This document shows, piece by piece, positions 1-56,729 of a stretch of DNA of 56,729 nt; positions within the stretch are counted from its first letter, which is position 1, and every line of letters starts with the position of its first letter. The position numbers and the translations under genes are program-made. The stretch comes from a virus. Taxonomy: Duplodnaviria > Caudoviricetes. The stretch is taken from positions 1-56,729 of IMG/VR virus record IMGVR_UViG_3300031885_000016; one strand, written 5' to 3'. Under the pieces are notes generated by a model that worked only from the letters and a program-made list of their open reading frames with translations, made no database searches and was not told where the DNA came from.

Positions 1-63
1 CGGAAGTCTTGATCGCCAATGGTTTTGGTTACGACGCCTAGTTTAGTTGTACATTAGGCGTTT

Positions 64-136
64 GACCTCGTAGCTCAGTCGGTAGAGCAACGGACTTTTA
101 ATCCGTGGGTCGTGAGTTCAAGTCTCACCGGGGTCA
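64..136 (+). tRNA. trnK: tRNA-Lys(UUU), no encoded CCA
   Basis: Full cloverleaf: acceptor GACCTCG/CGGGGTC+A, D arm GCTC/GAGC, anticodon arm ACGGA-CTTTTAA-TCCGT, T arm GTGAG-TTCAAGT-CTCAC. Confidence 0.95.
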
Positions 137-150
137 CTTAGGAGAAAACA

Positions 151-300
151 ATGAGTTTCTTTACATATTGCGAAAAGGTTTCTGGTTTTCTGGGGATTAA
201 GTTGGTGCTGGACAACATTCATGTTATCCATCGCAACTGGGCGCAGAACAAAACTGTTGGGGAGACTGCTGAGGCACTTCGCACTAAGAACAAAGTTTAG
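151..300 (+). CDS. Hypothetical 49-aa protein (paralog of 3668-3835)
   Basis: AGGAG RBS and ATG; stop is the TAG inside the motif. Paralog differs mostly at synonymous sites. Confidence 0.8.
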   Translation: MSFFTYCEKVSGFLGIKLVLDNIHVIHRNWAQNKTVGETAEALRTKNKV

Positions 301-319
301 TTGTACATTGGAGGGCAGG

Positions 320-541
320 ATGAGCAACTACTTCTTGAAACTTTGGGTGACTAGTGATCTTACTTATCAAGTCGCCAATCTTGAAACGGCTGAGACAGCC
401 GAATTTACTGACATTGAAAAGGTGTTAGAATTTTGTGGCGTGGCATTGAACCGATTTAAGTCGGTGGGTTGGGATGGTTACAGGATGGTTCAAGAAAAGA
501 TCGGGGAGAATAGCTGGTGGGTGTTGCCTTATCTTGGTTAG
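320..541 (+). CDS. Hypothetical cassette protein
   Basis: GGAGG RBS directly after motif; stop overlaps next motif. Confidence 0.75.
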   Translation: MSNYFLKLWVTSDLTYQVANLETAETAEFTDIEKVLEFCGVALNRFKSVGWDGYRMVQEKIGENSWWVLPYLG

Positions 542-566
542 TTTAGTTGTACATTGGAGGTATACC

Positions 567-824
567 ATGAGCATTAAAGTTCAAAACATTCCGACGTTGT
601 ATAAGCCACGGGGTGCGGTGTCATTGCCAGACAATCGAGATTGGACGAATCGTTTTGAGATTCGATCTGAGACATCTGATCGGATTTATATTATCGCCCA
701 GCACATTAACCATCGGCACTGGGGATGTTCCTGCCCGGCATGGAAGATTCGACGATCTTGCAAGCATTTGAAAACAGTGGGTTTGCCTACTGGGGAAGTT
801 CCTTATGAAGTCAATCTTAAATAA
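567..824 (+). CDS. SWIM zinc-finger protein
   Basis: WGCSCPAWKIRRSCKHL fits CxCx(n)CxH; GGAGG RBS. Confidence 0.8.
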   Translation: MSIKVQNIPTLYKPRGAVSLPDNRDWTNRFEIRSETSDRIYIIAQHINHRHWGCSCPAWKIRRSCKHLKTVGLPTGEVPYEVNLK

Positions 825-942
825 GATTTTCAATCTGGATGCTGATCCACAAGATTTGAATCTTCAATTCATGTTGGCGATGGCAATATGCATCCTGACC
901 CCTATGGGGATACTGTTTTATTTTTTTGGATAGGGGGCCAAT

Positions 943-1122
943 ATGACTAATGAAGAACTGCTTAGAGCGATTCGAGAAAACAGAGAGAAGCTAGAGCTTC
1001 TTGTGCAGGCAATGGAACGACATAAGAAACGCCGGTGGTGGAATCAGTTGGTTCAATACCTATCCATATTGCTTGGAATTATTGTTGGTCAATTGGCGTT
1101 CAAGTTCTGGATGGCTAGTTAA
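943..1122 (+). CDS. Small protein with C-terminal TM helix (59 aa)
   Basis: MTNEELLRAI...SILLGIIVGQLAFKFWMAS; stop TAA inside motif copy 1118. Confidence 0.7.
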   Translation: MTNEELLRAIRENREKLELLVQAMERHKKRRWWNQLVQYLSILLGIIVGQLAFKFWMAS

Positions 1123-1141
1123 GTTGTACATTGGAGCATTC

Positions 1142-1456
1142 ATGGAAACCAAAAAGAAGAAACGTGGATTCTTGGATGGCTATAAGAAGTATGATACTTC
1201 TAATGGGTTTGGGAATCGTCAAGAGTGGATGAATGCTTTTTATGCTCGGCTTGGATTTGAGCAGGCCCTTGAGGTATTGGGGGAGGATGATCCTCTGGTA
1301 TTGTTTGGTTTGAAAGCTGATGCGACGTGGGCGGATGTATCTGCTAGATGGCGGGAGTTGGCTGTGAAGCATCATCCTGATAAGGGTGGCGATCCTGTTG
1401 TGTTTAAGAAATACGGTGCGGCATTTGAGGTATTGGAAAGGCGGTATGGCAAATGA
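1142..1456 (+). CDS. J-domain (DnaJ-like) protein
   Basis: WRELAVKHHPDKGGDP contains the HPD J-domain signature; GGAG RBS after motif. Confidence 0.85.
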   Translation: METKKKKRGFLDGYKKYDTSNGFGNRQEWMNAFYARLGFEQALEVLGEDDPLVLFGLKADATWADVSARWRELAVKHHPDKGGDPVVFKKYGAAFEVLERRYGK

Positions 1457-1761
1457 TTAAAGCCAAGATTCATTCTGACGATTATGTGTTTGAATATGAA
1501 TTTGACGGCACACCTTGGTTCAAAGAGGCCAGCTTAGAGGATTTGCATCGGTTGTATGCTGAGGGCTGGTGTAGTTGCATTGAAGCCGATCAAGTGGCAA
1601 TTGAGGCCAGTAATGGTCCTATGACCGAAGAAACCGAGAATATCAAATTCCTTATTGATTACTGCCAGCGTAAAGGCGAGGGATTTGAGGTTGAGATTGA
1701 TGAGTTATCGGTTTTGGGTTGGCTTAAGTCTAACCGTCCTGATGTCTTGCTAGAAGTTTAG
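1453..1761 (+). CDS. Acidic hypothetical protein
   Basis: ATGA overlap with the J-domain gene; ends EV-stop in motif. Confidence 0.75.
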   Translation: MIKAKIHSDDYVFEYEFDGTPWFKEASLEDLHRLYAEGWCSCIEADQVAIEASNGPMTEETENIKFLIDYCQRKGEGFEVEIDELSVLGWLKSNRPDVLLEV

Positions 1762-1804
1762 TTGTACATTGTGTGATTGTCTCAAATCAAACAAGGAGAA
1801 AATC

Positions 1805-2221
1805 ATGAGCTATGACAACGATCATCGGGTGCGGGCTGGGCGTAGAACTAAGCGATTGGAAGTCCAAGGCAACCAGTTAGTTGGTTGGGTTACTTCAGAC
1901 GATGAGGATGAGGTTCTTGTCGAATTTCCTTTGAAGTATGAGGCATGTCCGACTTGTCAAGGTCGTGGGAAGCATACCAATCCATCTATTGACAGTCATG
2001 GGTTATCTGCTGAGGATTTTGCGGAAGATCCAGATTTTCTCCAAGATTATTTCAGCGGTGTGTATGACGTAGCTTGTTATGAGTGTGGTGGTCGAACTAC
2101 GGTGGCTGTTGTGGATGAGGCTCGTGCCAATCCAGAACAATTGGCTTTGTGGCACGCTCAAGAGCAATGGGATCGGGAGTATGAGGCCGAATGTGCGGCT
2201 GAGCGTCGTTTCGGGTATTAG
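1805..2221 (+). CDS. Zn-finger protein (DnaJ-type CxxCxGxG)
   Basis: CPTCQGRG and CYECGG; AAGGAG RBS. Confidence 0.75.
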   Translation: MSYDNDHRVRAGRRTKRLEVQGNQLVGWVTSDDEDEVLVEFPLKYEACPTCQGRGKHTNPSIDSHGLSAEDFAEDPDFLQDYFSGVYDVACYECGGRTTVAVVDEARANPEQLALWHAQEQWDREYEAECAAERRFGY

Positions 2222-2259
2222 TTTAGTTGTACATTGGGGAGTCATAAGGGAGAACAAAA

Positions 2260-2625
2260 ATGAAAACGATTGATGTAAACGAAGAGTATACGGATGTGTT
2301 GTTTGCGGTTGCTTCGACTTATGCGGATTGTCGCCCTGATATTATGGGTGAGGATCATGCTTATCGCACTCGCAAGTTGATGTGGCGTGCTGCTCGGGCT
2401 GTGCCTCGTGATGCTGCCAAGATCATTTTGCAGCGATGTATCCCTGAGGGGTACAATGCGTTTGAGGCTAATTTGCTGGATTTGCTTCCGGCTGATTGTC
2501 AGGTTGAGATTGCTCGGGAATACTCCGTTTGCATTTATGTGCAAAAGGCGTTGAAAGAGATTCCTGATATGCTGGCTGACGAATGGCATGTTGAGGGGGA
2601 TGTGACTCGGATTTGGTGGGACTAA
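2260..2625 (+). CDS. Hypothetical protein
   Basis: GGGAG RBS, 121-aa ORF after motif. Confidence 0.75.
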   Translation: MKTIDVNEEYTDVLFAVASTYADCRPDIMGEDHAYRTRKLMWRAARAVPRDAAKIILQRCIPEGYNAFEANLLDLLPADCQVEIAREYSVCIYVQKALKEIPDMLADEWHVEGDVTRIWWD

Positions 2626-2759
2626 TGACCACTAAAGAAAAAGTTTTTCTTAGTGATTTTTGACTTCATCTGTAATAGAGAGGATGAAGATCACGAAGCC
2701 AAGGTCAATGCGGCATTGGATCGAACTGTAGTCAAGGAATTACGGGAAAGATTTGAAAT

Positions 2760-2978
2760 ATGAATTGGAAAGTTGGCAAGGCGTTGATTTGGTGGGGTGT
2801 GTTTGGTTTTGGTGTGATTTTAACCAATATGGCGATGGGAGTTGTAGATCGTCGTGTTGAGTTTCTTGAAATGATGATTTGGGTGGCTTGTGCTTCATTC
2901 TTTGTGGCAAGCTATTTGGAGAATATCAAGCCGAGTCATTTGGGATTCATTGAGCATTTTTTAACAAAGAGGTATTGA
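2760..2978 (+). CDS. Small membrane protein
   Basis: Two hydrophobic segments; ends 3 nt before motif. Confidence 0.65.
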   Translation: MNWKVGKALIWWGVFGFGVILTNMAMGVVDRRVEFLEMMIWVACASFFVASYLENIKPSHLGFIEHFLTKRY

Positions 2979-3017
2979 GAAGTTTAGTTGTACATTGTTG
3001 GATCAAGGAGACTAAAC

Positions 3018-3389
3018 ATGAAATACACTGGCACGATGGATTGGACTTTTGAGCCGGAAGATGGTCCGATAACTGCAATTGACTTTTCTTTTTCTTGGGG
3101 ATATAACCCACAGACTCCCGACGTTATGTATCTTCGCAATGGCGATCCTGGGTATCCAGGCGATCCAGAGGAGATGGAGATTACGGAGATTGAGCGGGCT
3201 GATATTAAAGCTGTTTGGTTCGGGGATACATCTATCCAAAGGCATATGTGCCAAGAGCAATGGTTTTTCACTCAGACGGTAAAATGGTTGAATGAAAATA
3301 CCGAAGTTGGCAAACCGTTGTATAATGCTATCTTGGAGAGGGTTCGAGAAGAATTGGCGGCACGATTGGAGGTGTGGGATGAAGATTGA
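3018..3389 (+). CDS. Hypothetical acidic protein
   Basis: AAGGAG RBS; contains NGDPGYPGDPEE. Confidence 0.75.
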   Translation: MKYTGTMDWTFEPEDGPITAIDFSFSWGYNPQTPDVMYLRNGDPGYPGDPEEMEITEIERADIKAVWFGDTSIQRHMCQEQWFFTQTVKWLNENTEVGKPLYNAILERVREELAARLEVWDED

Positions 3390-3546
3390 TCCGATTTCAA
3401 AAAAGCAGATTGAACAATTGCGAGAGCAAGTGAAGTTGCAGGCGGCTTATATTCGGTTTCTGGAGCAAGGATTGTCTGCTGCTCAAGATAAAGAGTTTAA
3501 TCGCAAGGTCGAAGCTGGAGAGCTTGATTACGCTAAGGGCTGCTAG
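3379..3546 (+). CDS. Small coiled-coil protein
   Basis: GGAGG RBS; stop overlaps motif 3546. Confidence 0.65.
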   Translation: MKIDPISKKQIEQLREQVKLQAAYIRFLEQGLSAAQDKEFNRKVEAGELDYAKGC

Positions 3547-3560
3547 TTTAGTTGTACACT

Positions 3561-3654
3561 GACCTCGTAGCTCAGTTGGTAGAGCAACGGACTTCCGCTG
3601 TTGAAACAGCATGAATTAATCCGTGGGTCGTGAGTTCAAGTCTCACCGGGGTCA
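3561..3654 (+). tRNA. tRNA-Lys-derived gene with 21-nt insertion in the anticodon loop (intron-containing, decoy or pseudo-tRNA)
   Basis: Identical to 64-136 except one D-loop base and the insert CCGCTGTTGAAACAGCATGAA (3595-3615) between U34 and U35. Confidence 0.8.
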
Positions 3655-3667
3655 CTAGGAGAAAACA

Positions 3668-3835
3668 ATGAGTTTCTTTAAATACTGCGAAAAGGTTTCT
3701 GGTTTTCTGGGGATTAAGTTGGTGCTGGATAACATTCATGTTATTCATCGCAATTGGGCACAAAACAAAACAGTTAGTGAAACTGTTGGGAATCTAATGC
3801 TGGAAAAACTGGAGAGAAATCAGGAGAAAGTATGA
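3668..3835 (+). CDS. Hypothetical 55-aa protein (paralog of 151-300)
   Basis: MSFFKYCEKVSGFLGIKLVLDNIHVIHRNWAQNKTV...; AGGAG RBS. Confidence 0.8.
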   Translation: MSFFKYCEKVSGFLGIKLVLDNIHVIHRNWAQNKTVSETVGNLMLEKLERNQEKV

Positions 3836-4017
3836 AAGACGCTTTAATTATGGGTGGTGCAGTTCTTGGTGTGCTGTGCCTGATTGCCTTAGTGGTATCA
3901 GTGGTTATTGCGATCTTTCCTTTCTTGGTTGCAATTGCTGGTGTCGTTATCATATGGAGAATTGTCCTTTGTGTGATAAGTGGCACGCCGTTTTTTACTG
4001 GGAAGTTGCCGTGGTAG
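3832..4017 (+). CDS. Small membrane protein
   Basis: Highly hydrophobic, ATGA overlap, stop overlaps motif. Confidence 0.75.
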   Translation: MKDALIMGGAVLGVLCLIALVVSVVIAIFPFLVAIAGVVIIWRIVLCVISGTPFFTGKLPW

Positions 4018-4071
4018 TTTAGTTGTACATTGGTGGTTTGTTCTGAACGAGTTTAACTAAGGGAGAATTGA

Positions 4072-4323
4072 ATGGCTGGTAAGGAAAAGGCTGCGAAGCG
4101 TCCGAGTTGCACATTGGCTCAAGTGCTGGAGACTGGTGCCTTGGAGGTTCATGTTGGAGGAGTGTTGATTGGCGTTGTGAATCCGAAGGAGTTTTCGACT
4201 GGAAGCTTTGGGTTTGGCTTTCAGGGGCCTGTTGCTATCAAGCTGAAGGATGGCATTGCTGAATGTCAGGTCGGCTTGAACATTACGGTGAAGCACAGCA
4301 AGCCCGAGTCGGCGGCTGCGTAA
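4072..4323 (+). CDS. Hypothetical protein ending in -SAAA
   Basis: GGGAG RBS; contains KEFSTGSFGF. Confidence 0.8.
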   Translation: MAGKEKAAKRPSCTLAQVLETGALEVHVGGVLIGVVNPKEFSTGSFGFGFQGPVAIKLKDGIAECQVGLNITVKHSKPESAAA

Positions 4324-4391
4324 TTCATGGTCATTGGTGGGTAGGCCACAAAGACTAAAAAATAGGGTCTACAAATACAAAGGGGAGACTG

Positions 4392-4658
4392 ATGATTAGC
4401 GTAGTGTTTCGGGTGACGTTGCAGGGTAGTTATGTAATGACTAAGACGATGACCGTTCCTGTTGTCCCCCAGAAGGATGATGATGTGGTTGTGGAGAATC
4501 AGTGGTTTGTGGTTAAAAACAATCGTTTTCTAATGGAACGATCTCAAGCTTATGTGGTAGTGGTGGTCGAGATTCTACGGGAGCAGAATCAAACTAAGCT
4601 TGTGTTGGAGGACAATGGTTGGGTACGAGAAGATACGTTGGAACCTGATGATGTTTAG
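4392..4658 (+). CDS. Hypothetical protein
   Basis: GGGGAG RBS; ends DV-stop in motif. Confidence 0.7.
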   Translation: MISVVFRVTLQGSYVMTKTMTVPVVPQKDDDVVVENQWFVVKNNRFLMERSQAYVVVVVEILREQNQTKLVLEDNGWVREDTLEPDDV

Positions 4659-4699
4659 TTGTACATTCGGGAGATGTAAAACAAAGGGAGAAACAAAGT

Positions 4700-5119
4700 A
4701 TGGGAATGGGTTATGCTGCTACGCACGGTTGGATTTTGACATCTGCGGATCTCAAAAAGATATGTCCTGATGAGTTTGCGGCGGTTGAAGCTGCGTTGGA
4801 GTTGATCGAATCTGATGAAGATGGGCCATATACTCTTGCTCGATATACACAAGCCATTACTAATGGTGAGGTTATCACAGGAGTTATCGACGAAGCGATT
4901 ACTGCTTTAGCTAAGGCGTTTACCGAAAAGACCAAGGTGGGGGACAGCAAGTTGCAGATTTATCTCGGCTATTACGATGCTGATAGCGGCGATATGTATG
5001 ATGAAATTGAGAATGGGGAATACTGGGAGATTGGCGGCATGGAGGCATTGACTCCAGCCGGTGTTAAACTGAAAGAGATTAGTGATGTGGCTCATCAAGC
5101 ATGGGTTCATCTTGGATAG
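4700..5119 (+). CDS. Acidic hypothetical protein
   Basis: GGGAG RBS; stop overlaps motif. Confidence 0.8.
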   Translation: MGMGYAATHGWILTSADLKKICPDEFAAVEAALELIESDEDGPYTLARYTQAITNGEVITGVIDEAITALAKAFTEKTKVGDSKLQIYLGYYDADSGDMYDEIENGEYWEIGGMEALTPAGVKLKEISDVAHQAWVHLG

Positions 5120-5133
5120 TTAAGTTGTACATT

Positions 5134-5570
5134 GGTGGGTGTTGAAACAATTGTCGGCTGACCCTTACGCTTAGGGTCCATTTGATGTCGGTGTCCCAAA
5201 CCTGTGCCACAAGCTATGGGGAGGGAGCAACATCCGTTTAATCGAGCGACAAGCCCGTAATGACCTGAGCGGTCAGAGGGATTTCGATTCACTGGAGTTG
5301 GTGTCCTATTTCGTATTTCATGGATATTGAATAGGAGCAACCCGGTTTTGTTACTTGTCCGACAACAATAACTAGTCTGAGCGATGACGATAAAAGCTTG
5401 CCGTATGGGATTACGTAAAGCCCCCCTAGAACTTGGGTCAATAATCCGCTGGTCATCGTAAGACCACTAAGGCATTGTCCTGCCGGTACAGTCAAGGCAA
5501 ATAGGGCCAAAGTAAGTGAAAGCTTGTAACAGGGAGCCGAAGCAATCGCTAGGCTCCCTGACTTTGTTTT
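5134..5570 (+). ncRNA. Candidate large structured non-coding RNA occupying its own cassette
   Basis: No credible + strand ORF. Nested helices: 5151-57/5359-65, 5160-65/5173-78, 5248-53/5354-59, 5261-65/5271-75, 5304-10/5330-36, 5382-88/5452-58, 5408-13/5442-47. Terminal hairpin 5530-38/5552-60 plus T-rich tail. Confidence 0.65.
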
Positions 5571-5606
5571 ATGACTTATAAAGTTTATTTGTACATTAGG
5601 TTGGAT

Positions 5607-5876
5607 ATGAAGCCGAATAAAATGAAAATTGCTGGCGGGGAATGGATCAAGCTACCCGACTATCCGATGGGTGGCAGACCACTTAAGCCCCGTTGCTCTA
5701 AATGCAATCGTGAATGTGAAGCTCGTTTGCATCGTATGTGGTTGTGTGCTAATTGCCCGACTACTAAAGAACAGCGGGAAAATGCCAAGCCAAAGAAAAG
5801 CAATTCGGCGGCGTTGGCGATGTTGTATGCAGCGGCAGCAATCGGTATGCCGTATATCAAGGTTGACAAAGTTTAG
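5607..5876 (+). CDS. Small Zn-ribbon protein
   Basis: CSKC...CANC; ends KV-stop in motif. Confidence 0.65.
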   Translation: MKPNKMKIAGGEWIKLPDYPMGGRPLKPRCSKCNRECEARLHRMWLCANCPTTKEQRENAKPKKSNSAALAMLYAAAAIGMPYIKVDKV

Positions 5877-5897
5877 TTGTACATTTGGGAGAATGTT

Positions 5898-6236
5898 ATG
5901 AGCATGGGATGGCAGACTACTGAGGATGATGTGATGACGGTTCTATCCGCTCACAATATCAAGGTCACTAAAGATCGGCTAAAAGAGATCTATGAGGGAC
6001 TTGATTTGGATGCGATTGAGGATGGTGTATATTATTACACCAGCATCGACGCCCAGACCGATAGCATGTTGTGTGACATTGAAGATCAGTTGATGGAACA
6101 ATTCATCATTGTCGGCAAAGAAAAACAGTATGACGAAGCCGATGAGGATGAATTCCTTGATGAAGATGAAGATGACGAAGATGACGAAGATGACGAAGAT
6201 GATGAGCATGATTTGAATATGTCCAGCATGTGGTAG
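5898..6236 (+). CDS. Very acidic protein with D/E tract
   Basis: GGGAG RBS; tail DEDEDDEDDEDDEDDE encoded by a GAAGATGAC repeat. Confidence 0.8.
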   Translation: MSMGWQTTEDDVMTVLSAHNIKVTKDRLKEIYEGLDLDAIEDGVYYYTSIDAQTDSMLCDIEDQLMEQFIIVGKEKQYDEADEDEFLDEDEDDEDDEDDEDDEHDLNMSSMW

Positions 6237-6259
6237 TTAAGTTGTACACTGGAGGATAC

Positions 6260-6559
6260 ATGAAACCATTTACTGTGCCGACAATGAAAGTCAAAGTTCT
6301 GATGCTTGCATTTGGCGATCCTGGTCAGGTGCGAGAGGTTGAGGTTCCTGTTGAGTCTGAGAGCGTATTGGATGAGGTTTTCCGATATGGACAAAACGAC
6401 TTTCAGCCGCAGAGATGTCCTAGTGTGAGCAAAGGAGATGTGATCGAATACAACGGTCATCATTTGGTTGCCAGCTTTGGATTCAAGGAGTTATCTGAGG
6501 AGCAGTTGCAGGAATATACTGCAATGGATAGACGAGATCGTTACTTCTATGAAGTTTAG
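6260..6559 (+). CDS. YodL-like domain protein
   Basis: PSVSKGDVIEYNG...VASFGFKEL resembles the YodL motif (SxSxxDV...VDxxGF). Confidence 0.6.
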   Translation: MKPFTVPTMKVKVLMLAFGDPGQVREVEVPVESESVLDEVFRYGQNDFQPQRCPSVSKGDVIEYNGHHLVASFGFKELSEEQLQEYTAMDRRDRYFYEV

Positions 6560-6607
6560 TTGTACATTGGGGTGCTGTCACTAAACTTTTCACAAAGGGG
6601 AGAACGA

Positions 6608-7201
6608 ATGGATCGGCACTATCGGGTACGATATCATGACAAGGGTTTGGGTTCGACGACTTACGGCGTGGTTGACTCTTACTGTCCAGAGGCTAAAAAG
6701 TTGCCAAAGGGGCAGGTGCTTGTTGAGCATGCTATTTATCCCAAGCGGATAGTGGTGGAAGAATCGACGTTGGTTGATATTCCTTTGGCTTATGGTGGGG
6801 AATACGATCAATACGTATGTCTCATGCAGGATTTGCATGAAATATTGGCAGATCGTTTGGGTTATGCGAAATTGAAGCCCGGTCATCAATTCTCTATGAG
6901 TGTTGGTGATGGTGCTGCTCACTACGTTGTGACCAAGGTTCGCCAAGCGACTTGCACGGTGGAATGGCGTGGGTTCAATGGTGATCGGTATGTTGATCGG
7001 GTGTTTGGTTGGGGTGGTTCCTTTCGTCGTAGGGATGTTGAGCCCTTGGTTGGGATTGGCCATCAGCCTTTTTCCAGTTTGCTTGAACCTGATCGGGTGA
7101 AAACACTGGAGAGTGAGATCGGCCAGAAGATGATTGGTTTCCAAAGAACTTGGAAACAGTCTCCCCAAGAGTTGTTGGCCATGTATAGTCAGATTGTGTG
7201 A
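6608..7201 (+). CDS. Hypothetical protein
   Basis: GGGGAG RBS; ~197 aa; followed by terminator. Confidence 0.8.
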   Translation: MDRHYRVRYHDKGLGSTTYGVVDSYCPEAKKLPKGQVLVEHAIYPKRIVVEESTLVDIPLAYGGEYDQYVCLMQDLHEILADRLGYAKLKPGHQFSMSVGDGAAHYVVTKVRQATCTVEWRGFNGDRYVDRVFGWGGSFRRRDVEPLVGIGHQPFSSLLEPDRVKTLESEIGQKMIGFQRTWKQSPQELLAMYSQIV

Positions 7202-7214
7202 GTCTCCCCAGGAT

Positions 7215-7266
7215 GGCTCCCCCAACCGAATTCTCCCGATTCGGTTGGGGTTGAGCCTCTTTTTTT
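7215..7266 (+). terminator. Intrinsic terminator
   Basis: CCCCAACCGAAT/ATTCGGTTGGGG stem plus T-tract immediately before motif 7271. Confidence 0.8.
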
Positions 7267-7324
7267 GGAAGTTAATTTGTACATTATGTTGGCATCGGTA
7301 ATTCAATCATTCAGGGAGCCAATC

Positions 7325-7729
7325 ATGTATCGCTATCGTTGTGAAGGTCATACGACTTGGAACGCTCGCAAGAATTTCAATCGTGTAGGTGTTCTGGGTA
7401 AGATCAAGCGAGTGAAGGGTTATCGTTTCACTTCATGCCGCAAGAACAACAGCAATCAACCTGTTCAGCATGAATACGTGTTGGTGGTGGGGGAGAATGG
7501 TTCTTGTCGTTTCAGTGGTTTGTGTTGGGGTTATGGTGGTGAAGGTCCGAGCGGGCTGTGTGAGTTGCTCAAGATGTTGGGCATCGAGGGCAACATGGCA
7601 GCGAACATTGCCTATGACTCGTACCGTGGTCAAGCTGACGGGACTGATTGGGAACTTAAGTTCCGTGAAGGGCAATTCAGCTATATGAATGGGAATTGGA
7701 CAAGCTATCACGAATGGCAAGCCGCCTAG
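7325..7729 (+). CDS. Hypothetical protein ending in -QAA
   Basis: Contains WGYGGEGPSGL; GGGAG RBS; stop overlaps motif. Confidence 0.8.
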   Translation: MYRYRCEGHTTWNARKNFNRVGVLGKIKRVKGYRFTSCRKNNSNQPVQHEYVLVVGENGSCRFSGLCWGYGGEGPSGLCELLKMLGIEGNMAANIAYDSYRGQADGTDWELKFREGQFSYMNGNWTSYHEWQAA

Positions 7730-7781
7730 TTTAGTTGTACATTTGGGAGAGTGTAACAACAACATTCAACGGGAGAATAGA

Positions 7782-8177
7782 ATGCTGACTCAATCTAATT
7801 TGCGACAGTTTACGGGGACTGAGGGTTATTTGCGATGGCAACCTTTGTTGTTCCCCCGCATGGTTCTGAGTGAGGGTGCCAAATACGTTGCCGAACGTGG
7901 CGGCGAGGGCAACAATAGTGCTTGGTGGTTGATGGATGCAATTGCTTCTCATCAGCCGAAGTGCTTGAAGATCGAACAGTTGCGTGAGATTCAATTCTGG
8001 ACGTTGAAGAAGAATGCTGATGGTTCGGCATTGTTGACGTGTCAGATTGATTCAGGGGTGAAGCCCACGATTACCCAGAAAATTCCTTATACGGATTTTT
8101 CCTTGGATGAAATCAAGTTGTGGGTGGGACCGCTGAACGAACGGCTATATGTGATCTATCTGCCTAGCGAATCCTGA
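7782..8177 (+). CDS. DUF6876-like protein
   Basis: FTGTE...SEGAKYVAE...WWLMDAIASHQ...QFWTL...QKIPYTDF matches my recollection of DUF6876. Confidence 0.65.
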   Translation: MLTQSNLRQFTGTEGYLRWQPLLFPRMVLSEGAKYVAERGGEGNNSAWWLMDAIASHQPKCLKIEQLREIQFWTLKKNADGSALLTCQIDSGVKPTITQKIPYTDFSLDEIKLWVGPLNERLYVIYLPSES

Positions 8178-8231
8178 GTAGTTTAGTTGTACATTGGGAG
8201 AGTGTAACAACAATTCAATAAGGGAGAAATC

Positions 8232-8486
8232 ATGGGACGTTCGACTACTCCGACCTATCGTTTGCGGATTGATGGCACAAGTCTGATCTGGCGTGGCAAA
8301 GCTACGCAGAAACGGCTTGAGGAATACGTCATGCAATATGGCAAGTCATTGGAGCTTGGTGGTGCCAATGAGCATATCTCCAAGAGCTTAGGATATATTC
8401 CTTATCCGAATAAGGCTATCTTGATTCGTCAGTCTACCAATGAAGTCGTCGCAACTTGGCAGGCGGCTATGTTTCAAGTGTGGTAG
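8232..8486 (+). CDS. Hypothetical protein
   Basis: GGGAG RBS; stop overlaps motif. Confidence 0.75.
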   Translation: MGRSTTPTYRLRIDGTSLIWRGKATQKRLEEYVMQYGKSLELGGANEHISKSLGYIPYPNKAILIRQSTNEVVATWQAAMFQVW

Positions 8487-8508
8487 TTTAGTTGTACATT
8501 GAGGGATT

Positions 8509-8700
8509 ATGAACAGTCGAACCGAAACTCGTCGTGGTTTCAATGGCGATCCTGATGATGTGGATTGGGTTGAGATTGCGGCAGAGCGTAATTTCTTGCA
8601 GATTGCCAAGTGTGCGGTTGTGGCATGGGTTGAAATGCAACTCGATAGCCTTATTGATTATCTTGACACTGAGGCACAAGCTAAGGAGCTTTTGGGATGA
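8509..8700 (+). CDS. Hypothetical protein
   Basis: GAGG RBS right after motif; ATGA overlap with next gene. Confidence 0.65.
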   Translation: MNSRTETRRGFNGDPDDVDWVEIAAERNFLQIAKCAVVAWVEMQLDSLIDYLDTEAQAKELLG

Positions 8701-8903
8701 AATACACTTTCCAAGTTGAAGTGACGTTCGATAACGAACAAGTGACCGATGGTCAGGCTCGTGAGATTGTGGATGGCATCATTGCCCGTGGCATGGAAGA
8801 TTTACGTTCTCAATTGGATGACGATGATCTGTGTCAAGAGGATTTTGATGACAATGATCCGTTTAAACTCTTTGAGCAGATTGAGGACATCAAGCTAGTT
8901 TAG
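8697..8903 (+). CDS. Small highly acidic protein
   Basis: LDDDDLCQEDFDDND; ends LV-stop in motif. Confidence 0.75.
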   Translation: MKYTFQVEVTFDNEQVTDGQAREIVDGIIARGMEDLRSQLDDDDLCQEDFDDNDPFKLFEQIEDIKLV

Positions 8904-8921
8904 TTGTACATTAGGAGAAAC

Positions 8922-9203
8922 ATGATGCGTGACCACGGACATGAAATGTTGGGCAGGACGATTGTGTTGGCTGCCCAATGTGCGGCTATTCCCTACGATA
9001 CTGGTAGGATTGCCAATGACCCAGAGTACATCAAACAGCTTGTTGAGGATATCATCGTTGGAGTGGGTCGCAATGAGCTTGAATGTTTGCAGGATATTAT
9101 TGGGGAGGCTCTTTGCACGATTGAAGATCCATCCACACGGGAAGAATTGGGATGGATACCCCAAACACTTTTGAATTACAAAGCTCCGAAAGAACAAAGT
9201 TAA
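8922..9203 (+). CDS. Hypothetical protein
   Basis: AGGAG RBS right after motif; stop TAA inside motif 9199. Confidence 0.75.
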   Translation: MMRDHGHEMLGRTIVLAAQCAAIPYDTGRIANDPEYIKQLVEDIIVGVGRNELECLQDIIGEALCTIEDPSTREELGWIPQTLLNYKAPKEQS

Positions 9204-9252
9204 TTTGTACACTACTGGAGTGTGATTAACAAAACATCAAAGGGAGACGATC

Positions 9253-9555
9253 ATGGAAAAGTTTGACGGTGGCACGATCATTGCGGGGCGACAGAACGTA
9301 GAAAATGTTCGGCTGTATGTGTGGCGTTCTGGTTTGAAGCTGGAAGTTGTGGGGCTGAAGAAACGTGGTCCATCCATGTTTGCCATCGTGAAAAAAGCTC
9401 TTGGCCTATCTGGCAACAAGATCAAAGTGTTGCAAGGGCTGAACAAAGAAATTGTCAAGATGGAACAAAGTGTGGGCCTTACGGGTATTGAGGAACGACA
9501 GGCACAAGAAGATGCCTGGATCAAAAAGCAGTTGGAAAAGAAAAACCGGGTTTAG
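9253..9555 (+). CDS. Basic hypothetical protein
   Basis: GGGAG RBS; 100 aa. Confidence 0.75.
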   Translation: MEKFDGGTIIAGRQNVENVRLYVWRSGLKLEVVGLKKRGPSMFAIVKKALGLSGNKIKVLQGLNKEIVKMEQSVGLTGIEERQAQEDAWIKKQLEKKNRV

Positions 9556-9556
9556 A

Positions 9557-9709
9557 ATGTGGCAATTTCACTATCTTCGCAAAGGCTCATGGTCAACCAT
9601 CCTGCCAGATTCAAAGTATCCTACACGATTGTATGATCTTTGTTTCTGGCATCATGGTTTGGCGAAGCTGGGTAGTCCAGAGCCTTGGTTTATTGAGTGG
9701 CTAGTTTAG
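9557..9709 (+). CDS. Small aromatic-rich protein
   Basis: Starts 1 nt after previous stop; ends LV-stop in motif. Confidence 0.55.
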   Translation: MWQFHYLRKGSWSTILPDSKYPTRLYDLCFWHHGLAKLGSPEPWFIEWLV

Positions 9710-9759
9710 TTGTACATTGGTGGGGCAATTGTTCTAGACAAATCATTTGGGGATTTGAC

Positions 9760-9924
9760 ATGATGACTGTACGTGAAGCTCGTCAGGATATTATTCGTGC
9801 CATTTATGGTGAGGGATATAGTTGGGCGGCTCGTACAGCTATTAAGTACAATCAGCAAGAGTTCTTTGCATGGGCTGTTATTGCAGTCGGGCAATGGTAC
9901 GATGGTTGGGATAGAACCTTGTAG
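9760..9924 (+). CDS. Small hypothetical protein
   Basis: ORF after motif 9704. Confidence 0.55.
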   Translation: MMTVREARQDIIRAIYGEGYSWAARTAIKYNQQEFFAWAVIAVGQWYDGWDRTL

Positions 9925-9956
9925 GGTTGTTACCTACATTCAAACGGGAGATTGAC

Positions 9957-10382
9957 ATGGGCTGGTATTACACCGAGACGACTAAGAAGCAGTTGATTGA
10001 GAGTCGAATCAAACCTTGGGAAAACATTCGGGGCGATTTGAAGGTCAATTCCCAATGCATCGCTCATTGCTATCGTGGCAATCGGTTCTCCGGTGTGTTG
10101 TATATGGTTCTTGAACATACTCGCACCAACATTGTCACTGGCGAGGTCAAGATGACTGATCGGTGGATCGAAGTTGACTTGCTTCGGTATCATTCGGGCA
10201 TGTGGGGTTATAAGGATATGGAAGAATCCATGCATCCTTATTACTACTCTTGTCCTCTGAGCTATCTGGCAATGGTGCCTAATGTTACGAGTGAGGAGTG
10301 GCGTGCTGGTGTGCAAAAATACCATGCACGGAGCTTGGAGAAGCGTCGGATTAATCGTCAATTTAAGTTGGCACTTGCTTAA
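9957..10382 (+). CDS. DUF6927-like protein ending in -LALA
   Basis: WGYKDMEESMHPYYYSCPLSYL...WR motif as recalled for DUF6927; GGGAG RBS. Confidence 0.65.
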   Translation: MGWYYTETTKKQLIESRIKPWENIRGDLKVNSQCIAHCYRGNRFSGVLYMVLEHTRTNIVTGEVKMTDRWIEVDLLRYHSGMWGYKDMEESMHPYYYSCPLSYLAMVPNVTSEEWRAGVQKYHARSLEKRRINRQFKLALA

Positions 10383-10418
10383 GTTAAGTTGTACACTTGA
10401 CAGTTAGCAAGTTGTGAA

Positions 10419-10709
10419 TTGGTTGGCAGACGTGATGCGTTTCACGTTCCAGCTATTTTGGTTAGGAGTAATGATTTTGTTACTCCAGGTGAGGGGTTAC
10501 GGTTCGTTGATGATGCTCTCACTGAGGTGGTTACGGCGGGTTATGGGACTCGCCAAGCCGTTGCTGATCCATTTGTCAGCGAGATCAATCAAGATTCGTT
10601 TTGGGCGTTGTTGATGCCTGATACGGTTCAAAACCTGACTCACAATTTCGAGGTAAATATCGAGATTGACCCGTATCTGGGTGGCGATGGTGAATGTCGG
10701 ACTTGCTAG
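10419..10709 (+). CDS. Hypothetical protein (start uncertain)
   Basis: Fills the cassette; stop overlaps motif 10709; no clear RBS. Confidence 0.55.
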   Translation: MVGRRDAFHVPAILVRSNDFVTPGEGLRFVDDALTEVVTAGYGTRQAVADPFVSEINQDSFWALLMPDTVQNLTHNFEVNIEIDPYLGGDGECRTC

Positions 10710-10762
10710 TTTAGTTGTACATTGCAAGTTTGTGACAATGAATTAACTTAAAGGAGATAACC

Positions 10763-10858
10763 TTGATCCTGTGGTTGCCAAAACCGATCAAGGTCAGACT
10801 GAGCAAAAACCTGATTGTTTTTAATTATCTAAATAGAAACAAAGGGCCGCCCATCTGA
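10763..10858 (+). CDS. Putative 31-aa peptide MILWLPKPIKVRLSKNLIVFNYLNRNKGPPI
   Basis: AAGGAG 6 nt before a TTG start; only ORF seen in a cassette closed by a terminator. Confidence 0.45.
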   Translation: MILWLPKPIKVRLSKNLIVFNYLNRNKGPPI

Positions 10859-10897
10859 CCACTAACTAGAAAAGATTAAAATTTTTATATACTAATT

Positions 10898-10931
10898 AGA
10901 CTCAAGTGGGACGCCACTTGAGTCTTTTTTT
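10898..10931 (+). terminator. Intrinsic terminator
   Basis: AGACTCAAGTGG-GACG-CCACTTGAGTCT plus T-tract. Confidence 0.85.
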
Positions 10932-10997
10932 ATAGTCACACATGTGAAGTTAATTTGTACACTGGAGGAATGTAAAATAAAACTAAAGGAGAGACGA

Positions 10998-11129
10998 ATG
11001 AGGTTTATCTTTCATTATTACGATGCGGGCTGGAGTGTGGCCTGTCAAGCATGGAAGGTTTCTCTTGAGGATTTGTTGAACAATGCCAGAAAGCATAATC
11101 ATCCGCATTATGTTGAGTGGCTAAGTTAA
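10998..11129 (+). CDS. Small hypothetical protein
   Basis: AAGGAG RBS; stop inside motif 11125. Confidence 0.65.
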   Translation: MRFIFHYYDAGWSVACQAWKVSLEDLLNNARKHNHPHYVEWLS

Positions 11130-11194
11130 GTTGTACATTGTGTTGTTGTTCTGGTGAGAGCCAGTTTCTAGTTTCTTTGTTTTTGGGAGATGTT

Positions 11195-11722
11195 ATGGAA
11201 ACGATTGGAAATGTTGGGAGCGATCCGATTCTGAGTGCTGGTGCTGCGATCATCGATGCCACGCCTGAGATTGTGGTCGTGACCGAAGTGACCCCTGAAG
11301 TGACCGCTGTGGTTGCTCCGAAGGTTAAGAAGGCCAGCAAAAAGAAGGCCAAGATCGTGGTTGTGGTCAAGAAAAAGACCGCCAAGACCAAGGCTAAGAA
11401 GGCCACCAAGAAAGCTGCGAAGGGTAAGACGTTGGGTCGCCCCCGTGCTTACACGGATGCCGATCTGAAGAAGGTTGGCAAGCTGGTCGCCAAGTTGGCG
11501 AAGGATGGTAAGGGAGATGCTCTGGGTCGTGCCAAGGATATTCTTCATGCCAAGAGTGGCAAGCTGGCCGCTCAGCGGGTTGAAGCTGGTTTCGACAAGC
11601 CGCTCGGAATCAAGTATAAGAGCGGTCGTGTCAGCCTTATCTCGATGCCGAACATCTGGAAGGCGAATTCCTTGTATGGTGCGGAGTTGCCGCTGGGTCG
11701 TCCGTCGAAGAAGGCCGCATAG
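11195..11722 (+). CDS. Lys/Ala-rich histone H1-like protein with two GRP (AT-hook-like) motifs, ends -KKAA
   Basis: KKTAKTKAKKATKKAAKGK; LGRPRA and LGRPSKK. Confidence 0.75.
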   Translation: METIGNVGSDPILSAGAAIIDATPEIVVVTEVTPEVTAVVAPKVKKASKKKAKIVVVVKKKTAKTKAKKATKKAAKGKTLGRPRAYTDADLKKVGKLVAKLAKDGKGDALGRAKDILHAKSGKLAAQRVEAGFDKPLGIKYKSGRVSLISMPNIWKANSLYGAELPLGRPSKKAA

Positions 11723-11744
11723 TTCCCACTTGTGGGCTTGTTAG

Positions 11745-11785
11745 GATACCTCCCACCCGCCTATGGGTGGGAGGTATCTCTTTTT
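11745..11785 (+). terminator. Intrinsic terminator
   Basis: GATACCTCCCACCC/GGGTGGGAGGTATC plus T-tract before motif 11787. Confidence 0.85.
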
Positions 11786-11810
11786 AGTTTAGTTGTACAT
11801 TGGAGAAGTC

Positions 11811-12170
11811 ATGGCAAAAGCATTAGTCGAACTCGCCTTGAAAGCTGTACAAAACATCAAGAATGATGAATGGGTTAGCCTCAGAATTCGATTGGATCGA
11901 ATGGGCATCATTCTGGAGAATGTCCAGAACACGATGGAAGATTTGCGGGCTGAAATTCAACAGACGGAAGAATTAGACCGCCATTTGTATTGCTGTGTCA
12001 ATTTGGAGGGAGTTGTAATCCCTCATACCGATCAAGAGTGGTTGAGTCAATCGGAAGCCAATACCCGCAATCTTGAATTGCATAAAATGGGTGTGGGCAT
12101 GGTTTATGTCGAAGTTTGGCGTATTGAGAATCGTAAGGTAGTTCACCCACCGGAGAGGCAAAGTGAATAG
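11811..12170 (+). CDS. Hypothetical coiled-coil protein
   Basis: GGAG RBS directly after motif. Confidence 0.7.
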   Translation: MAKALVELALKAVQNIKNDEWVSLRIRLDRMGIILENVQNTMEDLRAEIQQTEELDRHLYCCVNLEGVVIPHTDQEWLSQSEANTRNLELHKMGVGMVYVEVWRIENRKVVHPPERQSE

Positions 12171-12351
12171 AAAACAAGTCAAAGCTCTGCACAATGGTGA
12201 TGAGGTATTCTGGAATGATCCCGCTGAGGGAACTTGCAGTAAATACATAACCATTCAATCTATTTGGGTTGGCGATGGTAGTGATCCGATTGTCAAAATC
12301 ACTGGCAAAGACGGCAGTGATCTGGAGTGTTGGGCTCATGAGCTAAGTTAA
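12163..12351 (+). CDS. Small SH3-like hypothetical protein
   Basis: LHNGDEVFWNDP...ECWAHELS; stop inside motif. Confidence 0.65.
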   Translation: MNRKQVKALHNGDEVFWNDPAEGTCSKYITIQSIWVGDGSDPIVKITGKDGSDLECWAHELS

Positions 12352-12390
12352 TTTGTACATTGCTGAGCTAAGTTAATTTGTACATTGCTG
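12339..12390 (+). repeat. Perfect 25-bp tandem duplication containing the motif
   Basis: TGAGCTAAGTTAATTTGTACATTGC x2. Confidence 0.95.
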
Positions 12391-12421
12391 GGATGTATCA
12401 CAATTCAAACTGGAGTAAACC

Positions 12422-12583
12422 ATGAGCAGAATACTTACTGTGCCACAAAGGCATCAGCTTGCCATTGCTCGCAAGACTCTGACTTATTCTGATGTGGGGG
12501 CCAAGATTATGGGTGGGCCAACCAAAGAAGAAGCAAGGGCCATCATCCTCAAACTGACTGGCGAAGTCGTCAAAGAAGTTTAG
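12422..12583 (+). CDS. Small hypothetical protein (53 aa)
   Basis: GGAG RBS; MSRILTVPQ...GGPTKEEARAII...KEV-stop in motif. Confidence 0.7.
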   Translation: MSRILTVPQRHQLAIARKTLTYSDVGAKIMGGPTKEEARAIILKLTGEVVKEV

Positions 12584-12641
12584 TTGTACATTGCTGGGAT
12601 ATATCCAACAATTCAAACCGGAGCAGTACATTGGAGCAAAT

Positions 12642-13055
12642 ATGGAACAAATCATTGTCGTCGTAATCATGAACAACGTGGTAAATGATTGCAAGTTGTT
12701 TGATGATGTGAAGCTGGCTGAGCAGGAGTTCATTGAAGCGGTTAAGCTGCGATTGTGGCGTGGCGATAATGTTAATGATATGGAATCATACCTTGAAGAT
12801 GGGTATTATCCATTCGAGGATGGATCGGTGTGTATTACGCACCCCCAACCTTGCAGCAAACGGCTAGTGCAATGCTCGTGGGAAACGTATTGTACGAAGG
12901 ATCGTGTTGTCCCTGTTGCCGATTACGATGAACGGGTGAAAGTTACATTGACAGCCAATACTACCGAACATTATTTAGACGGTGTTCTGGTGGCAAGAGC
13001 CAGTTATTACAATGGGGCTGAGCCCATCTATGAATTGGCTCAGTACCTAGTTTAG
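12642..13055 (+). CDS. Hypothetical protein
   Basis: GGAG RBS preceded by partial motif GTACATT; ends LV-stop in motif. Confidence 0.7.
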   Translation: MEQIIVVVIMNNVVNDCKLFDDVKLAEQEFIEAVKLRLWRGDNVNDMESYLEDGYYPFEDGSVCITHPQPCSKRLVQCSWETYCTKDRVVPVADYDERVKVTLTANTTEHYLDGVLVARASYYNGAEPIYELAQYLV

Positions 13056-13103
13056 TTGTACATTAGTGGGCTGTAACGGACAAACAACCTCCAAGGTGCA
13101 AAG

Positions 13104-13655
13104 ATGAAAACGATCACTGTCGAAGAATTGGCAAAGAAGCTGTACGATGAGAAGGGCACGACGTTTGCGACGATTCTGGCCTTCACCAAGCCCAACTTTG
13201 TTGGTGGGCAAAAATGCCCGATGATTCAACGGGGCGTCAAAAAGCTGGCTGTCGTCAACGTAATGATCGGAAACTGGTCATACGAAAACGCTGTCAACAA
13301 TCAACGGGAACGTGAACACGCCGATGAAAATGAAACGGTCGAACACTTCACCGCTCAAAGCCGCTCTTGGGGCGAACAACTCGCAACCGAAGTCGGCAAA
13401 CGGATCGGCCTGATTCAACATACGAAAGACGGCGAAGTTAAAACCTACCTGAAAACCAAAATTCAGAAGTCGCTTCGCCACTCTTACTATGACAACAACG
13501 GCCAGCACGTCAACCGTGAGGAAGCCGAACAACACATTCGACGAAACAAGCCATCGGTTCGCCAAGGTGTTGAGAAAGAGGTTTTTGAACGGGATTACGA
13601 ATTGAAAAACATTCGTGCTATCAGAATGCACGGCGAAGTTTACGTCATCGCCTAA
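13104..13655 (+). CDS. Hypothetical protein
   Basis: 183-aa ORF, AAGG RBS, followed by terminator hairpin at about 13659-13688. Confidence 0.85.
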   Translation: MKTITVEELAKKLYDEKGTTFATILAFTKPNFVGGQKCPMIQRGVKKLAVVNVMIGNWSYENAVNNQREREHADENETVEHFTAQSRSWGEQLATEVGKRIGLIQHTKDGEVKTYLKTKIQKSLRHSYYDNNGQHVNREEAEQHIRRNKPSVRQGVEKEVFERDYELKNIRAIRMHGEVYVIA

Positions 13656-13753
13656 GATTCTCCCCCCGAAAGGGGGGAGCTTTCTTTTCATAATCTTGCA
13701 AAGTTAATTTGTACATTAGTGGGTTGTAACATCAACAACCAAGGGGAAAAATC

Positions 13754-14005
13754 ATGAGTGTTGAATTTGAGCCGTCTGCATTGAAGTTGCAACTCCAAGC
13801 CGCTCTAGGATTGAGCGATGATGATTTTGGTTATCATGCGACGGATTTATACGTGCTGGACAAGCCCGGCGTAATGGACTGGTTGAAAAAGAACTACGGT
13901 AGTTTCCGCAGCATCAAGCGGTTCATCGGCAATGCTGGACACCCGACTTTTGGGGGCAAACCTGCCCTGGATATTCCCTTCGCTGGAATTTGGAAGAAGG
14001 TTTAG
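13754..14005 (+). CDS. Hypothetical protein
   Basis: YHATDLYV...LDIPFA; ends KV-stop in motif. Confidence 0.75.
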   Translation: MSVEFEPSALKLQLQAALGLSDDDFGYHATDLYVLDKPGVMDWLKKNYGSFRSIKRFIGNAGHPTFGGKPALDIPFAGIWKKV

Positions 14006-14047
14006 TTGTACATTGTTGTGACGTAAACCAAAAATTCCAAGGAGAGA

Positions 14048-14254
14048 ATGATGAAAGTTTTTGTTGTGTGCCAAGGTGAGAGCGGAGAGGGAGCGGGGCC
14101 TATTGCGGTGTTCAGCACAAAACGCAAGGCAAAGGCATTCATCAAACGAGATCATCCTGAATTTAAAGATCCTGTTGAAGGATTGGACAATACATGGACC
14201 AGCGATAAATTCGGCGTAGACCTCATCAGCATTCAAGAGTTCGAAGTAGTTTAG
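14048..14254 (+). CDS. Small hypothetical phage protein
   Basis: MKVFVV...IAVFSTKRKAKAF pattern common in small phage proteins; AAGGAG RBS. Confidence 0.75.
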   Translation: MMKVFVVCQGESGEGAGPIAVFSTKRKAKAFIKRDHPEFKDPVEGLDNTWTSDKFGVDLISIQEFEVV

Positions 14255-14274
14255 TTGTACATAGGGGACAACAG

Positions 14275-14397
14275 ATGGTAATGATTTTTGTTTGTGTGGC
14301 TCTTGCTTATGCTGGAGCCCCTAATTGGGTGTGGTGGTTGGCAGTTGGCTATACGGTACTTTGCTTTCTGGCTCAATCGCAAGAAAGTGGAGTTTAG
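14275..14397 (+). CDS. 40-aa membrane peptide
   Basis: MVMIFVCVALAYAGAPNWVWWLAVGYTVLCFLAQSQESGV; fills the cassette, stop inside motif. Confidence 0.6.
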   Translation: MVMIFVCVALAYAGAPNWVWWLAVGYTVLCFLAQSQESGV

Positions 14398-14417
14398 TTG
14401 TACATTTAGGAGACATC

Positions 14418-14543
14418 ATGGGTCGCAGTGGTCAGAAGTTTCGTGATAAATTCAAACAAGCTCGTGAACAACGGGAACGTGCCCGGCAAGGCAAGCGTCG
14501 TTTCCTTAATGATGCCCCCAAGGACATCAAGAAAGCATCGTAA
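14418..14543 (+). CDS. Small basic protein
   Basis: AGGAG RBS right after motif; R/K-rich. Confidence 0.65.
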   Translation: MGRSGQKFRDKFKQAREQRERARQGKRRFLNDAPKDIKKAS

Positions 14544-14612
14544 AGAAAAAATAGGTGCAAGTTTAGTTGTACATTACCTCAGTGTAACCAACAACAACTC
14601 AGAGGAAACGTG

Positions 14613-14945
14613 ATGAAAGCCTACATCTATCAAGCTGACATCTACTGCGAAGATTGTATGAAGGATATGCCGCACCCCGAAGATCAATCGTCCTACGATA
14701 GCGACGAATATCCTAAAGGGCCGTTTGCTGATGGTGGGGGAAGTGCCGATAGCCCACAACATTGCGGCAATCATGGGGATTGTGTCAACGCAATTACTCT
14801 TAGCGACGGCACTAAGATTGGCGTATGGCTGGAGAATCCCTTGACCAATGAAGGGGTCGAATACGTCCGAGATCATATCGCAGAAGAACCAGACAACGAA
14901 GTTGTGAAATTGTGGGCTGAGTGGTACGCCGATGACCTAGTTTAG
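14613..14945 (+). CDS. Acidic Cys-containing hypothetical protein
   Basis: YQADIYCEDC...DSPQHC...LENPLT; GAGG RBS; LV-stop in motif. Confidence 0.8.
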   Translation: MKAYIYQADIYCEDCMKDMPHPEDQSSYDSDEYPKGPFADGGGSADSPQHCGNHGDCVNAITLSDGTKIGVWLENPLTNEGVEYVRDHIAEEPDNEVVKLWAEWYADDLV

Positions 14946-14963
14946 TTGTACATTAGAGGCTAT

Positions 14964-15128
14964 ATGACTCACACAGCAATCATCAACTGTTCTGGTCGGG
15001 AGATTAAGGTGACTCGCATTGGCAAGTTGCTAATCATTCACTCGCACCGAACCAGCACAATTGGCGAACGAATTTCAACGTGTCGTTACGATCATCGCTT
15101 CACCCTGTTGCCAAGAGAGCATCAATGA
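14964..15128 (+). CDS. Small hypothetical protein
   Basis: GAGG RBS after motif; ATGA overlap with next gene. Confidence 0.55.
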   Translation: MTHTAIINCSGREIKVTRIGKLLIIHSHRTSTIGERISTCRYDHRFTLLPREHQ

Positions 15129-15310
15129 AAATCATTCGATATGCAATTGTGAGAATTGAGATTGAAGCTGTGGACGTGGGGACTGACCCTGACGAAGCGG
15201 CACAACGGGTTATCGACAATTGCGAATATGCTTTCGTCTATGACGATGGATTAGTCAAAGTTGTGGACACTGAGATTTTGGATTGCAGTGAGGATCACCC
15301 GCTAGTTTAG
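15125..15310 (+). CDS. Small acidic protein
   Basis: Ends LV-stop in motif. Confidence 0.65.
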   Translation: MKIIRYAIVRIEIEAVDVGTDPDEAAQRVIDNCEYAFVYDDGLVKVVDTEILDCSEDHPLV

Positions 15311-15360
15311 TTGTACATTACTAGGCTGTAACAGCAACAACACCACAAGAGAGAAAAGTC

Positions 15361-15699
15361 ATGGACAAAGGCAACAATCGTCGCTACGAAAAAGGCCGCA
15401 GCAGCAAGGGATTTCTGCGGGGAGAACGAATTGAGAAGCTGGAGCAATTGAAGCCCGGCGACATTCTGTTTAACGTCTGCCACAAGCAATCGACCGAGTC
15501 GCTGGTGGAAGTCATCAACGTTCGGGCCACCATGTTCGATTTCATCTTCGTGACCGCCCACGAAACGAAAAAGAAGGGTTTGCACCTCAAAGTTAAGAAG
15601 GGTGACGAACAACTCAAGGCCAAGAGCCTTACCGATCTGCCCTTTAACGAGTGTTATCGGGCTATCACGACAAAAATGGGAATGAAACAAGCGGCCTAA
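15361..15699 (+). CDS. Basic hypothetical protein ending -QAA
   Basis: 112-aa ORF followed by hairpin and T-tract at about 15707-15745. Confidence 0.75.
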   Translation: MDKGNNRRYEKGRSSKGFLRGERIEKLEQLKPGDILFNVCHKQSTESLVEVINVRATMFDFIFVTAHETKKKGLHLKVKKGDEQLKAKSLTDLPFNECYRAITTKMGMKQAA

Positions 15700-15809
15700 C
15701 AAGTTAAAGAGGGAGGGTGCCCCGAAAGCCCCTCTTCTCTTTTTAAATTCATACAAAGTTAATTTGTACATTAGGTGGGTGTAACCGCCAATCATCTCAA
15801 AGGTGCAAA

Positions 15810-16013
15810 ATGATTATCCGAATCAGTGAGGAAGAGTATGCGGAACTGTCTGAGGAAAATGGTGGCTATTGCCTCGCTTGTGGCGAAGTCGCTTATGGGG
15901 TCGAACCAGACGCAAGGAAGTACACTTGTGAGTCATGTGATTCACCCAGCGTTTACGGCATCGAAGAATTGCTAATCATGGGCAAAATCGAGTTCGGAGA
16001 ATCCGACGACTAG
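15810..16013 (+). CDS. Zn-ribbon protein
   Basis: CLACGE...EPDARKYTCESC; stop overlaps motif. Confidence 0.8.
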   Translation: MIIRISEEEYAELSEENGGYCLACGEVAYGVEPDARKYTCESCDSPSVYGIEELLIMGKIEFGESDD

Positions 16014-16070
16014 TTTAGTTGTACATTTGTGGCATGTGTTGATAACAAACCTCAAGCGGAGTAAAGTGAC

Positions 16071-16409
16071 ATGGCTAAGGACAAGATTGCTCACGTTCGT
16101 TCGGCTAAGGCCAAGACCCCCAAGCAACTCGCCAAGAAGGCCCTGAATGAAGCTCGTGCCGCCGAACGGTTCAAGCGTCATCAAGAGCTTGACAAGCAAC
16201 GGCTCGCTCAGAAGCAAGAGCGTGCCCAACAAGCGGCTCAGGCGAATCGTGATCGGTTCATCATTCAATCGGCCTTGAACGGCCCCCATGCTGTCATCCT
16301 CCTCCGATGGCTCAAGGGACGGGAAGCCACCATCGACCGAGTTCAACGATTCTGCGATGATCGCCCCAAGTTCGTGCGGCCAAACGTCGCAGCCATCATC
16401 GCAGCCTAA
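16071..16409 (+). CDS. Basic helical protein ending -IIAA
   Basis: GGAG RBS; followed by terminator. Confidence 0.75.
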   Translation: MAKDKIAHVRSAKAKTPKQLAKKALNEARAAERFKRHQELDKQRLAQKQERAQQAAQANRDRFIIQSALNGPHAVILLRWLKGREATIDRVQRFCDDRPKFVRPNVAAIIAA

Positions 16410-16412
16410 TGA

Positions 16413-16437
16413 AAAGGCCCCTTCGGGGGCCTTTTCT
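16413..16437 (+). terminator. Intrinsic terminator
   Basis: AAAAGGCCCC-TTCG-GGGGCCTTTT. Confidence 0.85.
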
Positions 16438-16507
16438 ATTTAAAATAATACAAAGTTAATTTGTACATTAGGTGAGTGTAACCACAACACACAAGAGGAC
16501 AAGAGCC

Positions 16508-16687
16508 ATGCTAATTGATTGTGATCGTGAGACTTACGGCAAGTTCATCCGTAGCTTGCAGAATGCTACCGATAAGCCGACAAGCTGCACAACCTTCAGC
16601 GTCATGCAAACCAGTGTCAATGGCAAACTAGTGGCTCAGGCAATCTACAACCATGCTATGCCACCTCGATACCAAATCGAAGCCTAG
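16508..16687 (+). CDS. Small hypothetical protein
   Basis: GAGG RBS; stop overlaps motif. Confidence 0.65.
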   Translation: MLIDCDRETYGKFIRSLQNATDKPTSCTTFSVMQTSVNGKLVAQAIYNHAMPPRYQIEA

Positions 16688-16738
16688 TTTAGTTGTACAT
16701 TAGTGGGATGTAACAACCAAACCCCAAGAGACAAGACA

Positions 16739-17023
16739 ATGATTAAGTCTAAGCACCCCGTTCGTGACAAAGTTGCCAGCCTCAGCACTACCAATAACTA
16801 TTACAACTTCAAGGGCGACTTCATCCGTGCCATTGATGACGTGCTGGAGGAATTCGGCTGGACAACGGGCGATTGCGATCTCTATGGGGACAATGGACGC
16901 CAAACTGTCAACGTCGTCCTTAAGGACGAACGGGGCAACCTAGTCGAAGAAGTCGGCCAAGTTATCCTCAGTTGGTATCGGATGCCAAGTGGCCGATACG
17001 AAATGACCTGCTATCTCTCCTAA
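16739..17023 (+). CDS. Hypothetical protein
   Basis: C-terminal WYRMPSGRYEMTCYLS; hairpin GGGGC-GAAA-GCCCC follows. Confidence 0.75.
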   Translation: MIKSKHPVRDKVASLSTTNNYYNFKGDFIRAIDDVLEEFGWTTGDCDLYGDNGRQTVNVVLKDERGNLVEEVGQVILSWYRMPSGRYEMTCYLS

Positions 17024-17108
17024 TGGGGGGGCGAAAGCCCCTTTATAAATGTGCAAAGTTAATTTGTACATTAGGTGAATGTAACCAACTCCAACCCCCG
17101 AGACAACA

Positions 17109-17303
17109 ATGAACAGATTTCTCAAAAATTATCAGGTTAGACCGGGTCGCACTGTGCAAGTGGATCATATGGTCCAAACATTCACTATTGAGATTCGGTC
17201 GCTCAGCGGTGCCGATCAAGCCACCATCAAACGGCTCCTGCAAGCCAAATACGAAGTGCTTGATGTGCAACCAGCCGGATACCGAGTGATCGCCGAAGTT
17301 TAG
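17109..17303 (+). CDS. Small hypothetical protein
   Basis: Ends EV-stop in motif. Confidence 0.7.
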   Translation: MNRFLKNYQVRPGRTVQVDHMVQTFTIEIRSLSGADQATIKRLLQAKYEVLDVQPAGYRVIAEV

Positions 17304-17350
17304 TTGTACATTAGGTGAATGTAACCACCAATTCAAACGGAGAGAAAGCC

Positions 17351-17698
17351 ATGAATGTTCTGCGTGATAAGTTTCCCCACCTGATTGACCTGACCCCCGA
17401 TGTGGACACAAAGGGATTCACTTACTTGGCTACAACGCCAGTCATCAAGCAACCGGGCACTTTGCCCTACCGAATTGTCCTGGTCTGTAATGGCGACCAA
17501 TTCATCGTCTACAACCAGTATTTCAACAAGTATCACGTCGATCCGCTGTCGGGCTATCTGGAAACCGCCAAGCCGTCATTCTCCGATGGCAACTACTTCG
17601 GAAATCAGCACTTACATGCGGCCTTGAAGTGCTTCGGCAATCGAGTCGCCAAGGATGCGGTCCATATCGAGAGCATCTATCGGAAAGAAACAGTGTAG
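17351..17698 (+). CDS. Hypothetical protein
   Basis: GGAG RBS; stop overlaps motif. Confidence 0.75.
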   Translation: MNVLRDKFPHLIDLTPDVDTKGFTYLATTPVIKQPGTLPYRIVLVCNGDQFIVYNQYFNKYHVDPLSGYLETAKPSFSDGNYFGNQHLHAALKCFGNRVAKDAVHIESIYRKETV

Positions 17699-17832
17699 TT
17701 TAGTTGTACACTGAGTAGTCGCCAAGGGAATATAAACTTGAACAGTGGCTCTAACATAAGGAGAACTATCATGTGACCCCTAGACTGTCATCACAAGCTT
17801 ATAATTTTTGATCCTCTTTTTTGGAAAGAACT

Positions 17833-18012
17833 ATGCGAACCTTTGAAGTTTTCAACTGTGGTCGGTTTCTGGGCAAGGTGCGGGCTGTCAACCCCGTGAA
17901 TGCGTTTAAGAACGCTCAAAAGAAGTGGCCTTACCTCAGCACCGGCGAGATGGAACTGCAAGATCCGAACGTGCAACGTCGGGGCCATGTGGCCTACAAC
18001 AAAGCCGCCTAA
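17833..18012 (+). CDS. Small basic protein ending -NKAA
   Basis: MRTFEVF...VRAVNPVNAF. Confidence 0.65.
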   Translation: MRTFEVFNCGRFLGKVRAVNPVNAFKNAQKKWPYLSTGEMELQDPNVQRRGHVAYNKAA

Positions 18013-18104
18013 TTGCTTGGCGGTGAAAATGGGCCACCAATCATAGGGGTGGCGGCGGGAACTGCCAAAGTGCCTTAGTTTACTTGTACATTTAGGAGAA
18101 GCAG

Positions 18105-18299
18105 ATGAAACTCAGTCACCTGACCGTGTATTTCGACATTCAATGGCATATGCGTGATGGACGGGGCCATTGTGTCGATGTTGATCTGCCTGACAATTCA
18201 GACGGCACTCGTGCTGGTGGCAACGATGGCACTCGTTTTTCGTCACCGGCTGAAGCCGGAAGATTTGTCGCTGATTGGCTTGTCGAACAGATTTCATAG
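18105..18299 (+). CDS. Small hypothetical protein
   Basis: AGGAG RBS right after motif; stop overlaps next motif. Confidence 0.7.
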   Translation: MKLSHLTVYFDIQWHMRDGRGHCVDVDLPDNSDGTRAGGNDGTRFSSPAEAGRFVADWLVEQIS

Positions 18300-18348
18300 T
18301 TTAGTTGTACATTAGGTGAATGTAACAACCTCACACCGGAGCCAAACA

Positions 18349-18546
18349 ATGGCCAAGAACAAGCTCAACAATGATGATCGTCGCCAATGGATCGACAACG
18401 ATGAGGGCCTTTACAACTGGTATCGGTCCAGTCGCCTCAGCATGACCAAATTCATCAAGGAAAACAAAGAAGAACTTGATGCGGCGATCAATCGGGTTCT
18501 CAACGCCCCGCCCCCCGAAAAGACTTGGCGAGACTACGTTAGGTAG
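18349..18546 (+). CDS. Small hypothetical protein
   Basis: GGAG RBS; RRQWIDNDEGLYNW. Confidence 0.75.
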   Translation: MAKNKLNNDDRRQWIDNDEGLYNWYRSSRLSMTKFIKENKEELDAAINRVLNAPPPEKTWRDYVR

Positions 18547-18608
18547 TGGAGAGAGCCCCTTCGGGGGCTCTTTTCTTTTTAACTTGTGCAAAGTTAATTT
18601 GTACATTA
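18544..18608 (+). repeat. Terminator+motif module, identical copy at 20060-20124
   Basis: TAGTGGAGAGAGCCCCTTCGGGGGCTC-(T-rich)-AACTTGTGCAAAGTTAATTTGTACATTA. A related module pair lies at about 19081-19140 and 19476-19533. Confidence 0.9.
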
Positions 18609-18644
18609 CTTGGATGTAATGACAACACTCACCGGAGCCAAACA

Positions 18645-19076
18645 ATGCTTCACTTCTCAACCGCTTCCGATCTCGCTCAAATTGGTTGGACTGAGGATGG
18701 CGAACCTGATGTGATCGAAGAGTTTTATGTGGTTGCCAGCGACGAACACGGCAACCAATGGCGAAGCCCAACTGTCCGACACGATTGGACCAATTCATTC
18801 CGATTCTGCAAGGATTATGTTGCCAAACAGATTGAAAAGGTCCGCTTTGCTCTTTACCGATGGGAACCAATTCAAGTTTTCATCCTTGGAAGCATCGCAG
18901 AACGACATGGCTTTGAAAACGAATGCGAACTGCTTCATCGGGAATCGGTCACGAAATTGGATGTGACCACTTGGCAACCGTGGTTCCCACAATACGGCTC
19001 AGACGCCTACGTTAGTAGTGGACAAGAGGCAAAGTATCTGGCTGCCGAACGTGCTGGCGTCCCTTACTACTGCTAA
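18645..19076 (+). CDS. Hypothetical protein
   Basis: Leader CACCGGAGCCAAACAATG shared with the 18349 gene; C-terminal PQYGSDAY. Confidence 0.75.
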   Translation: MLHFSTASDLAQIGWTEDGEPDVIEEFYVVASDEHGNQWRSPTVRHDWTNSFRFCKDYVAKQIEKVRFALYRWEPIQVFILGSIAERHGFENECELLHRESVTKLDVTTWQPWFPQYGSDAYVSSGQEAKYLAAERAGVPYYC

Positions 19077-19170
19077 CACAAAGCCCCTTCGGGGGCTTTT
19101 ACTCTTATTCCTTGCGAAGTTAATTTGTACATTAGTTGGGTGTAACCACAACCTTAACTGGAGAGAAACG

Positions 19171-19470
19171 ATGAACCGTGTTGAAGCTGCTATCGCCAAG
19201 GCCAAGATCGCAATCGAAAACAGTGGTGCCGATCAAGCCAAGCTTGACAAAAACCACAAAGCTTTGGACATGCCGTTCGATGAGTATTGCCGGTTTCAAA
19301 CGATGAAGTCGGCAGCAATGGGCACCATGCTCAACACCGACGAAGCACAGTCGATCTACAACTACTTGGGCAACACCCCCGAGCAATTCAATCGGCAGCC
19401 GCTGGAAGTCAAGATCGTGCTTACGAAGATCTTCGCCGAACTACTGGAACGTCGCATCAAAGCGGCCTAG
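19171..19470 (+). CDS. Hypothetical protein ending -IKAA
   Basis: GGAG RBS; followed by terminator. Confidence 0.8.
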   Translation: MNRVEAAIAKAKIAIENSGADQAKLDKNHKALDMPFDEYCRFQTMKSAAMGTMLNTDEAQSIYNYLGNTPEQFNRQPLEVKIVLTKIFAELLERRIKAA

Positions 19471-19545
19471 AGAGAAGCCCCTTCGGGGGCTTTTACTTTA
19501 TTCCTTGCAAAGTTAATTTGTACATTAGTTGGGTAAGGAGCAACC

Positions 19546-19677
19546 ATGAAGAAAACCGAACACGCTGCCAAGGCCCACAATTGCTTGGGCTATCACAAAC
19601 ATCTTCGTAAGTTCGGCAAAGCACTGGCCCATCGGGCTGTCCGCAATGCACTTCGACGATTACTCAAGCAAGTTTAG
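19546..19677 (+). CDS. 43-aa basic peptide
   Basis: AAGGAG RBS; MKKTEHAAKAHNCLGYHKHLRKFGK...LKQV-stop in motif. Confidence 0.7.
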   Translation: MKKTEHAAKAHNCLGYHKHLRKFGKALAHRAVRNALRRLLKQV

Positions 19678-19732
19678 TTGTACATTACTTGGATATAACC
19701 ACAACAACACCCCTTACCTAGAGAGATTCGAC

Positions 19733-20062
19733 ATGAAGTTTTTCATCCAGTTAGTTGCCAGCGAACTGAAGTTTGAATGTGTGGACCAACACGTTTTCGA
19801 CAATCGCAATTTCGCTCTTGCGGATGACGGCGGACCACGTTACACCAAGAATTGGTTCTCGTCTATCCCCGGCAGCGTCGATATTCATTGCGACAATCTG
19901 TCACCTGGCTTGATTGCTGGTATCAATCGCATGGTCGGCAACCCAACCAGTCATCAAGGACTTGGCACGTTCAGCGAGCCCGATAGTGTGGGCTTTCGCC
20001 GTGGTCGTGGCGAATACCTTTACAAGCTGACCGATCAAACGAAGTGGAAGCGAGCGGCCTAG
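19733..20062 (+). CDS. Hypothetical protein ending -KRAA
   Basis: ORF between motif and terminator. Confidence 0.75.
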   Translation: MKFFIQLVASELKFECVDQHVFDNRNFALADDGGPRYTKNWFSSIPGSVDIHCDNLSPGLIAGINRMVGNPTSHQGLGTFSEPDSVGFRRGRGEYLYKLTDQTKWKRAA

Positions 20063-20159
20063 TGGAGAGAGCCCCTTCGGGGGCTCTTTTCTTTTTAACT
20101 TGTGCAAAGTTAATTTGTACATTAGGTGAGTGTAACCACAACACTCAAGGAACAAAGCC

Positions 20160-20402
20160 ATGTGTCAAATCAATCTGGGTTCGCCAATCGGAAGTGAGAA
20201 GGTTCGGGGCGGGTTCCAACCACACTGGCGTACCGTGTTCGTCTACAAGTGCAAGGCTGGTCATGTGGTCAAGGTGCGAGCCAACTCCTACCGTGGCAAA
20301 ACGGCAGTGCCAGGGGTGGGGGCCATCATGTGTCCCACTTGTGAGTTTAATGCCAAGTTCGATGCCATGATGTTTCAACCAACCCACGAACTTGCCTGCT
20401 AG
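20160..20402 (+). CDS. Small Zn-binding protein
   Basis: CKAGH...CPTC; AAGG RBS; stop overlaps motif. Confidence 0.7.
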   Translation: MCQINLGSPIGSEKVRGGFQPHWRTVFVYKCKAGHVVKVRANSYRGKTAVPGVGAIMCPTCEFNAKFDAMMFQPTHELAC

Positions 20403-20449
20403 TTAAGTTGTACATTAGAAGCATGTAACAACTAACAACGGAGCGAACC

Positions 20450-20599
20450 ATGAAGATCAAGCTCAACTGCAAAGCACAATGGGAAGTGGGACGAGGCCAC
20501 ATGGCACACCGCAGTGGCACAGGCACCCACAGTGATCGTCGCACTAAGCGACTCAACACAAGAGCCAGCCGCAACCGCAAAGCAATGGGGGAACAGTGA
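20450..20599 (+). CDS. 49-aa basic peptide
   Basis: GGAG RBS; ...RSGTGTHSDRRTKRLNTRASRNRKA. Confidence 0.65.
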   Translation: MKIKLNCKAQWEVGRGHMAHRSGTGTHSDRRTKRLNTRASRNRKAMGEQ

Positions 20600-20794
20600 T
20601 GAAGTGGGACAGTTCTGCTTGTGTCGCAAGCTGCAAGCACCAAGGCCCGAACGTATCAGTGTGGATCGTTGGCGTGCCATGCACAAGCAAGCGGCAGCCG
20701 TGGCCTATGCCAGACATGAAGAACGTTGTAGTTAAGTTGTACATTAGTGGTATGTAAGGACAACAACTCACCCTAACGAAACGAAAGAGATACC

Positions 20795-20935
20795 ATGAAG
20801 ATTCATCGCTCGGAAGCCGAAATGATTGCTGCCATCGAACAAGAGCAACTGATTGAAGATGCTCACAACGGCCACGATGAAGCGATTGAGGACATCCTCG
20901 AACAACTCGAACTTGAACAGCGACAAGCGGCCTAG
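20795..20935 (+). CDS. 46-aa acidic peptide ending -RQAA
   Basis: MKIHRSEAEMIAAIEQEQLIED...EQRQAA; last coding cassette. Confidence 0.65.
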   Translation: MKIHRSEAEMIAAIEQEQLIEDAHNGHDEAIEDILEQLELEQRQAA

Positions 20936-21254
20936 TGTGGTGTGGTTGGACTAGGGTGGCGGGGGCTAGTGGTTGGCCCCCGCCACTCCCCATTGGGGGC
21001 CTAGTTTAGTTGTACATTAGAGGGACGTGTCGCAAAATTAACAATAAAACAATTGTTTTGAAAAACATTTGACATGACCACCCTACCCCCTACCTACCAG
21101 GAGCTATGACCCCCTTTTTCTTTATTACACCTTACTTCGATTATTATTTCTGTGTTACAGAATTAAAAACTTTTAATTATGGGTTTTTCATCTAATAGCT
21201 GAAAAGTTTTTATAGAGATGGGGGGGGTTTAAAAAAAAATTACTATATTAGTGC

Positions 21255-22037
21255 ATGATAATAAATGATGATTGTTTTAAAGCTGCTACGCAGTTTGAGC
21301 CTAATTCTTTAGATGCAATAATAACTTCACCTCCTTATGCACAACAGCGTAAAAAACAATATGGTGGCATTTCGGAGGAGGCTTATCCTGACTGGACGGT
21401 TAATTGGGCTAATTGTTATAGAGCCGCTTTAAAGGATACGGGTTCTATAGCCATAGTAATTCGTCCGCATATAAAAGACGGTCAAATATCTGATTATGTG
21501 TTGAAAACGAGATTAGCGATGCGAGCGGATTGGATTGAGGCTGAGGAGTTAATTTGGATTAAGCCTGATTCGCCGCCGTTGGGAAATATTGTGAGGCCAC
21601 GGCGAGCGTGGGAAAGTATTTTATGGTTTTCAAAAACAAGAAAACCATATTGTGATGCCAAGGCGAATGGAGCTATTAGTGATCGAGTAGGTTTTGAGAG
21701 TATTAAAGGAGTTGGAGATTATAAATCTGGTGTTAGCCCGGCCAAGACTGGCATTGCCCGTTGTCGGGATTATGTAGAGGTGGGAACTGGTTCTGTGGAT
21801 AAATCATCAGAAAATACGCATCCGGCTCAATATCCTGAAAGGTTGGCTATTTGGTTGATCAAGTTATTATGTCCTATGAATGGCACGATTTTGGACCCTT
21901 TTATGGGTAGCGGCACGACCTTGGTAGCGGCTCAGACTTTAAATAAGACATTGGATTATGATTTGACATGTCATGGGGTCGAGATTTCTTCAGAATACAA
22001 TGAAATTGCTTTAAAGCGTTTGGCTATTAATGCTTAG
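21255..22037 (+). CDS. DNA methyltransferase (N4-C/N6-A, beta class)
   Basis: TSPPY catalytic motif N-terminal, HPAQYP, DPFMGSGTT SAM-binding motif C-terminal. Confidence 0.93.
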   Translation: MIINDDCFKAATQFEPNSLDAIITSPPYAQQRKKQYGGISEEAYPDWTVNWANCYRAALKDTGSIAIVIRPHIKDGQISDYVLKTRLAMRADWIEAEELIWIKPDSPPLGNIVRPRRAWESILWFSKTRKPYCDAKANGAISDRVGFESIKGVGDYKSGVSPAKTGIARCRDYVEVGTGSVDKSSENTHPAQYPERLAIWLIKLLCPMNGTILDPFMGSGTTLVAAQTLNKTLDYDLTCHGVEISSEYNEIALKRLAINA

Positions 22038-22114
22038 GGCATATTTGAGGGGGACTTTTTTGAGCATGAACTATCTAACTTGTTTGGATTTTGGCTAAAA
22101 AAAGTTCTTGTTGG

Positions 22115-22142
22115 TTTACAAGTTTGATTTTGGTGGTAGAAT
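22115..22142 (+). promoter_or_regulatory. Sigma70-like promoter
   Basis: TTTACA-16 nt-TAGAAT with extended TG, upstream of the 22198 gene. Confidence 0.5.
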
Positions 22143-22197
22143 TTGCGGTGTGGACTTTGATTTTTGGTGGGTTTGTCTTCGCAAAGGATGCTACAAA

Positions 22198-24537
22198 ATG
22201 TCTGTTGGAGTACGTTCTAAGTTTCAGGCTGGAATTCAAAAGCTTGCTTCATCTTCTAAAGAGCCCAAGATATTGGAGTTTCATCCAGGGACTCGGGCCA
22301 AGGCTAAATTGATTCAACAGAAGGCCATTGCGATGGCTCGCAGTATTAATGCTGCTTTTCTAAAGCACAAAGTTCCTGTTTCGTTGGATTATTCATTTTT
22401 CGATGATGTTCTCAACATTCAATCTGACAGTTTGTTAATGCAATCAAACGAGCATGAAGTTATCATGACGGAAAAGATGGCGGAAACAGCGGTAACGTTG
22501 TTTGTTGATTTTGAAAAACATGTTTATAAGAAATCCAAGCCAATTATAAACATAATTAAGCCAGAGCAGGGAGGCAAGACTAAAGATTCTCAGAACATGG
22601 CGATTCTTATTGCGTCTTGCATGTATCTTTTGTATAAGATCAAGGTTTTTCCTATTTTCTTATTGATGAATGATTGTGGTGGTCAAGATCAATTTGAGCG
22701 AGAATGGCCGTTACAGCAAGCTTATTGGGGTAAATTTAAGATTCGCAATAAAAAAGAATCTTTATTGTTGGGTCAATTGATAAGTGATTGGCAAGTTCCT
22801 CAAGGAGATGATTGGCGTCAAACTTCAGATCATGTTGGTTTGTGGATTTTGCGGAGATCAACTTCAAAAAGTGATCGTCGTGCTTGGATGCGTTATATTG
22901 AGACGATCAAAGAGAAAAAAGATTCTCATTTGTTATTGATTAATGATGAAGCGGACGTGGGCACTAAAGTTTCCGGTGTGACGGATGAAATGTTTAAAGA
23001 AGTTGGTCTTTATGATTATTTGACGTGTTCTAAGCGTGCTAAATCGAATATTACGTTAGTGAACGTATCTGCAACGCTTGATTTATCGCATGCTGCGGTC
23101 AAAGAATTTTCAATTACGAGAAACATTGAGCCGGATAAGGGTTATCGTTTGCCTGTAGATGCCACCACATTGATTACGGAAAGGGCTGTAGAATGGGGCG
23201 TTAAAGATATTGAAAAATTAGGAATGACGACGAATACCAGATCTCATTCTTATTGCAACATTGAGTCTTTTATTAAACTTTGGTATTCACATCCAAAGAA
23301 ACTTGATAAAAAGCAAATGGCTAAATTTAAGAATGATCCTAAAGTGCTAGCAACTTGGGAGTGGTATAAATCTGAGTATGTGCCCAAGAAGTTAGCAGAG
23401 TTGTTGATAGCGGGCATTGAAAGTGGAAGTGGATTTCAATATGCTGCTTTGCGTTATCTCAATAAAAATGAGATTTGGCGTGAAGAGTTATTGCCTGCTT
23501 TAAAATCTCATTTGCCTGCTCATTATGAAGTTTTGGCATATATTGGTGGTGAAGATGAAGGTGTGAATTACAAAGAAAAAGATATGAAGTCTGCGATTGA
23601 GACTAAGTATCGTGAATCGCCACTTGGTCAGCAACGCAATCCGATGGTGATTATTTATACAGCATCGGTGCGACGTAACACTCAATTGTACGATCATACG
23701 ATTCAGTTTGATTTTACTAGTAAGCCATCGAATCGCACATCGATGCGTCAAAATACTGGTCGAGGTGCTGGCTACAAAAAGAATTCAGAATTTTGTTGTT
23801 CGCCGGGTATGCATAAGGCTCGCAATAAACCTCACATTTTAACTCCAGGTTATTATTCTGATTCTGAGGGCAAGATTCGTGCTATTGAGCAATCGATGGT
23901 AATTACTTTAAAGGAGCATCATCGAAAGTATCCTGTTATCGATGCTATCTTTAAGGCTATTGACGAGCAATATTGGGGTGCAGAGCTTTTAGAGCAGATT
24001 CGTTTGAAGATCAAGCAAAAGAAACCCAAATATTCTCTTCAAGCTGGTGAGCGATTCTGGAAACAAAACCCACAAGCTAATAATTTGTTGGGTGTACGAG
24101 GAATCATTGACCTGAAGGCCAAAAAATGGATCGAAGATAACCAAGCTTTGCTGTTTCAGGAATTTGGTTCTGCCAAGTATGACAGCATTGATATGTTGTG
24201 GAATTTTGAAAAGAAAACCCCTGAAGAATATTATTTGATGACTGGTAAGCATCAATTGTTTTCTTTTCGTCAGGGCGAAGATGTCTCTACTAACTTGGCA
24301 TGGAAGCAGGATGATAAAGAAGGTGTTCTCCCTCAGATTCACTATGAGGTAGCAAACAAAAAGCCTCGTTGTGTAATGATTGCTTTGCGTTTGGCCAAAG
24401 TTGTGCCTGTGGCGTTTGATTATTCGCAAGAAACCATTCATCCCAAAACAAATACAATCATGTATCAACTTTGTTCTGCTTATGAGAAACAAAAAATTGA
24501 CACTTTTTATAAAGGGCGAGTTAATGTATTGGGATAG
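22198..24537 (+). CDS. Large SF2-helicase-like ATPase (Z1-domain-protein-like N-terminus)
   Basis: KPEQGGKT (cf. QSGKT), LLINDEAD (Walker B), VSAT (motif III), QNTGRGAGY (motif VI-like). Start placed at the ATG after AAGGA. Confidence 0.6.
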   Translation: MSVGVRSKFQAGIQKLASSSKEPKILEFHPGTRAKAKLIQQKAIAMARSINAAFLKHKVPVSLDYSFFDDVLNIQSDSLLMQSNEHEVIMTEKMAETAVTLFVDFEKHVYKKSKPIINIIKPEQGGKTKDSQNMAILIASCMYLLYKIKVFPIFLLMNDCGGQDQFEREWPLQQAYWGKFKIRNKKESLLLGQLISDWQVPQGDDWRQTSDHVGLWILRRSTSKSDRRAWMRYIETIKEKKDSHLLLINDEADVGTKVSGVTDEMFKEVGLYDYLTCSKRAKSNITLVNVSATLDLSHAAVKEFSITRNIEPDKGYRLPVDATTLITERAVEWGVKDIEKLGMTTNTRSHSYCNIESFIKLWYSHPKKLDKKQMAKFKNDPKVLATWEWYKSEYVPKKLAELLIAGIESGSGFQYAALRYLNKNEIWREELLPALKSHLPAHYEVLAYIGGEDEGVNYKEKDMKSAIETKYRESPLGQQRNPMVIIYTASVRRNTQLYDHTIQFDFTSKPSNRTSMRQNTGRGAGYKKNSEFCCSPGMHKARNKPHILTPGYYSDSEGKIRAIEQSMVITLKEHHRKYPVIDAIFKAIDEQYWGAELLEQIRLKIKQKKPKYSLQAGERFWKQNPQANNLLGVRGIIDLKAKKWIEDNQALLFQEFGSAKYDSIDMLWNFEKKTPEEYYLMTGKHQLFSFRQGEDVSTNLAWKQDDKEGVLPQIHYEVANKKPRCVMIALRLAKVVPVAFDYSQETIHPKTNTIMYQLCSAYEKQKIDTFYKGRVNVLG

Positions 24538-25324
24538 AAAGTGCAAAAACATTACTAGAGATTTAGTGCAACCTAGTAATAAAAAGAAAAACACACTTTG
24601 GTTTCCTGGTGTGGATGCATTGGACGTTAAAACTGCATTTAAAAACAATTTGATTGATAATACTGGTCATCACATCCTTATTGAGAAAGATGAGCTTAAT
24701 GCCAAGAAGTTATTGGCTAATATTAAATCAATTCCAATTGATTTCACTTTGCATTTGGATTCGTTGTCTACATTAGGTTTGGAGAAAGATCTTGATTACG
24801 CTCATTTTGATTTTTGTGGTGGTTTAACTGCGGAGACAGCGACATGGCTATTTGATGATTTGCGTCTTAGTCATGGAGCGGAGGTTCATTTTACTTTTGC
24901 GTATGCTTTACGTGGCAGTAAATTTCTACATGGTTGTGACAATTTATTCAGTGGTCACAGTAGCTTTAGAGAATTAGAGCGTATTAATTATTGTGATGCG
25001 AATCGTGGCAACATGCGAATTGCATTTTATTGTTCGATGATTCGTTGCATGTTGAACAAATATGAATATGAATCTTTACAGCCTATTTGGTATAAAGATT
25101 CGGTGCAAAGCATGGTATTGTATCGTTGTCAAAACGTTCGAAAGATTAATCCTTTAGTCCATTTGGATTTTCGTTATTACCATATGGACACAACTTGGAA
25201 GAAAGGAGGACCACCAGTGAACGCAGCCAAAAAAGCTTGGAAAACTCGCAAAGCTAATGCATTGAAAGAAAAGCGTAGCAATGCGGCAAAGAAGGCATGG
25301 GAAACACGTCGAGCAAGCGTGTAA
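24524..25324 (+). CDS. Putative SAM-dependent methyltransferase-fold protein with duplicated basic C-terminal motif
   Basis: ILIEKD and DYAHFDFCG; NAAKKAW(K/E)TR x2. Confidence 0.5.
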   Translation: MYWDRKCKNITRDLVQPSNKKKNTLWFPGVDALDVKTAFKNNLIDNTGHHILIEKDELNAKKLLANIKSIPIDFTLHLDSLSTLGLEKDLDYAHFDFCGGLTAETATWLFDDLRLSHGAEVHFTFAYALRGSKFLHGCDNLFSGHSSFRELERINYCDANRGNMRIAFYCSMIRCMLNKYEYESLQPIWYKDSVQSMVLYRCQNVRKINPLVHLDFRYYHMDTTWKKGGPPVNAAKKAWKTRKANALKEKRSNAAKKAWETRRASV

Positions 25325-25326
25325 TT

Positions 25327-25373
25327 AAAAAAACGAGAAAACCACGAATTTACTTCGTGGTTTTCTCGTTTTT
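25327..25373. terminator. Bidirectional terminator between convergent genes
   Basis: AAAAACGAGAAAACCACGAA-loop-TTCGTGGTTTTCTCGTTTTT. Confidence 0.85.
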
Positions 25374-25626
25374 ACGTGGTGAACCAAATCCAAAAATCTG
25401 GAAGCCATGAAAATATATCAGCAATCCAATGAAAGCCATAGAAATACTCGCCCCAACCTTCTGTGCGAATGATTCTGATGCTGAGTAAAATAAAGGAAGC
25501 GATTCCGAAGAACCACCATTGTGGTACGAAAGAATGCCAATAGGCATCAGTAATGATGGTCCAGAGGAAAGATAGAACTAAGCCGAGAATGATGGCGATT
25601 AAAATACAGAGAAAGATCATATCCAA
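25372..25626 (-). CDS. Small membrane protein
   Basis: Hydrophobic helices; overlaps upstream gene. Confidence 0.6.
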   Translation of the reverse strand: MDMIFLCILIAIILGLVLSFLWTIITDAYWHSFVPQWWFFGIASFILLSIRIIRTEGWGEYFYGFHWIADIFSWLPDFWIWFTT

Positions 25627-25877
25627 TCCAATTCTTCTAGTGGAGGGCTTTCCTTTTGTATGGAAAGCATTTCAAGTTCATCTCTTCGTCCGCAGGGGGA
25701 GATAATTACTTGGGGGAAATGGTTCCGGCAGACTTCTAAAACATAATCATCTTCATCGAAGCGTCCTGCTTTATCAACGCTTTCATTGATATTAATGATG
25801 AAATTGTGACCGTTAACAACTTTGTAGCAGACCAGATAGGCATTATGTTCTGGTATTTTTACTTGGTATTGATTCAT
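25617..25877 (-). CDS. Hypothetical protein
   Basis: ORF in minus-strand operon with ATGA overlap. Confidence 0.65.
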   Translation of the reverse strand: MNQYQVKIPEHNAYLVCYKVVNGHNFIININESVDKAGRFDEDDYVLEVCRNHFPQVIISPCGRRDELEMLSIQKESPPLEELDWI

Positions 25878-26362
25878 TCATTTTCATTCATGATATGTGA
25901 AAGAATGGTTTTAGAATTAATTTTATATTTATCTTCTAAGGTTTTCAAGAGGGATTTGAATTTTAGGTTTTTCTTTTTGAGATCATTGTAGGCTATTTTG
26001 ACATTTGGGATGCTTAATAGTGTTGATTCGTTAATGTGGGATCTAAGGTGGAAGGAGCCTTGATAGCCGTCGCTGTCTGCGGTAATGGTATAGGGCGGGG
26101 AATCTACATCTAGATCGACTTCCCCGCCTAGTTTAACGTAGCAGGAGAGATGGATGGGGACACAGACATCTACGGTTTCGCACAATTCTTGATAAAGATC
26201 GTAGACTTCTTCTAGTTCTTGTGCGGTGATGGACTTTAAGATAGCCGTGGATTTGGCTTCTTCTAGATCGCTTAGTGATTCGATGATATCTAAGAGGGTA
26301 TCGGTGTGGAGTCCATTAGCGATATTCAGTATTTGATCGGTCAATATCTTGGCTTTTGACAT
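25874..26362 (-). CDS. Hypothetical protein
   Basis: 162-aa ORF. Confidence 0.75.
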   Translation of the reverse strand: MSKAKILTDQILNIANGLHTDTLLDIIESLSDLEEAKSTAILKSITAQELEEVYDLYQELCETVDVCVPIHLSCYVKLGGEVDLDVDSPPYTITADSDGYQGSFHLRSHINESTLLSIPNVKIAYNDLKKKNLKFKSLLKTLEDKYKINSKTILSHIMNENE

Positions 26363-26435
26363 AAATATGGGTTTTTACTGGTTGGAGCGAAGAAAGTATC
26401 GAATTTGATTGAATTTGGTGCCTTTAAGTGGCATT

Positions 26436-26972
26436 TTAATTAGGACGAAGGGGTGTTATTTGTGGTAGGGGTCCAGATTGGCTATTTAGTTCGAACATTT
26501 CCCAGATGGTATTTTTATCATTGAGTTCTTTAGCTTTATAGATCCAGGCGTTTCCCATGACGAGAACTGGAGGGATATTGCTAGAGATTTTGAATTCTAC
26601 AGTTTTTTCTGGTTCTAGTGGGATGAGGTCTACATTTTTATCGAGGCTGAAGATTTGGTTGATAACTTCCCAGGCTAGCAAGCATTTTTGTTTACCGAGA
26701 TAGCTGATGCGGTAGGTGTAGACGTAGTTATTTTCTTTTTCGTTATAGACGACGCTATGAAATATGGAGATAAGTTTATCATTGAGTTGAGTGGGCACGA
26801 AGTCTTCTTCTAATTCGGGGTTCCCCATGTAGGAGGTAACTTCCATATTGAGGGGGTAGTTTTGAACGGGTGGGATTTCGGTGGGTGGTTTAACTGAGAA
26901 GACTAGCCAGCCGATGAAGGCGGTCATAGCGATGGCACAGGCGGCGATGATTGAATTTTGTGTAGAACTCAT
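26436..26972 (-). CDS. Membrane-anchored hypothetical protein
   Basis: N-terminal TM helix. Confidence 0.75.
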   Translation of the reverse strand: MSSTQNSIIAACAIAMTAFIGWLVFSVKPPTEIPPVQNYPLNMEVTSYMGNPELEEDFVPTQLNDKLISIFHSVVYNEKENNYVYTYRISYLGKQKCLLAWEVINQIFSLDKNVDLIPLEPEKTVEFKISSNIPPVLVMGNAWIYKAKELNDKNTIWEMFELNSQSGPLPQITPLRPN

Positions 26973-27745
26973 TTGACCCCTTTTTGAATATCGTTTGATA
27001 GTTGTTTGAGTGTGAGGTAGATTTCTTCCCTTGAACGAACTGATCCTTTTTTGTTCAGGATGCGTTCACATTCCTGAAGATCTAATTGGATATTATCTCG
27101 GGCTTGTTGTTCGAATTTATCTTTAAATAAGGGAGTACGAAATATAAAACCTTTATCCATAAATTCGTCTAGGAATTTCAATCGCCCAATAGCAAATTCG
27201 GCATCAGTTAGGCTGGGGTATTCGGCTTGTATGGCGGCATTAGCGATTAGATGCATTTCACGATTATAGGCGAAGTTAGATACATCGAGATCTAATACGA
27301 GATCTGAGCTATTATGTTTGAGGATGGAGGTATGTTTAGCGGTATCTAGGATGATATCATAGGCATCCATATATTCTTCATGGGGGATATAATTTTTCAA
27401 CAAAGCGATCATGAATTCGCCGCTTTGTCGTTCATTAGTTGTTAGGGAGATGTCGTAGATGGCGTCATGAAACCAGATGGCTAATTGTTCATGTTTTTGC
27501 AAGTAGACGTTATTTTCTTCGGCGAAGTCGAAGGTGGCTAGGATATGGAGAAAGGTATGATAATGCAGTCGCATATTATTCATACGTCCGAGCAGGCATT
27601 CGGCGATGGCTCGGGAGGTTTCGGGATTGATTTGATAGGCCCGATGTAGAAAGCTAGCACAATTGTAGAGGAACCGGGCTTTTTCGGTATTTTTGAATTC
27701 TGGGGTAATTAGGTGAACGTCGTTGAATGCCATAATGGATTTCAT
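26969..27745 (-). CDS. HD-domain metal-dependent phosphohydrolase (COG4339-like)
   Basis: RLHYHTFLHI, AIWFHDAIYD, NERQS, VLDLD. Confidence 0.85.
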   Translation of the reverse strand: MKSIMAFNDVHLITPEFKNTEKARFLYNCASFLHRAYQINPETSRAIAECLLGRMNNMRLHYHTFLHILATFDFAEENNVYLQKHEQLAIWFHDAIYDISLTTNERQSGEFMIALLKNYIPHEEYMDAYDIILDTAKHTSILKHNSSDLVLDLDVSNFAYNREMHLIANAAIQAEYPSLTDAEFAIGRLKFLDEFMDKGFIFRTPLFKDKFEQQARDNIQLDLQECERILNKKGSVRSREEIYLTLKQLSNDIQKGVK

Positions 27746-27766
27746 AGGTTTCTCCTTATGGTTGAA

Positions 27767-28165
27767 TTATACCATGAAATTTGCATTTGTGAATTTGGAA
27801 TTGCCACAAATGCAGATGATTTTGCCACCTGCGATGAAGGCATGTTGGAGTTCATCGATATGACAGGTAAGGTTTTCCTCTAGAGAGGATTTAACTGAAT
27901 TAATGATGGCTAATTGATTGTGATGATTTTTGTTAGCATTTTGGGTTAATGAATAGTTTCCGATGGCATCTGATGCGACTTCTATTTCGGCATCATGTAT
28001 GAAGACTGGAAAGTTCTTTTTTGGGCTTTGGCATTTGGTGCAGATTAGTTGATTTAGGGTTGAATGTCCGTTGGCAGAGGTGCCGAGTGTTTTTAGGATA
28101 TCTTGCACGAGGTGTGTCAGGACATTTCTATTTTCTTCACAAATGGTACATCTGAGGACGCTCAT
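27767..28165 (-). CDS. Cys-rich hypothetical protein
   Basis: CTIC, CTKC, CICG. Confidence 0.7.
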   Translation of the reverse strand: MSVLRCTICEENRNVLTHLVQDILKTLGTSANGHSTLNQLICTKCQSPKKNFPVFIHDAEIEVASDAIGNYSLTQNANKNHHNQLAIINSVKSSLEENLTCHIDELQHAFIAGGKIICICGNSKFTNANFMV

Positions 28166-28166
28166 A

Positions 28167-28448
28167 TTATTCTCCGTAGGATTTGGTGTGTATATTTTCG
28201 TGTTTTTTGCCTTTTAGTTCATTTTCGGCTTCTTCCCAGAAATCGGTACAGGATCGATTAGAGGGTTGTGCTTGTTCCCATTTTTGGTGTGCTAGGACAC
28301 GGATTTCATCTTCTGTGGGTTCAGGAATTTTGAATTCAATTTGGATGAAGGGTGTGGTTTTTTTGGGTTGTTTGATTTTCTTTAGAGATTTCAAATATTT
28401 AAATTCTCGGAATACGTAGGCGACTTCATTAAGAAATTTTTTGAGCAT
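28167..28448 (-). CDS. DUF2934-like protein
   Basis: EDEIRVLAHQKWEQ...DFWEEAENEL. Confidence 0.7.
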   Translation of the reverse strand: MLKKFLNEVAYVFREFKYLKSLKKIKQPKKTTPFIQIEFKIPEPTEDEIRVLAHQKWEQAQPSNRSCTDFWEEAENELKGKKHENIHTKSYGE

Positions 28449-28460
28449 TGTTTGTCCTTT

Positions 28461-29519
28461 TTAGATAGCCCAGGTTAGAGTTTGTTTAGCACGGGAGGCG
28501 GCGGTATAGGCCCAGCGACGAAAGTCCCAGGCTTTACATTGTTGTTCGATGACGAGTACATTTTCGAATTCATCGCCTTGACATTTGTGGCAGGTGGCGG
28601 CGTAGCAGAAGTCGAAGGGCAGGGGGTCATCTCTGCCGAAGGATTGTTCTTGACGTTCTTTATTGAAGGCATCTGGATCGAAGAGGACATCGTAGGAGAT
28701 GCCATCAGCGAAGAAGGTCATTTTATTTTTTGGTTTACTGAAGAGGTGTTGGACGGTGCCTTGCATACCGTTGAAGAGCCCTAGTTTACGGTTATTTCTC
28801 AGGCACATGAGTTTTTCACCGACGACGGGCCAATGATCGGGATAACCGGCAGCTTTACGCACTTCCTTGTTAATATCGACACGGGAACGATTGAAACCGC
28901 AGATAATTTGATTAACTTTATTAAATACAGATTCGGCGTATCGTTTATCTATGAATTTAACTGCATCCCCGCCTTGAGTATAAGCGGCAGGACGATATCC
29001 TTTACGAATGAATTCAGCAAAGTAGGCGATAGGTCCAGCGTTACGATGAATTTGTTCTAGAGTATAATCAGGATTGGCCATCAAGTTAATATCTGACCCG
29101 ATAGGCTCAAGCTGACCGTGATCTCCTACAAAGATAATTGGTTTATTGAATGACAATAGATCTTGATAAATTTCTTTGTTAACCATCGAAGCTTCATCGC
29201 ATAAAATACCTTCAGCATCGAATTCTGGGTTAAGTATAAAGATGGGGCTGCCGTTTCTATCTTTTTTGATATTACCAGCACCATCCATTTCTGGTTTATA
29301 GATGAGCGAGTGAATGGTGCTGGATTCCAATCCTTTTTTTCTAAGGACGTTAGCAGCTTTTCCGGTATAAGCACAGACGGCCCAATTAGGCAGTAATTTG
29401 TCTAATTGTTTGATGACTGTGGTCTTACCTGTGCCTGCGAAACCACCGAGTGACTGGACAGGCTTTTTAAGCTGTGTTAATTCTTGAATAACGTATTTTT
29501 GTTCTGGTGTGAATTGCAT
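28461..29519 (-). CDS. SF1B helicase, RecD/Dda-like
   Basis: GFAGTGKTT, DEASMV, VGDHGQLEP, YAATCHKCQGDEF, YTAASRA. Confidence 0.92.
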   Translation of the reverse strand: MQFTPEQKYVIQELTQLKKPVQSLGGFAGTGKTTVIKQLDKLLPNWAVCAYTGKAANVLRKKGLESSTIHSLIYKPEMDGAGNIKKDRNGSPIFILNPEFDAEGILCDEASMVNKEIYQDLLSFNKPIIFVGDHGQLEPIGSDINLMANPDYTLEQIHRNAGPIAYFAEFIRKGYRPAAYTQGGDAVKFIDKRYAESVFNKVNQIICGFNRSRVDINKEVRKAAGYPDHWPVVGEKLMCLRNNRKLGLFNGMQGTVQHLFSKPKNKMTFFADGISYDVLFDPDAFNKERQEQSFGRDDPLPFDFCYAATCHKCQGDEFENVLVIEQQCKAWDFRRWAYTAASRAKQTLTWAI

Positions 29520-29914
29520 TATTTCTCAAATTTCTTCTTTAGTTTTTCGTATTGTGCTTTTTCTGCTGCCAGGGTTAGATCTTCTTGTTCTTTATCATAG
29601 ATCTTTTTAAGTTTTTCCCATTCTTCCATTTGTTCTTCGAAGATTATTAATGCAGCTTTATATCTAGCCAATTCATCATCATAATCTGGGTTAGGAATTG
29701 TGGTATGTTTATAGCAAATTAATTTTATAAATTCCATATCATATTCTTGAATGGCTTCTGCATAGACTGATTGAGTGCCTTCTGGAATATCGATTGAACA
29801 ATGACTGGAAAGCTCGACTTGCCCTATTTCATGATTTTGCAAACATGTTTTTTCTGGTTCTGTGGGTTTAGATGGTGGAATTGTTGGATGATACCATTTT
29901 GGCATTAAAGGCAT
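29519..29914 (-). CDS. Hypothetical protein
   Basis: C-terminal EKAQYEKLKKKFE. Confidence 0.75.
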   Translation of the reverse strand: MPLMPKWYHPTIPPSKPTEPEKTCLQNHEIGQVELSSHCSIDIPEGTQSVYAEAIQEYDMEFIKLICYKHTTIPNPDYDDELARYKAALIIFEEQMEEWEKLKKIYDKEQEDLTLAAEKAQYEKLKKKFEK

Positions 29915-29918
29915 TATT

Positions 29919-30530
29919 TTACTCCACAGTGATATCCATAGAAACTGTGACTTTGAAGCTTGGAATTCTTAAATGGTTCACGATATTGTGTTTTTTAGCT
30001 TCTTTGGCATCGAGATACCAATTAGCATGACCTTTACCATGAATAATATCTAGAAAATAATCTGGTTTATGGCCGCAGTTGGTGGCCATTAATCTAAAGA
30101 TTTGATTATGCAGTTTATCGGTTTGTTTGGCACTAGCTTTTAATTCTTCGTTTTTTCCACCATGCATGGAAGAAACATCATGAATCATGACAGTGGAATT
30201 AGGACCAGCAAATCTCAAACCTTCTGCCCCGCATGTCAGCAATACAGAGCCGCATGACATGGCTTTGCCCATACAAATAGTTGCGACTGGTAGTTTCGAG
30301 GCATTAATTTCATCGATCATTGAAATTAATGTATAAACTTGTCCGCCATAGGAATCGACTACAATGGGAATGATGGGTTGCCCAGTATTATGGGCACGAT
30401 TCATTTGTTCTGCGAATTCTTTTGCATCTTTTTCGTCGAATTCAGAGCAACGAATGACAATTGGCAATTCTAATAATTCTGCAACGGATTTATATTTAAT
30501 TTTGGAATCAATTTCGCAAATTCTCTTCAC
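29919..30530 (-). CDS. clpP: ClpP-family protease
   Basis: VDSYGGQV, GKAMSCGSVLL (catalytic Ser), TVMIHD (His), WYLDAKEA. Confidence 0.9.
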   Translation of the reverse strand: MKRICEIDSKIKYKSVAELLELPIVIRCSEFDEKDAKEFAEQMNRAHNTGQPIIPIVVDSYGGQVYTLISMIDEINASKLPVATICMGKAMSCGSVLLTCGAEGLRFAGPNSTVMIHDVSSMHGGKNEELKASAKQTDKLHNQIFRLMATNCGHKPDYFLDIIHGKGHANWYLDAKEAKKHNIVNHLRIPSFKVTVSMDITVE

Positions 30531-30614
30531 AATGTTTTCCTATGAGCAAATGGTGATAATTAATTAACGCAGGGAGATTTTGCCATAATTGCAATTTTAT
30601 TGCAATACAAATTT

Positions 30615-30962
30615 TTAAGATGGTTCTTTGATGCTGCCATCGATGAATTCGAAGACGGCAAAACGAAACCAATTATCTGGCAATCTGATATATTCAGCAG
30701 GATTTGGGATATTGTGAGTTGTGTCTAGATGATTGCCATCAAATACCAAATAATTATGCTGATTTGGTATTTGGGCGAAGAATTTAACTCGATTTGAGAG
30801 CAAAAGTTTGTTTTTTAATTCTTTATCTGGATAGGTTTCAAATTTCATATCGACTGTGGCGACATATCCTCCATCGAACAAAAACGGCGCTAGTTTGCCA
30901 TCATGTGTGGGTTTTAGGTGCGACATTTCCAAGTATGATTTGAAGTTTAGATTAATATCCAT
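30615..30962 (-). CDS. Hypothetical protein with N-terminal FKSYLE motif
   Basis: MDINLNFKSYLE. Confidence 0.75.
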   Translation of the reverse strand: MDINLNFKSYLEMSHLKPTHDGKLAPFLFDGGYVATVDMKFETYPDKELKNKLLLSNRVKFFAQIPNQHNYLVFDGNHLDTTHNIPNPAEYIRLPDNWFRFAVFEFIDGSIKEPS

Positions 30963-30969
30963 ATTCTAT

Positions 30970-31617
30970 TTAAACCAAATCAATTGGATTTTCCAAAACA
31001 AAATCTTGTTTCCAGGCATAAACATTTGGTTTTATGAAGCAATTAATCTTAAATGTGTTTCCTGACATGTTGAAATTAGCTTGACGGCTGGGGTCTTTTA
31101 CGATTTTGGCTTCTCCGTCTTCTGTATATGCGAAATTATCACCTGATTTGATTAATGCTAAAACTAGTTTTTTAGACTTATCAATAGTTTCTTGGACATT
31201 TCTAATTCTAATTACGCAACCATTATTGCTTGTAGAAATGAGATATTGTGCTTTGCATTTCATATCTTTTCCTGTAAATGCTGCATCTCCCATATCTTCG
31301 AATGTGCTGATTAGATTTCGGTGCCAGGGTTTTACGGCTTCCCAGAGGATATCATTACCGGAAGTGTTTTTTCTGGCTTTAATTTGAAAGGGGATTTTGG
31401 TTTCGCCGATGATCCAGCCATCTATTCCGTCGTATTTATCTTGTTCATCGGTAGCTGGTTCGATTTCCCAGTTTAATTCTGTGATTAATTTTTCACGAAT
31501 ATTGTTTTCGACAATTGCACCGGCTTTAATTCTGGATTTATAATCGGCGGTATCATCGAATGGTTGGTGTGGTGATCCTAAACCACCGAATTCTCCGAAA
31601 GTTGCGTTGTATGTCAC
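30970..31617 (-). CDS. Hypothetical protein, possible PD-(D/E)XK nuclease fold
   Basis: E...QDKYDGIDGW...FQIKAR. Confidence 0.5.
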   Translation of the reverse strand: MTYNATFGEFGGLGSPHQPFDDTADYKSRIKAGAIVENNIREKLITELNWEIEPATDEQDKYDGIDGWIIGETKIPFQIKARKNTSGNDILWEAVKPWHRNLISTFEDMGDAAFTGKDMKCKAQYLISTSNNGCVIRIRNVQETIDKSKKLVLALIKSGDNFAYTEDGEAKIVKDPSRQANFNMSGNTFKINCFIKPNVYAWKQDFVLENPIDLV

Positions 31618-31635
31618 ATTGTTCCTGGGGTTTGG

Positions 31636-31663
31636 TTCACAAACGAAATATCTGTGGTATAAT
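31636..31663 (+). promoter_or_regulatory. Sigma70-like promoter
   Basis: TTCACA-16 nt-TATAAT with extended TG. Confidence 0.55.
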
Positions 31664-31712
31664 ATTTAGATGGCCTGTTTCTAAAAATGGGCTGTAATTG
31701 AATAACTAAGAG

Positions 31713-32450
31713 ATGAAACTGAATTTTAGAAATTGGTTGGAAGAAACGATGTCAGGCTATAATCGGCTATGTGTATATGATTTCGACGGTACTTTGGCGA
31801 ATGTTCCAGAGAAGCCATCGGATTGGGCGGGTAAAGATTGGTGGGGTCATTCTGATTCTCTTTCTGAGCCGCATTATGATGGCGGTGTTAACCATGAAGT
31901 GGTTAATGCGATGAAGCGAGATAATGCTGATCCGCATTCTAGGGTCATTTTATTAACTGGTCGTCGTGGCGTCATTGCTCACAGCGTAAGAAATGTTCTT
32001 CGTAATCAGGGATTATATGGCAAAAGAGCCATTCCTGATAGCAACAAGAATGTTCAACAGCGATTCCAGGGCAATGTAGAGGCTGGTCATGATGTGATTC
32101 ATCCTGATGAACACAAAGGTCATGAGGAATTTTACAGTGGAGATCATTCTACGGAAGATGATTATCCAAAAACTCAGAAGGGCAAGGCGGATGGTTCAAC
32201 TTTAGCTCATAAGATTTATCGAGTTAATAAAGAAATGACGCCTGATGTTGAAGTTTTGGAGTTTTGGGATGATCGGGCTGACCACATTCCTCATTTTATT
32301 GAGTTGGGGCTTCAATTGTTGAAGCAATATGGTGTGGATCATGGTGGTAAGCTTCAGAAAGTGATTATGCATCGGGTTTATCCGCCTGCAATGCCGGGTG
32401 GTCAGGGTGTGGTTCAACACATTCCTATTAAACCTGGAATGTCTTATTAA
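31713..32450 (+). CDS. HAD-family phosphatase (RNA-repair/PNKP-phosphatase-like)
   Basis: VYDFDGTL, LLTGR, FWDDR. Confidence 0.8.
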   Translation: MKLNFRNWLEETMSGYNRLCVYDFDGTLANVPEKPSDWAGKDWWGHSDSLSEPHYDGGVNHEVVNAMKRDNADPHSRVILLTGRRGVIAHSVRNVLRNQGLYGKRAIPDSNKNVQQRFQGNVEAGHDVIHPDEHKGHEEFYSGDHSTEDDYPKTQKGKADGSTLAHKIYRVNKEMTPDVEVLEFWDDRADHIPHFIELGLQLLKQYGVDHGGKLQKVIMHRVYPPAMPGGQGVVQHIPIKPGMSY

Positions 32451-32511
32451 GTATAAATCCCCTATTATTAAAGCTAGATAAATTTAGCTTTGATTTTTTA
32501 GGGGATTTTTT

Positions 32512-32817
32512 ATGCGTAATTCTCGTTTTAGAGAGGCAGCTAGCTTTTTAAAGAAGCATGCCGGGATTGAACATCCAATATATATTCGCCGCACAAAAAT
32601 GACATCTAATCTAGATGGTCTTTGTCAATTTAAAGACGATCATTTCTTAATCAAAGTAAATCAATTACTTAACGAAGATCACTCTATTGATGTATTGCTG
32701 CATGAGGTCGGGCATGCTATGTCTTGGGATAAAGACAAAGATGTGCATGGACGTAATTGGGGAATAGCTTACAGCAAGATTTATCGTAAGTTTTTAGATG
32801 ATTTCTTAAATAGGTGA
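32512..32817 (+). CDS. HExxH zinc metalloprotease-like protein (SprT-like)
   Basis: VLLHEVGHA...HGRNW. Confidence 0.75.
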   Translation: MRNSRFREAASFLKKHAGIEHPIYIRRTKMTSNLDGLCQFKDDHFLIKVNQLLNEDHSIDVLLHEVGHAMSWDKDKDVHGRNWGIAYSKIYRKFLDDFLNR

Positions 32818-33638
32818 AAATGCAATATTTTGTCAGCATAGAAAACACAGCTTATCATCTCTGGCAAGCTGAATTATTAGTTGAGAGTTTTAAATATCAT
32901 AAGTTAGAAGATGATTTGTTGGTTGTTATTGCTGACAATCAAACTCCTACTTACACAGCGTATAAAAACAATCTAATAAATCACAAGAATAAGTTTGTTG
33001 TGCCTAATTTTGGCAAAGCATTCAATAAAATTCGTTCTGTGATGTGGGCTTTGGAAGAGGGTCATCTTAAAAAACCATTTGTTTTATTGCATCCAGATAT
33101 GGTTTTACAAAAACCGATTCCCCAAAAAAACAACAGCATTGTTTTCAATCAAGAAAACAATCAAGCTTTGAAGAAAAAGTTAGCTGGATATTTAAAAAAA
33201 TGTTTAATTGCTCAAGAGTCTGAGTGGTTTTTATGGATGCCACTGGGAAGTACGCTAATATTCAATGACGATGTGCCGGATATCTTTTTTACGCATGTTT
33301 GCGAAGAAATTTATCCTTTGATGAAAGAATTTGGACAAGATTGTAATTTAGAGTCGTTTGCTTGGGTAACTGCCATTTACAAACACATTCTATTTAAAAA
33401 TAAATTTAAGTTAACGGTGTGTGCTGATAATTTAGAGCAGACGATGATAGATCACAATACAACGAACAATATCATTCACTACAAGCATGGGATTCCACCA
33501 GCTTTTAGCAAACATCATTTCAGATATGAATCGCCAATTATGTTGAACACACAAAGTCCATTTGAATGTATTATTGAAAACAATGTTACATCTTCAACGA
33601 ATTTTGTGTGTAATTTAATTACTCATTATTTGGCTTAA
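32814..33638 (+). CDS. GT-A glycosyltransferase-like protein (HPAT/serine galactosyltransferase-like)
   Basis: WQAELLVESF, FNKIRSV, LLHPDMV, IIHY resemble motifs of that family. Confidence 0.5.
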   Translation: MKMQYFVSIENTAYHLWQAELLVESFKYHKLEDDLLVVIADNQTPTYTAYKNNLINHKNKFVVPNFGKAFNKIRSVMWALEEGHLKKPFVLLHPDMVLQKPIPQKNNSIVFNQENNQALKKKLAGYLKKCLIAQESEWFLWMPLGSTLIFNDDVPDIFFTHVCEEIYPLMKEFGQDCNLESFAWVTAIYKHILFKNKFKLTVCADNLEQTMIDHNTTNNIIHYKHGIPPAFSKHHFRYESPIMLNTQSPFECIIENNVTSSTNFVCNLITHYLA

Positions 33639-35148
33639 GCCGAGACATGTATTTTTCTTTTTCCATATCTCCAATAACTTGCGATCTTGCTTCTGGTGGT
33701 AGGGCTCCAGAGTGTTTGCATGCATCGCACCCATGACCTTTGCATTTAGGGCAAACGTTTTTACCTGCTTTTTGTGCATCGTCCCAAGTAACAGATCTTT
33801 GATGATCTGCGAAGGCATTTACTTGATTGCTCCACCAAGGTCTGCGATGTTTGTTGGTGCCTTTGACCTTAAACATTTCAACCCAATCTCTGATTTGTTG
33901 ATTTGTTAGGCCGGTGCCTTCTTTGCCACGCATGAAATCAGGCAGCTTGTCTGGCGTGAATTCTTTTAATTTAAGCAAGAACAAGACTGCTCTTCTTTCT
34001 TGAACGGTCCAGCCTGTATTTTTATCTTCCATACCTTCACGACGAGAAGGAGCCAATGCCTCACCGACTTTGTCGATGGGATTGTGTTGCAGCAACCAAG
34101 CTAGGGCTAGTGCTTTATCTTTTTGTTCTGAAATCTCCATTGGGACGCCATTTGGAGGATCGAACACAATACCTGGGAACACTTTTTCTAGCAATCCAGT
34201 ACGTTTGTAAATTGAAATATATCGTTTGGTGTCAACATCGGGGCTCAGCAAGCCTTTTAAGAATTCATCACGAATTCTTTCTAGGGCTACTTTTTCCATA
34301 TTTCTGAATTTTGGAATGGCCTTTTCGATATCTTCATGCATATTTGAGCCTTGTCCAAATCGACAATGGAATCTAATGGCTCTTAAAACTCTTATTTTAT
34401 CTTCTGTAAATCGATCATCGGCTTTTCCTACGGTTTGCACGACTTTATTTTTGGCATCATGCAAGCCTTTTCCGGTAGGATCATAGAGTTTGCTATTTTC
34501 TCCATCGGATTTAGTAAGTTCGATGTACATTGCATTGATGGTTAGATCTCTACGGCTAGCATCGCCATGTGGATTATCTACGAAATCTACAGCGGCAGCA
34601 CCATCGGTGACCTTGGCATCTTTACGAAAAGTAGCGATTTCGAATTCTTCGCCATCAACGACGGCAGAAATTACGAAAGCTTTACCATCTGCGGAGGCGT
34701 CTCTACCTTTAACGAACCAATATTTATTATCGCCTTTTTGATGTCTAGGAGGGTTAAAGGTTAGATCAAGGGGCTTGCCAGATTTTCCGGCACGTTCATC
34801 AGCCATTGAGAAACCACTGGCCGATAAGATGTGTCCAATTTGTTCTGGCGTGGCGTTTGTTGCTAGATCGTAATCTTTGATTGATCTGCCGGTTAGAAAA
34901 TCACGAACGGGACCGCCAACCAAGAACAATGATTTTTTTGGCATGGTTGGGGCCTTGCCAGTATCATTGGTGAGTTTAATATCTCCGCTTTTCAAGAAAG
35001 CTTCGATAACAGGACGCATTTTACTAGGTGGGATAAATCCTTTCTCTAGTTGGACAAATCCTTTACGCCAATCCTTGTTTTCTTGATTTTCTTGATTTGG
35101 GTCGGCTTCCTCTTTGAGGTTACGCCATTCTTTAAAAGTTTTTCTCAT
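33619..35148 (-). CDS. cca: CCA-adding enzyme / class II tRNA nucleotidyltransferase
   Basis: LVGGPVRD, DYDLAT, EIATFRKD, RRDLTINAM, EDKIRVLRAIRF. Confidence 0.9.
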   Translation of the reverse strand: MRKTFKEWRNLKEEADPNQENQENKDWRKGFVQLEKGFIPPSKMRPVIEAFLKSGDIKLTNDTGKAPTMPKKSLFLVGGPVRDFLTGRSIKDYDLATNATPEQIGHILSASGFSMADERAGKSGKPLDLTFNPPRHQKGDNKYWFVKGRDASADGKAFVISAVVDGEEFEIATFRKDAKVTDGAAAVDFVDNPHGDASRRDLTINAMYIELTKSDGENSKLYDPTGKGLHDAKNKVVQTVGKADDRFTEDKIRVLRAIRFHCRFGQGSNMHEDIEKAIPKFRNMEKVALERIRDEFLKGLLSPDVDTKRYISIYKRTGLLEKVFPGIVFDPPNGVPMEISEQKDKALALAWLLQHNPIDKVGEALAPSRREGMEDKNTGWTVQERRAVLFLLKLKEFTPDKLPDFMRGKEGTGLTNQQIRDWVEMFKVKGTNKHRRPWWSNQVNAFADHQRSVTWDDAQKAGKNVCPKCKGHGCDACKHSGALPPEARSQVIGDMEKEKYMSRLKPNNE

Positions 35149-35175
35149 ATTGTATCTAGACCTTTAATAAGCAGA

Positions 35176-35763
35176 TTATTCTTCATCAGCGGCATTTGTA
35201 AGCCGTAGTTTATCAGTTAGTTTGCTGACCAATCCAAATTTATAAATGATTCGGATTGAGTTTTCTTTTTCACCGGACTCATATTGAATTTGAACAGGTT
35301 TTTGAGAAATGTCCACCCCTGCTTTGCTGCCAGCTTTAACAACATCGGACATTTTTCTGATTTTTTCCAGACCAGCTTGGGCCAAATTATCCAAAACAGA
35401 GTGATCTTCATCATCTTCGCCATTGTATTGTGTGTCATGAACCACAATGAAATCCTTGCCATCGTTGAAGGATTTGGTCAGTGGATCAAAAAAGCTGTGA
35501 TAACCAGAGCCATAGACGGGGAATCCGGCTCCCATTCTTTTTCTAAAAACATTTCCCATACCTGCTATCACATCGCTACCCACCCGAGCGGGGAGTGAGG
35601 GTTGGTTGCCTTTGTGGAATCCGTAACCCCAACGCACATCTCTCCAACCGGCATATCGTTTTCCCTGAGGTGTACTTTGTAAATATCTACCTGGAGCATC
35701 TCGGATTGTACTTGCAGCTTTATCGCTGGCTTCTAATAACCAAGTTTTAAAATTTAAAATCAT
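35176..35763 (-). CDS. Hypothetical protein with N-terminal FKTWLLE motif
   Basis: MILNFKTWLLE. Confidence 0.75.
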   Translation of the reverse strand: MILNFKTWLLEASDKAASTIRDAPGRYLQSTPQGKRYAGWRDVRWGYGFHKGNQPSLPARVGSDVIAGMGNVFRKRMGAGFPVYGSGYHSFFDPLTKSFNDGKDFIVVHDTQYNGEDDEDHSVLDNLAQAGLEKIRKMSDVVKAGSKAGVDISQKPVQIQYESGEKENSIRIIYKFGLVSKLTDKLRLTNAADEE

Positions 35764-36152
35764 TAAGGCACCTCTGGGGATTGGATTCCTAGCTTATAAA
35801 GTAAGTAAGACGCCAAAATAACCCAAATTAATTGTATGGCGAAGGTTAGCATGCTCTTCCATCGCAATTCTTGTTTACTGCTACTATTTTCCAGGGTTTG
35901 AATTCTCAAATTAATATTATGATAATCATTTTCTAGATTTTTGATATCGGTTTTGCTGTTTTGAGATTCTAGGACTTGAACCTTGGAATATAGTTCGTTT
36001 AACGAATCTAATTGCAAATCAAGTTCTTTTTCTAGATTTAGCCCTTTTTGTGTAAGCGCTAATACCCGTTCATCTATTCTAGTAACTAAGTCCAACATTG
36101 AATTGATGGAAACTCTAATAGGGAAAACTGGATCTTGTTCATTCTCGCTCAT
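35763..36152 (-). CDS. Coiled-coil protein with C-terminal TM helix
   Basis: Heptad pattern, then LTFAIQLIWVILASYLLY. Confidence 0.75.
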   Translation of the reverse strand: MSENEQDPVFPIRVSINSMLDLVTRIDERVLALTQKGLNLEKELDLQLDSLNELYSKVQVLESQNSKTDIKNLENDYHNINLRIQTLENSSSKQELRWKSMLTFAIQLIWVILASYLLYKLGIQSPEVP

Positions 36153-36199
36153 ACGATATTTTACCTGTCTTTTCGTTCAAACATAACTATATATCTATT

Positions 36200-36715
36200 A
36201 TGAAGAAAGAAAAAGAGACAGAAATCCTTGATGCGGAAACACTTAATTTAGAAACAATTCAGGAAGTAGCCTCTGCTAGTCATGATTTAATTCCCCAAAT
36301 GAATGTAAGTCTTCCATCGTCAACCGAAGAAAAAGAAAAAAATCTAATTGAAGATGAGAAGATTCTTGGGCTTTACGATGAGGTATTAGATAAGATTCGT
36401 GAGGATAGAAAAGAAATTGATGAATATTTGGGTCAATTTGCTGAGATGGTATTAAACGGTGGAGATGCAACCACATCATCTAAAGAGGCTGTGGTTAATT
36501 TATTAAAACTTAAAAGCGATACCGCTGACAAAATGACTAAAATTGCCGATTTGTGGACCAGAGTCAAAATGAAAGAAACCAATACTTTTCCTAAATATCT
36601 GGCAGCCCATCAAAACAATACAATTAATATCGATGCTAAAAAGTCTTTAAGTTCTGAGGATAAACGAGCTATCATCGAGAACGAAAGCAAAAGATTGAAA
36701 AAGGAAATTATATGA
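36200..36715 (+). CDS. Hypothetical helical protein (weak resemblance to T4-type small terminase)
   Basis: Helical hairpin followed by QNNTINI; function not established. Confidence 0.6.
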   Translation: MKKEKETEILDAETLNLETIQEVASASHDLIPQMNVSLPSSTEEKEKNLIEDEKILGLYDEVLDKIREDRKEIDEYLGQFAEMVLNGGDATTSSKEAVVNLLKLKSDTADKMTKIADLWTRVKMKETNTFPKYLAAHQNNTINIDAKKSLSSEDKRAIIENESKRLKKEII

Positions 36716-38037
36716 AAAGTTTTATGATTGAAGATTGGCTTGATTCTTTAAAGGAGTTTGAAATTCCGCCAACGACATCACCTGGAGATCCAAGTGGTGG
36801 CGGACCTCCTACTACTGATGCTAATACAGGATTAGGCGCTGTTGGAAATACCACAACAGATACTTCTGATCAAAACGATAGCCATGCCGATCCCAATATT
36901 GCCAATCAAATGCCACAAGAGCCAGATGATATTAGCAATGACCCACCTACACCAGACATGCCAGAAGAAAAAACTGATGTCAAAGATTTTGAAAAGTGGA
37001 AGAACGAATACCTTCAGGAATCAATTAAAGGTGACACCAATAAACTAACTGACATGTTGAGTATGGTTAGAGACAAAGAAGGTTTGCAAAGAGTTCAACG
37101 TAAATTTGTTGATGATAACTGGAATGTTCAACTAATTCGTCAGAATGCGAATGTTGAAAAGGCATCCAAGGAAATCAGAAGAAACATCAAAGATCAATTA
37201 GATCGCAACAATCCAGCAACATCTGTCGTGAATCACATGGCAGCAGTATTAGAAACCGATCCAAACCTCAATAACATTTTTATAAAATTGAGCGGATATG
37301 GTGGGTTAAAGGGCGATTTACATCGCAAATTCATTGCAGCTTTAATTGGTGCTGTGCAAGTTGGCTCAGGAGCTAATACAGAAGATCTTATTTACAACGA
37401 AAAAGATTATTCCATTTTGGTGTCCACTCGTCTTAATGCTGAATGGGGCGATGTAATGTTGGGCAATTGGTCAATGAAAGAAGATGATGCTGATCGTTAT
37501 TTATCAGAACCCGAGAAAAAGAGATTGGACGAAGGATCTCCTGAAGAGAAAGATGTGATCCGCAGAAGAGTGATTCTAGAATCGATTGTTCATCAATTTC
37601 AAACAAGAGCTTTTGTGATTACTGTGGTTGCGGATGACGGTAGTATTGCCACATTAGGTTGGGATATAGCCGGTTCTTTGAAGGCCGCTTATGCCGATGG
37701 CAAATTGATTGTTAAAACCAAAGTATCAGATAGTTCTGAGGCGATGATTACAGATGAGGGTCAAGTTGTGCCATATATGGATTTGAGTATTTATTATGGC
37801 AAAGAAACTGGTGAGCAAAACGAAGATGGGTCACCGGAAGTCGAAGAGTTATCTTTTATTGAAAAAAGAAATGGCATGTTATTTTTAACTGCTGATTTGA
37901 AGGTGATTAAAGAAGCGGCAAGTTCTATGCAGGGCATTGTTTTCAAAGAGGCCCCTTATAATGGTAATCCATCAGACTTACTTACTTTGACCAGATGTAT
38001 TTATACGGCACATGATCTTTTAATGCGTAAATGCTAA
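36712..38037 (+). CDS. Hypothetical protein with P/T/D-rich N-terminal linker
   Basis: 441-aa ORF, ATGA overlap. Confidence 0.8.
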   Translation: MKSFMIEDWLDSLKEFEIPPTTSPGDPSGGGPPTTDANTGLGAVGNTTTDTSDQNDSHADPNIANQMPQEPDDISNDPPTPDMPEEKTDVKDFEKWKNEYLQESIKGDTNKLTDMLSMVRDKEGLQRVQRKFVDDNWNVQLIRQNANVEKASKEIRRNIKDQLDRNNPATSVVNHMAAVLETDPNLNNIFIKLSGYGGLKGDLHRKFIAALIGAVQVGSGANTEDLIYNEKDYSILVSTRLNAEWGDVMLGNWSMKEDDADRYLSEPEKKRLDEGSPEEKDVIRRRVILESIVHQFQTRAFVITVVADDGSIATLGWDIAGSLKAAYADGKLIVKTKVSDSSEAMITDEGQVVPYMDLSIYYGKETGEQNEDGSPEVEELSFIEKRNGMLFLTADLKVIKEAASSMQGIVFKEAPYNGNPSDLLTLTRCIYTAHDLLMRKC

Positions 38038-38051
38038 ACACAGGAGAATTA

Positions 38052-38555
38052 ATGACAACATCTTTTAAAGATTTCATGAACAAAAAAGATCGTGAAACAA
38101 TTCATCAGTTAAAAACCGTTAAAAAGCTATTAGAGAAGCACGGATTTACTGTTGATGAGTTTTTAGAGAGTGAAGATGACCCTTATGTATTTCTAAACTC
38201 AAATGACGAACAACTTTCGTTTGAAGGAGTTCGAATCTACAAATTGGGAGATTTAATGGCATTTAGGGTGCAAAAGGAAAAAGACACACATCCTTACGGC
38301 AAAGCTTATCCTTTAGATATCGAGGCCATGTTTAATGATATGATGTCCGAAAGCGGCAGTGAGAAAAAGGCTGGTGAGGAAGTCATTGAATCAATAGTAG
38401 ATGAATTTAAAAGATTTTTCAAAAAAAGTAAGACTGCTGAGAAGGAATTGAGATCGGCGGAAGTTGATCAAGAGCGTGAAGATGGCAATGGCAAGATCAT
38501 GGTGAAAAATGGTTCGCTAGACTATGCCAGTACAATAGGAAGTAGAACCAGCTAA
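38052..38555 (+). CDS. Hypothetical protein
   Basis: AGGAG RBS before ATG (MTTSFKDFM). Confidence 0.8.
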   Translation: MTTSFKDFMNKKDRETIHQLKTVKKLLEKHGFTVDEFLESEDDPYVFLNSNDEQLSFEGVRIYKLGDLMAFRVQKEKDTHPYGKAYPLDIEAMFNDMMSESGSEKKAGEEVIESIVDEFKRFFKKSKTAEKELRSAEVDQEREDGNGKIMVKNGSLDYASTIGSRTS

Positions 38556-38574
38556 TTTTAGAGAAAGGGTGGCC

Positions 38575-39094
38575 ATGAAAACTTGGAAAGAATGGTTTGA
38601 TTTAAGAGAAGAAACAGAAGCAGAAAGACAACAAAGGTTGTCTGGTGAAGCTGCAAAAAATACTAAGTAATATGAATGCTAGAGGTAATTTTAGCAAAGA
38701 TAGATATGGTTATGATGTATATCGACCAACACCTCAACAACCTCAACAGCCTCAACCTCAACCTCAACAGCAACAGCAACAGCCTCAACAGCAACGACAA
38801 GTTGATCCGCAAAGAAAAGCACAAATACTACAACAAGCTAATGAATTTTTAGGACAATTAAATAAAGAACTATATCCTCATGGAATTGATGTAAAACGGG
38901 ATTTAAGGGATAAATTGCAAACTAAAATTCGGCAATCCCCAAATGGGGAAGCCACTATCGCAATGACATTTAACAACAATGGTGTTCCGCAAACTCAAAC
39001 TTTTAAAATGAATGATGCATGGCACGCAGCTTCATGGATTGCAGATCTAATGCAACCGCCAGATGATGGCGAATCACAACAACAATATCGGTAA
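38575..39094 (+). CDS. Gln-rich protein split by a one-base frameshift at an A6 run (38655-38660)
   Basis: 31-aa ORF 38575-38670 (MKTWKEWFDLREE...) overlaps ORF 38645-39094; deleting one A fuses them. Confidence 0.55.
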
Positions 39095-39096
39095 TA

Positions 39097-39657
39097 ATGG
39101 CACCAATAAACAACCAACCTGGAATGGACCCAATGGTTCAGCAATTATTCAATCCAATTGCAAATCAACCATTGAATCAACCACAAGTTGCTCCTAATCC
39201 TTTTATGGCAAAAGGCAGTTTAGTTACGTTTAGATATTCTTTTTGGATACATGATCCAGTGCCTTTGGTGATTGTGAATGACTTTGCTCCAGGTTATAGG
39301 ATGCGGGGCATCAATTTACATTACCTAACTTTTCCATACGTGCGGAATTTGGTCAGTAGATTAGGTTCTGGTGGTTTTTCTTATCAAAGTATAAAAGGCG
39401 ATGCATATATAAGTAGCTCATTTAGGACTTATAAATGGGCTGGCATTTCGCAAGTCAAAATATTTGACAGTCAATTCGTTCTCAAAATGATGGCTGTATC
39501 AAGGACTTTCGATCCCTATCAAATTCGTGCCATTCGTCAATCTGTCGAGCAACAACTTCAACAACAAACTTTACCCAAGGCCGAAGAAACTGTCGAACAA
39601 CCATATGGAAATCAAGGCGTTCAAGTTCAACCACAACAACAATCAAATTTAGGATGA
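39097..39657 (+). CDS. DNA end protector-like protein (T4 gp2-like)
   Basis: HDPVPLVIV...GINLHYL...FRTY. Confidence 0.6.
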   Translation: MAPINNQPGMDPMVQQLFNPIANQPLNQPQVAPNPFMAKGSLVTFRYSFWIHDPVPLVIVNDFAPGYRMRGINLHYLTFPYVRNLVSRLGSGGFSYQSIKGDAYISSSFRTYKWAGISQVKIFDSQFVLKMMAVSRTFDPYQIRAIRQSVEQQLQQQTLPKAEETVEQPYGNQGVQVQPQQQSNLG

Positions 39658-39660
39658 TAA

Positions 39661-42600
39661 ATGTCATTTGAAGAAGACCTATTAAAGCCCTGTGGTCCAG
39701 CCAAAGGCGAAAGTATTGCTGCGTTGTTGAAGGCTAACAATCAATTCATGGAAGCCCTGACTAAAGTTGTCGAAGAATTCAAAGACACATTTGCCGACAG
39801 TGCTGATCAAGCTGAAAAAATGGCAAAGCCAGTAACAGATAATGCCAGAAAGCAAAATAAAGATCGCCGTGCCAAAGGTGTGGGAAACGCAACTTCAAAA
39901 GATATCATGCAGGCCGCTGCTCAAGGTGCTGCACATGCTATGAAATTAAATGGACAACTTTCTGGTGCCTCCGGTGGTGGAAAAGGGCGTAACAATGTAG
40001 AAAACAGCACCGTAAAGATAAAAACTATAGGCGATGGTAAAGCTGATGGGACTGCTTATGGTCATGAATTCGCACATTCTGTTGAATCTGCCTTGCAAAT
40101 GACGCTTGGCAACGTCGTGACTGGTTTTATTGGTGGAGCTTCGGCTTATCAATTAATTGCCAAAGATATGATCGAACAAGAATATGAATTTGCAATGGGC
40201 ATGAATCAAATCGCCTACCAGACGAAATCTATTGCAAATGATGCTCCTGGTATGCAGAAAGCTTTTAAGGAAACATCGGATGTTGTTAGAGCTACTGGTT
40301 TTGATTTAACCACGTATCAACATGCTCTTTTATCTGCAACTAAAAGAGGCTTAACAGATTCACAATCCATTATAAAGTCTGGTTTGAATCTCGGAAAAAT
40401 GATGGGACTCAATGAGCAAGAAGCATCGGGAATTGCCGATCAATTTGCCAATTGGAATCAGCATTTAGGTCTAGACAACTTGCAAATAGCAGATGTATCT
40501 CGTGGCATTCAAGATGTTTCAAGAGCCACTGGTTTAGTCGGTCAAAATCTTTTAGAAGTTGTTAAAAATTCAGAAAGATTCATGAACGAAATGCGATCAG
40601 CAGGCACATTGACCGCAAGTTCCGCCAAAAACATGATGATGCTGGCAGCTAATGCTAAAAAATTAGGCGTTGAAAATCAAATGGGCGAGTTAATGTCTGG
40701 TTTATCAAGTGGTGCCAACTTGCTATTGAAGACATCTAAAGAAAATCAGGCTATGTTGATGTTGGGGGCTCAAGCTGGTGGGGTAATGAAGGATGCGATG
40801 AATGGCACCCTTACTGAGACTCAAGGCGGATTGAAAAAGTTGGCAAAGGGTTACGAGCAAGTATTCAAAAACATTAGTGGTGGAATCGATATAGGCGATA
40901 TTGATAATTTAAGCGCTGCTAAAAAATCTCAATTAAATATTGTGGTGCAATCAGCGTTTGGAATGGGATTAGATGATTACAAGCGTGTTGTGGATGCTAC
41001 TAAGAATAGCGGCAGATCTCTAGAAGAGACTATGATGGCTATTGACACTGAATTAGGTCGTAATGCAACTGCGGAGGAAAAATTAGCAGCAGAACGCAAA
41101 AAACAGCAAACCATCATGAGTAAATCTTTTGAGTTTTCTTCAAAATTAGCTGATGCTGCCAAAGAAGCCAAAACATTTGATGAAGCGGTTGATCAAATGA
41201 AAAAGAAAATGAGTCCAAAAGCATGGCAAGAAAGCATGCAAGATTTATCCACAGTGGCAGGCACCTTCTCTAAAGAATTAAAAGACAAAGTATTAACAGG
41301 CGACACTAAAGCTATTTCAGAAGCAATGGCATTATCTGCTGGCGAGGCTCTGAAAAATGCCAAAGGAAAAGATTTTACATCTCAAATCAAAAAAGCCATT
41401 AACACTAAAGATATGTCGAAATTAAGATCGTTGCAAGAGGACATGAATAAAGAACAACAGAAACTAGGAGCGGAAGAAATTACCGCTCTAGATCCTATGG
41501 CAAAAGCAGCAATGGAATTGAAGGTTTTAAATGAGAACCTAAGAAGCTTTACAGGCCCGGCAATTGTCGCTCTGACTAGCTTAGTGGGTTCGGTCGGAAT
41601 TATAGCTGCTATGCTTGTTGCTGGAGTGTTTAACATGGGTTCTTTGGCAACATATTTTGATGTATTTGAAACTGGTGTCCAAGCCATTTTAGGAAAAAGT
41701 GTTAAACAAGCTGCTTCTGTTTCGGCTACGGTTGCTGCTGAAACAGCCGTAGGAACCGTAGCTAAGACTGGCTTTTCCTCTATGACTGGGGCGATGGGAG
41801 TTGCCGCTGGTGGTACAGGGGAGGCTGCTGTTCTTGGTGGAGCCGCTGCTGCTGAAGGAGGTGGGTTGGTTGCCGCAGCGAGTGGAGCCGCTGCTGCTGA
41901 AGGAGGTGGGTTGGTTGCCGCAGCGAGTGGTACAGCAGCCGCTATGGCACCTGTTGCTATAGCTTTAGCCGTTATCGCTGCTGCCGCAGGTGGTGTTATA
42001 GGAAGTCTTAATGCGGGGGCCGCTGCCGCTGATTTGTTTGGCACTTCAATGGAAGATGTAACATTAGCTCAACATTATGCTGCTAAGGCAGCAGGCGGCG
42101 TAACAGGGGCACTTAATTTCTTAACACTTGGAATATTCAATAAATGGTTAGGTGCTACAGGTGCCGCAACTGAAGCATTGGCCAAGATGTACGAAAAGCT
42201 ACCAATTATGTCGGCAATCTTTGCTCTTTTCGATGTGATTAATGGCGCTATATGGGGAACTGTAAAGGCAATATGGAATGTTGTTGCTGGTATTGGCGAA
42301 TTAGTTTATTTAGTGCTTGAGCCATTTGGAGCCTTATTCTCGGCTATTGGAGATGTGGTCATGGCTATACTTTCTCCACTTAGTGCGTTTAGCACTAAGC
42401 TTTCAGAAACTGGCAGTCTATTTCAAATTGTATCAGATATTATTGGTGGTTTGGGAATGTCGATACGTTGGGCTTTAAGAATCTTGGGGAAGGTAGTTGG
42501 CTTTATAATTAAAGTACTTATATCTCCTATTGTGGCCATTATAAAAGGTATAGCTGGCTTGGTATCAGGTTTTTTGAAACCTGTGGGGCGATCCTTGGAT

Positions 42601-44169
42601 GCACTTATGCAGATTGGCATGGGGATTTTGAACTTCTTCCAGGGATTATTCACATTTGATTTCAGCAAAATGTGGAGCGGCTTGTTAAACGCTCTAAAGG
42701 GTGTAATAAAATATATTATAAATTCACTGATTGAACTGCCGGTAATGATTATTAATGGAGTTTTAGGAGCGGTGGCAGGTATCGCTGGTTATATGGGGTC
42801 GCTATTTGATGATGTAGGTGGAACACTTGGATCTATTTTGCAAGCAACGATGGCTGGTTATAAATTTATTGCAAATTTAGCCAACGCCTTAATTGACACA
42901 TTAGATGGTGTGTGGGAAGTATTGGTTGGAATTTTTACTTTAGACATGGACTCATTGCAATCTGGCATATCTAAAGTTCTTTTTTCCTTACCATCTATGC
43001 TATGGGGAACCGTTACAGGTGTTGCAGGATGGATTAAAGATATATTTATGGGAATTCCCATGTCAATTATAAATTCATTTAAATCTGTATTGATAGACTT
43101 TCCAAAATGGTTGTGGACTTCATTAATGAGTGGGATTACATCGTTAGCTAAAAATGATTGGATTGGTCCTATTTTCGAGCCATTTTTGGAAATATTGACG
43201 CCACTTAAAGAAGCCTTTGACGGACTATGGTCTGTGTTGGAAGAATTGTTTAGTGTAGTTGGAGAATTTTGGGGATCATTTGGTGCCCCTGGTACTTTTT
43301 CATGGATGGAAGTTCTGCAAACCACTGTCAAAGCTTTATCAACTGTTATAGGAGGATTCATTAGAATAGCCTTGTTACCATTAAGATTAATAGTTGGAGT
43401 AATTGCGACTAGTGTGACTATTTTCACTAGCATATTGCAGGCATTAGTGGATGGCATCAAAGGTTGGATTGAATATATAAGAAGCATACCAATTATTGGC
43501 AGTTATTTCAAAAGCGACGAAGAAGAGAAGCCTGCTGCAAAGGCTGTAAGCAATAGCACGTCTAGATATCAACAGCCAACAACATCATTGGTGCAAGAAG
43601 GCATTGCTAAAGGCGGTCCAGAATACTTAGCTAAAAATGCCAATAGTAGATTTGAATCCATGTCGGGATTAAACACAAATACAAATACGAATTCAATATC
43701 TAAATTTGATTCTAATGCTAATTCTATAGTGCCGCCAAGTTTGGATGAGATGAGATTGAGAACTGCAATTTCATCTGGGGCTCCTAGTGTGCCATTAGCA
43801 ATGAGAGATGAAATATCTACATCGACTTCATCTGCACAACCCACTCCCATGTATGATGTTCATACAAAGATGCAAAGAGAGCAAGCCGCCACCTTATCCG
43901 AGACTAAACGCAGCAGTGTTCCAGGCACATCTGAATTAGTTGCGATTAATGAAAATCAATTGAAATATTTAATTTTGATGCATGGTGATTTAGAAAAAGT
44001 CATCGATTTAATGACTCCTAGTGGAAACAGCAGTGGATTTAGCGATCAACAGCAATCGGCAAGTACTAAATCTAAAACAAAACCAGCAAATTCTACTAAT
44101 TTTCATCAATGGCAATTCGGAAAATACACACAAAACGCAAGCACTAATGTCGTTACTGATGGAAGGTAA
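39661..44169 (+). CDS. Tail tape measure protein
   Basis: 1502 aa, helical A/G/L-rich with amphipathic and hydrophobic repeats, directly upstream of baseplate genes. Confidence 0.85.
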   Translation: MSFEEDLLKPCGPAKGESIAALLKANNQFMEALTKVVEEFKDTFADSADQAEKMAKPVTDNARKQNKDRRAKGVGNATSKDIMQAAAQGAAHAMKLNGQLSGASGGGKGRNNVENSTVKIKTIGDGKADGTAYGHEFAHSVESALQMTLGNVVTGFIGGASAYQLIAKDMIEQEYEFAMGMNQIAYQTKSIANDAPGMQKAFKETSDVVRATGFDLTTYQHALLSATKRGLTDSQSIIKSGLNLGKMMGLNEQEASGIADQFANWNQHLGLDNLQIADVSRGIQDVSRATGLVGQNLLEVVKNSERFMNEMRSAGTLTASSAKNMMMLAANAKKLGVENQMGELMSGLSSGANLLLKTSKENQAMLMLGAQAGGVMKDAMNGTLTETQGGLKKLAKGYEQVFKNISGGIDIGDIDNLSAAKKSQLNIVVQSAFGMGLDDYKRVVDATKNSGRSLEETMMAIDTELGRNATAEEKLAAERKKQQTIMSKSFEFSSKLADAAKEAKTFDEAVDQMKKKMSPKAWQESMQDLSTVAGTFSKELKDKVLTGDTKAISEAMALSAGEALKNAKGKDFTSQIKKAINTKDMSKLRSLQEDMNKEQQKLGAEEITALDPMAKAAMELKVLNENLRSFTGPAIVALTSLVGSVGIIAAMLVAGVFNMGSLATYFDVFETGVQAILGKSVKQAASVSATVAAETAVGTVAKTGFSSMTGAMGVAAGGTGEAAVLGGAAAAEGGGLVAAASGAAAAEGGGLVAAASGTAAAMAPVAIALAVIAAAAGGVIGSLNAGAAAADLFGTSMEDVTLAQHYAAKAAGGVTGALNFLTLGIFNKWLGATGAATEALAKMYEKLPIMSAIFALFDVINGAIWGTVKAIWNVVAGIGELVYLVLEPFGALFSAIGDVVMAILSPLSAFSTKLSETGSLFQIVSDIIGGLGMSIRWALRILGKVVGFIIKVLISPIVAIIKGIAGLVSGFLKPVGRSLDALMQIGMGILNFFQGLFTFDFSKMWSGLLNALKGVIKYIINSLIELPVMIINGVLGAVAGIAGYMGSLFDDVGGTLGSILQATMAGYKFIANLANALIDTLDGVWEVLVGIFTLDMDSLQSGISKVLFSLPSMLWGTVTGVAGWIKDIFMGIPMSIINSFKSVLIDFPKWLWTSLMSGITSLAKNDWIGPIFEPFLEILTPLKEAFDGLWSVLEELFSVVGEFWGSFGAPGTFSWMEVLQTTVKALSTVIGGFIRIALLPLRLIVGVIATSVTIFTSILQALVDGIKGWIEYIRSIPIIGSYFKSDEEEKPAAKAVSNSTSRYQQPTTSLVQEGIAKGGPEYLAKNANSRFESMSGLNTNTNTNSISKFDSNANSIVPPSLDEMRLRTAISSGAPSVPLAMRDEISTSTSSAQPTPMYDVHTKMQREQAATLSETKRSSVPGTSELVAINENQLKYLILMHGDLEKVIDLMTPSGNSSGFSDQQQSASTKSKTKPANSTNFHQWQFGKYTQNASTNVVTDGR
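41837..41930 (+). repeat. 45-bp perfect tandem duplication in tape measure gene
   Basis: Encodes GAAAAEGGGLVAAAS x2. Confidence 0.95.
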
Positions 44170-44171
44170 TT

Positions 44172-44720
44172 ATGCCAAAAGCAACTACCCCTAGTGGGGA
44201 TTTAATAGATTTAAAAGAGTGTTATATTATTATACCAGTTGGAACAGGATTTCAAAAGTTCACATTGTCATCATTACCGGAAATTAGTGATAGCAAGAGT
44301 GCCGCTTATACGGATGAGCCCATTATTGGTCGGTCCTTTCCTCTAAAGACATATTCTCATTCAGAAAATCGTGTTATTAGTATGCAAATTCATTTATTTG
44401 TAAGACAAAAAGCGGATGTGTATTTTAATTTGCAAATTTTAAGAGCATTGCAGAGTTGTACTTATCCTAGAAACGATAAAACAGGAATTGGGGCACCTTA
44501 TATACCACCCCCCATTTGTCAAATTAAATGCGGAAGGTTATTGGGCGACATTTCTCTTTGCGTTGTGTTAAAATCTTACTCTGTTAAATATCCAACCGAT
44601 GTGCCTTGGGACGAAGATACATATACGCCTTGGAAATTTGATATAGATACTAATTGGGAAGTAGTTTATAAAAGCAGTGACCTGCCTGGGCAAGATAGAA
44701 TTTTACAATTAGGAGTATAA
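44172..44720 (+). CDS. Tail tube initiator / baseplate protein
   Basis: IIGRSFP..YSHS.NR and PPPIC motifs; position after tape measure. Confidence 0.65.
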   Translation: MPKATTPSGDLIDLKECYIIIPVGTGFQKFTLSSLPEISDSKSAAYTDEPIIGRSFPLKTYSHSENRVISMQIHLFVRQKADVYFNLQILRALQSCTYPRNDKTGIGAPYIPPPICQIKCGRLLGDISLCVVLKSYSVKYPTDVPWDEDTYTPWKFDIDTNWEVVYKSSDLPGQDRILQLGV

Positions 44721-45052
44721 TGGCAAATTTTATAGAAGCGGCAAAGATATTGCCAACTAGATTCGTTAGTGCTTTGAGTCGTTATGCAAATTCTACAGTT
44801 GTTTATTATCACATAGGCAATCAAAAGAAAATTACTTTCACAACATATAAAAAAAGCGTCTCTAACAAGGCGAAAGAGGGCGATAATTACACAGTGGTTC
44901 CTCCTGGCATGGCTTATAGACCAGATTTGGTATCACAAAGCATATATGGGACAACTGATTTTTGGTGGAAAATCATGGAAGCCAATAATATTAAAGATAT
45001 TTATGATTTCAAAGCAGGTACCAATCTAAGGTTACCCGGCAATGTGTTTTAA
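44720..45052 (+). CDS. Baseplate wedge LysM-like protein (T4 gp53-like)
   Basis: RPDLVSQSIYGTTDFWWKIMEANNI...GTNLRLP. Confidence 0.8.
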   Translation: MANFIEAAKILPTRFVSALSRYANSTVVYYHIGNQKKITFTTYKKSVSNKAKEGDNYTVVPPGMAYRPDLVSQSIYGTTDFWWKIMEANNIKDIYDFKAGTNLRLPGNVF

Positions 45053-45060
45053 GGAGAAAT

Positions 45061-46521
45061 ATGCCCTGTTTAGTTGGATGTGAAGCTGATTTTTTTTGTG
45101 GAATGATAAACAAAACTGTTAACGGTGATAGCGTTGCACCCTATGCCAAACTTTTCTTTGGCGATCCAGAAAATCCAGATATTACGGTCGGGAATAATTC
45201 AGCACCAGCTTGGAATAATACTGCAATTATCAAATCGCTTCAGATAGGGGCCTCAGATGGTGCGGGAGTACGTGTAGAGGTATTAGATGAATTAGGGGGT
45301 TCCTTTCATTTATTTGTGGAGAAGATATCCAAATGTATGGAACGGACTAAAGATGAATCAATAATGGGAGTTGAATGGGGATGGATTGTTTCAAATTGCG
45401 ACGGTAGCAATTATGTTGTTCGATCCCCCAAAGTATATTTTTTGCCCATTCATCTAGAGGTCAATATGGCTGATGGGAAAATTAAATTTGTTATTGAAGG
45501 TGCAGATTCCATGCAGGCGGTATTTGCGGCCCGACATGATGATATTGAAGGAGACGATAAATTAAAAGTGTCATTGAAGGCGGCGATTATAGCCTTGGCA
45601 AATAAAAAATCCCCTAAGTTCACTGTTGACTTTTTAAGGAAAGAAAAAAATGGAACACTAACCACCTTTGGCTTCAAAGAAGGTAAAAATGGCATGGGGC
45701 CAGAAGATGTTTGGGACTGCGATGGCCAGCATAAACTGGCAACGATTCAGAAATGGATAGAACCATTTAGAACAGATAGAAATAAAGGAATAATTTCAAT
45801 GTGGGATGCATCCGAACCTGGGAACCCTAGATTGATTCTAATGGAAGACCCACAAAGTGATTGTGATGAAGGAGAATCACCATGTTCATCCAGTTTAGGC
45901 ACATATATAGTAAATGGTGGAAATTGTAGTCCAGTAATAAGCTTTAATCCAACAATTAATTTTGTTGAGGGATTTGCCCATCTAACAACAGGAGGTAATT
46001 CAGGTGGTGCGGGTAGTGGCGAAACAGTAAAATCTGAAAAAAAATGCATATCGGCTCAAGACACGCAAACTGGTATTTTGCAAAGCATCCCAGTAACCAA
46101 AAACGCTTGGAATGCTTTTGGACCTAAAAACTCCACCAAAGAAAGCATGAAAGGACAAGCAGCACATATTAGAGCAAATTTAGCACAAAAAGAAATCAAG
46201 GCAGAACTACGTATCCAAGGCGATGTAAGAGAAGAATTCGTACATCCAAAACTAATGAAAGATAAATTCGTCTCATTGATAGTAATAAATCCATATCACA
46301 TTTTTGGCGAGGATTGTGGTGATTGGTTGGCCCAACCTGGATGTAACGAAATATTAAGCAATAGAAGTTGGAGAGTAATGGGTTGTGATCACATGATCAA
46401 AGAAGGCTCTTTTGTGACCACGTTGCAATTACAATTGTTCACACCTGGGTTAACAGGCGATTCAGGCGCTCCTTTTGGTGGACCTGGATCGGGTGGATAT
46501 GTGCCCACAAATACTTGTTAG
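45061..46521 (+). CDS. Putative baseplate hub protein
   Basis: Synteny; C-terminal ELRIQGD...WRVMGCDHMIKEGSFVTTL. Confidence 0.6.
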   Translation: MPCLVGCEADFFCGMINKTVNGDSVAPYAKLFFGDPENPDITVGNNSAPAWNNTAIIKSLQIGASDGAGVRVEVLDELGGSFHLFVEKISKCMERTKDESIMGVEWGWIVSNCDGSNYVVRSPKVYFLPIHLEVNMADGKIKFVIEGADSMQAVFAARHDDIEGDDKLKVSLKAAIIALANKKSPKFTVDFLRKEKNGTLTTFGFKEGKNGMGPEDVWDCDGQHKLATIQKWIEPFRTDRNKGIISMWDASEPGNPRLILMEDPQSDCDEGESPCSSSLGTYIVNGGNCSPVISFNPTINFVEGFAHLTTGGNSGGAGSGETVKSEKKCISAQDTQTGILQSIPVTKNAWNAFGPKNSTKESMKGQAAHIRANLAQKEIKAELRIQGDVREEFVHPKLMKDKFVSLIVINPYHIFGEDCGDWLAQPGCNEILSNRSWRVMGCDHMIKEGSFVTTLQLQLFTPGLTGDSGAPFGGPGSGGYVPTNTC

Positions 46522-46528
46522 GAGATAA

Positions 46529-48520
46529 ATGCCAGACGCAAAATTACCAGATAAAATTGATACAATTGATTTAAGAGTTAAAGTTCTAGAAAATAGATTT
46601 CATGAATTGGGGTATGATATGACCTCATTAGTGCAATCTGAGGTCAAAAAACGATGGAAGATACCAGCACAATCAGAAACCCATTTTGGTTTGTTTACCG
46701 CTCTTTGCATTGATACCATTGATCCTTGGAAACAAAACAGGGTTAGATTTTTTAGTCCATTATTTCACAAGCCAGACACCCCCATTAAATCATTGCCATT
46801 TGCCAATCCGATTTCATCGGCTGGTGGTTTCGATGATTGTGGTATGAGTTGGGTGCCTCCTGCTGGCTCCACTTTATGCATCGTATTCGAAAACGGCAGC
46901 AGACAATCTCCATATTACATTGGCACTACATGGCATCGAAATCGTGGGCCAGATGGCCAGCATAACTGGAATTACAACATTGATGAGTATTATCAAATTC
47001 ATGAGGGACACAGAAAAGGCTATTTGGTCGGTCCTAATGATGGTTCCGAAGTATTCCCTCCTTGGAACAAGGAGAGTTACAATGGGTTTGATATAGATTC
47101 TATTGCCGATTTTGAAAATGATCCAGAAGCACAAAGAAAAATTACATATGCTAATATTTATGGATTCAAGACGCCACAAAAACACATGATTAAAATGGTA
47201 GATGGCGACTACAAATGTAATCATAAAAATAAAAGATTTGAAATACAAAGTAGTTGTGGCAACTACATGATTTTCAAAGATGACAAAATGCATGAATCCG
47301 GCAGTTGGGGCCATCCTAGTTGTGGTGCCAGTGGTCCTGAAATTACTTGTACAGATGAAAATGGAGATCCTGTAGAGAAAACAGATTGTGGAAATCAAGG
47401 CACTATTCAGCGTAAAGCATCTAATCCTTATTTTGCACAACAAAGTGAGTGTCGTCCTATTCAAGGACCAGGAACACCGCAAAATAACAAGCTTGACCTC
47501 AAGCAAAGCGGCATTCAAATTCTCACGCTATCTGGTCAGACAATTATCATGGACGACTCGGTAGATCAGCCACAAGGTAGTCCTGATTGGGAAAGCTCAA
47601 TAAAGCCATTTGATTTTGGTTGCAATGATACATTTAAAGGAAAAATCAAATTCATGACTGCCACTGGTCATGCGATTGAAATGAGTGATGTGGAAGAAGG
47701 CAAGGGTTTAAGAGGGGAAGAAAATTTCATTCGATTGAAGACAGCAACTGGCATTTTATTCGAAATGAATGATCATACAGTAGGACCAACTGACTGCCCT
47801 GGATCTCCTCCTAATTTAGCGGGAGCCAAACGTGGTTTTACCATGAGAAGTTCTAGCAATCATACATTTGAAATGATTGACGAAGACAACGAACAAAGTT
47901 CTCCATGTCGCAAAGAAGGTGGAGTGCCTGTTGCCAAGGCTAAAAAAGCTTTTATTAGGGCTCGGACTGGTTATGGATTAGAAATTTTGATGAAGGACGA
48001 TTCCTCTCAAGAGGAGACGCAACAACAGCACATTCAGATTTTTTGCCCACAAAAGGACAATGAAGAACGTGGTCCTCATATTTTGCGATTACAAGAGGCT
48101 CCTGATGGTCCTGGCATGGTATTTTTACGAGTTGGTGGCAACTATATATGTTCTACTTATGACAACCATTATACTATAGTTGGCGATAAGGAGAAAAACC
48201 CAACAAATAAAATTACAGTTGTCAGCAAACATACTATAATTGATACAGATAAGTTTTATGTTAATATTGCAGAAATACATGCCTTTATTGCTGATGAAAT
48301 TATCTTGTTGATGGCGGGGAAAGATTGCAAACCAGAAAATTGGGATGGCAGTCCTGATAGTTGCGTTGCATGTGTATGGCCAGTCGTTTGTTTAAGTCCT
48401 AAGGGGCTTACTATTAGTGATCGAGTGTTTGTCTCTGCATCTAAAGATGCTGCTTGTGCCGACATTTCGCAATTGACACCATTCCATGAATGCGAACCTT
48501 TTGAGGGTTGCCCAACATAA
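46529..48520 (+). CDS. Baseplate spike (gp5/VgrG OB-fold)
   Basis: DPWKQNRVRF...VPPAGSTLCIVFENG...PYYIG; repeated T.SG..IEM.D beta units. Confidence 0.8.
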   Translation: MPDAKLPDKIDTIDLRVKVLENRFHELGYDMTSLVQSEVKKRWKIPAQSETHFGLFTALCIDTIDPWKQNRVRFFSPLFHKPDTPIKSLPFANPISSAGGFDDCGMSWVPPAGSTLCIVFENGSRQSPYYIGTTWHRNRGPDGQHNWNYNIDEYYQIHEGHRKGYLVGPNDGSEVFPPWNKESYNGFDIDSIADFENDPEAQRKITYANIYGFKTPQKHMIKMVDGDYKCNHKNKRFEIQSSCGNYMIFKDDKMHESGSWGHPSCGASGPEITCTDENGDPVEKTDCGNQGTIQRKASNPYFAQQSECRPIQGPGTPQNNKLDLKQSGIQILTLSGQTIIMDDSVDQPQGSPDWESSIKPFDFGCNDTFKGKIKFMTATGHAIEMSDVEEGKGLRGEENFIRLKTATGILFEMNDHTVGPTDCPGSPPNLAGAKRGFTMRSSSNHTFEMIDEDNEQSSPCRKEGGVPVAKAKKAFIRARTGYGLEILMKDDSSQEETQQQHIQIFCPQKDNEERGPHILRLQEAPDGPGMVFLRVGGNYICSTYDNHYTIVGDKEKNPTNKITVVSKHTIIDTDKFYVNIAEIHAFIADEIILLMAGKDCKPENWDGSPDSCVACVWPVVCLSPKGLTISDRVFVSASKDAACADISQLTPFHECEPFEGCPT

Positions 48521-48528
48521 GGAATAAG

Positions 48529-48957
48529 ATGGCAGAATTTTTAGGGGCACCATATCCCATTATCTCAACTTCGAGAGGATTGTTAGCAACCCAAAGCAAT
48601 ATAAATCAAATTAAGTCAGATTTATTATGTTTGTTGTTAACAAATCCAGGCGAAAGAGTAATGTTGCCTACTTTTGGCACGCCATTAAGACAATTAGTAT
48701 TTGAACAAAATGATAGCATTTTAGTTCAAACAGCAACAGATATGATAAGCACTGCCATTAAGACATGGGAACCGAGAGTTACCATAGAACAAATCAACAT
48801 AAATGTTGGTGCAGACAATATAAATTTAAACTCTAGCGATTTACAGCAAGATTTAGAACACATTTTATCAATTCAGATCGTGTTTTTTGATCCTGAAAAT
48901 ATAAAAAGTCTTCAATCTTTGACGCTAGAAGTTCCATTGGCCACACAAGGAGCATAA
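48529..48957 (+). CDS. Baseplate wedge gp25-like protein
   Basis: LLLTNPGERVMLPTFGT...WEPRV. Confidence 0.9.
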   Translation: MAEFLGAPYPIISTSRGLLATQSNINQIKSDLLCLLLTNPGERVMLPTFGTPLRQLVFEQNDSILVQTATDMISTAIKTWEPRVTIEQININVGADNINLNSSDLQQDLEHILSIQIVFFDPENIKSLQSLTLEVPLATQGA

Positions 48958-48960
48958 TAG

Positions 48961-50538
48961 ATGAATAGTGACTCTTGTCCTATCGACACAAAACCGTTTT
49001 CTCAATCACAAGATGCCAGAAATCCTTTGATTTTTAATCTTAATTATACCAATCAAGATTTTTGGTCTATGAAGACAAGACTTGTTGATTTTATAAAAGA
49101 AAGATTTGGAACTAGTGGCACAGTGATGCCAAATACTTTCAATGATTTCGTTGAATCATCAATAGCAATTATGCTTATTGAAAACTGGGCATTTTTAGCA
49201 GACACACTTTCATTTAAAATGGATCAAATTGTCAATGAATTGTTCATTGATACAGTAACAGAAGTGGAAAATGCTTTTCGATTGGCCAAAGGTTTTGGAT
49301 TTCAGCCAACCCCACCAATCGCAGCGACATCTAAATGGATAGCACAAATAAATAACATTTTATCAACCGATGTAAGCATTCCAACACCAATTAGCATTGA
49401 TATTCCATCTGTTGGAAATCCCACAAGTATAGAATTATTCGCTGCCGATAATAATGGTCAACCACTTTTTGATCAAGACATAATTATTCCCGCTGGTTCT
49501 AAATTCAATAAAAGCATTGTAGGCATAGAAGGCAGAACAATTAATGAGGAGTTTTCTGGTAACGGTCAAGTCGCTCAAACATTGCCACTTTCTTACCAAC
49601 CAGTAATTTATGATTCCATAAGAGTTAGTGTGGATGGCACAATTTGGGATCGAGTTGAGTATTTTACCGATTCACAGCCAAGAAGAGAATATCGTGTTGA
49701 ATTTAATTCTAATTACCAAGGTTTTGTTATGTTTGGAAACAACAGAACCGGAATGATTCCTTCGAATGGTTCTAGAGTACAAGTGACTTATAGAACAGGC
49801 GGGGGGACAGTGGGCAATATAGTAACCGGCTATGTGAAAACTCAAAAACAAGTAGTTGTTGAGGGTTTAGATTTTACAGTGCCAATTACTTATTCTAATT
49901 ATACTGCTGGCATGTATGGTTATGCTGGTGATGGATTAGATGAGATAAGAAGGAAGCTGCCAAGATGGATTCAAACCCAAAACAGGGCAGTAACTGGCAC
50001 TGATTACAAGACGTTAACCGATCAATTTGTTACGCCATATTTCGGCCAAGTTGGAAAATCAACTGCGGCTCTGCGAAATTATGGTTGTGCAGGCAATATT
50101 GTAGATTTATACATATTGGCGGCTGATGGCACATCGACAGGCGTCACAACTGCTAGCAATGAATTGAAAACCGCATTAATCACTGAATTGAATACAAAAA
50201 AAATGGTTACTGATTTTGTTTGTGTGCGAGATGGGGTAATATTGTCTGTGGATGTAACCATTGACGTATCTCTAGATAAATTTCATAGAAAGTTCGAATC
50301 GGAAATTAAAGACAATATCTTAAGAAGAGCCAGTGCCTTCTTTGCTTTGAACAATTGGGATTATAATCAAATTTTAAGAGATACAGATTTAATTAAAGCT
50401 TTATCGGACATCAAGGAAATACAAAGTTTCCAAGTTACGTTTGTGACAAATGATGGAGATAGCGGCACAATAGTGATCCCAAGATTCAATGAAATTGTCA
50501 GACCAGATATAATTACTACTGCGTTAATGTATAACTAA
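48961..50538 (+). CDS. Baseplate wedge gp6/J-like protein
   Basis: NYTNQDF, FGNNRTGMIP, YRTGGGTVGN, QNRAVTGTDY. Confidence 0.85.
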   Translation: MNSDSCPIDTKPFSQSQDARNPLIFNLNYTNQDFWSMKTRLVDFIKERFGTSGTVMPNTFNDFVESSIAIMLIENWAFLADTLSFKMDQIVNELFIDTVTEVENAFRLAKGFGFQPTPPIAATSKWIAQINNILSTDVSIPTPISIDIPSVGNPTSIELFAADNNGQPLFDQDIIIPAGSKFNKSIVGIEGRTINEEFSGNGQVAQTLPLSYQPVIYDSIRVSVDGTIWDRVEYFTDSQPRREYRVEFNSNYQGFVMFGNNRTGMIPSNGSRVQVTYRTGGGTVGNIVTGYVKTQKQVVVEGLDFTVPITYSNYTAGMYGYAGDGLDEIRRKLPRWIQTQNRAVTGTDYKTLTDQFVTPYFGQVGKSTAALRNYGCAGNIVDLYILAADGTSTGVTTASNELKTALITELNTKKMVTDFVCVRDGVILSVDVTIDVSLDKFHRKFESEIKDNILRRASAFFALNNWDYNQILRDTDLIKALSDIKEIQSFQVTFVTNDGDSGTIVIPRFNEIVRPDIITTALMYN

Positions 50539-50545
50539 GGGAAAA

Positions 50546-53500
50546 ATGCCAATAAAAAGACTTGATGAAAACCCTACGATTAGCGATGACATCGTTATTT
50601 CTATTGAAACGCCTGATGCCGAAGGTTGTTTGTCTAGCAATCCATACAAAGTAGATCGTGTAGTAATATACTATGTGCAAAGAGATTATACTGGGAACAA
50701 TTATTCCAAATATGACAAAAAGTTCATTAACGAAGACATCAAAACTCAATTAGACGCCGCTATTGCCAAGGCTTGTGATACACCATCAGCAGATAATCTT
50801 GCTGATGTAGAACGATTAAGTGCCACACTGGATAGCTCTACTTTAACTGAGACTTTTTATTATACAGATGCCAAAACCGTGGCCATATTCGGGGACGATG
50901 CAAATCCAGCATGGCTCTCTACAGAATCCATTGCTGGCAATAATCGATTGGTAAACGTATCAGAAGATGAAGACGGCAATGCACAATTTGGAATATTTGA
51001 GCTAGATTGGAGTCCTGTTGGGTTAAGGGAAGGGGATTATTTTGTTTGTTGGACATGGAAACCAAATCCATCTGGTGACAGCCTTTCTGAAATTAAACAT
51101 TTCACATTGCAGGGCAGCACGCAAGTCACGACCAGCATTCCATCGCATTTTACAGATCCTGATAAATACGACACCCTTATGGAGCGATATTTACCAGAAA
51201 TGTTCAAAACGCACTTAGGCACATCTGATTTGACTCCAGAAGTCTTACAAGAGTTCAACAAGGCTGTTGGAAAAGGGTTTTCTTTTTTAGAAGACATGAC
51301 AAATCAAATTGTAGATTTAATAGATGCCAATGCAACGGGCGAAGCATTTCTTCCTTTGTTGGCAGATTTATATAGATTGAAGCTCAAATCTGGTGATCCT
51401 ACTTTGTGGCGAAGACAAATAAAAAATGCCATACCTTTGTATAAGAAAAAGGGAACTTATAGTGGTCTTAGTGAGGCTCTTGATCAAATAGGTGTGAAAC
51501 TGACAAGGTTTGCAAGGTTGTGGCAAGTTGTTTCAAAATACACCTATCAAGAAGTATTTGTTGTAGATCAAGAAGATTTTTTCATTTTGTCTAAAAAAGC
51601 CATTTTGCCAATAGACACAGATAATTTTGAACTATATCACAGACCAGTTGGCGAAACGAGTTGGACCACTTTGGATTCGACGTATGTTGAATTAGACGAT
51701 TATGAAGAAACCACGGTTATGACATGGGTTGATTCCAATCCTTTGTTACAAGGGGATGAAATTAGAGTTGTTTATCAAATAACTACTGTGCCATCTGTCG
51801 GCGAACAAACCATAGAAGATTACATAAGAGTTTTACCCTTGGCCGATCAAAGAGATGAATTGGAGCATGAGTATCCTTTGAAAAATTGGAATGTGCGTGT
51901 TATCGAAGAAGATGATCCTTTGATTGATATGGTTATTACCACTCGTCATCCTTATTATAATTCAATTATGTATGGAAAGATTAGAACGGAGTTTCCATAT
52001 AGCGAAAACATTTATAACATGGAAGAATACAACGGTAGCACAAGGGACTCCTATGATCCTTGTGATATAGATAAAGATTTCATCGATCAATGTTCGTCTT
52101 GCTTGGGCAGCAAATTTGTAGTTGATCTGGAAATCGAAAAGTTATCTCATGATAGGATCTTGGAGGCTCAGGATACAATTGAGGGGTTTGTGCCATTTCA
52201 TTCAATTTTGCACTCACTAAATTTAACTGGCAGTCACAATGAATTAATTCAATCTCCAGTAGAGGAATTGGATATTCTAATTCAGTTTGTTAATGGGGAA
52301 TTTGCTATCGCCGGAAATGCCCAAACTATTTTCAACAGAAGTATGGAACAAGGCGAAGAATTCAAAAGAGATGAACTGACTAATATGACAACGGCAGTTA
52401 GCTCTGGAAGTGGCAGTGGCTACAATGAAAATATAGTTTTGTATGCTCCAGTAAACCAATTGGATCGTTTGCCATTAGACACAGATCCAGATTATAATTA
52501 TTTAGAAGTTTTAAGTCCATCTATAAATGCTGGTGTATATTCCCTGCAAGATGCTATGCAAAATCATGCTACAATTGTGGGCTCTCCTACAGAACCATTA
52601 GATCAAAGTGCATTTACATTTAGATTGTCAAACGAAAGACTTTCACAGAGTGTTGCTAATATTTATCAAGACGACGTATTCAAATTACAAGATGCCAATG
52701 TAGATTTTTGGAAGCTTGCAATTAAGACTCAGTGGGATGTGGCCAATAATGTTGATCCTGTGTATACAGGAGATCCTTGGACTATTACTATAGCAGCATA
52801 TAGTGATACATATGAAATTATAAATATTTTGACCGATGGATCTTTATTATTGTATGATCCCTCTAAAACCTTGCCGACATCAAACACCAATAATATAAAC
52901 TACATCCTTAAAACGGATTTGGGGGACATTGTTCATAGCGGTACAACTGGTGCTTTGAAGGTTAAAAGACGAGGTTTGGTAGATTTGGGAGTCAGCGTTG
53001 ACATTCGAGGAAACACTGTAACGCTAAGTGATGTTAGAGAGCTTTTAGATTCATATCATGGAAACGGTCAAAATCATTATATTAAATATGATGGATCTCA
53101 GTATGCTTTTGATGGATTTGTAGACGGAGAAACATCGCAGATTTACATTGCAGATTATACTGATGGGGATGTGGCTGGAACTTCTATTAAGCTTTATCAG
53201 AGAATTGTGGATAACGCTAAGGGTTACTTTGCTTATCAGGGCATTAAATTAATCACGGTTGACAATTATGAGACAGATCTTGGAATTTGCAATGGTGAAA
53301 ATGCCGGGGCTTTATTTCCTGCTATGGATGCTAGCGGGCACAGTTACACTTTGCAGCTAGAAAACAATACATTTTACCAGAATTATATTGTATTGATAAA
53401 TACTAATTACTATGCTATTTCTAAGATCGATAACAATGTTATTTGGTTGTTAGGACCAGATCAAAATTGGACTACTTTAGGAACAGCACTGACGTTTGAT

Positions 53501-53836
53501 ATTTTGAAATATGAAAAATTACCAGCATCTGTAACCGAAAGAGCATATCCGCCAACCCAAGGCATGGATTTTGATTTGTTAGATCGCAGAGGCAACGAGG
53601 TTATTACTAATGTAATAGCCACCGATCCACCGGCATCATTATTTGCTTTAAGTGCAGAAGAGTGGATGCCAGAGGACATGCCTCTTGTAGAGGGCAGTAA
53701 ATTCGCTATTAGAGTTGGACATGAAGATGTGCCTACTTCTTTAATTGCAGCAGGTTTGAATGCTGCTGGTCATGATCAAATAGTCGAATCTATAACGCAA
53801 AACGAAGGAATTACTTTCTCTATTAAAGTGAAATAA
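50546..53836 (+). CDS. Large baseplate wedge/tail protein (gp7/P2 gpI-like segment)
   Basis: FLPLLA...WRRQIKNAIPLYKKKGT; synteny. Confidence 0.7.
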   Translation: MPIKRLDENPTISDDIVISIETPDAEGCLSSNPYKVDRVVIYYVQRDYTGNNYSKYDKKFINEDIKTQLDAAIAKACDTPSADNLADVERLSATLDSSTLTETFYYTDAKTVAIFGDDANPAWLSTESIAGNNRLVNVSEDEDGNAQFGIFELDWSPVGLREGDYFVCWTWKPNPSGDSLSEIKHFTLQGSTQVTTSIPSHFTDPDKYDTLMERYLPEMFKTHLGTSDLTPEVLQEFNKAVGKGFSFLEDMTNQIVDLIDANATGEAFLPLLADLYRLKLKSGDPTLWRRQIKNAIPLYKKKGTYSGLSEALDQIGVKLTRFARLWQVVSKYTYQEVFVVDQEDFFILSKKAILPIDTDNFELYHRPVGETSWTTLDSTYVELDDYEETTVMTWVDSNPLLQGDEIRVVYQITTVPSVGEQTIEDYIRVLPLADQRDELEHEYPLKNWNVRVIEEDDPLIDMVITTRHPYYNSIMYGKIRTEFPYSENIYNMEEYNGSTRDSYDPCDIDKDFIDQCSSCLGSKFVVDLEIEKLSHDRILEAQDTIEGFVPFHSILHSLNLTGSHNELIQSPVEELDILIQFVNGEFAIAGNAQTIFNRSMEQGEEFKRDELTNMTTAVSSGSGSGYNENIVLYAPVNQLDRLPLDTDPDYNYLEVLSPSINAGVYSLQDAMQNHATIVGSPTEPLDQSAFTFRLSNERLSQSVANIYQDDVFKLQDANVDFWKLAIKTQWDVANNVDPVYTGDPWTITIAAYSDTYEIINILTDGSLLLYDPSKTLPTSNTNNINYILKTDLGDIVHSGTTGALKVKRRGLVDLGVSVDIRGNTVTLSDVRELLDSYHGNGQNHYIKYDGSQYAFDGFVDGETSQIYIADYTDGDVAGTSIKLYQRIVDNAKGYFAYQGIKLITVDNYETDLGICNGENAGALFPAMDASGHSYTLQLENNTFYQNYIVLINTNYYAISKIDNNVIWLLGPDQNWTTLGTALTFDILKYEKLPASVTERAYPPTQGMDFDLLDRRGNEVITNVIATDPPASLFALSAEEWMPEDMPLVEGSKFAIRVGHEDVPTSLIAAGLNAAGHDQIVESITQNEGITFSIKVK

Positions 53837-53847
53837 ATATAGGAGAC

Positions 53848-54321
53848 ATGATGAATGAAGCAATTATTCGCCCAAAAGGCGATATAGAGATGATTATAAA
53901 ATATGCCGACTCAACCGAGCATATCTATTTCCCAAATGCGGTTCTTAGAAAAGGCCGAGAAGCATTGGCTTCTAGTTTGGCAAATGATTTCGGCAATTCT
54001 TATAATTTCTTTATTAGTCGCATGTTATTTGGTGATGGAGGCACTTCAAGTGGATCTCCTAAATTCATAGATACATCTAGAAATGGTTTGTTCGGGATCA
54101 CCAGGGCTGTCAAACCCATTATTGTCACAATTGATCCTGCGTTACCAAGTCAGATAGTTTTCACTTCTGTGCTTGATTACGAAGAAGCAAATGGATTTAC
54201 GTTAAATGAAATGGCGTTGCAGATGAATAATGGTGATTTTTATAGCATGTCTACATTTGCAGATCTAAATAAAACATCATCCATGCAAATCACGTTTAAC
54301 TGGCGATTGGCGTTTGTTTGA
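53848..54321 (+). CDS. Tail fibre attachment/collar-like protein
   Basis: FGDGG...EANGFTLNEMAL...KTSSMQITFNW. Confidence 0.6.
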   Translation: MMNEAIIRPKGDIEMIIKYADSTEHIYFPNAVLRKGREALASSLANDFGNSYNFFISRMLFGDGGTSSGSPKFIDTSRNGLFGITRAVKPIIVTIDPALPSQIVFTSVLDYEEANGFTLNEMALQMNNGDFYSMSTFADLNKTSSMQITFNWRLAFV

Positions 54322-54376
54322 ACTTTGTATAAAAATAGTATTGCTTTTTTGAGGTGATGTGCATATATAAGATGTT

Positions 54377-55378
54377 ATGAATACATTAATAAAAAACAAT
54401 CAGAAATTTATCGTATCTTCCAAACAAATGGAAATAATTAGCGGTTCTTTATTGGGAGATGCTTGGATATATGCTGTCAAGGGGCACGATAATTGGGCTT
54501 GTAAATTTGGCAAAACACAATCTTTAAAAGATTGTAAAGGAAAAGATAAAATATCCTACATGCAATGGACTTGGAATGAATTGCTTCCTTTTTCAAATTC
54601 TATATCTAAATCTAAATTATCCTATCAATTTGTCACCTATACAGATGAATGTTTTACAAAATTAGAGCGAAGTTGGTATCTTCGACGAGAAAATGGAGAT
54701 TATGTTTTAAATCACAACAATCAACGAAAGAAAATTGTTCCAATTGATTTAAAATTAACGCCACTAATTTTGTGTGTGTGGCACATGGATGATGGGTCGG
54801 TCTATGCGAAAGATGCAAACCTTACACTAGAAACACAAGGATTCGCACTTGCTGAGGTAGATTTTTTAATTGACCGTTTGAAAGAAGACCTTGACATCAA
54901 AGCAACTAAAAAGAAAGCTAAAAAAGATGATCAATTTAGGATATATGTGGGTCGCAAATCTTATTTTGATTTTATTGATATAATTAAACCACATGTTCAA
55001 TGGGATTGTTTTAAATATAAAATTGATGATATCACTTATAATAAAATTGAACAGATAGGCGAAAATCACTCGCAATCAAAAATCAGCGAAACAAATGCCA
55101 AAGAAATATTTAGTCTCCGAGATCAAGGCTTGCTTCACAGGGAAATAGCAGAAAGGTTTAAAGTTAGTCAGGCAAGTGTAACGCAAATTCTTAATGGAAA
55201 AAGATGGGGACATCTAAATAAATGTATAGTTCCGAGGACAGTTAAAAGAATGTCTGAGGAGCAAAAAAACAAAGTAAAAACAATGTTGAAGCAAAATATA
55301 TCGCAAAAGGCAATAGCCGAAGAACTCGGTATTAATCAAAGTACAGTTAGTCGCATAGGAGAAAAATGCCAAGAATAG
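54377..55378 (+). mobile_element. Free-standing LAGLIDADG homing endonuclease with C-terminal HTH domains
   Basis: ISGSLLGDAWI and WHMDDGS motifs; two HTH-like segments (REIAERFKVSQASV, KAIAEELGINQSTVS). Confidence 0.85.
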
Positions 55379-56160
55379 ACACTATAACACCCGTTCAATA
55401 TGATTCATTGTGGCCATATAATTCCACATATGATAATTTGCCATTAAAATACATATTGGCCAGACAAGATCTAATAAACTTAGCCGTGGACAATGCAGAA
55501 TCTGTGTTAGAATCTGCACAGGGCACGGCTGGATCGTTATCTAATAGGCTAAATCAATCTATTGATGCTAGTGGGAGTTTAATTCCAGATGCAATAGATA
55601 CGAGCTTACATAATATTGGTGCCCATGCAGACGGATCTTATGATGGATCTGATTATGTAAGAATGTTGGCTAGTGAGAGGGATAAATTAACATTAGTTGC
55701 AGATAGCGCCACATCACTTCAAATTGAATTTGCCACCATTTCTACTACATCAACTTTTGATAATGCCGTTGTAACATTTGTGGACTCTCCCACCGTCACA
55801 TGGGATGTTGCTACAGGCAATGAAGTTAGTGCCAATTTTGCTTTCCCCACATCTGCGGCTCATCAACACTTTTACGATTTAGTTCCTGTGGCAGCAAATC
55901 TGCTTACTCCTGATTACACGAACTACAAATCTACATCTTTATCCACGGCTTTTATAGATGGCAGCTTACGAGTTTACATAAACGGTATTCGTTTAAGTGA
56001 AAATGATAATGTTTATGTTTATGATGCAGCAACTGGCCCATCCGGTACTTGGTCTGCGACTAGTTTTACTAGTGACGCTACTGCGGGAACATTTGCTCTT
56101 AGTCGAGCGATTAGTTCTAGTGATATAATCACTATCGACTTTGATCAAATCTTAGTTTAA
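55366..56160 (+). CDS. Virion structural (tail fibre-associated) protein
   Basis: S/T-rich beta pattern, SLRVYINGIRL. Confidence 0.6.
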   Translation: MPRIDTITPVQYDSLWPYNSTYDNLPLKYILARQDLINLAVDNAESVLESAQGTAGSLSNRLNQSIDASGSLIPDAIDTSLHNIGAHADGSYDGSDYVRMLASERDKLTLVADSATSLQIEFATISTTSTFDNAVVTFVDSPTVTWDVATGNEVSANFAFPTSAAHQHFYDLVPVAANLLTPDYTNYKSTSLSTAFIDGSLRVYINGIRLSENDNVYVYDAATGPSGTWSATSFTSDATAGTFALSRAISSSDIITIDFDQILV

Positions 56161-56171
56161 TTGGAAATTTT

Positions 56172-56726
56172 GTGTATAAACCTCTAAACACAGGATTTAT
56201 AGTCCTGGCTTCTGAATTAAATACAGGGCGGCTTAAATCTACCAGAAATTCTATTTGGAATAATTATGGCAAAGAAACGCCCATTACGTGTGTTGTGCCA
56301 AACAATACATCAACCATAGAATTAAAAGCCGCTAAAGAATTGTGTCCTATTCATAAGGGCAAAACTACAATTACGTCTTTGATAAACGCTGGCTTCAAAC
56401 ATGGCCATAAAGAATGGAATATTCTTGTAATGGAGGGCACATGGGTCAAAGCCAACATAGATAAAAAGTATGCATATTTTTTAGAGAGCGAAAAAGATAT
56501 ATTTTTCCCAATAGTAACAGATTATGACATACAAGGCAAACCTGTTAAAATATATAACAATTTTTGGGACTGTTCTTTAAATGGTCTGATGATACATCAG
56601 AAAACGTTTAAAGAGGTTGGGGATTTAGCAGACGGATCATTGGAGCAATCACGTCTTATTTGGAATGCGGAAGCACAAGAAAAAGGCTGTAAATTCAAAG
56701 CAATTCTGGGAGCCAAGTTATGTTAA
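56172..56726 (+). CDS. Glycosyltransferase-like (GT-A fold) protein
   Basis: TSLINAGF, LNGLMIHQKTFKEVGDL resemble GT2; canonical DxD absent. Confidence 0.45.
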   Translation: MYKPLNTGFIVLASELNTGRLKSTRNSIWNNYGKETPITCVVPNNTSTIELKAAKELCPIHKGKTTITSLINAGFKHGHKEWNILVMEGTWVKANIDKKYAYFLESEKDIFFPIVTDYDIQGKPVKIYNNFWDCSLNGLMIHQKTFKEVGDLADGSLEQSRLIWNAEAQEKGCKFKAILGAKLC

Positions 56727-56729
56727 ATC

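What the first reader, a model, noticed from the sequence alone, without database searches (positions are those of the whole stretch)
41..21016. 21-kb array of gene cassettes delimited by 55 copies of one 13-15 bp site: candidate phage gene-cassette system
Seen: 55 same-orientation copies of GTT(T/A)A(G/T)TTGTACA(T/C)T. Each inter-motif unit holds 1-3 small genes, a tRNA, or an ncRNA. Conservation begins abruptly at an invariant GTT (the preceding base is usually A, but T at 4653 and G at 14000). Whole units are duplicated (tRNA plus gene at 64-300 and 3561-3835). Identical terminator+motif modules flank unrelated genes (18544 and 20060). Known: integron cassettes cross over at G|TT and often have stop codons in the att site, and T4-type PeSL elements shuffle early genes through repeated regulatory modules. 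Inference: this is a modular gene capture and shuffling platform for host-takeover or anti-defence genes. It is not an attC array (no long attC hairpins) and no integrase is in the window.
Basis: partly seen in the sequence, partly recalled or inferred. Interest (0 to 1): 0.93.

Follow-up and report, generated by a model that had tools for sequence, protein, structure and literature searches.

The report
Promoter array in a huge phage
A 21-kb stretch of a very large phage genome carries the same 17-base signal in front of almost every small gene, most likely a phage-specific promoter that also lets genes be swapped between related phages.

Summary
There are 55 same-strand copies of (T/A)A-GTT(T/A)A(G/T)TTGTACA(T/C)T in 41-21018, none in the other 35.7 kb, and 0-1.25 expected by chance.

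The motif behaves as a gene-start signal. A called start codon lies 8-13 nt (10 copies) or 19-61 nt (31 copies) downstream. At least 11 copies sit right after intrinsic terminators. Sigma-70-like sites are not enriched.

Relatives from a clade of roughly 0.5-Mb phages have arrays next to the same tail module. Each lineage has its own motif around a shared GTAC core (G001, G002, G003, G005, LR756511.1).

I read it as a dense array of phage-specific promoters, about one per 388 bp, in a hyperplastic region of ORFan genes. The polymerase or specificity factor is not identified. Relatives show no T7-like or multisubunit RNAP but do carry small sigma factors.

Contigs with the same motif carry the cassettes in other orders. 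One 99.94%-identical block ends 21 nt after a motif. This fits shuffling by recombination at repeated promoter/terminator modules, as with T4-type PeSLs. It does not fit an integron-like site-specific system: no recombinase, no attC hairpins, and the break is not at G|TT.

Verdict: new variant of a known kind, interest 0.6.

The parts
41..21018 (+). Array of 55 motif copies, each heading a small transcription unit. GC is 44-49% against 35-42% in the rest of the window.
41..55 (+). motif copy, GTTTAG type; tRNA-Lys starts 8 nt after it
64..137 (+). tRNA-Lys(UUU)
295..309 (+). motif copy GTTTAG; holds the TAG stop of gene 151-300
541..555 (+). motif copy GTTTAG; SD GGAGG directly after it, ATG 11 nt after
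1118..1132 (+). motif copy GTTAAG
1756..1770 (+). motif copy GTTTAG; the 99.94% identity with contig L258 ends at 1791, 21 nt after this copy
2221..2235 (+). motif copy GTTTAG
2982..2996 (+). motif copy GTTTAG
3546..3560 (+). motif copy GTTTAG (..ACACT); the tRNA-like gene starts at the next base
3561..3655 (+). second copy of the tRNA-Lys gene with a 21-nt insert in the anticodon loop (ARAGORN calls it Arg-CCG)
4017..4031 (+). motif copy GTTTAG
4653..4667 (+). motif copy GTTTAG (T at -1)
5119..5133 (+). motif copy GTTAAG heading an ORF-free unit
5134..5582 (+). ORF-free unit of about 450 nt that ends in a hairpin plus T-tract; candidate non-coding RNA
   Evidence: part of it is 76.7% identical in L232
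5583..5597 (+). motif copy GTTTAT
5871..5885 (+). motif copy GTTTAG
6236..6250 (+). motif copy GTTAAG
6554..6568 (+). motif copy GTTTAG
7271..7285 (+). motif copy GTTAAT after a hairpin plus T-tract
7729..7743 (+). motif copy GTTTAG
8181..8195 (+). motif copy GTTTAG
8486..8500 (+). motif copy GTTTAG
8898..8912 (+). motif copy GTTTAG
9199..9213 (+). motif copy GTTAAT
9704..9718 (+). motif copy GTTTAG
10383..10397 (+). motif copy GTTAAG
10709..10723 (+). motif copy GTTTAG
10949..10963 (+). motif copy GTTAAT after terminator 10898-10925
11125..11139 (+). motif copy GTTAAG
11744..11801 (+). 16-bp-stem terminator (11744-11779), T-tract, then motif copy 11787-11801; SD GGAG at the next base and ATG 9 nt after the motif
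12347..12386 (+). two motif copies in tandem (12347 and 12372), GTTAAT type
12578..12592 (+). motif copy GTTTAG
13050..13064 (+). motif copy GTTTAG
13654..13741 (+). terminator + GTTAAT motif (13703-13717) + leader module
   Evidence: (D10)
14000..14014 (+). motif copy GTTTAG (G at -1)
14249..14263 (+). motif copy with one mismatch (last base A)
14392..14406 (+). motif copy GTTTAG
14561..14575 (+). motif copy GTTTAG
14940..14954 (+). motif copy GTTTAG
15305..15319 (+). motif copy GTTTAG
15758..15772 (+). motif copy GTTAAT after a hairpin plus T-tract
16013..16027 (+). motif copy GTTTAG
16406..16493 (+). terminator + GTTAAT motif (16455-16469) + leader module
   Evidence: D10
16687..16701 (+). 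motif copy GTTTAG
17058..17072 (+). motif copy GTTAAT after a hairpin
17298..17312 (+). motif copy GTTTAG
17698..17712 (+). motif copy GTTTAG (..ACACT)
18078..18092 (+). motif copy with one mismatch (GTTTAC)
18299..18313 (+). motif copy GTTTAG
18544..18631 (+). terminator + GTTAAT motif (18593-18607) + leader module; 93% identical to 20060-20147
   Evidence: (D10)
19070..19157 (+). terminator + GTTAAT motif (19119-19133) + leader module
19473..19526 (+). terminator (19473-19494) + GTTAAT motif (19512-19526)
19672..19686 (+). motif copy GTTTAG
20060..20147 (+). terminator + GTTAAT motif (20109-20123) + leader module
   Evidence: D10
20402..20416 (+). motif copy GTTAAG
20731..20745 (+). motif copy GTTAAG
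21004..21018 (+). last motif copy; after it the sequence turns AT-rich and the array ends

Best explanation
What it is. The 21-kb region is a hyperplastic block of about 55 small genes, almost all of unknown family, in a phage of a roughly 0.5-Mb clade. Nearly every gene or pair of genes has its own copy of a 17-nt phage-specific promoter, (T/A)A-GTT(T/A)A(G/T)TTGTACA(T/C)T.

How it is probably read (inference). Transcription starts at or just after the conserved GTAC, most simply at its A. The transcript begins with a short leader, either a Shine-Dalgarno site at once or a CA-rich 'TGTAAC..CAACA' leader. It runs to the next intrinsic terminator, or through the next promoter where there is none. 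To save space, the 5' end of the promoter doubles as the stop codon of the gene before it.

What reads it. The reader of the motif is not identified. It is a specificity that differs from lineage to lineage. More likely it is a phage-encoded sigma-type factor on the host RNA polymerase. Less likely it is an RNA polymerase that sequence searches do not recognise.

Side effect. The roughly 55 near-identical promoter and terminator-promoter modules are the only sequence shared between otherwise unrelated cassettes and between diverged relatives. They therefore serve as crossover points for ordinary recombination. This would explain why cassettes are gained, lost and reordered among relatives, as described for the promoter/stem-loop (PeSL) cassettes of T4-type phages.

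Shown: the motif, its position relative to genes, terminators and tRNAs, its lineage-specific relatives, and the shuffled gene order. Inferred: promoter activity, the start site, the timing of expression, the factor that reads it, and the recombination mechanism.
For: (1) Counts. 55 copies, all on the coding strand, only in the array, with 0-1.25 expected by chance.

(2) Tight coupling to what follows. A called start codon lies at most 13 nt after the motif in 10 copies and 19-61 nt after it in 31 copies. The other 14 precede a tRNA, an ORF-free unit or an uncalled gene. In the short-leader class the GGAG site begins at the first or second base after the motif.

(3) Position behind terminators. 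Strong + strand hairpin/T-tract terminators lie just upstream of at least 11 copies: 7271, 10949, 11787, 13703, 15758, 16455, 17058, 18593, 19119, 19512 and 20109. Terminator-like sites number 30 against 17.0 +/- 4.1 in shuffles. The gene at 11811 sits behind a 16-bp-stem terminator, and only the motif lies between them. Sigma-70-like sites are not enriched (24 against 29.2 +/- 5.3).

(4) Two subtypes. The GTTAAT subtype goes with terminators: 9 of 13 copies have an upstream fold of -15.7 kcal/mol or lower, against 3 of 33 GTTTAG copies (Fisher p = 1e-4).

(5) It also heads RNA genes. A tRNA starts 8 nt after one copy and at the very next base after another. In relative G002, tRNAs start 0 and 4 nt after GTAC.

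(6) Clade-wide conservation with lineage-specific sequence.
- G001: 60 + strand copies of TAGGTC(C/T)A(G/T)TGTACCCT at 265.2-293.0 kb, out of 64 TGTACCCT sites in 340 kb.
- LR756511.1: 30 + strand copies of ..TATAAAGCTGTACT(T/A)A at 0.7-18.7 kb, out of 36 sites in 595 kb.
- G002: 25 + strand copies of ..TT(T/C)TGGTACGGT at 168.3-184.3 kb, out of 27 sites (both strands) in the 100 kb fetched. The reverse complement is repeated 11 times in G003.
- G005: 23 copies of ..TTTAATTGTATTTTT at 48.7-74.5 kb.
- In G001 and LR756511.1 the array lies next to the same tail module as in the window.
- In the window, G001, G005 and LR756511.1 the array has raised GC; in G002 the rise is slight.

(7) Gene content typical of phage accessory or early regions. 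4 of 51 proteins match Pfam and 3 of 51 match PHROGs families of unknown function.

(8) Plasticity.
- Gene order in same-motif contigs differs from the window. L232 runs 4700, 10419, 5898, 2760, 7286, 7689. L236 runs 17351, 8697, 12163, 1805, 13104. L241 runs 3018, tRNA, 474, 1142, 4072.
- L258 is 99.94% identical over window 1-1791. From there on it carries other or much more diverged genes, 32-89% amino-acid identity.
- Homologous blocks begin and end at motif copies, for example 7726-8170 and 13702-13998.

(9) PeSLs are described as terminator/promoter composites. They start at the upstream stop codon, end at the downstream start codon, and mediate indels and replacements (PMC2839356, abstract and section 13; PMC4122927, abstract).
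Against: - No RNA data: no run on record as RNA holds the stretch, so promoter activity and the start site are inferred only.
- No reader of the motif is identified. Relatives show no T7-like RNAP: PF00940 matched 0 of 6 records, and the search does find T7's own gene. They show no beta' (PF00623) and no beta (PF00562). No DxDGD signature occurs in an RNAP-like long ORF.
- The motif matches no promoter class that I can name. It has no -35 partner. The small sigma factors of relatives are not linked to it by any test.
- All records with arrays except LR756511.1 are fragments, 33-69% complete.
- Leader hairpins, which would fit a 5' end, are weak: mean z is -0.6, and 12 of 28 have z below -1.
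- For the recombination role, every gene boundary carries a motif, so 'breakpoints at motifs' cannot be told apart from 'breakpoints at gene boundaries'. The one sharp junction lies 21 nt past the motif.
- The joints seen in contigs of sequencing runs have short sides (21-47 nt) and were laid at 90% likeness, so they are weak.
Confidence: 0.75

Rival explanations
1. RNA processing signal. The array is transcribed as long polycistronic RNA, and a phage or host endoribonuclease cuts at each motif. This would release monocistronic mRNAs and tRNAs with defined ends.
For: - tRNA 5' ends lie 0-8 nt after the motif, and tRNA 3' ends abut the start of the next motif in L241, L258, L289 and LR756511.1.
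- The motif sits at the exact border of every unit.
- The window encodes RNA-end enzymes: a CCA-adding/poly(A) polymerase-type protein and a polynucleotide kinase.
Against: - At least 11 strong intrinsic terminators lie inside the array directly before motif copies, with no other conserved element after them. Units behind a terminator therefore need their own promoter.
- No upstream master promoter is visible, and sigma-70-like sites are not enriched.
- The motif has no conserved RNA structure of its own.
Confidence: 0.08
2. Dedicated gene-cassette system. The motif is the crossover site of a site-specific recombinase that captures, excises and reorders cassettes, as attC sites do in integrons.
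For: - Cassette order differs among contigs that share the motif.
- Array gene content turns over almost completely between lineages.
- Homologous blocks are bounded by motif copies.
- 7 of 55 copies fit the integron core GTTRRRY; I counted this from the list, and the core consensus is recalled.
- Some contigs of sequencing runs join a later place back to an earlier one.
Against: - No tyrosine recombinase in the window, G001, G002, G004 or the 595-kb LR756511.1. No serine recombinase above the cut-off.
- No inverted partner site and no attC-like hairpin: 0 of 55 copies lie on the - strand.
- The motif's spacing to start codons, and its place behind terminators, show a role in expression.
- The only near-identical junction ends 21 nt after the motif, not at G|TT.
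- Each lineage has a different motif while keeping the GTAC core at a fixed offset from the start of genes. This fits co-evolution with a transcription factor.
Confidence: 0.05
3. Gene-end signal. The motif is a sequence-specific termination or pause signal for the transcribing polymerase, like the short termination signal after poxvirus early genes (recalled).
For: - 27 of 55 copies hold the stop codon of the called upstream gene.
- tRNA 3' ends abut the motif in several relatives.
Against: - A termination signal placed right after a strong intrinsic terminator would be redundant, yet at least 11 copies sit there.
- Distance to the downstream start codon falls in two narrow classes, while distance from the upstream stop is 0 or widely variable.
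- Two copies stand in tandem 25 nt apart before one gene (12347 and 12372).
- The first copy in relatives' units precedes genes rather than following them.
Confidence: 0.04
4. Ordinary host promoters. The motif is the host's own primary-sigma promoter in a host phylum with an unusual consensus.
For: - Early regions of T4-type phages use host-type promoters in the same architecture (PMC2839356, section 13).
- Read with the A of GTAC as +1, positions -12 to -7 are (T/A)AGTT(T/A). This keeps T-12, A-11 and T-7 of a -10 hexamer (my reading; the consensus is recalled).
Against: - No -35 element.
- 15 nearly invariant contiguous bases is far more than a host -10 element needs.
- Related phages have clearly different upstream halves (TAGGTCCAG, TTATAAAGC, ..TTTCTGG), which host consensus promoters would not predict unless the hosts differ.
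- The motif is absent from the other 35.7 kb of the window.
Confidence: 0.06

Closest known systems
PeSL (promoter-early/stem-loop) regulatory cassettes of T4-type phages (Arbiol et al. 2010, PMC2839356; Comeau et al. 2014, PMC4122927)
   Same: - Dozens of repeated promoter/terminator composites (52 in phage phi1) concentrated in hyperplastic regions full of ORFans.
- Each reaches from the stop codon of the upstream gene to the Shine-Dalgarno site and start codon of the downstream gene.
- They are the points of indels and replacements between relatives.
- The window shows the same layout and shuffled gene order among relatives.
   Different: - PeSL promoters are bipartite sigma-70 consensus promoters read by the host enzyme. 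Here the element is one contiguous 17-nt block without a -35 partner, with a lineage-specific sequence.
- Only about a fifth of the copies carry a stem-loop.
- Density is higher, about one per 388 bp in one unbroken 21-kb run.
- The phages are a roughly 0.5-Mb clade, not shown here to be T4-type.
- Mini-circles were not tested.
Promoters of phage single-subunit RNA polymerases (T7, T3, SP6 group); features recalled, only the T7 record was looked at
   Same: - One contiguous element of about 17 nt ending at the start site.
- Near-invariant within a genome.
- A conserved core (GTAC here) flanked by positions that differ between related phages.
- Purine-rich start of the transcript, often GGAG.
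   Different: - No T7-like polymerase gene in any of 6 related records, while the same search finds it in T7.
- Far more copies per kb.
- Restricted to one region of the genome.
Early-gene promoter motif AAAATTGA of mimivirus (PMC5294985, passages read)
   Same: A short, highly conserved motif upstream of a large share of the genes of a giant virus (45% of mimivirus genes), tied to one temporal class: a one-gene, one-promoter layout.
   Different: - Eukaryotic virus with its own multisubunit polymerase.
- The motif is 8 nt and spread over the whole genome.
- No claim of a role in recombination.
Integron attC cassette arrays (features recalled)
   Same: Same-orientation array of small, unrelated genes separated by a repeated site that begins with GTT. 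Gene content is variable.
   Different: - No integrase.
- No attC inverted repeats or hairpins.
- The sites are promoters in front of genes rather than recombination sites behind promoterless genes.
- The one sharp junction is not at G|TT.

Membership tests
Integron (attC cassette array) | IntI-type tyrosine recombinase beside the array | tested here: not met
   PF00589 matched 0 of 5 records (window, G001, G002, G004, LR756511.1), while it rang in 14 of 14 control genomes. The window is only about 11% of its genome, so absence from this phage itself is not shown.
Integron (attC cassette array) | attC sites: imperfect inverted repeats (core and inverse core) that fold as hairpins, 55-140 nt long | tested here: not met
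   All 55 copies are on one strand and none on the other, even with 2 mismatches allowed. Conservation is limited to 17 nt plus a leader.
Integron (attC cassette array) | crossover at G|TT of the core site | tested here: not met
   The one junction between near-identical sequences (window against L258) lies at 1791/1792, 21 nt after the motif. This is a single case.
T4-type PeSL regulatory cassettes | repeated intergenic modules concentrated in a hyperplastic region rich in ORFans | tested here: met
   55 copies in 21 kb. 4 of 51 proteins have a Pfam match. 3 of 51 are shared with G001 and 2 of 51 with LR756511.1.
T4-type PeSL regulatory cassettes | composite of an early promoter and a stem-loop terminator | tested here: inconclusive
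   At least 11 of 55 copies follow a hairpin plus T-tract, and a family of 88-nt terminator + motif + leader modules exists. Most copies have no stem-loop.
T4-type PeSL regulatory cassettes | promoter of the host sigma-70 consensus type (-35, -10, AT-rich upstream region) | tested here: not met
   No conserved -35 region. Sigma-70-like sites number 24 against 29.2 expected.
T4-type PeSL regulatory cassettes | recombination between modules makes the indels and replacements that distinguish relatives | tested here: inconclusive
   Gene order and content differ among same-motif contigs, and blocks are bounded by motifs. But gene borders and motifs coincide everywhere, so the two cannot be separated.
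T4-type PeSL regulatory cassettes | mini-circles formed by exchange between neighbouring modules | not testable with these tools
   Only contigs of older sequencing runs were available. Their 'goes back' joints have short sides and may come from rearranged relatives.
Promoter of a T7-like single-subunit RNA polymerase | cognate polymerase gene (Pfam PF00940) in the genome | tested here: not met
   0 of 6 related records, including the 595-kb LR756511.1. The positive control in T7 gave E = 1e-109. The window's own genome is 89% unseen.
Promoter of a T7-like single-subunit RNA polymerase | contiguous element of about 17-23 bp ending at the start site | tested here: inconclusive
   Contiguous 17 nt. 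The start site is only inferred from Shine-Dalgarno and tRNA positions.
Promoters of jumbo-phage multisubunit RNA polymerases (phiKZ type) | split beta and beta' genes in the genome | tested here: not met
   PF00623: no match over its cut-off in the 7 records searched; the one weak hit, in G005, lies in a small tail-module protein. PF00562: 0 of 5 records. No DxDGD signature in an RNAP-like ORF of G001, the window or LR756511.1. Very divergent subunits could escape these tests.

The most novel reading that the evidence does not exclude
A widespread clade of roughly 0.5-Mb phages runs its accessory-gene block with transcription machinery that current sequence models do not recognise. This would be a new polymerase, or a new kind of promoter-specificity factor. 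It reads a contiguous 17-nt promoter with a GTAC core, and its specificity has diverged in every lineage. Because each cassette carries this promoter, any gene dropped between two copies is expressed at once. The array would then work as a self-expressing gene-capture and shuffling platform without a dedicated recombinase.
Probability: 0.25. Interest if true: 0.8.

Novelty: new variant of a known kind. Interest (0 to 1): 0.6.

Why it matters
Huge phages are known almost only from metagenomes, and how they programme their gene expression is largely unknown.

This array gives a concrete, testable handle. It is a short promoter-like signal present 55 times in one phage. Matching but lineage-specific versions occur in at least five related records, all built around GTAC. 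That pattern predicts a co-evolving specificity factor, which could be found by covariation and then tested with reporters.

The array also marks which roughly 55 genes form one expression class. These are probably host-takeover or counter-defence genes of unknown function.

Finally, the promoter/terminator-mediated shuffling described for T4-type phages appears to operate at larger scale, and with a different promoter type, in a distinct group of very large phages.

Tried and rejected
- Close relatives in phage records. megablast of the array against 50,697 phage records matched only the tRNA.
- The exact motif in IMG/VR. One scan gave 104 stretches, all of the 80 listed with one or two matches. 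A longer pattern gave 9 single matches. No multi-copy viral contig with the same motif was found.
- The window's motif in G001-G005. Hit counts were at the level of the control.
- The pattern TGTACNNTAGTGGGTGT in G002-G005 and LR756511.1. It gave 1 match. The arrays of G002, G003 and G005 only appeared on k-mer counting.
- G004. The three 20-kb pieces fetched (of 225 kb) showed no array, only CRISPR repeats. This is not evidence of absence.
- Polymerase search: PF00940, PF00623 and PF00562 in relatives, and a DxDGD scan. The one weak PF00623 hit, in G005, lies in a small tail-module protein and was dropped. Ten large G001 proteins were scanned against Pfam and none is a polymerase.
- The 809-aa window protein at 22108-24537 has no Pfam or PHROG match. 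By eye it shows ATPase-like GGKT and DEAD motifs.
- Rfam on the array found only the two tRNAs.
- Leader hairpins were weak.
- Sequencing runs. 7 sediment runs hold the stretch or part of it, and no RNA holder is listed. Laying contigs of 4 runs at 90% likeness gave many joints with one side at a motif. The sides are 21-47 nt, so they may come from relatives or from the repeat itself. I use them only as a weak hint that neighbours differ.
- Papers. Two full-text searches and a term search inside PMC7162821 (passages only) found no description of these arrays. Supplements were not seen and may hold relevant annotation of LR756511.1.
- Earlier findings of this scan: nothing to show.

Full report
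**The observation.** The pattern GTTWAKTTGTACAYT occurs 53 times exactly. With up to two mismatches it occurs 55 times. Every copy is on the + strand and lies between 41 and 21018. None lies in the remaining 35.7 kb or on the other strand. Shuffles give 0.00 exact matches and 1.25 with mismatches. Mean spacing is 388 bp.

Aligning the 55 copies shows that conservation starts two bases before the GTT. Position -2 is T or A in 54 of 55 copies, and position -1 is A in 53 of 55. Conservation runs for 17 bases. The next base is a purine in 48 of 55 copies. In many copies a looser leader follows, TGTAAC..CAACA, then a Shine-Dalgarno site.

The duplicated tRNA-plus-gene unit is real, and so are the 88-nt terminator + motif modules at 18544 and 20060, which are 93% identical.

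**Context.** The window is a whole IMG/VR record, rated 11% complete. After the array come:
- a DNA methylase;
- an 809-aa protein without family matches;
- a RecD-like helicase;
- a CCA-adding/poly(A) polymerase-type enzyme;
- a polynucleotide kinase;
- a tail module with tape measure and baseplate genes.

The baseplate wedge protein has 284 relatives in IMG/VR, at most 64% identical. Some lie on contigs of 225-340 kb rated 44-69% complete, which implies genomes near 0.5 Mb. The nearest GenBank phage is the uncultured 595-kb record LR756511.1, at 43% identity.

**Anatomy of a unit.** With a simple gene caller, 10 motif copies have a start codon at most 13 nt downstream and 31 have one 19-61 nt downstream. 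The other 14 precede a tRNA, an ORF-free unit, or a gene that I did not call. In the short class, GGAG begins at the first or second base after the motif.

On the upstream side, 27 copies contain the stop codon of the called gene before them:
- TAG ending on the G of GTT in 13 copies;
- TAG at motif bases 4-6 in 11 copies;
- TAA at bases 3-5 in 3 copies.

At least 11 copies lie just behind a GC-rich hairpin with a T-tract. Terminator-like sites number 30, against 17.0 +/- 4.1 in shuffles. Sigma-70-like promoter sites number 24, against 29.2 +/- 5.3.

The GTTAAT subtype is the one found behind terminators. 9 of 13 such copies have a strong upstream fold, against 3 of 33 GTTTAG copies (p = 1e-4).

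Two copies head tRNA-like genes, one with 8 nt between and one with none.

**Why a promoter.** A unit that lies behind a strong terminator needs its own promoter, and the motif is the only conserved element there. The clearest case is gene 11811. It follows a 16-bp-stem terminator, the motif, GGAG and then ATG 9 nt after the motif.

The narrow spacing to the downstream start, against variable spacing from the upstream stop, makes this a gene-start signal rather than a gene-end signal. Its presence before tRNA genes and an ORF-free unit argues against a translational operator.

A cutting site in RNA would explain the unit borders. It would not explain the terminators.

**The start site is inferred.** Shine-Dalgarno sites directly after the motif, and tRNA genes starting 0-8 nt after GTAC in the window and in G002, place it at or just after the GTAC. 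The A of GTAC would satisfy every case.

**Relatives.** None of five large related IMG/VR records holds the window's motif. K-mer counts show that they have their own versions.

| Record | Motif | Copies and place |
|---|---|---|
| G001 | TAGGTC(C/T)A(G/T)TGTACCCT, usually followed by AGTGGGTGTAAC | 60 + strand copies between 265,233 and 293,005; only 4 other TGTACCCT sites in 340 kb |
| G002 | ..TT(T/C)TGGTACGGT | 25 + strand copies at 168.3-184.3 kb |
| G003 | reverse complement of the G002 motif | 11 repeats in one 20-kb piece |
| G005 | ..TTTAATTGTATTTTT plus a conserved leader | 23 copies at 48.7-74.5 kb |
| LR756511.1 | ..TATAAAGCTGTACT(T/A)A, mostly behind T-rich tails | 30 + strand copies at 0.7-18.7 kb |

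LR756511.1 also has a second variant, GCTGTACAA. It mostly lies a few bases before ATG codons, on the other strand and further along the genome.

The G001 and LR756511.1 arrays lie within about 10-15 kb of the same tail module as in the window, assuming that LR756511.1 is circular. In the window, G001, G005 and LR756511.1 the arrays have clearly higher GC than their surroundings. In G002 the difference is small.

All versions share GTAC (GTAT in G005) at the same place near the 3' end of the motif. The 9-10 bases upstream differ between lineages. This is the pattern expected of a promoter that co-evolves with the protein reading it.

**Who reads it.**
- Canonical T7-like polymerases are absent from six related records, and the search finds T7's own gene.
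- Beta' and beta domains are absent.
- No long open frame carries an RNAP-like DxDGD motif.
- Ten large G001 proteins are other enzymes or unknown.
- Relatives do encode small sigma-family proteins. One kind has regions 2 and 4 (165 and 180 aa). Another has region 2 alone (173 and 186 aa).

I therefore favour a phage factor that redirects the host enzyme. No test here links any of these proteins to the motif, and a polymerase unrecognisable by sequence remains possible.

**Plasticity.** One scan of metagenome contigs found several contigs with many copies of the same motif.

L258 is 99.94% identical to window 1-1791. That identity runs through the motif at 1756-1770 and 21 nt of leader. It ends just before the Shine-Dalgarno site. 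Beyond that point L258 carries an unrelated gene and then homologues of window genes at only 32-89% amino-acid identity.

In L232, L236 and L241 the homologues of window genes stand in other orders. Nucleotide-level homologous blocks start and stop at motif copies, for example 7726-8170 and 13702-13998.

Between lineages the content is almost completely replaced. 3 of 51 array proteins have homologues in G001, all inside its array, and 2 of 51 in LR756511.1. Contigs of four sediment runs show many alternative joints with one side at a motif, but the sides are short and I give them little weight.

Only 4 of 51 array proteins match Pfam (DUF6876, DUF7336, a J domain and a borderline Roadblock hit). 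3 of 51 match PHROGs families of unknown function.

The region is indeed a modular, fast-changing set of cassettes. These reach from the upstream stop codon to the downstream start codon, number about 50 per genome, and mediate indels, replacements and mini-circles by recombination between copies (PMC2839356, abstract and section 13; PMC4122927, abstract).

A dedicated, integron-like mechanism is not supported:
- no tyrosine recombinase in five records, and no serine recombinase above the cut-off;
- no inverted partner sites;
- the single sharp junction is not at the GTT.

Every gene border carries a motif. For that reason the data cannot show that the motif, rather than the gene border, is where exchanges happen.

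**Novelty.** I found no description of these arrays. I made two full-text searches and read passages of the paper on huge phage clades (PMC7162821). Supplements were closed.

The layout is a variant of a known kind (PeSL-type regulatory cassettes; one motif per gene, as with the mimivirus AAAATTGA motif, PMC5294985 passages). It has new features:
- a contiguous, non-sigma-70 promoter type;
- lineage-specific sequence around a GTAC core;
- very high density;
- an unidentified reader;
- occurrence in a widespread clade of roughly 0.5-Mb phages.

**Scores.** Best explanation 0.75. Interest 0.6.

Noticed in passing
window 3561-3655: The second copy of the tRNA-Lys(UUU) gene carries a 21-nt insert in the anticodon loop that can itself form a small hairpin. 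ARAGORN therefore calls it tRNA-Arg(CCG). Rfam still scores it as a tRNA (61.5 bits). It could be an intron-bearing, retargeted or disabled tRNA.
   Followed up: partly
window 5134-5582: ORF-free unit of about 450 nt between two motif copies, ending in a hairpin plus T-tract. It has no Rfam match at E up to 0.1. Its fold is more stable than shuffles (z = -2.3; 1 of 100 shuffles as good). Part of it (5333-5464) is 76.7% identical in contig L232. Candidate structured non-coding RNA.
   Followed up: partly
window 1-21100 against 21100-56729; also G001 260-290 kb and LR756511.1 1-20 kb: The arrays have 5-9 points more G+C than the rest of their genomes. In the window's first 12 kb there is a strong excess of G over C on the coding strand (skew 0.2-0.3). 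The cause is unknown.
   Followed up: partly
G004 (locus L381) 8338-8920 and 13346-13750: Two CRISPR-like arrays, of 10 and 7 repeats of about 28 nt with spacers of about 33 nt, in a related large phage contig.
   Followed up: no
window 28461-35148: A cluster of RNA and DNA enzymes between the array and the tail module: RecD-like helicase, polynucleotide kinase-like protein, and a CCA-adding/poly(A) polymerase-type enzyme. G001 also encodes a Ro60-like protein, a class I tRNA synthetase, a PARP-like protein and a DNA polymerase III alpha subunit.
   Followed up: partly
LR756511.1 (W01), about 19-100 kb, mostly - strand genes: A second motif variant, (C/A)AGCTGTACAA, mostly lies 1-11 nt before ATG codons with no Shine-Dalgarno site in the cases read. 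This suggests a class of leaderless or near-leaderless transcripts from the same promoter family.
   Followed up: no
window 22108-24537: 809-aa protein directly after the array with no Pfam or PHROG match. Walker-A-like (GGKT) and DEAD-like motifs are visible by eye. Function unknown.
   Followed up: partly

Follow-up and report, generated by a model that had tools for sequence, protein, structure and literature searches.

Within a stretch of phage DNA 56,729 nucleotides long (virus record IMGVR_UViG_3300031885_000016, Caudoviricetes; hereafter the window) gene after gene ends exactly inside one short repeat, raising the question of why coding sequence should stop so precisely at a recurring element and of what that element does. 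The original prediction was that the repeat supplies the stop codons, in many cases adding a C-terminal residue, and that genes had been joined to it by recombination or trimmed until it provided the stop. Here we describe the repeat, the gene ends that meet it and its surroundings in related phages.

The repeat and its block

The window, roughly 11% of a ∼0.5-Mb phage, contains a ∼21-kb block of small genes, mostly of unassigned function, in which automatic gene calling finds 63 genes. A search with the pattern GTTWADTTGTACAYT, allowing at most one mismatch, recovers 55 copies of the 17-nt WAGTTWAKTTGTACAYT at positions 41 to 21018, every one on the + strand, as compared with 0.11 matches to GTTWADTTGTACAYT expected in shuffled sequence. 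The array (39..21018, + strand) places copies before most of the ∼63 small genes and before two tRNAs, and GC content is 44-49% inside it versus 35-41% downstream. Copies are named below by the position of the motif's G, from which offsets are also counted. On its 5' side the repeat is two bases longer, with A at position -1 in 53 of 55 copies and A, T or G at position -2 in 27, 27 and 1 copies, respectively. Its consensus, TAGTTTAG..., and the variants ...GTTAA... and ...ATTAG include stop codons in two frames or in all three (TAG at -2; TAG at +3 or TAA at +2; and, in the ATTAG copies, TAG at +14), and the degenerate positions, -2, +3 and +5, are precisely those that make or break stops. Over 200 copies are present across all loci examined, window and relatives together.

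The block is rich in ORFans, Pfam matching 4 of 60 proteins (DUF6876, DUF7336, DnaJ and a marginal Robl_LC7) and PHROGs 2 of 60; about 14% of its proteins end in Ala-Ala.

Gene ends at the repeat

With automatic gene calls the stop codon of the upstream gene lies inside or against the motif in 35 of the 55 copies, in agreement with the figure of about 35 first proposed and far above chance: when the 55 sites were relocated at random in 10,000 trials a mean of 0.65 and a maximum of 6 were flush. Stops between -12 and +3 of the motif fall on the four flush offsets in 35 of 37 cases (binomial P 4e-16 versus 4/13). The same test in relatives gives 88 of 95 (P 8e-37), and 88 of 155 further copies in related phage contigs are flush.

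The automatic calls divide into 16 genes with TAG at +3, 13 with TAG at -2, five with TAA at +2 and one with TAA at -3; correction by hand yields 16 Val-stop, 14 TAG at -2, 4 Ser-stop and one abutting TAA, reproducing the predicted classes, and all ten Val-stops and all four Ser-stops that had been named were recovered. At copy 4017 a better gene (3832-4017, 61 aa, membrane-like, TAG at -2) replaces a 22-aa ORF, the ORF with the fifth Ser-stop (20735) is weak, and a 39-aa ORF, 9590-9709, may end at copy 9704 with a Val-stop. Copy 41 is flush too, its gene being cut by the contig start and ending with TAG at -2 in the relative R1, where it is whole.

In the Val-stop class (GTT TAG, stop at +3) copy 295 (293..309, +) ends gene 151-300, with further + strand members at 1756, 4653, 5871, 6554, 8898, 12578, 13050, 14000, 14249, 14392, 14940, 15305, 17298, 19672 and possibly 9704. 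Where TAG at -2 is used, the extended motif supplies the stop from its positions -2 to 0, as at copy 541 (539..555, +), which ends gene 320-541, and likewise on the + strand at 2221, 3546, 4017, 5119, 6236, 7729, 8486, 10709, 16013, 16687, 17698, 18299 and 20402, plus 41 with its cut gene. Ser-stops (AGT TAA, stop at +2, variant GTTAAK) are exemplified by copy 1118 (1116..1132, +), ending gene 943-1122, and recur at 9199, 11125, 12347 and, for the weak ORF, 20731 (all +). Gene 9957-10382 brings its own TAA, which directly adjoins the repeat (stop at -3; 10380..10397, +). Two + strand cases come close without being flush, each with a stop at -6: at 2976..2996 the gene has its own TGA, separated by three bases from the motif's G, and 8175-8195 repeats this arrangement behind DUF6876 gene 7782-8177, which is full-length. 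A half-motif relic is found at 9550..9555 (+), where GTT TAG closes gene 9253-9555 and the sequence beyond is unrelated; in R1 the homologue of this gene stops at the TAG at -2 of a complete motif.

Many of the stops on offer go unused. TAG at -2 is present in 27 window copies, used in 13 and unused in 14; a stop at +3 is present in 33, used in 16 and unused in 17; and TAA at +2 is unused in 15 of the 20 copies that have it.

C-termini of homologous proteins

Comparison of flush genes with non-flush homologues bears directly on whether proteins are cut short at the repeat. Of 45 such pairs 19 align within 3 residues of both C-termini, with identical tail lengths in 12 of these 19, and in 5 of 45 the homologue that is not flush exceeds its partner by 20 residues or more, an example being gene 8925-9203. 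The tail ELS-stop is shared by three homologues, including one that lacks the motif, so that its Ser is native and not, as had been suggested, gained from the repeat. A motif-less homologue of one Val-stop gene ends REV-stop with its own GTC TAA, and in the DUF7336 gene the final Val pairs in alignment with the end residue of a homologue that, at 67 aa, has the same length. Other ends conserved in homologues are KAA-stop and GY-stop, and the DUF6876 gene is full-length. Where both homologues are flush, 5 of 12 pairs use different stop registers. Because motif-less homologues mostly share C-terminal residues and length, as they do for most testable genes, the proposed truncation appears to be rare; judging from these alignments, what is missing is mostly spacer.

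Position relative to starts, terminators and tRNAs

All 55 copies lie on the coding strand, and in 47 the next start codon follows 8-60 nt behind the motif (median 37 nt, minimum 8 nt); in relatives a start is found within 60 nt for 123 of 156 copies. In 12 copies a ribosome-binding site (RBS) begins right behind the motif. By a strict rule that demands both a hairpin and a run of Ts, a terminator lies 9-24 nt upstream of 10 of the 20 non-flush copies, one such unit, with a G+C-rich hairpin, occupying 18548..18607 (+) and the other motif copies being 10949, 11787, 13703, 15758, 16455, 17058, 19119, 19512 and 20109 (+). The claim of a terminator before most other copies holds for these ten of 20; weaker hairpins precede two more, 7271 and 5583 (+). 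The majority of terminator-preceded copies are of the variant AAGTTAAT. A tRNA-Lys(UUU) (64..137, +) begins 8 nt behind copy 41, a tRNA paralogue with ∼21 extra bases in the anticodon loop (3561..3655, +) begins directly behind copy 3546, and one copy precedes a 450-nt structured stretch without ORFs.

Since 47 of 55 copies precede starts, 10 follow terminators and two precede tRNAs, the repeat is most likely the promoter of the following gene. The motif itself has no -35/-10 sigma-70 fit. A scan for sigma-70-like sites returned 22, versus 28.1 in shuffles, a single one overlapping a motif copy, and gave no promoter candidate other than the motif for genes behind terminators. The notion of a multi-frame stop linker is sound insofar as stops are offered in several frames and genes reach exactly to the motif; the main role, in contrast, is most likely transcriptional.

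Copies are also confined in a relative. On the 546-kb contig G001:C90, whose baseplate protein is 77% identical, all 33 exact copies share one strand, with 31 falling inside 380.0-412.2 kb, and no exact copy occurs elsewhere in the same 3.1-Mb assembly; this clustering marks one gene class. The contig has four sigma-70-family ORFs and no match to Rpb2_6 or Rpb1_2, although divergent subunits may escape Pfam, while PF00940, for the single-subunit RNA polymerase that a T7-type promoter would need, gave no match on this relative but its control likewise matched no genome. It was not found in the window either, where the 809-aa ORF is helicase-like.

Mosaicism at the repeat

Over window positions 1-1791 the relative R1 (L113+L126) is 99.94% identical, after which all likeness is lost. 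This junction (1756..1791, +) lies 21 nt behind copy 1756 and immediately before the RBS of gene 1805-2221. In relatives homologous genes appear in changed order, with alignments that start or stop within a few bases of motif copies, and among the joints listed in contigs of other samples 12 of 15, by hand count, have a side no more than 25 nt from a copy. A 25-nt tandem duplication that includes a gene end and motif (12339..12386, +; copies 12347 and 12372) forms the left edge of a three-gene stretch, reaching to 13702, that is absent from R1. One gene, 94% identical in L130 and R1, has the motif behind it in one of the two and the RBS of the following gene in the other, the likeness stopping exactly behind its TAG, and extra 5-nt units (AGTTT) are found in relatives. 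Because relatives hold the same genes reordered, with breaks beside the repeat, recombination at or beside it is real. The recombination first proposed is supported by these mosaic joints; C-terminal shortening, as trimming would leave, is clear in few cases.

These observations could also be taken to mean that the repeat is primarily the recombination site of a cassette system, attC-like as in integrons or served by a dedicated recombinase, with exact junctions produced by site-specific exchange. The insertions, deletions and altered gene order at or beside copies would fit, as would the likeness ending exactly behind TAG and the AGTTT units, and the half-motif relics and the tandem duplication resemble scars. 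We nevertheless consider this unlikely. No recombinase or integrase was found among 60 block proteins or 20 larger ORFs tested in the 21-56 kb region of a window that is itself ∼11% of the genome; the repeat has no inverted partner, with 0 of 55 copies on the reverse strand, and therefore cannot form an attC-like hairpin; and the sole sharp junction falls outside the motif, 21 nt behind it, as fits homologous exchange in motif plus leader. Selection after any deletion would likewise leave exact stop junctions, and the terminator-motif pairs and the fixed distance to the start codon would go unexplained.

A probable promoter onto which genes are packed

The observed anatomy, junction statistics, conserved C-termini and mosaicism can be accommodated if the repeat is a promoter in a shuffled small-gene block, with genes packed until their ends overlap it, a reading that we hold to be probable. 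It would serve as the transcription start signal for almost all genes in a block undergoing rapid shuffling, probably one of early or host-takeover genes. Because nothing functional would lie between a gene and the next promoter, except a terminator where needed, packing could proceed until the last codon and stop codon overlap the repeat's fixed bases, which would then spell out a gene's own stop, alone or together with its own final residue, positions -2, +3 and +5 taking whichever base creates a stop in the frame that arrives. Repeat and leader would be the sole sequence common to neighbouring modules, and homologous recombination there would move, delete and replace genes, the flush junctions traveling along. 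We infer the promoter function, the start site, the polymerase or sigma factor reading it and the order of events. What is found is extreme tight packing combined with module shuffling, not a novel mode of protein ending.

Several features sit uneasily with this account, the missing -35/-10 fit among them. A start site 6-7 nt downstream would exclude the RBS from the transcript in 12 copies. Packing by itself does not readily explain why a half-megabase genome retains leaders of 20-45 nt yet has no spacer at all on the upstream side. Nor does it explain why an unused +3 stop persists in 43 of 49 copies at which the gene stops at -2, versus 16 of 46 terminator-preceded copies (31-90-nt gap), a difference whose Fisher P of 8e-8 overstates independence since copies are mutually related. 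Of the genes called in relatives, three read through the motif, besides three probable start miscalls.

A more novel reading would be a dual-purpose selected linker, its 5' part releasing ribosomes in three frames and its 3' part acting as promoter, which together with the Ala-Ala ends would be a plug-in format for short-lived early genes; if true, a half-megabase phage could slot any ORF in by recombination at the repeat, although we think it improbable that this is so. In a rival view the 5' half would be a selected multi-frame stop, an insulator freeing ribosomes from read-through transcripts ahead of the following leader, with a promoter or other signal in the 3' half only. The stops offered in all three frames, the rarity of genes running through a copy, the placement of the degenerate positions and the retained +3 stop all speak for such an insulator, as does the loss of that stop from gap copies in two ways, by A at +3 in the window and by T or C at +5 in relatives. 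Yet conservation of the 5' half is no weaker in copies that ribosomes do not reach, 45-70 nt past a completed gene and its terminator, and A is nearly invariant at -1 even though a stop needs that base in one frame only. TAG at -2 shows no excess where genes abut in another frame (18 of 56 copies versus 20 of 46 gap copies, P 0.3), and the variant classes may be merely copy lineages or promoter classes; on balance we judge the insulator quite doubtful. A role in RNA, whether cleavage into single-gene mRNAs and tRNA 5' ends or sequence-specific termination, would suit copies at gene ends, directly before an RBS in 12 and 0-8 nt before two tRNAs, most of them without a preceding terminator and hence expected to be transcribed from upstream, but it is very improbable given ten copies 9-24 nt behind strong terminators whose following genes have no other promoter candidate, the lack of evident secondary structure except a 6-nt palindrome, and the redundancy of a second terminator right behind a hairpin.

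Comparison with known systems

The closest parallel to the promoter array is provided by the promoter-early stem-loops (PeSLs) of T4-type phages (Arbiol et al. 2010, PMC2839356; Comeau et al. 2014, PMC4122927). In the portions of these papers that describe them, PeSLs are promoter-plus-terminator units, ∼50 per genome, repeated before ORFans in hyperplastic regions; a figure legend has the unit begin at the upstream gene's stop codon and end at the next RBS and start codon, and recombination between units accounts for insertions, deletions and replacements among close relatives. Here too an ORFan-rich plastic region has mosaic junctions and altered gene order beside the copies. PeSLs, however, pair a sigma-70 consensus promoter (-35/-10) with a stem-loop that lies within or next to it, whereas here a contiguous 17-mer without such a fit is accompanied by a hairpin, upstream in every case, at only 10-12 of 55 copies; in ∼60% of copies invariant motif bases contain the stop codon, in three registers; and the phage, of ∼0.5 Mb, is not evidently T4-like. 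The array is a new, PeSL-like form of promoter-linked module shuffling.

Early promoters of the jumbo phages AR9 and phiKZ, read by virion RNA polymerase (Lavysh et al. 2017, PMC5312081), resemble the repeat, in the sections consulted, as extended, highly conserved single-element motifs with a few dozen copies serving one temporal gene class in a very large phage. They differ in being AT-rich, with a start site 6 nt downstream and phage multisubunit polymerases, in contrast to the sigma-family ORFs of C90, and the same sections of PMC5312081 do not mention overlap with stop codons. Intergenic repeats carrying promoters are also present in halovirus HF2, an archaeal virus; they are longer (29 and 58 bp), and the corresponding part of PMC8707807 does not mention stop-codon overlap.

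The block also recalls integron cassettes, which form a one-directional small-gene array with a repeated attC site beginning GTT, often reached into by gene ends. Imperfect inverted repeats that let attC fold as a hairpin, a tyrosine-recombinase integrase beside the array, promoterless cassettes and the attC core GTTRRRY are typical of integrons; here inverted repeats and promoterless cassettes are absent, no integrase was found among the 60 block proteins and 20 larger ORFs tested, and only 7 GTTAAG copies match that core.

Implications

For an otherwise unannotatable block in uncultivated huge phages the repeat is an exact landmark of gene borders and probable transcription units, and in gene calling stops inside it can be trusted and ORFs crossing it should be distrusted. 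A fixed regulatory word can overprint the last codon and stop codon of a gene without the protein being shortened, and the concept of promoter-mediated module shuffling, known from T4-type phages, is extended to a very different and far larger phage and to an element that is not sigma-70-like.

Flush Stop Codons at a Repeat Array

The motif GTTWADTTGTACAYT is present 55 times in the window, on the + strand only and from position 41 to 21018, compared with a chance expectation of 0.11 copies; the full conserved word has a length of 17 nt. Offsets are counted from the G of this motif and copies are named by the position of that base; of the 55 copies, 53 have A at position -1 and 54 have A or T at -2. 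With 63 genes called by our own procedure, the upstream gene's stop was placed automatically at +3 (GTT TAG, Val-stop) in 16 copies, at -2 (TAG) in 13, at +2 (AGT TAA, Ser-stop) in 5 and at -3 (an abutting TAA) in 1, so that 35 of 55 copies are flush, with the stop inside or against the motif. Inspection by hand of three doubtful calls gave 16, 14, 4 and 1, exactly the counts of the original prediction, and every coordinate named in it was reproduced. Copy 41 is flush as well, as judged from an intact gene in a relative. The precision of the arrangement withstands comparison with chance: sites relocated at random are flush 0.65 times on average and 6 times at most, and 35 of the 37 stops lying between -12 and +3 occupy the four flush offsets (P 4e-16), a short spacer being found in the two other copies only, both with the stop at -6. 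The claim that most remaining copies follow a terminator held in part; a strong hairpin with a T run, ending 9-24 nt upstream, precedes 10 of the 20 non-flush copies and weaker hairpins precede two more, but not the rest. A second conserved leader box (GTGnnTGTAACnACAAC-like) lies at offsets +16 to +36 behind about half of the copies (for example at 17313-17335), mostly where the leader is long and a terminator stands upstream.

Scanning metagenome contigs with an 18-mer returned 13 loci with several copies apiece, including four pieces of a 546-kb relative contig (G001:C90, hereafter C90) and the 22.5-kb relative contig R1 (loci L113 and L126). Locus L135, 96% identical to window 5892-8191, was excluded from the count and the five R1 copies that duplicate window 1-1791 were set aside. 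Of the 155 further copies 88 are flush (40 at +3, 36 at -2, 4 at +2 and 8 at -3) and 34 stand 31-90 nt behind the preceding stop. The flush-stop observation is thus confirmed and generalizes to related phages. A 15-mer scan of IMG/VR gave 104 stretches, with at most 2 copies per stretch among the 80 of 104 listed. Neither 13-mer of the motif was found in the papers searched by text, and a literature search for phage promoters overlapping stop codons found nothing. Two isolated copies of an ACACT variant are located at 456711-457147 of C90, ∼45 kb from its main cluster.

C-Termini of Flush Genes

It had been proposed that genes were trimmed, or joined to the site, until the motif supplied their stop. 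C-termini were compared inside this phage group, since there are almost no homologues farther afield: a search for distant homologues of the Val-stop gene 12642-13055 returned itself and its R1 homologue only, a word search with Val-stop gene 14051-14254 returned itself alone (an exhaustive search added three short relatives), and 9 of 10 Val-stop proteins match no Pfam family. In 45 pairs of a flush gene and a homologue with no adjacent copy, 19 align to within 3 residues of both ends, 12 of these with equal tails, and the tail difference is at most 2 residues in 21 of the 45. Length differences of at least 20 residues favour the non-flush partner in 5 pairs and the flush one in 3.

Individual families give the same picture. 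The Ser-stop gene 12163-12351 ends ELS*, an end shared by its R1 homologue (AGC TAG, flush at -2) and by its homologue in locus L109, where there is no motif. Families ending KAA*, GY* and KGC* keep their ends unchanged before motif, terminator or other sequence, and a Val-stop gene of R1 ends REV*, as does a motif-less homologue in locus L133 by its own GTC TAA. In the DUF7336 gene 14051-14254, the terminal Val falls opposite the final residue of a distant homologue of equal length. The DUF6876 gene 7782-8177, whose stop lies three bases ahead of the motif's G, spans positions 2-116 of a 117-position profile. Real differences do occur (DDLV* vs EELG*, KKV* vs KKLS*, YLV* vs YLIV*), together with one clear shortening, gene 8925-9203, which lacks ∼56 residues present in its R1 homologue. 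Protein ends have mostly been kept, and the notion of a stop linker made by recombination or trimming holds in part: what trimming has removed is the spacer and not the protein. Of 12 pairs in which both homologues are flush, 5 differ in register, so the stop-motif junction has been remade repeatedly. Slippage could provide a route, since the motif contains a quasi-repeat (AGTTT-AGTTG) and relatives show extra 5-nt units.

The Repeat as a Putative Promoter

The repeat is most likely a promoter. The distance from motif to next start codon is at least 8 nt, with a median of 37 nt, and does not exceed 60 nt in 47 of 55 copies; where a terminator intervenes, the repeat stays on the side of the downstream gene. 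Such a layout, terminator, conserved word, leader, ribosome-binding site and gene, is that of a promoter. Sigma-70-like sites are not enriched (22 vs 28.1 in shuffles), leaving genes behind terminators with no other promoter candidate. The repeat also precedes two tRNAs, at 8 and 0 nt, and one 450-nt ORF-free stretch. The 33 exact copies in C90 all have the same orientation, 31 of them fall inside 32 kb, and the remaining 3 Mb of that assembly contains no exact copy; the repeat is therefore the mark of a single gene class. A look-up of RNA runs for window 12000-21100 returned none. A difficulty for the promoter reading is that the ribosome-binding site of 12 copies begins immediately after the repeat; for these either the start site would lie within the word or at its end, or the ribosome-binding sites would serve read-through transcripts.

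As to the polymerase, C90 carries four sigma-70-family ORFs (near 49.1, 194.3, 205.0 and 541.7 kb) and has no match to Rpb2_6 or Rpb1_2; a search of this relative for a T7-type enzyme also gave no match, but its control had no match anywhere either. The first nine bases of the motif may resemble an SP6-type promoter, which we take as a lead only.

Selected or Incidental Stops

The stop triplets belong to the consensus of the repeat: 27 copies contain TAG at -2, but only 13 use it, and the corresponding figures are 33 and 16 for the stop at +3 and 20 and 5 for TAA at +2. Three probable start-codon miscalls aside, no gene called in the window crosses a copy; three do so in relatives. The best evidence that stop content itself matters is that the unused +3 stop is kept in 43 of 49 copies with a gene ending at -2 compared with 16 of 46 behind a 31-90-nt gap (P 8e-8, for copies that are interrelated and whose variants may mark promoter classes), the gap copies losing it in two different ways. 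There is no such contrast for TAG at -2 (18/56 vs 20/46). The stops of the proposed multi-frame linker are consensus bases of an element that is most likely a promoter.

Other Features of the Block

Nine of the 63 called genes end in Ala-Ala (0.58 expected, P 7e-9), as do 32 of 227 genes in loci L108-L134 of the relatives (1.8 expected); they are spread over 22 of 199 sequence clusters with varied codons. These ends could be ssrA-like degrons of short-lived early proteins. The window has a ClpP-like protease gene (29919-30530, minus strand); ClpP-like phage proteins can also be head proteases.

The 450 nt at 5134-5582, with no called gene, begin immediately after copy 5119 and have a hairpin end before copy 5583. 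The stretch folds better than each of 100 shuffled versions (z -2.8), locus L108 contains part of it at 77% likeness and Rfam gave no match within 5100-5620; it could be a non-coding RNA. The tRNA-Lys(UUU) at 64-137 has a second copy at 3561-3655 with ∼21 extra bases in the anticodon loop and is called by ARAGORN as a 95-nt tRNA-Arg(CCG). It starts immediately after the motif, where a relative has 8 more bases, and the duplication takes in the gene behind (139-271 vs 3656-3788, 91%). An acidic Asp/Glu repeat at 6130-6211, in gene 5904-6236, attracts many unrelated metagenome contigs, producing a depth peak and loose ends in the contig comparison.

A Fragment of a Huge Phage

The window spans the entire 56,729-base virus record, whose completeness CheckV places at ∼11%. 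Between 22 and 56 kb the window codes for a DNA methylase, an 809-aa helicase-like protein, a Dda-like helicase, the ClpP-like protease, a tRNA nucleotidyltransferase, a tape-measure protein and baseplate proteins. Its baseplate wedge protein has counterparts on C90 (77% identity) and in a 595-kb uncultured phage (43%), and on C90, as in the window, the baseplate gene lies ∼30 kb from the repeat cluster on the same strand. The window is therefore part of a phage genome of roughly half a megabase. No close relative was found in the phage collection, only a tRNA match and the 43% baseplate match, and the 595-kb phage lacks the motif (4 matches to a 9-mer). The 809-aa ORF, considered as a polymerase, was rejected for its helicase-like appearance; as a query in the scan it gave no match. 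GC content is 44-49% in the repeat block (1-21000) vs 35-41% in 22000-56729, and GC skew is strongly positive, about 0.2-0.3, across the first 12 kb.

Module Shuffling at the Repeat

R1 and window 1-1791 are 99.94% identical, and all likeness is lost 21 nt past copy 1756. Window 13702-13998 and R1 9685-9981 are 91% alike over a stretch that begins one base ahead of a copy and stops shortly before the following one, and in a gene common to locus L130 and R1 (94%) the likeness is confined to ATG through TAG. The order of homologous modules partly differs between R1 and the window, with many modules replaced, and contigs from three other samples have the same rearranged joins. A hand count of the joints listed put a side within 25 nt of a copy in 12 of 15, a count that leaves aside 28 further joints; alignments would end at the repeat anyway, because it is the only sequence common to all modules. 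What is solid in this sequence comparison is the changed order and the one sharp junction. In L127 (3640-3675) there is a second half-motif relic, in which a KKAA* gene end and the first ten bases of the repeat are followed by unrelated sequence.

No recombinase was found among the window proteins searched and the repeat has no inverted partner in the window, so that general homologous exchange is the simplest mechanism, as proposed in an account of PeSLs (PMC2839356). Recombination at the repeat shuffles the modules, and this is a variant of modular shuffling mediated by what is most likely a promoter, here in a huge phage and through an unusual element consisting of one word.

What the first reader, a model, noticed from the sequence alone, without database searches (positions are those of the whole stretch)
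3561..3654. Second tRNA-Lys copy carries a 21-nt hairpin inserted in the middle of the anticodon
Seen: relative to the intact copy (64-136), CCGCTGTTGAAACAGCATGAA (hairpin GCTGTT-GA-AACAGC) lies between U34 and U35, while the rest of the tRNA is almost unchanged. Precise removal restores UUU; removal as a 37/38 intron would instead give a UCC (Gly) anticodon on a Lys body. Known: tRNA-Lys(UUU) is the target of the anticodon nuclease PrrC, which cuts at the wobble position. Inference: a tiny protein-spliced intron, a nuclease-resistant decoy or reserve tRNA, or an uncharged tRNA mimic.
Basis: partly seen in the sequence, partly recalled or inferred. Interest (0 to 1): 0.8.

Follow-up and report, generated by a model that had tools for sequence, protein, structure and literature searches.

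The report
Phage tRNA-Lys with hairpin inside anticodon
A fragment of a very large phage carries two lysine tRNA genes, one of them split in the middle of its anticodon by a 21-base hairpin, an example of the still unexplained short inserts seen in huge-phage tRNA genes.

Summary
Copy 2 (3561-3654) is the intact tRNA-Lys(UUU) (64-136) with one D-loop change and 21 extra bases (3595-3615) placed uniquely between U34 and U35. It still scores as a tRNA (61.5 bits) and folds as a cloverleaf with a longer anticodon arm. Contigs from 4 of 4 sediment runs carry the insert unchanged, so it is not an assembly artefact.

The window is about 11% of a huge tailed phage. Each tRNA copy follows a 13-base early promoter-like motif and precedes a paralogous small ORF. 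The only relative found, L258, keeps copy 1 but has another gene at the copy 2 site. The insert therefore shows no conservation beyond one lineage.

Short inserts in anticodon loops recur in other phage contigs and were reported as "enigmatic introns" in Lak megaphages (PMC6784885). This insert differs in sitting inside the anticodon. It has no bulge-helix-bulge motif. No splicing endonuclease or RNA ligase was found in the 11% available, and no RNA data exist.

Best reading is an intron-like insert removed after transcription (0.35). Rivals are a recently disabled copy (0.30) and an unspliced tRNA-like RNA (0.25).

The parts
41..53 (+). 13-base early promoter-like motif GTTTAGTTGTACA in front of tRNA copy 1
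   Evidence: 42 matches at up to 1 mismatch, all on the + strand within 1-21016; 0 of 100 shuffles reach that count. Motif contexts are listed.
64..136 (+). Intact tRNA-Lys(UUU), copy 1; no CCA encoded
   Evidence: ARAGORN; Rfam tRNA 75.1 bits; cloverleaf MFE -26.8 kcal/mol.
151..300 (+). Small ORF (49 aa) downstream of copy 1, paralogue of 3668-3835
   Evidence: No family hit in PHROGs or PADLOC.
3546..3558 (+). The same 13-base motif, exact match, 2 bases upstream of tRNA copy 2
3561..3654 (+). tRNA-Lys copy 2 carrying the insert
   Evidence: Rfam tRNA 61.5 bits with a 24-base loop insertion. The cloverleaf is kept, MFE -32.9 kcal/mol, z -2.52. The body matches copy 1 at 72 of 73 bases.
3595..3615 (+). 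21-base insert between U34 and U35; hairpin 3597-3610
   Evidence: Unique in the window. Absent from the other 261 loci held and from viral contigs as an exact 28-mer.
3668..3835 (+). Small ORF (55 aa) downstream of copy 2
   Evidence: Over the first 36 codons against copy 1, 7 of 36 third positions differ but only 1 of 72 first and second positions, which indicates purifying selection.
3832..4017 (+). 61-aa hydrophobic ORF, last gene of the cassette, with a terminator-like hairpin at 3971-3998
31713..32450 (+). HAD-type protein with a DFDGT motif, resembling the phosphatase part of polynucleotide kinase (possible RNA end healing)
   Evidence: phrog_415 'polynucleotide kinase', E 4.2e-08. Pfam HAD_SAK_1, E 0.0029, below the cut-off. 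Sequence. No NCBIfam or PDB hit. The AlphaFold2 model was unusable.
33619..35148 (-). tRNA nucleotidyltransferase (CCA-adding family)
   Evidence: Pfam PolyA_pol 8.4e-24; phrog_2244 1.5e-42; NCBIfam CCA families, below equivalog cut-offs.

Best explanation
Copy 2 is a second, lineage-specific tRNA-Lys(UUU) cassette in the early region of a huge tailed phage. Its anticodon loop holds a mini-intron-like hairpin insert of the kind found in other huge-phage tRNA genes.

The proposed mechanism has three steps, and all three are inferred, none shown. First, the cassette is transcribed from its own early promoter-like motif, together with the two small ORFs behind it. Second, the pre-tRNA folds as a normal cloverleaf whose anticodon stem continues into a weak 3-bp helix (U33 U34 C / G A A) and then the 5-bp hairpin. 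Third, a protein endonuclease of phage or host cuts after U34 and after the last A of the insert, and an RNA repair-type ligase joins the ends. The phage CCA-adding enzyme then completes the 3' end.

The product would be a tRNA-Lys(UUU) identical to copy 1 except for U17. It would serve the AAA-rich late genes, or replace host tRNA-Lys if that is attacked.

What is shown is the anatomy, the preserved fold, the conserved body, the intact promoter-like motif, and the recurrence of such inserts in other phages.
For: 1. Removing exactly the 21 bases restores a 7-base loop identical to copy 1.

2. The tRNA body differs at 1 of 73 bases. Third codon positions of the adjacent paralogous ORF differ at 7 of 36 (Fisher p = 0.0017). 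The body was therefore under constraint for most of the time since the two copies split.

3. The insert lies in the anticodon loop and forms a hairpin that few random sequences match (92 of 5000 shuffles). The cloverleaf is retained (Rfam 61.5 bits).

4. The 13-base motif in front of copy 2 is an exact match, and the downstream ORF is under purifying selection. The unit therefore looks live.

5. The phenomenon recurs. Of these, 75 have the extra bases inside an intact anticodon stem. 54 of the 75 are Tyr-like with the insert after position 37, and 21 are others with inserts of 14-33 bases.

6. Lak-like tRNA arrays L230 and L240 show the same tRNA with and without an insert, for Arg(UCU), Lys(UUU) and Thr(UGU). 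This matches the Lak report (PMC6784885).

7. Other phage arrays carry inserts at non-canonical places next to intact tRNAs of the same anticodon. L157 has Phe(GAA) with an insert at 34/35 or 35/36. L226 has a Phe gene with an insert.

8. In 401 Planctomycetota genomes the same pattern matched in 2, and neither match is an anticodon-loop insert.

9. The window encodes a CCA-adding enzyme and a HAD protein resembling polynucleotide kinase/phosphatase.

10. G404, the one complete genome among the insert-bearing phages searched (362 kb, terminal repeats), has two PF09414 RNA ligase matches at 95.1 and 41.5 bits.

11. Late genes use AAA 562 times against AAG 186.
Against: - No RNA evidence of any kind is available.
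- Protein-catalysed tRNA splicing is not established in bacteria or their phages (my knowledge). The searches returned only the Lak report for short phage tRNA introns.
- No bulge-helix-bulge motif brackets the 34/35 junctions. Six strict motif hits were found and none excises the insert.
- The 2-base 3' stagger of the two junctions across the UUC/GAA helix is not shared by the Lak inserts, so no common rule for cutting emerges.
- RtcB, PF09414, PF09511 and EndA were found in 0 of 3 records (G000, G001, G002). These records are only 11, 13 and 26% complete, and the PF09511 control matched nothing anywhere.
- EndA and RtcB are also absent from the complete genome G404.
- The insert has no conservation beyond one lineage. 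All copies seen are identical. The one relative found, L258, has another gene at that site.
- Copy 1 makes copy 2 dispensable.
- The conserved body does not date the insertion, which could be recent.
Confidence: 0.35

Rival explanations
1. Copy 2 is a recently disabled gene. A 21-base insertion hit a redundant second tRNA-Lys gene. The RNA, if made, cannot be charged or decode. It persists only because it lies between a promoter and a small ORF that is still selected.
For: An intact copy exists 3.5 kb away. The insert is seen in one lineage only and in identical form. The related phage L258 lacks the whole cassette. No splicing machinery was found. There is no bulge-helix-bulge motif. With 1 change in 73 bases, the insertion could date from any time in roughly the last half of the period since duplication without conflicting with the data (my estimate from the counts).
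Against: A random insertion would fall in the 7-base loop in about 1 case in 9, and would fold this well in about 2 cases in 100. Neither arm of the hairpin pre-exists in the intact loop, so a local snap-back copy does not explain the insert. Similar inserts recur in other phage tRNA genes, often beside an intact tRNA of the same anticodon. No further decay is visible: 72 of 73 bases are kept, all stems are intact, and the Rfam score is 61.5 bits.
Confidence: 0.3
2. The RNA is functional but never spliced. It would be a tRNA-shaped RNA with a long anticodon arm. It could serve as a decoy or sponge for a tRNA-Lys-specific defence nuclease or tRNA-binding protein. Alternatively it could be a processing or stabilising element at the 5' end of the mRNA for the small ORFs, released by RNase P and RNase Z.
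For: The cloverleaf and all tRNA body elements are kept. The tRNA starts 2 bases after the motif and ends 13 bases before the ORF start. [quoted passage not shown] That phage tRNAs evade such nucleases through anticodon-loop changes has been proposed (PMC10264068, seen only as a listing and the start of the abstract).
Against: A mere processing signal would not need 72 of 73 bases kept, including loop bases. A decoy has to resemble the target's anticodon loop, and the insert interrupts that loop. No defence or anti-defence family matched the neighbouring ORFs. There is no precedent in the papers searched.
Confidence: 0.25
3. The insert changes the anticodon. Excision one to three bases further 3' would give a tRNA with anticodon UCU (Arg, AGA) or UCC (Gly) on a Lys body.
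For: ARAGORN in intron mode calls tRNA-Arg(tct) with a 21-base intron. Loops CUUCUAA and CUUCCAA are ordinary Arg(UCU) and Gly(UCC) loops; the Lak Arg loop is an example. A relaxed canonical-type arrangement would cut at 37/38. It consists of a 3-base bulge UAA next to the anticodon stem and then CUUC/GAAU with 3 of 4 pairs. AGA makes up 149 of 376 Arg codons in the late genes.
Against: The body is a Lys body: A73, U20, acceptor stem G1-C72, A2-U71, C3-G70. By the known identity rules (recalled, not tested here) it lacks A20 for ArgRS and lacks U73 and C2-G71 for GlyRS. LysRS needs U35. The product would probably remain uncharged.
Confidence: 0.05
4. The insert is an assembly or chimera artefact.
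For: None found.
Against: Independent Logan contigs from 4 of 4 runs laid, which the tool attributes to 4 different studies, carry the insert together with its specific upstream flank and without differences.
Confidence: 0.01

Closest known systems
'Enigmatic' short introns in tRNA genes of Lak megaphages (Devoto et al. 2019, PMC6784885; passages read)
   Same: Both are short inserts in the anticodon loop of tRNA genes of a very large phage. The rest of the tRNA is unchanged, copies with and without the insert exist, and no mechanism is known. Lak-like arrays in my own survey (L230, L240, L136) show inserts of 12-29 bases.
   Different: In the pairs I could align, the Lak inserts sit at or next to 37/38, whereas this one sits inside the anticodon at 34/35. 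Lak inserts were reported as identical across cohorts and genomes. This one is confined to a single lineage, and a relative lacks the cassette. This phage is unrelated to Lak: its GC content is 36-49% against the 26% reported for Lak. The paper's Supplementary Table 6, which lists the intron sequences, could not be seen.
Archaeal tRNA introns at non-canonical positions, cut at a bulge-helix-bulge motif by EndA and joined by RtcB (review PMC4090602, seen only as a listing and the start of the abstract; motif definition recalled)
   Same: Both are short, protein-spliced introns that can lie at places other than 37/38, including within the anticodon loop.
   Different: No bulge-helix-bulge motif brackets the junctions. 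EndA and RtcB were not found. The gene context is bacterial in type: tail genes, ClpP, a class II CCA enzyme and Shine-Dalgarno sites. The first 48 bases of the tRNA are identical to a Lacipirellulaceae (Planctomycetota) tRNA-Lys.
Bacterial group I introns in tRNA anticodon loops (preprint 10.1101/2020.01.27.920355, seen only as a listing and the start of the abstract; the 34/35 site of the cyanobacterial tRNA-Leu(UAA) intron is recalled)
   Same: Both occur in a bacterial setting, lie in the anticodon loop, and have a U before the 5' junction. The recalled tRNA-Leu case shares the 34/35 position.
   Different: 21 bases cannot hold a ribozyme core. Rfam finds nothing but tRNA here. The insert ends in A, not G.
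Phage tRNA-Lys as counter-defence: T5 tRNA-Lys against PARIS (PMC11464382, passages read); T4 repair of PrrC-cut tRNA-Lys by Pnkp and Rnl1 (recalled)
   Same: A phage carries its own tRNA-Lys(UUU) among early genes. The same window holds a CCA-adding enzyme and a HAD protein resembling the Pnkp phosphatase.
   Different: The known cases rely on point changes in the anticodon stem-loop or on repair of a cut, not on an insert. No kinase or ligase was found here, and no nuclease is known for the unidentified host.

Membership tests
tRNA gene (Rfam RF00005) | Cloverleaf with acceptor, D, anticodon and T arms, scoring above the family threshold | tested here: met
   61.5 bits against a gathering score of 29, with the insert treated as a loop insertion. 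The MFE structure is a cloverleaf.
tRNA gene (Rfam RF00005) | 7-base anticodon loop presenting three contiguous anticodon bases | tested here: not met
   The loop region is 28 bases, and U34 and U35 are separated by 21 bases.
Protein-spliced tRNA intron of archaeal/eukaryal type | Bulge-helix-bulge motif (3-base bulges either side of a 4-bp helix) with the cuts in the bulges | tested here: not met
   A scan of the 94-base precursor gave 6 strict hits, none of which removes the insert. The only arrangement in the anticodon arm is a relaxed one with a single proper bulge, and it would cut at 37/38 to give UCC. The scanner found the motif planted in its self-test.
Protein-spliced tRNA intron of archaeal/eukaryal type | Intron at 37/38 (canonical) | tested here: not met
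   Alignment with the paralogue places the insert at 34/35.
Protein-spliced tRNA intron of archaeal/eukaryal type | EndA/Sen-family endonuclease and RtcB or Trl1-type ligase available | tested here: inconclusive
   PF01974 was found in 0 of 3 records, PF01139 in 0 of 3 and PF09414 in 0 of 3. The records are only 11-26% complete and the host is unknown.
Group I intron in tRNA | Ribozyme core, terminal G, U before the 5' splice site | tested here: not met
   The insert is 21 bases and gives no Rfam intron match at E up to 1. It ends in A. Only the U at -1 is present.
Short inserts ('enigmatic introns') in huge-phage tRNA genes | Short insert within the anticodon loop of an otherwise intact tRNA gene on a large phage genome | tested here: met
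   a tailed-phage fragment estimated at 11% complete.
Short inserts ('enigmatic introns') in huge-phage tRNA genes | Insert conserved among related phage genomes | tested here: not met
   Identical copies occur in 4 runs, but there was no other holder in viral contigs or metagenome contigs. The relative L258 lacks the cassette.
Short inserts ('enigmatic introns') in huge-phage tRNA genes | Removal from the RNA | not testable with these tools
   No RNA run holds the stretch. As far as I read, removal has not been shown for the Lak inserts either.
tRNA pseudogene | Loss of constraint: substitutions that break stems or conserved bases | tested here: not met
   1 change in 73 bases against 7 of 36 neighbouring third codon positions. 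All stems are intact. This does not exclude a very recent loss of function.

The most novel reading that the evidence does not exclude
Phages of bacteria have a protein-based tRNA splicing route that needs neither a ribozyme nor a bulge-helix-bulge motif nor EndA. It would cut out hairpin mini-introns even from within the anticodon (34/35) and reseal the loop with an RNA repair-type ligase. The insert-bearing tRNA-Lys would then be a precursor that only the phage's own machinery can mature.
Probability: 0.25. Interest if true: 0.85.

Novelty: new variant of a known kind. Interest (0 to 1): 0.5.

Why it matters
Bacteria and their phages are thought to remove tRNA introns only by self-splicing group I ribozymes. 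Short inserts in huge-phage tRNA genes were noted once, in 2019, and I found no explanation for them in the papers searched.

This locus is a clean test case for three reasons. The same genome holds the tRNA with and without the insert, so the junction is unambiguous. The junction lies inside the anticodon, where mis-splicing by a single base would change the amino acid. And a single D-loop difference (U17 against C17) tags the products of the two genes, so a few RNA reads could prove or disprove splicing.

If it is spliced, it points to an unknown RNA cutting and joining activity in phage infection. If it is not, it is either a dead gene or a new kind of tRNA-shaped RNA.

Tried and rejected
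- **Finding relatives through the 13-base motif.** The scan returned 116 stretches, each with a single match. These are chance hits and were of no use.
- **Finding relatives through the 55-aa ORF in viral contigs.** None found.
- **Any 5-35 base insert between the same tRNA flanks in metagenome contigs.** 0 hits.
- **The same flanks with a 0-30 base gap in viral contigs.** 10 hits, all with no gap, all on unrelated phages: none carries the motif.
- **Exact insert in viral contigs and in all held loci.** 0 hits, apart from the window's own locus.
- **Relatives by a 441-aa structural protein.** Two records at 57% identity. One tRNA-Glu and no tRNA-Lys among them.
- **A 'hairpin followed by ATGAA' family.** L226 suggested it. 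A targeted scan gave 6 hits and only L226 resembles this insert. Dropped as coincidence.
- **RNase III-like geometry.** The two junctions are offset by 2 bases across the UUC/GAA helix. The Lak inserts do not share this, so I do not lean on it.
- **RNA evidence.** No RNA holder was listed.
- **Phages collection, blastn.** No match.
- **PDB sequence searches.** The MjaI-like protein and the HAD protein gave no hits, and the 274-aa protein gave only one insignificant match (E 0.41).
- **AlphaFold2 model of the HAD protein from a single sequence.** Mean pLDDT 36, unusable, so no fold search was run.
- **Family scans of neighbouring ORFs.** Pfam, PHROGs and PADLOC on neighbouring ORFs, plus NCBIfam on six ORFs of the 27-35 kb cluster, found no nuclease or ligase that could act on RNA.
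- **ARAGORN-only tRNA-like call in L258 (4003-4075, 6-base loop).** Rfam does not confirm it at E up to 0.01. Not used.
- **Host-type introns.** 2 of 401 Planctomycetota genomes match the long-tRNA pattern, and neither match is an anticodon-loop insert.
- **Earlier-findings tool.** Closed.

Full report
**What is there**

The window is a virus record of 56,729 bases that CheckV rates at 11% complete. It encodes baseplate and tail proteins, a RecD-like helicase, ClpP, a DNA methylase and a CCA-adding enzyme. It is therefore a fragment of a very large tailed phage.

ARAGORN and Rfam find two tRNA genes. Copy 1 (64-136) is a standard tRNA-Lys(UUU) scoring 75.1 bits. Copy 2 (3561-3654) has the same body with one D-loop change (C17 to T) and 21 extra bases, CCGCTGTTGAAACAGCATGAA, at 3595-3615. 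The loop reads CTT + insert + TTAA, and only that split restores the CTTTTAA of copy 1. The insertion therefore lies uniquely between U34 and U35.

Copy 2 still scores 61.5 bits as a tRNA. It folds into a cloverleaf whose anticodon stem continues through a 3-bp helix (UUC/GAA) into a 5-bp hairpin (GCUGU/ACAGC) closed by a UGAA loop. The insert folds better than all but 92 of 5000 shuffles and 122 of 5000 random window 21-mers. Neither copy encodes CCA.

**It is real DNA**

Five sediment-metagenome runs hold the stretch. I laid contigs of four of them, and all four cover the insert together with its specific upstream flank, without differences in the tRNA. X2 may be the source of the window. 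X3, X4 and X5 come from other studies. In X3 and X4, contigs of the copy 1 region are about two to three times deeper than those of the copy 2 region. This fits the second, related phage described below. No RNA run was listed, so expression is untested.

**Setting**

The 13-base word GTTTAGTTGTACA occurs 42 times at up to one mismatch. All occurrences are on the + strand within the first 21 kb, and 0 of 100 shuffles reach that count. With the variant GTTAATTTGTACA it stands in front of nearly every early gene, 10-40 bases before the ribosome-binding site. I read it as the promoter of a phage-specific polymerase. That is an inference; no sigma-70-like promoter lies near the tRNA.

Both tRNA copies follow an exact copy of this word, and both are followed 13-14 bases later by paralogous small ORFs of 49 and 55 aa. 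Over the first 36 codons the ORFs differ at 7 of 36 third positions but only 1 of 72 first and second positions, which indicates purifying selection. The tRNA bodies differ at 1 of 73 bases (Fisher p = 0.0017 against third positions). The tRNA body of copy 2 was therefore constrained for most of the time since the copies split. That does not date the insertion.

**Relatives**

Viral-contig and metagenome scans for the same tRNA flanks with any insert found nothing, and the exact insert also found nothing. The tools may leave out the window's own record.

A scan with the phage-specific 3' half of the tRNA found five loci, of which only L258 is a relative. L258 carries 9 copies of the motif. Its positions 1142-2932 equal window 1-1791 at 99.94% identity, and the rest is collinear at 76-91%.

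L258 has copy 1 unchanged. At the site of copy 2 the flanking genes are orthologous, at 54% and 66% amino-acid identity. Between them L258 has a 128-aa ORF in place of the tRNA and the two small ORFs. The left junction of the cassette falls at the first base of the tRNA.

Copy 2 is thus a lineage-specific cassette in a mosaic early region. The insert has no demonstrable conservation beyond one lineage.

**The wider class**

Devoto et al. 2019 reported up to four short introns per genome in tRNAs of Lak megaphages. They called them enigmatic and stated that introns in phage tRNAs had not been reported before (PMC6784885, passages read; the supplementary table could not be seen). My searches of the paper library found no later treatment. 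The main text of Al-Shayeb et al. 2020 does not contain the word intron.

I scanned viral contigs for tRNAs with one common D-arm and 13-33 extra bases before the T-loop. In 75 of them the extra bases lie inside an intact 5-bp anticodon stem:
- 54 are Tyr-like with the insert after position 37. Many of these are on giant-virus bins, which is the ordinary eukaryote-type case.
- 21 are others, with inserts of 14-33 bases.

Among the phage-type tRNA arrays:
- L230 and L240 look Lak-like. They show Arg(UCU), Lys(UUU) and Thr(UGU) genes with and without inserts at or next to 37/38.
- L157 lies on a complete 362-kb genome with terminal repeats. It has a Phe(GAA) gene with 17 bases at 34/35 or 35/36, beside two intact Phe genes.
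- L226 has a Phe gene with 22 bases near the start of the loop, beside an intact one.
- L177 has a Gly gene with 20 bases 5' of the anticodon.

In 401 Planctomycetota genomes the same pattern matched twice, and neither match is an anticodon-loop insert. That phylum was chosen because the first 48 bases of the tRNA equal those of a Lacipirellulaceae tRNA-Lys. Hairpin inserts at varied places in the anticodon loop, often beside an intact tRNA of the same anticodon, are therefore a recurring feature of large phages. This locus is one of them, with an unusually well-defined junction inside the anticodon.

**Mechanism**

I tested the known routes.
- **Group I intron.** Excluded by size and by Rfam.
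- **Archaeal/eukaryal route.** It needs a bulge-helix-bulge motif. A scan gave six strict hits, none of which removes the insert. The only arrangement in the anticodon arm is a relaxed one that would cut at 37/38 and leave UCC on a Lys body.
- **Enzymes.** EndA, RtcB and two RNA ligase families were found in 0 of 3 records of this phage group. Those records are 11-26% complete, and the PF09511 control matched nothing anywhere.
- **Other insert-bearing phages.** Three records could be searched and two were not held. The complete genome G404 has two PF09414 RNA ligase matches, but no RtcB and no EndA.

The two junctions here are offset by two bases across the UUC/GAA helix, as an RNase III-type cut would be (the enzyme's geometry is recalled). 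The Lak inserts do not share this. The window does hold a CCA-adding enzyme and, two genes away, a HAD protein with a DFDGT motif. That protein matches the PHROG family named polynucleotide kinase at E 4e-08, and a Pfam RNA-repair HAD family below threshold. This hints at RNA end healing and no more.

**Weighing**

Several things favour a selected, RNA-level feature. The insert is in the loop, it forms a hairpin, exact removal restores the loop, the body and promoter-like motif are intact, the downstream ORF is under selection, and the feature recurs across phages.

Several things count against a spliced intron. No machinery is known or was found, the insert is not conserved beyond one lineage, copy 1 makes copy 2 redundant, and there are no RNA data.

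My probabilities:

| Reading | Probability |
|---|---|
| Intron-like insert, removed to give tRNA-Lys(UUU) | 0.35 |
| Recently disabled copy | 0.30 |
| Unspliced functional tRNA-shaped RNA (decoy or mRNA 5' element) | 0.25 |
| Recoded anticodon (UCU or UCC) | 0.05 |
| Artefact | 0.01 |

Late genes use AAA three times as often as AAG (562 to 186), whereas early genes prefer AAG (63 AAA to 113 AAG). A phage tRNA-Lys(UUU) is therefore useful to the phage whatever the fate of copy 2. tRNA-Lys is also a documented target of defence nucleases (PMC11464382).

**Verdict**

This is a new variant (inside the anticodon, no known splice motif) of a known but unexplained kind. The U17/C17 difference between the two genes makes the question directly testable with RNA reads.

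Noticed in passing
window 41-21016, + strand: The word GTTTAGTTGTACA has 42 copies at up to 1 mismatch, and more with the variant GTTAATTTGTACA. It precedes nearly every early gene and often overlaps the stop codon of the gene before it. It is probably the promoter of a phage-specific RNA polymerase. Two copies stand in tandem at 12347 and 12372.
   Followed up: partly
window 1-21000 versus 21000-56729: The early region has 44-49% GC and prefers AAG (63 AAA to 113 AAG). The rest has 36-42% GC and prefers AAA (562 to 186) and AGA. The two parts of the genome make different demands on tRNAs.
   Followed up: partly
window 29919-35763: A gene cluster holds ClpP, an MjaI-like restriction-type nuclease (Pfam 27.3 bits), a HAD protein resembling polynucleotide kinase/phosphatase, a 274-aa protein with no family match, a CCA-adding enzyme and a 195-aa protein with no family match. 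It may be an RNA repair or tRNA maintenance module.
   Followed up: partly
window 54377-55378: A free-standing LAGLIDADG_2 homing endonuclease with a C-terminal helix-turn-helix domain lies among the tail and baseplate genes.
   Followed up: no
L251 4439-4512 (Lacipirellulaceae MAG): The first 48 bases of the phage tRNA-Lys are identical to this planctomycete tRNA-Lys(UUU); the T-arm and the acceptor 3' strand differ. This is a hint that the host is a planctomycete, and no more than a hint.
   Followed up: partly
L258 (22.5-kb metagenome contig): This is a mosaic relative. 1.8 kb is 99.94% identical to the window start, and the rest is 76-91% identical with gene replacements. Loose ends and contig depths in runs X3 and X4 match this second lineage, which co-occurs at about twice the depth.
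   Followed up: partly
L258 4003-4075: ARAGORN calls a tRNA-like gene with a 6-base anticodon loop directly before a motif copy. Rfam does not confirm it.
   Followed up: partly
L157 / G404 (complete 362-kb phage, terminal repeats): The genome has 46 tRNA-family matches. Some are 113 and 119 bases long. ARAGORN places a 486-base insertion in one tRNA-Gly and shorter inserts in Phe and Lys genes. The genome also has two RNA ligase (PF09414) genes.
   Followed up: partly
L214 4953-5369: Four consecutive tRNA genes (Asn, Glu, Thr, Tyr) all carry predicted inserts of 18-34 bases. The short-arm Tyr suggests a virus of eukaryotes.
   Followed up: no

Follow-up and report, generated by a model that had tools for sequence, protein, structure and literature searches.

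A modular candidate noncoding RNA gene of a previously undescribed family in an array of motif-headed cassettes of huge uncultivated phages

To our knowledge, a role has been established for very few phage noncoding RNAs. The ROOL and GOLLD RNAs are often found in phages or prophages near tRNA genes. Beside its tRNA genes, phage T4 encodes small stable RNAs to which no function is assigned, namely species 1 and 2 (RNA C and D); they are much shorter than the RNA considered below and are processed from tRNA precursor transcripts. The bacterial CsrB, RsmY and RsmZ RNAs are chains of hairpins with conserved loops, a variable number of repeats and a 3' terminator hairpin, and multivalency is a hallmark of sponge RNAs. 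Trans-acting bacterial small RNAs carry a 3' hairpin followed by a U-tract. ROOL and GOLLD, treated in PMC12286853, are RNAs without an assigned function, like the candidate RNA.

The unit analysed in the present study occupies positions 5134 to ~5570 of the window, i.e., of the whole stretch of 56,729 nucleotides that constitutes the IMG/VR record IMGVR_UViG_3300031885_000016, and has two orthologs in metagenome loci, designated L213 and L227. As a candidate, it resembles ROOL and GOLLD in being a stand-alone, ORF-free phage RNA gene of several hundred nucleotides, located within about 1.5 kb of tRNA genes, but with ~430 nt it is the shorter RNA, a global multi-branch architecture is not conserved in it and its modules vary in number and order. 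With CsrB, RsmY and RsmZ it shares the plan of a hairpin chain with conserved loops, variable units and a terminator hairpin; unlike them, it contains several loop sequences and no single reiterated motif, GGA is not enriched and L213 has its modules in single copies. A CsrB/Rsm-type sponge was rejected, the number of GGA triplets in the three RNAs being 8, 6 and 8 versus 8.0, 6.0 and 8.4 expected; A.GGA motifs numbered 4, 2 and 1 versus 2.0, 1.5 and 2.2. The likeness to T4 species 1 and 2 consists in being a phage non-tRNA RNA, putatively stable, close to the tRNA genes of a putative early region, whereas the unit is provided with a promoter motif and a terminator of its own. Type III antitoxins (ToxI-like) and phage pseudo-ToxI are also phage-borne noncoding RNAs with repeated units, and protein binding may be a further common feature, but the units of the candidate RNA are long, imperfect and heterogeneous, and there is neither a tandem array nor an adjacent toxin gene. 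A ToxI-like array was rejected: the TRF search gave no rows in 5000-5700, the only direct repeat is 10 nt long and the neighbouring ORFs have no family matches.

Searches with covariance models did not place the RNA in any described family. At the gathering threshold, Rfam 15 revealed only two tRNAs in the whole window; at E ≤ 10, there were no matches for 4900-5800 of the window or for 4470-5010 of L227, and two noise rows at E 7–8, far below gathering, for 1900-2340 of L213. ROOL, GOLLD, OLE, RNase P, 6S, introns and small ribozymes are thus excluded, as far as covariance models see; raiA, SRP, group I/II introns, self-cleaving ribozymes and riboswitches likewise stayed below the thresholds of their models. 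ARAGORN found no tRNA or tmRNA in the window cassette or in the L213 and L227 cassettes, and tRNA mimicry was rejected as well, local alignments of the phage tRNAs to the three RNAs being within the shuffle range. These results agree with the initial annotation, which had seen no hallmarks of RNase P, tmRNA, SRP or group I/II introns and had proposed an unclassified noncoding RNA to be compared with ROOL and GOLLD: the unit is stand-alone, noncoding and conserved in two orthologs, and no described family matches it credibly. The partly accessible literature on the array motif or on similar RNAs of huge phages yielded only unrelated primer matches and the GOLLD/ROOL papers.

The window, 56.7 kb long, comes from a huge phage: with a completeness of 11% according to CheckV, the record points to a genome of about 500 kb. 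Its genes include those for a tape-measure protein, baseplate and other tail proteins, a Dda-like helicase, a tRNA nucleotidyltransferase and a LAGLIDADG endonuclease. The baseplate wedge protein has 284 relatives in IMG/VR with ~56–64% identity, some of them on contigs of 225–340 kb rated 44–69% complete, and its best GenBank match belongs to an uncultured 595-kb phage (43% identity). BLAST searches with the unit and with the region 3000-9000 gave no match among GenBank phages, and the flanking proteins, encoded by 4700-5119 and 5607-5876, have no relatives in IMG/VR. The five sequencing runs listed for the stretch are all DNA runs labelled as sediment metagenome. Contigs X2-X4 from these runs contain the candidate RNA at 100% identity and so add no variation; contig X5 does not cover the RNA. 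The only tRNAs found in the window by ARAGORN are those at 64-137 (tRNA-Lys) and 3561-3655.

From 46 to 21,018, the + strand of the window carries a dense series of short units headed by a motif with the consensus (T)AGTT(T/A)A(G/T)TTGTACA(T/C)T. Its 10-mer core GTTGTACATT occurs 60 times with at most one mismatch (4.76 expected), and 54 of these matches lie on the + strand between the same limits; a wider pattern delimits 56 motif-headed cassettes in the first 21 kb. The motif often overlaps the preceding stop codon and is directly followed by a ribosome-binding site or by a conserved leader GGUG.GUGUAAC...; it abuts the tRNA at 3561-3655 and stands 8 nt upstream of tRNA-Lys. Judging from these positions, the 17-nt motif is probably the promoter of the array, with transcription starting at the purines just downstream, and the 5' end of the RNA would lie at or next to G5134. 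A search for T7-type RNA polymerase (PF00940) gave no match in the window and four relatives, the search's own controls being also silent. The motif is absent from the five largest of 25 distant baseplate relatives, and its 16/17-mers gave only single chance matches in IMG/VR. A scan of metagenome contigs with the 17-mer retrieved 80 stretches. Thirteen of these have at least two copies and belong to phages using the same putative promoter.

The unit begins just after this motif and ends with a hairpin and a T-tract, both of which the initial annotation had recognised (hairpin 5530-5560). Its features are listed below; bit scores refer to the models R1 (module A) and R2 (domain B), which were built from the same sequences, so that their scores are partly circular.

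5117..5133, + strand: promoter-like motif TAGTTAAGTTGTACATT, overlapping the stop codon of the upstream ORF 4700-5119
5134..5159, + strand: 5' leader, starting with GGUGGGUGUUGAAAC; it resembles the leaders of neighbouring protein cassettes, many of which begin (A)GGUG.GUGUAAC
5151-5157/5359-5365 and 5249-5253/5354-5358, + strand: closing helices of domain 1 in the MFE fold, pair probabilities 0.58 and 0.27
5160..5178, + strand: hairpin H1, GACCCU / AGGGUC, pair probability 0.95
5184..5234, + strand: module A, copy 1, consisting of a stem, an internal loop GGUGUC / GGAGCAAC, a stem and a variable tip; R1 59.3 bits
5254..5280, + strand: window-specific hairpin CCC..UGACC-UGAGC-GGUCA..GGG, pair probability 0.93–0.99
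5291..5346, + strand: module A, copy 2, ACUGG-A-GUUG-GUG-UCCUAUUU ... GAAUAGGA-G-CAAC-CCGGU; R1 73.2 bits, fold z -3.58
5372..5464, + strand: domain B, with helices P1 (GUCU / AGAC) and P2 (GCGAUGAC / GUCAUCGU); R2 122.9 bits
5402..5415, + strand: hairpin X, CGUA-UGGGAU-UACG followed by UAAA; 4 copies in the 3 loci
5466..5525, + strand: variable 3' hairpins of the predicted fold, unalignable with the orthologs
5530..5570, + strand: terminal hairpin CAGGGAGCC-GA-AGC-AAUC-GCU-A-GGCUCCCUG with U-tract at 5563-5570, pair probability 0.99; resembles an intrinsic terminator and has a conserved loop
5581..5597, + strand: promoter-like motif AAGTTTATTTGTACATT of the next cassette, heading the Zn-ribbon-like ORF 5607-5876

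An nhmmer search with the unit against 80 metagenome loci revealed exactly two relatives, namely L227 (match 4490-4992, E 3.4e-12, covering the full length of the unit; cassette 4490-4998) and L213 (match 1944-2139, E 7e-18; cassette 1921-2323). Both are ORF-free and bounded, as in the window, by the array motif and a terminator-like hairpin with T-tract. The contig containing L227 (L227/L262) is largely collinear with the array of the window, with 67–99.9% identity per cassette, and the RNA lies in the matching slot; in L213 a homolog of the upstream gene 4700-5119 is present and the position within the array is only roughly comparable. The flanking genes are ~70–87% identical. Between the three loci, blocks of 15–33 nt with 90–100% identity alternate with unalignable stretches, and the indels between blocks are not multiples of three. 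All three loci have, within the limits set by the array promoter motif and the terminator, module A (R1) and, downstream of it, domain B (R2).

Further members were not found in any of the sets searched. Of a 546-kb relative, ~27 kb were covered, up to 5668 and from 16536 to 37858; its syntenic stretch (L215/L238) contains no copy. Among the 25 distant baseplate relatives, BLAST gave only chance matches of 14–24 nt, the R2 covariance model matched none and R1 reached at most 17.6 bits versus 59–73 bits for true copies. The R1 and R2 models found no further member in 23 promoter-sharing sources (180,674 bases) or in three chance matches from IMG/VR; patterns of the modules gave 0, 3 (chance) and 0 matches in IMG/VR. 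The five matches of the domain-B pattern in prokaryote genomes were rejected, belonging to unrelated taxa and having weak nhmmer scores, with ~8 expected by chance according to an estimate. The family appears, from these searches, to be confined to one subclade of ~500-kb uncultivated phages, with three closely related members known.

The genes adjoining the RNA differ in the three loci, and there is no conserved neighbouring partner protein. This bears on the suggestion that the unit is a cis-acting leader or attenuator controlling read-through into the downstream cassette: the conserved loop of the terminator could bind an antiterminator, but a separate promoter motif precedes the next gene, none of the three loci shares its downstream gene with another, and such a role is extremely unlikely.

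The coding capacity of the unit is minimal. Cassette 5124-5587 is the sole gene-less one among the 56, with the lowest coding coverage; its best + strand ORF has 25 aa (17%), and in this respect the initial annotation, which had singled out an ORF-free unit in a dense array, was correct. TAA, TAG and TGA stops are mixed in all three + frames, so that stop reassignment opens no ORF. No open frame in any of the six is common to the three orthologous cassettes, and the frame in which a conserved nucleotide block lies differs from ortholog to ortholog. A protein-coding gene, standard or recoded, was rejected on account of the stops in every + frame and the lack of a frame shared by the orthologs. 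The same applies to particular ORFs: a small peptide 'MTIKACR...', the start of which lies inside GCGAUGACGAUAAAAGC, keeps its frame in two loci and has it changed in L213, one L227 copy is without AUG and inspection by eye showed no Shine-Dalgarno sequence; two minus-strand ORFs, 77 and 73 aa long, are broken in the orthologs and have no family matches. Searches against Pfam and PHROG families gave no match for the ORFs inside the unit or for the two flanking proteins.

A decayed protein-coding cassette, or a neutral spacer left by cassette shuffling, should nevertheless be considered, since the array is a mosaic, in which the window and L227 share a 1.8-kb block at 99.9% identity and others at ~70%, and since the joints between contigs coincide with promoter motifs. 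The unremarkable fold energy (see below) would fit such an origin too, and GGAGCAACC inside module A has the same sequence as the ribosome-binding region of the cassette at 19517. However, three diverged phages keep the unit at a comparable place (roughly so in L213), with perfect short blocks and compensatory stems. The initial annotation had named a match to a decayed coding gene as evidence against an RNA; none was found, there being neither a shared frame nor a protein-family match, and we regard decay or neutrality as highly improbable.

The modules recur in the orthologs in differing number and order. Hairpin H1 and the terminal hairpin are common to the window and L227; in L227 H1 reads GAUCCC / GGGGUC, with five of five aligned pairs kept and one C-G replaced by U-G, and a sixth pair is changed, by eye, from U-A to C-G. 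The window has two copies of module A (R1 73.2 and 59.3 bits), L227 one (69.6 bits) and L213 one (67.8 bits); the 16-mer CACTGGAGTTGGTGTC of copy 2 is identical in L227. No counterpart of the hairpin 5254-5280 was recognised in L213 or L227. Hairpin Y, with the loop GCGAUUCUC, is followed by hairpin X, and this pair stands after domain B in L213 and before it in L227.

Domain B encloses the invariant strand GACGAUAAAAGC (5386-5397), hairpin X, CUAGAA (5426-5431) and AAUCCG (5443-5448), and its 17-mer GCGATGACGATAAAAGC is identical in all three loci. L213 contains one near-identical copy (R2 108.2 bits versus 122.9 in the window). In L227 a profile search finds three related units, the covariance model takes 4771-4919 for a single enlarged domain (30.2 bits), and the closing helices are shorter, P2 being down to 4 bp by eye; GACGATAAAAGC, present once in the window and in L213, has three related copies there. 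The strongest conservation falls, as in aptamers and catalytic cores, in unpaired junction strands of a closed multi-helix domain, and domain B of the window folds better than its shuffles (z -2.14, 3/200). The junction could accordingly be imagined as a ribozyme core or small-molecule aptamer built from GACGAUAAAAGC, P1/P2, CUAGAA and AAUCCG, with the other hairpins as scaffolding. Ribozyme and riboswitch families, however, gave no match even at E ≤ 10, the triplicated junction block and reduced P2 of L227 would be odd for a precise active site, and the lack of a constant downstream gene argues against a typical riboswitch. A core that catalyses a reaction or binds a ligand is quite unlikely.

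Several stems show compensatory changes beneath invariant loops, in agreement with the noncoding RNA proposed by the initial annotation. Hairpin Y has six pairs, four with both sides changed, with all cells paired and the loop GCGAUUCUC invariant. In the terminal hairpin, compared with L227, both sides are changed in 4 of 12 pairs, 95.8% of cells are paired and the loop GAAGCAAKCGCUAG is kept. The four copies of hairpin X have all 16 cells paired, with both sides changed in two of the four pairs, and module A has 12 predicted pairs, three of which are changed on both sides. When the 3' partner was slid by 1–3 columns as a control, pairing fell to 6–70% in every case. These covariation counts are weak statistics, coming from three sequences, all from closely related phages: the alignments have 2–4 rows each, 12–39 of 500 shuffles reach the observed scores and the structures were derived from the same sequences. 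H1, module A and P2 of domain B retain G-U pairs, which fit a + strand RNA only.

The latter observations also bear on the idea that a transcribed spacer harbours a DNA-level element here, for example an origin of replication, iterons for a DNA-binding protein or a site for recombination or packaging. An ORF-free stretch with repeated blocks of variable copy number (GACGATAAAAGC) would suit an element of this kind. Co-varying stems, fixed loops and retained G-U pairs are strand-specific RNA signatures, however; with a G+C content of 47%, like that of the flanks, the unit has no AT-rich unwinding region, the blocks in L227 are irregularly spaced, and the TRF search of 5000-5700 in the window showed no tandem repeats. 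A DNA-level role is very unlikely.

Fold energy provides less clear signals. The whole unit folds with -147.8 kcal/mol (z = -2.91 on the + strand, 0/100 shuffles; z = -1.64 on the opposite strand). Of 26 windows of 440 nt slid along 1-5940 as a control, with 25 shuffles each, four reached z ≤ -2.5; of these, one overlaps the cassette, one holds a tRNA and two lie in protein-coding cassettes; since coding windows reach the same z, fold energy alone fails to single out the unit. The global z values of L227 and L213 are -0.66 and -1.49. Perfect 7-bp inverted repeats number 9 versus 5.6 ± 3.2 in dinucleotide shuffles (48/300 reach 9), and enrichment is seen at 6-mers only (39 versus 23 ± 6; 2/300 shuffles). 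Among the modules, copy 2 of module A (z -3.58, 0/200 shuffles) and domain B (-2.14, 3/200) of the window stand out; the remaining ones have z between -1.24 and +0.23, and copy 1 of module A in the window (-0.46), module A of L213 (-0.10) and the Y+X pairs (+0.23 and -0.20) fold no better than shuffles.

The initial annotation had described the unit as a single large, highly structured, nested multi-branch fold. All the helices it named can be found: TTGTCGG/CCGACAA at 5151-5157 / 5359-5365, GACAAG/CTTGTC at 5248-5253 / 5354-5359, GTCT/AGAC at 5375-5378 / 5461-5464 and GCGATGAC / GTCATCGT at 5381-5388 / 5452-5459; GGATTA (5408-5413) and TAATCC (5442-5447) are indeed complementary, but their pairing is absent from the MFE fold. 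The high degree of structure is an overstatement: the unit has z -2.9, but this value is matched by nearby coding windows, and for the orthologs z is no lower than -0.7 and -1.5. The single overall fold was not borne out by the comparison, the fold energy of the orthologs being unremarkable and the long-range closing helices apparently lineage-specific. For those of domain 1, comparison of sequences and folds by eye revealed no counterpart in either L213 or L227, and the predicted L227 fold is closed, also by eye, by a different 5'-3' helix; they appear to be either lineage-specific or a product of chance, and the long-range architecture seems to differ between the orthologs.

Taken together, the absence of an ORF, the two orthologs, the invariant blocks, the compensatory stems and the + strand G-U pairs argue for a noncoding RNA gene of a new family. 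That the unit 5134-~5570 is a functional noncoding RNA gene is probable, and the best-supported assignment is to a previously undescribed family of a familiar kind, the phage-encoded stand-alone noncoding RNA. The 17-nt motif that heads the genes and tRNAs of the array would drive a + strand transcript of ~430 nt, which would end at its own hairpin and U-tract. The RNA is best pictured as a chain of local hairpin modules (H1, A, B, X, Y and the terminal hairpin) rather than as one rigid fold; selection appears to act on loop and junction sequences, with the co-varying stems serving as supports, and the number and order of modules vary between sister phages.

Selection on loops and junctions combined with module variation favours recognition by a protein and makes a single precise tertiary fold less likely. 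Given a functional noncoding RNA, action through protein binding, rather than through catalysis, ligand binding or base pairing, is tentatively preferred, at slightly below even odds, because the loops are conserved while the stems and the number of modules vary. The transcript may be abundant and early, its conserved single-stranded loops being recognised sequence-specifically by a host or phage protein; while the phage takes over the host, the RNA would be a platform to which this protein binds, or a decoy for it. Multivalency of the sponge type is not universal in the family, L213 having a single module A and a single domain B, which speaks against it. The reading as a whole, a noncoding RNA gene of a new family acting as a protein-binding platform or decoy, is assigned a probability of about 0.55.

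Conserved loops of 9–14 nt could also serve as seeds, and the RNA might then pair with host or phage RNAs, either as a long molecule or after being cut into a number of small RNAs. Its 3' hairpin and U-tract are like those of trans-acting bacterial small RNAs, and the tetranucleotide CUAG, found repeatedly at the borders of modules, is more frequent in L227 than expected (7 versus 1.9; 3/500 shuffles). CUAG is, however, not enriched in the window or in L213, and complements of the conserved blocks with at most one mismatch do not occur beyond chance in the 56.7-kb window, which leaves base pairing quite unlikely, to the same degree as a catalytic or ligand-binding core.

Two more far-reaching proposals, that the RNA is an early counter-defence or take-over decoy with invariant blocks mimicking the site of a host RNA-binding enzyme or immune sensor, or that domain B is a new ribozyme or aptamer core, are unlikely. 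In the first of these, mimicry would lie in the junction strand GACGAUAAAAGC, in CUAGAA and AAUCCG, and in the loops GCGAUUCUC and GAAGCAAUCGCUAG, and the gain and loss of modules between sister phages would be the trace of an arms race.

Huge phages contain long arrays of functionally uncharacterised small early genes, and in the array described here the motif precedes RNA genes (the tRNAs and the candidate RNA) as well as protein genes, which it presumably drives alike. The candidate is bounded by a promoter motif and a terminator ~430 nt apart and is represented by three loci with defined loops and stems, so that it can be directly synthesised and probed. It would be an RNA that evolves by module gain and loss. 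If it acts neither as a protein decoy nor as a catalytic core, it would be a lineage-restricted RNA of modest reach; should one of these roles prove true, phage-encoded functional RNAs, of which few are known, would gain a new class.

Along the plus strand of the window, 56 short units are arrayed between 46 and 21018, and a 16-17-nt promoter-like motif, (T)AGTTWAKTTGTACAYT, stands at the head of each; we infer that the motif drives the small ORFs, two tRNAs and the ORF-free RNA unit at about 5134-5570. A variant of the motif, AAGTTAATTTGTACATT, is usually placed after terminator hairpins, and the array motif is absent from the five largest distant relatives. At 12352-12386 there is a 25-nt tandem duplication that includes the promoter motif, with two motif copies spaced 25 nt apart.

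A comparison with the related metagenomic phage contig L227 revealed a 1.8-kb block of 99.9% identity (window 1-1791, L227:1142-2932), whereas the remaining shared cassettes are 67-90% identical, and contig joints in other sequencing runs fall on promoter motifs. Taken together, the nearly identical block amid divergent cassettes and the location of the joints suggest that cassettes are exchanged at the promoter motifs, although the joints, with short sides of about 20 nt, could be assembly noise.

In module A, the hairpin with an internal loop found twice in the RNA, the 3' strand is conserved and is identical to the 9-mer GGAGCAACC at 19517-19545, which may reflect coincidence or common origin; in the cassette there, GGAGCAACC is the ribosome-binding region, located 5' of an ATG.

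Other features of the window are as follows:

3561-3655, tRNA-Arg(CCG), 95 nt, called by ARAGORN
33619-35148, minus strand, tRNA nucleotidyltransferase (CCA-adding type)
54377-55378, LAGLIDADG endonuclease with a C-terminal HTH, amid tail and baseplate genes

Apart from a single substitution and 21 nt inserted into its anticodon loop, the tRNA at 3561-3655 is identical to tRNA-Lys(UUU) at 64-137, and 38-40 nt are skipped at this tRNA in contigs of another sequencing run; it is perhaps a tRNA-Lys that is interrupted, intron-bearing or a decoy. A low-complexity, GAA/GAT-rich (acidic) tract lies within an ORF at 6158-6206, and hundreds of unrelated metagenome contigs are drawn to it (depth 180-370).

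Promoter-bounded cassettes with little coding capacity are also present in related phages:

L262:4607-4810
L269:3219-3504
L271:895-1313

None of these three contains blocks in common with the RNA studied, and they may represent additional noncoding RNAs.
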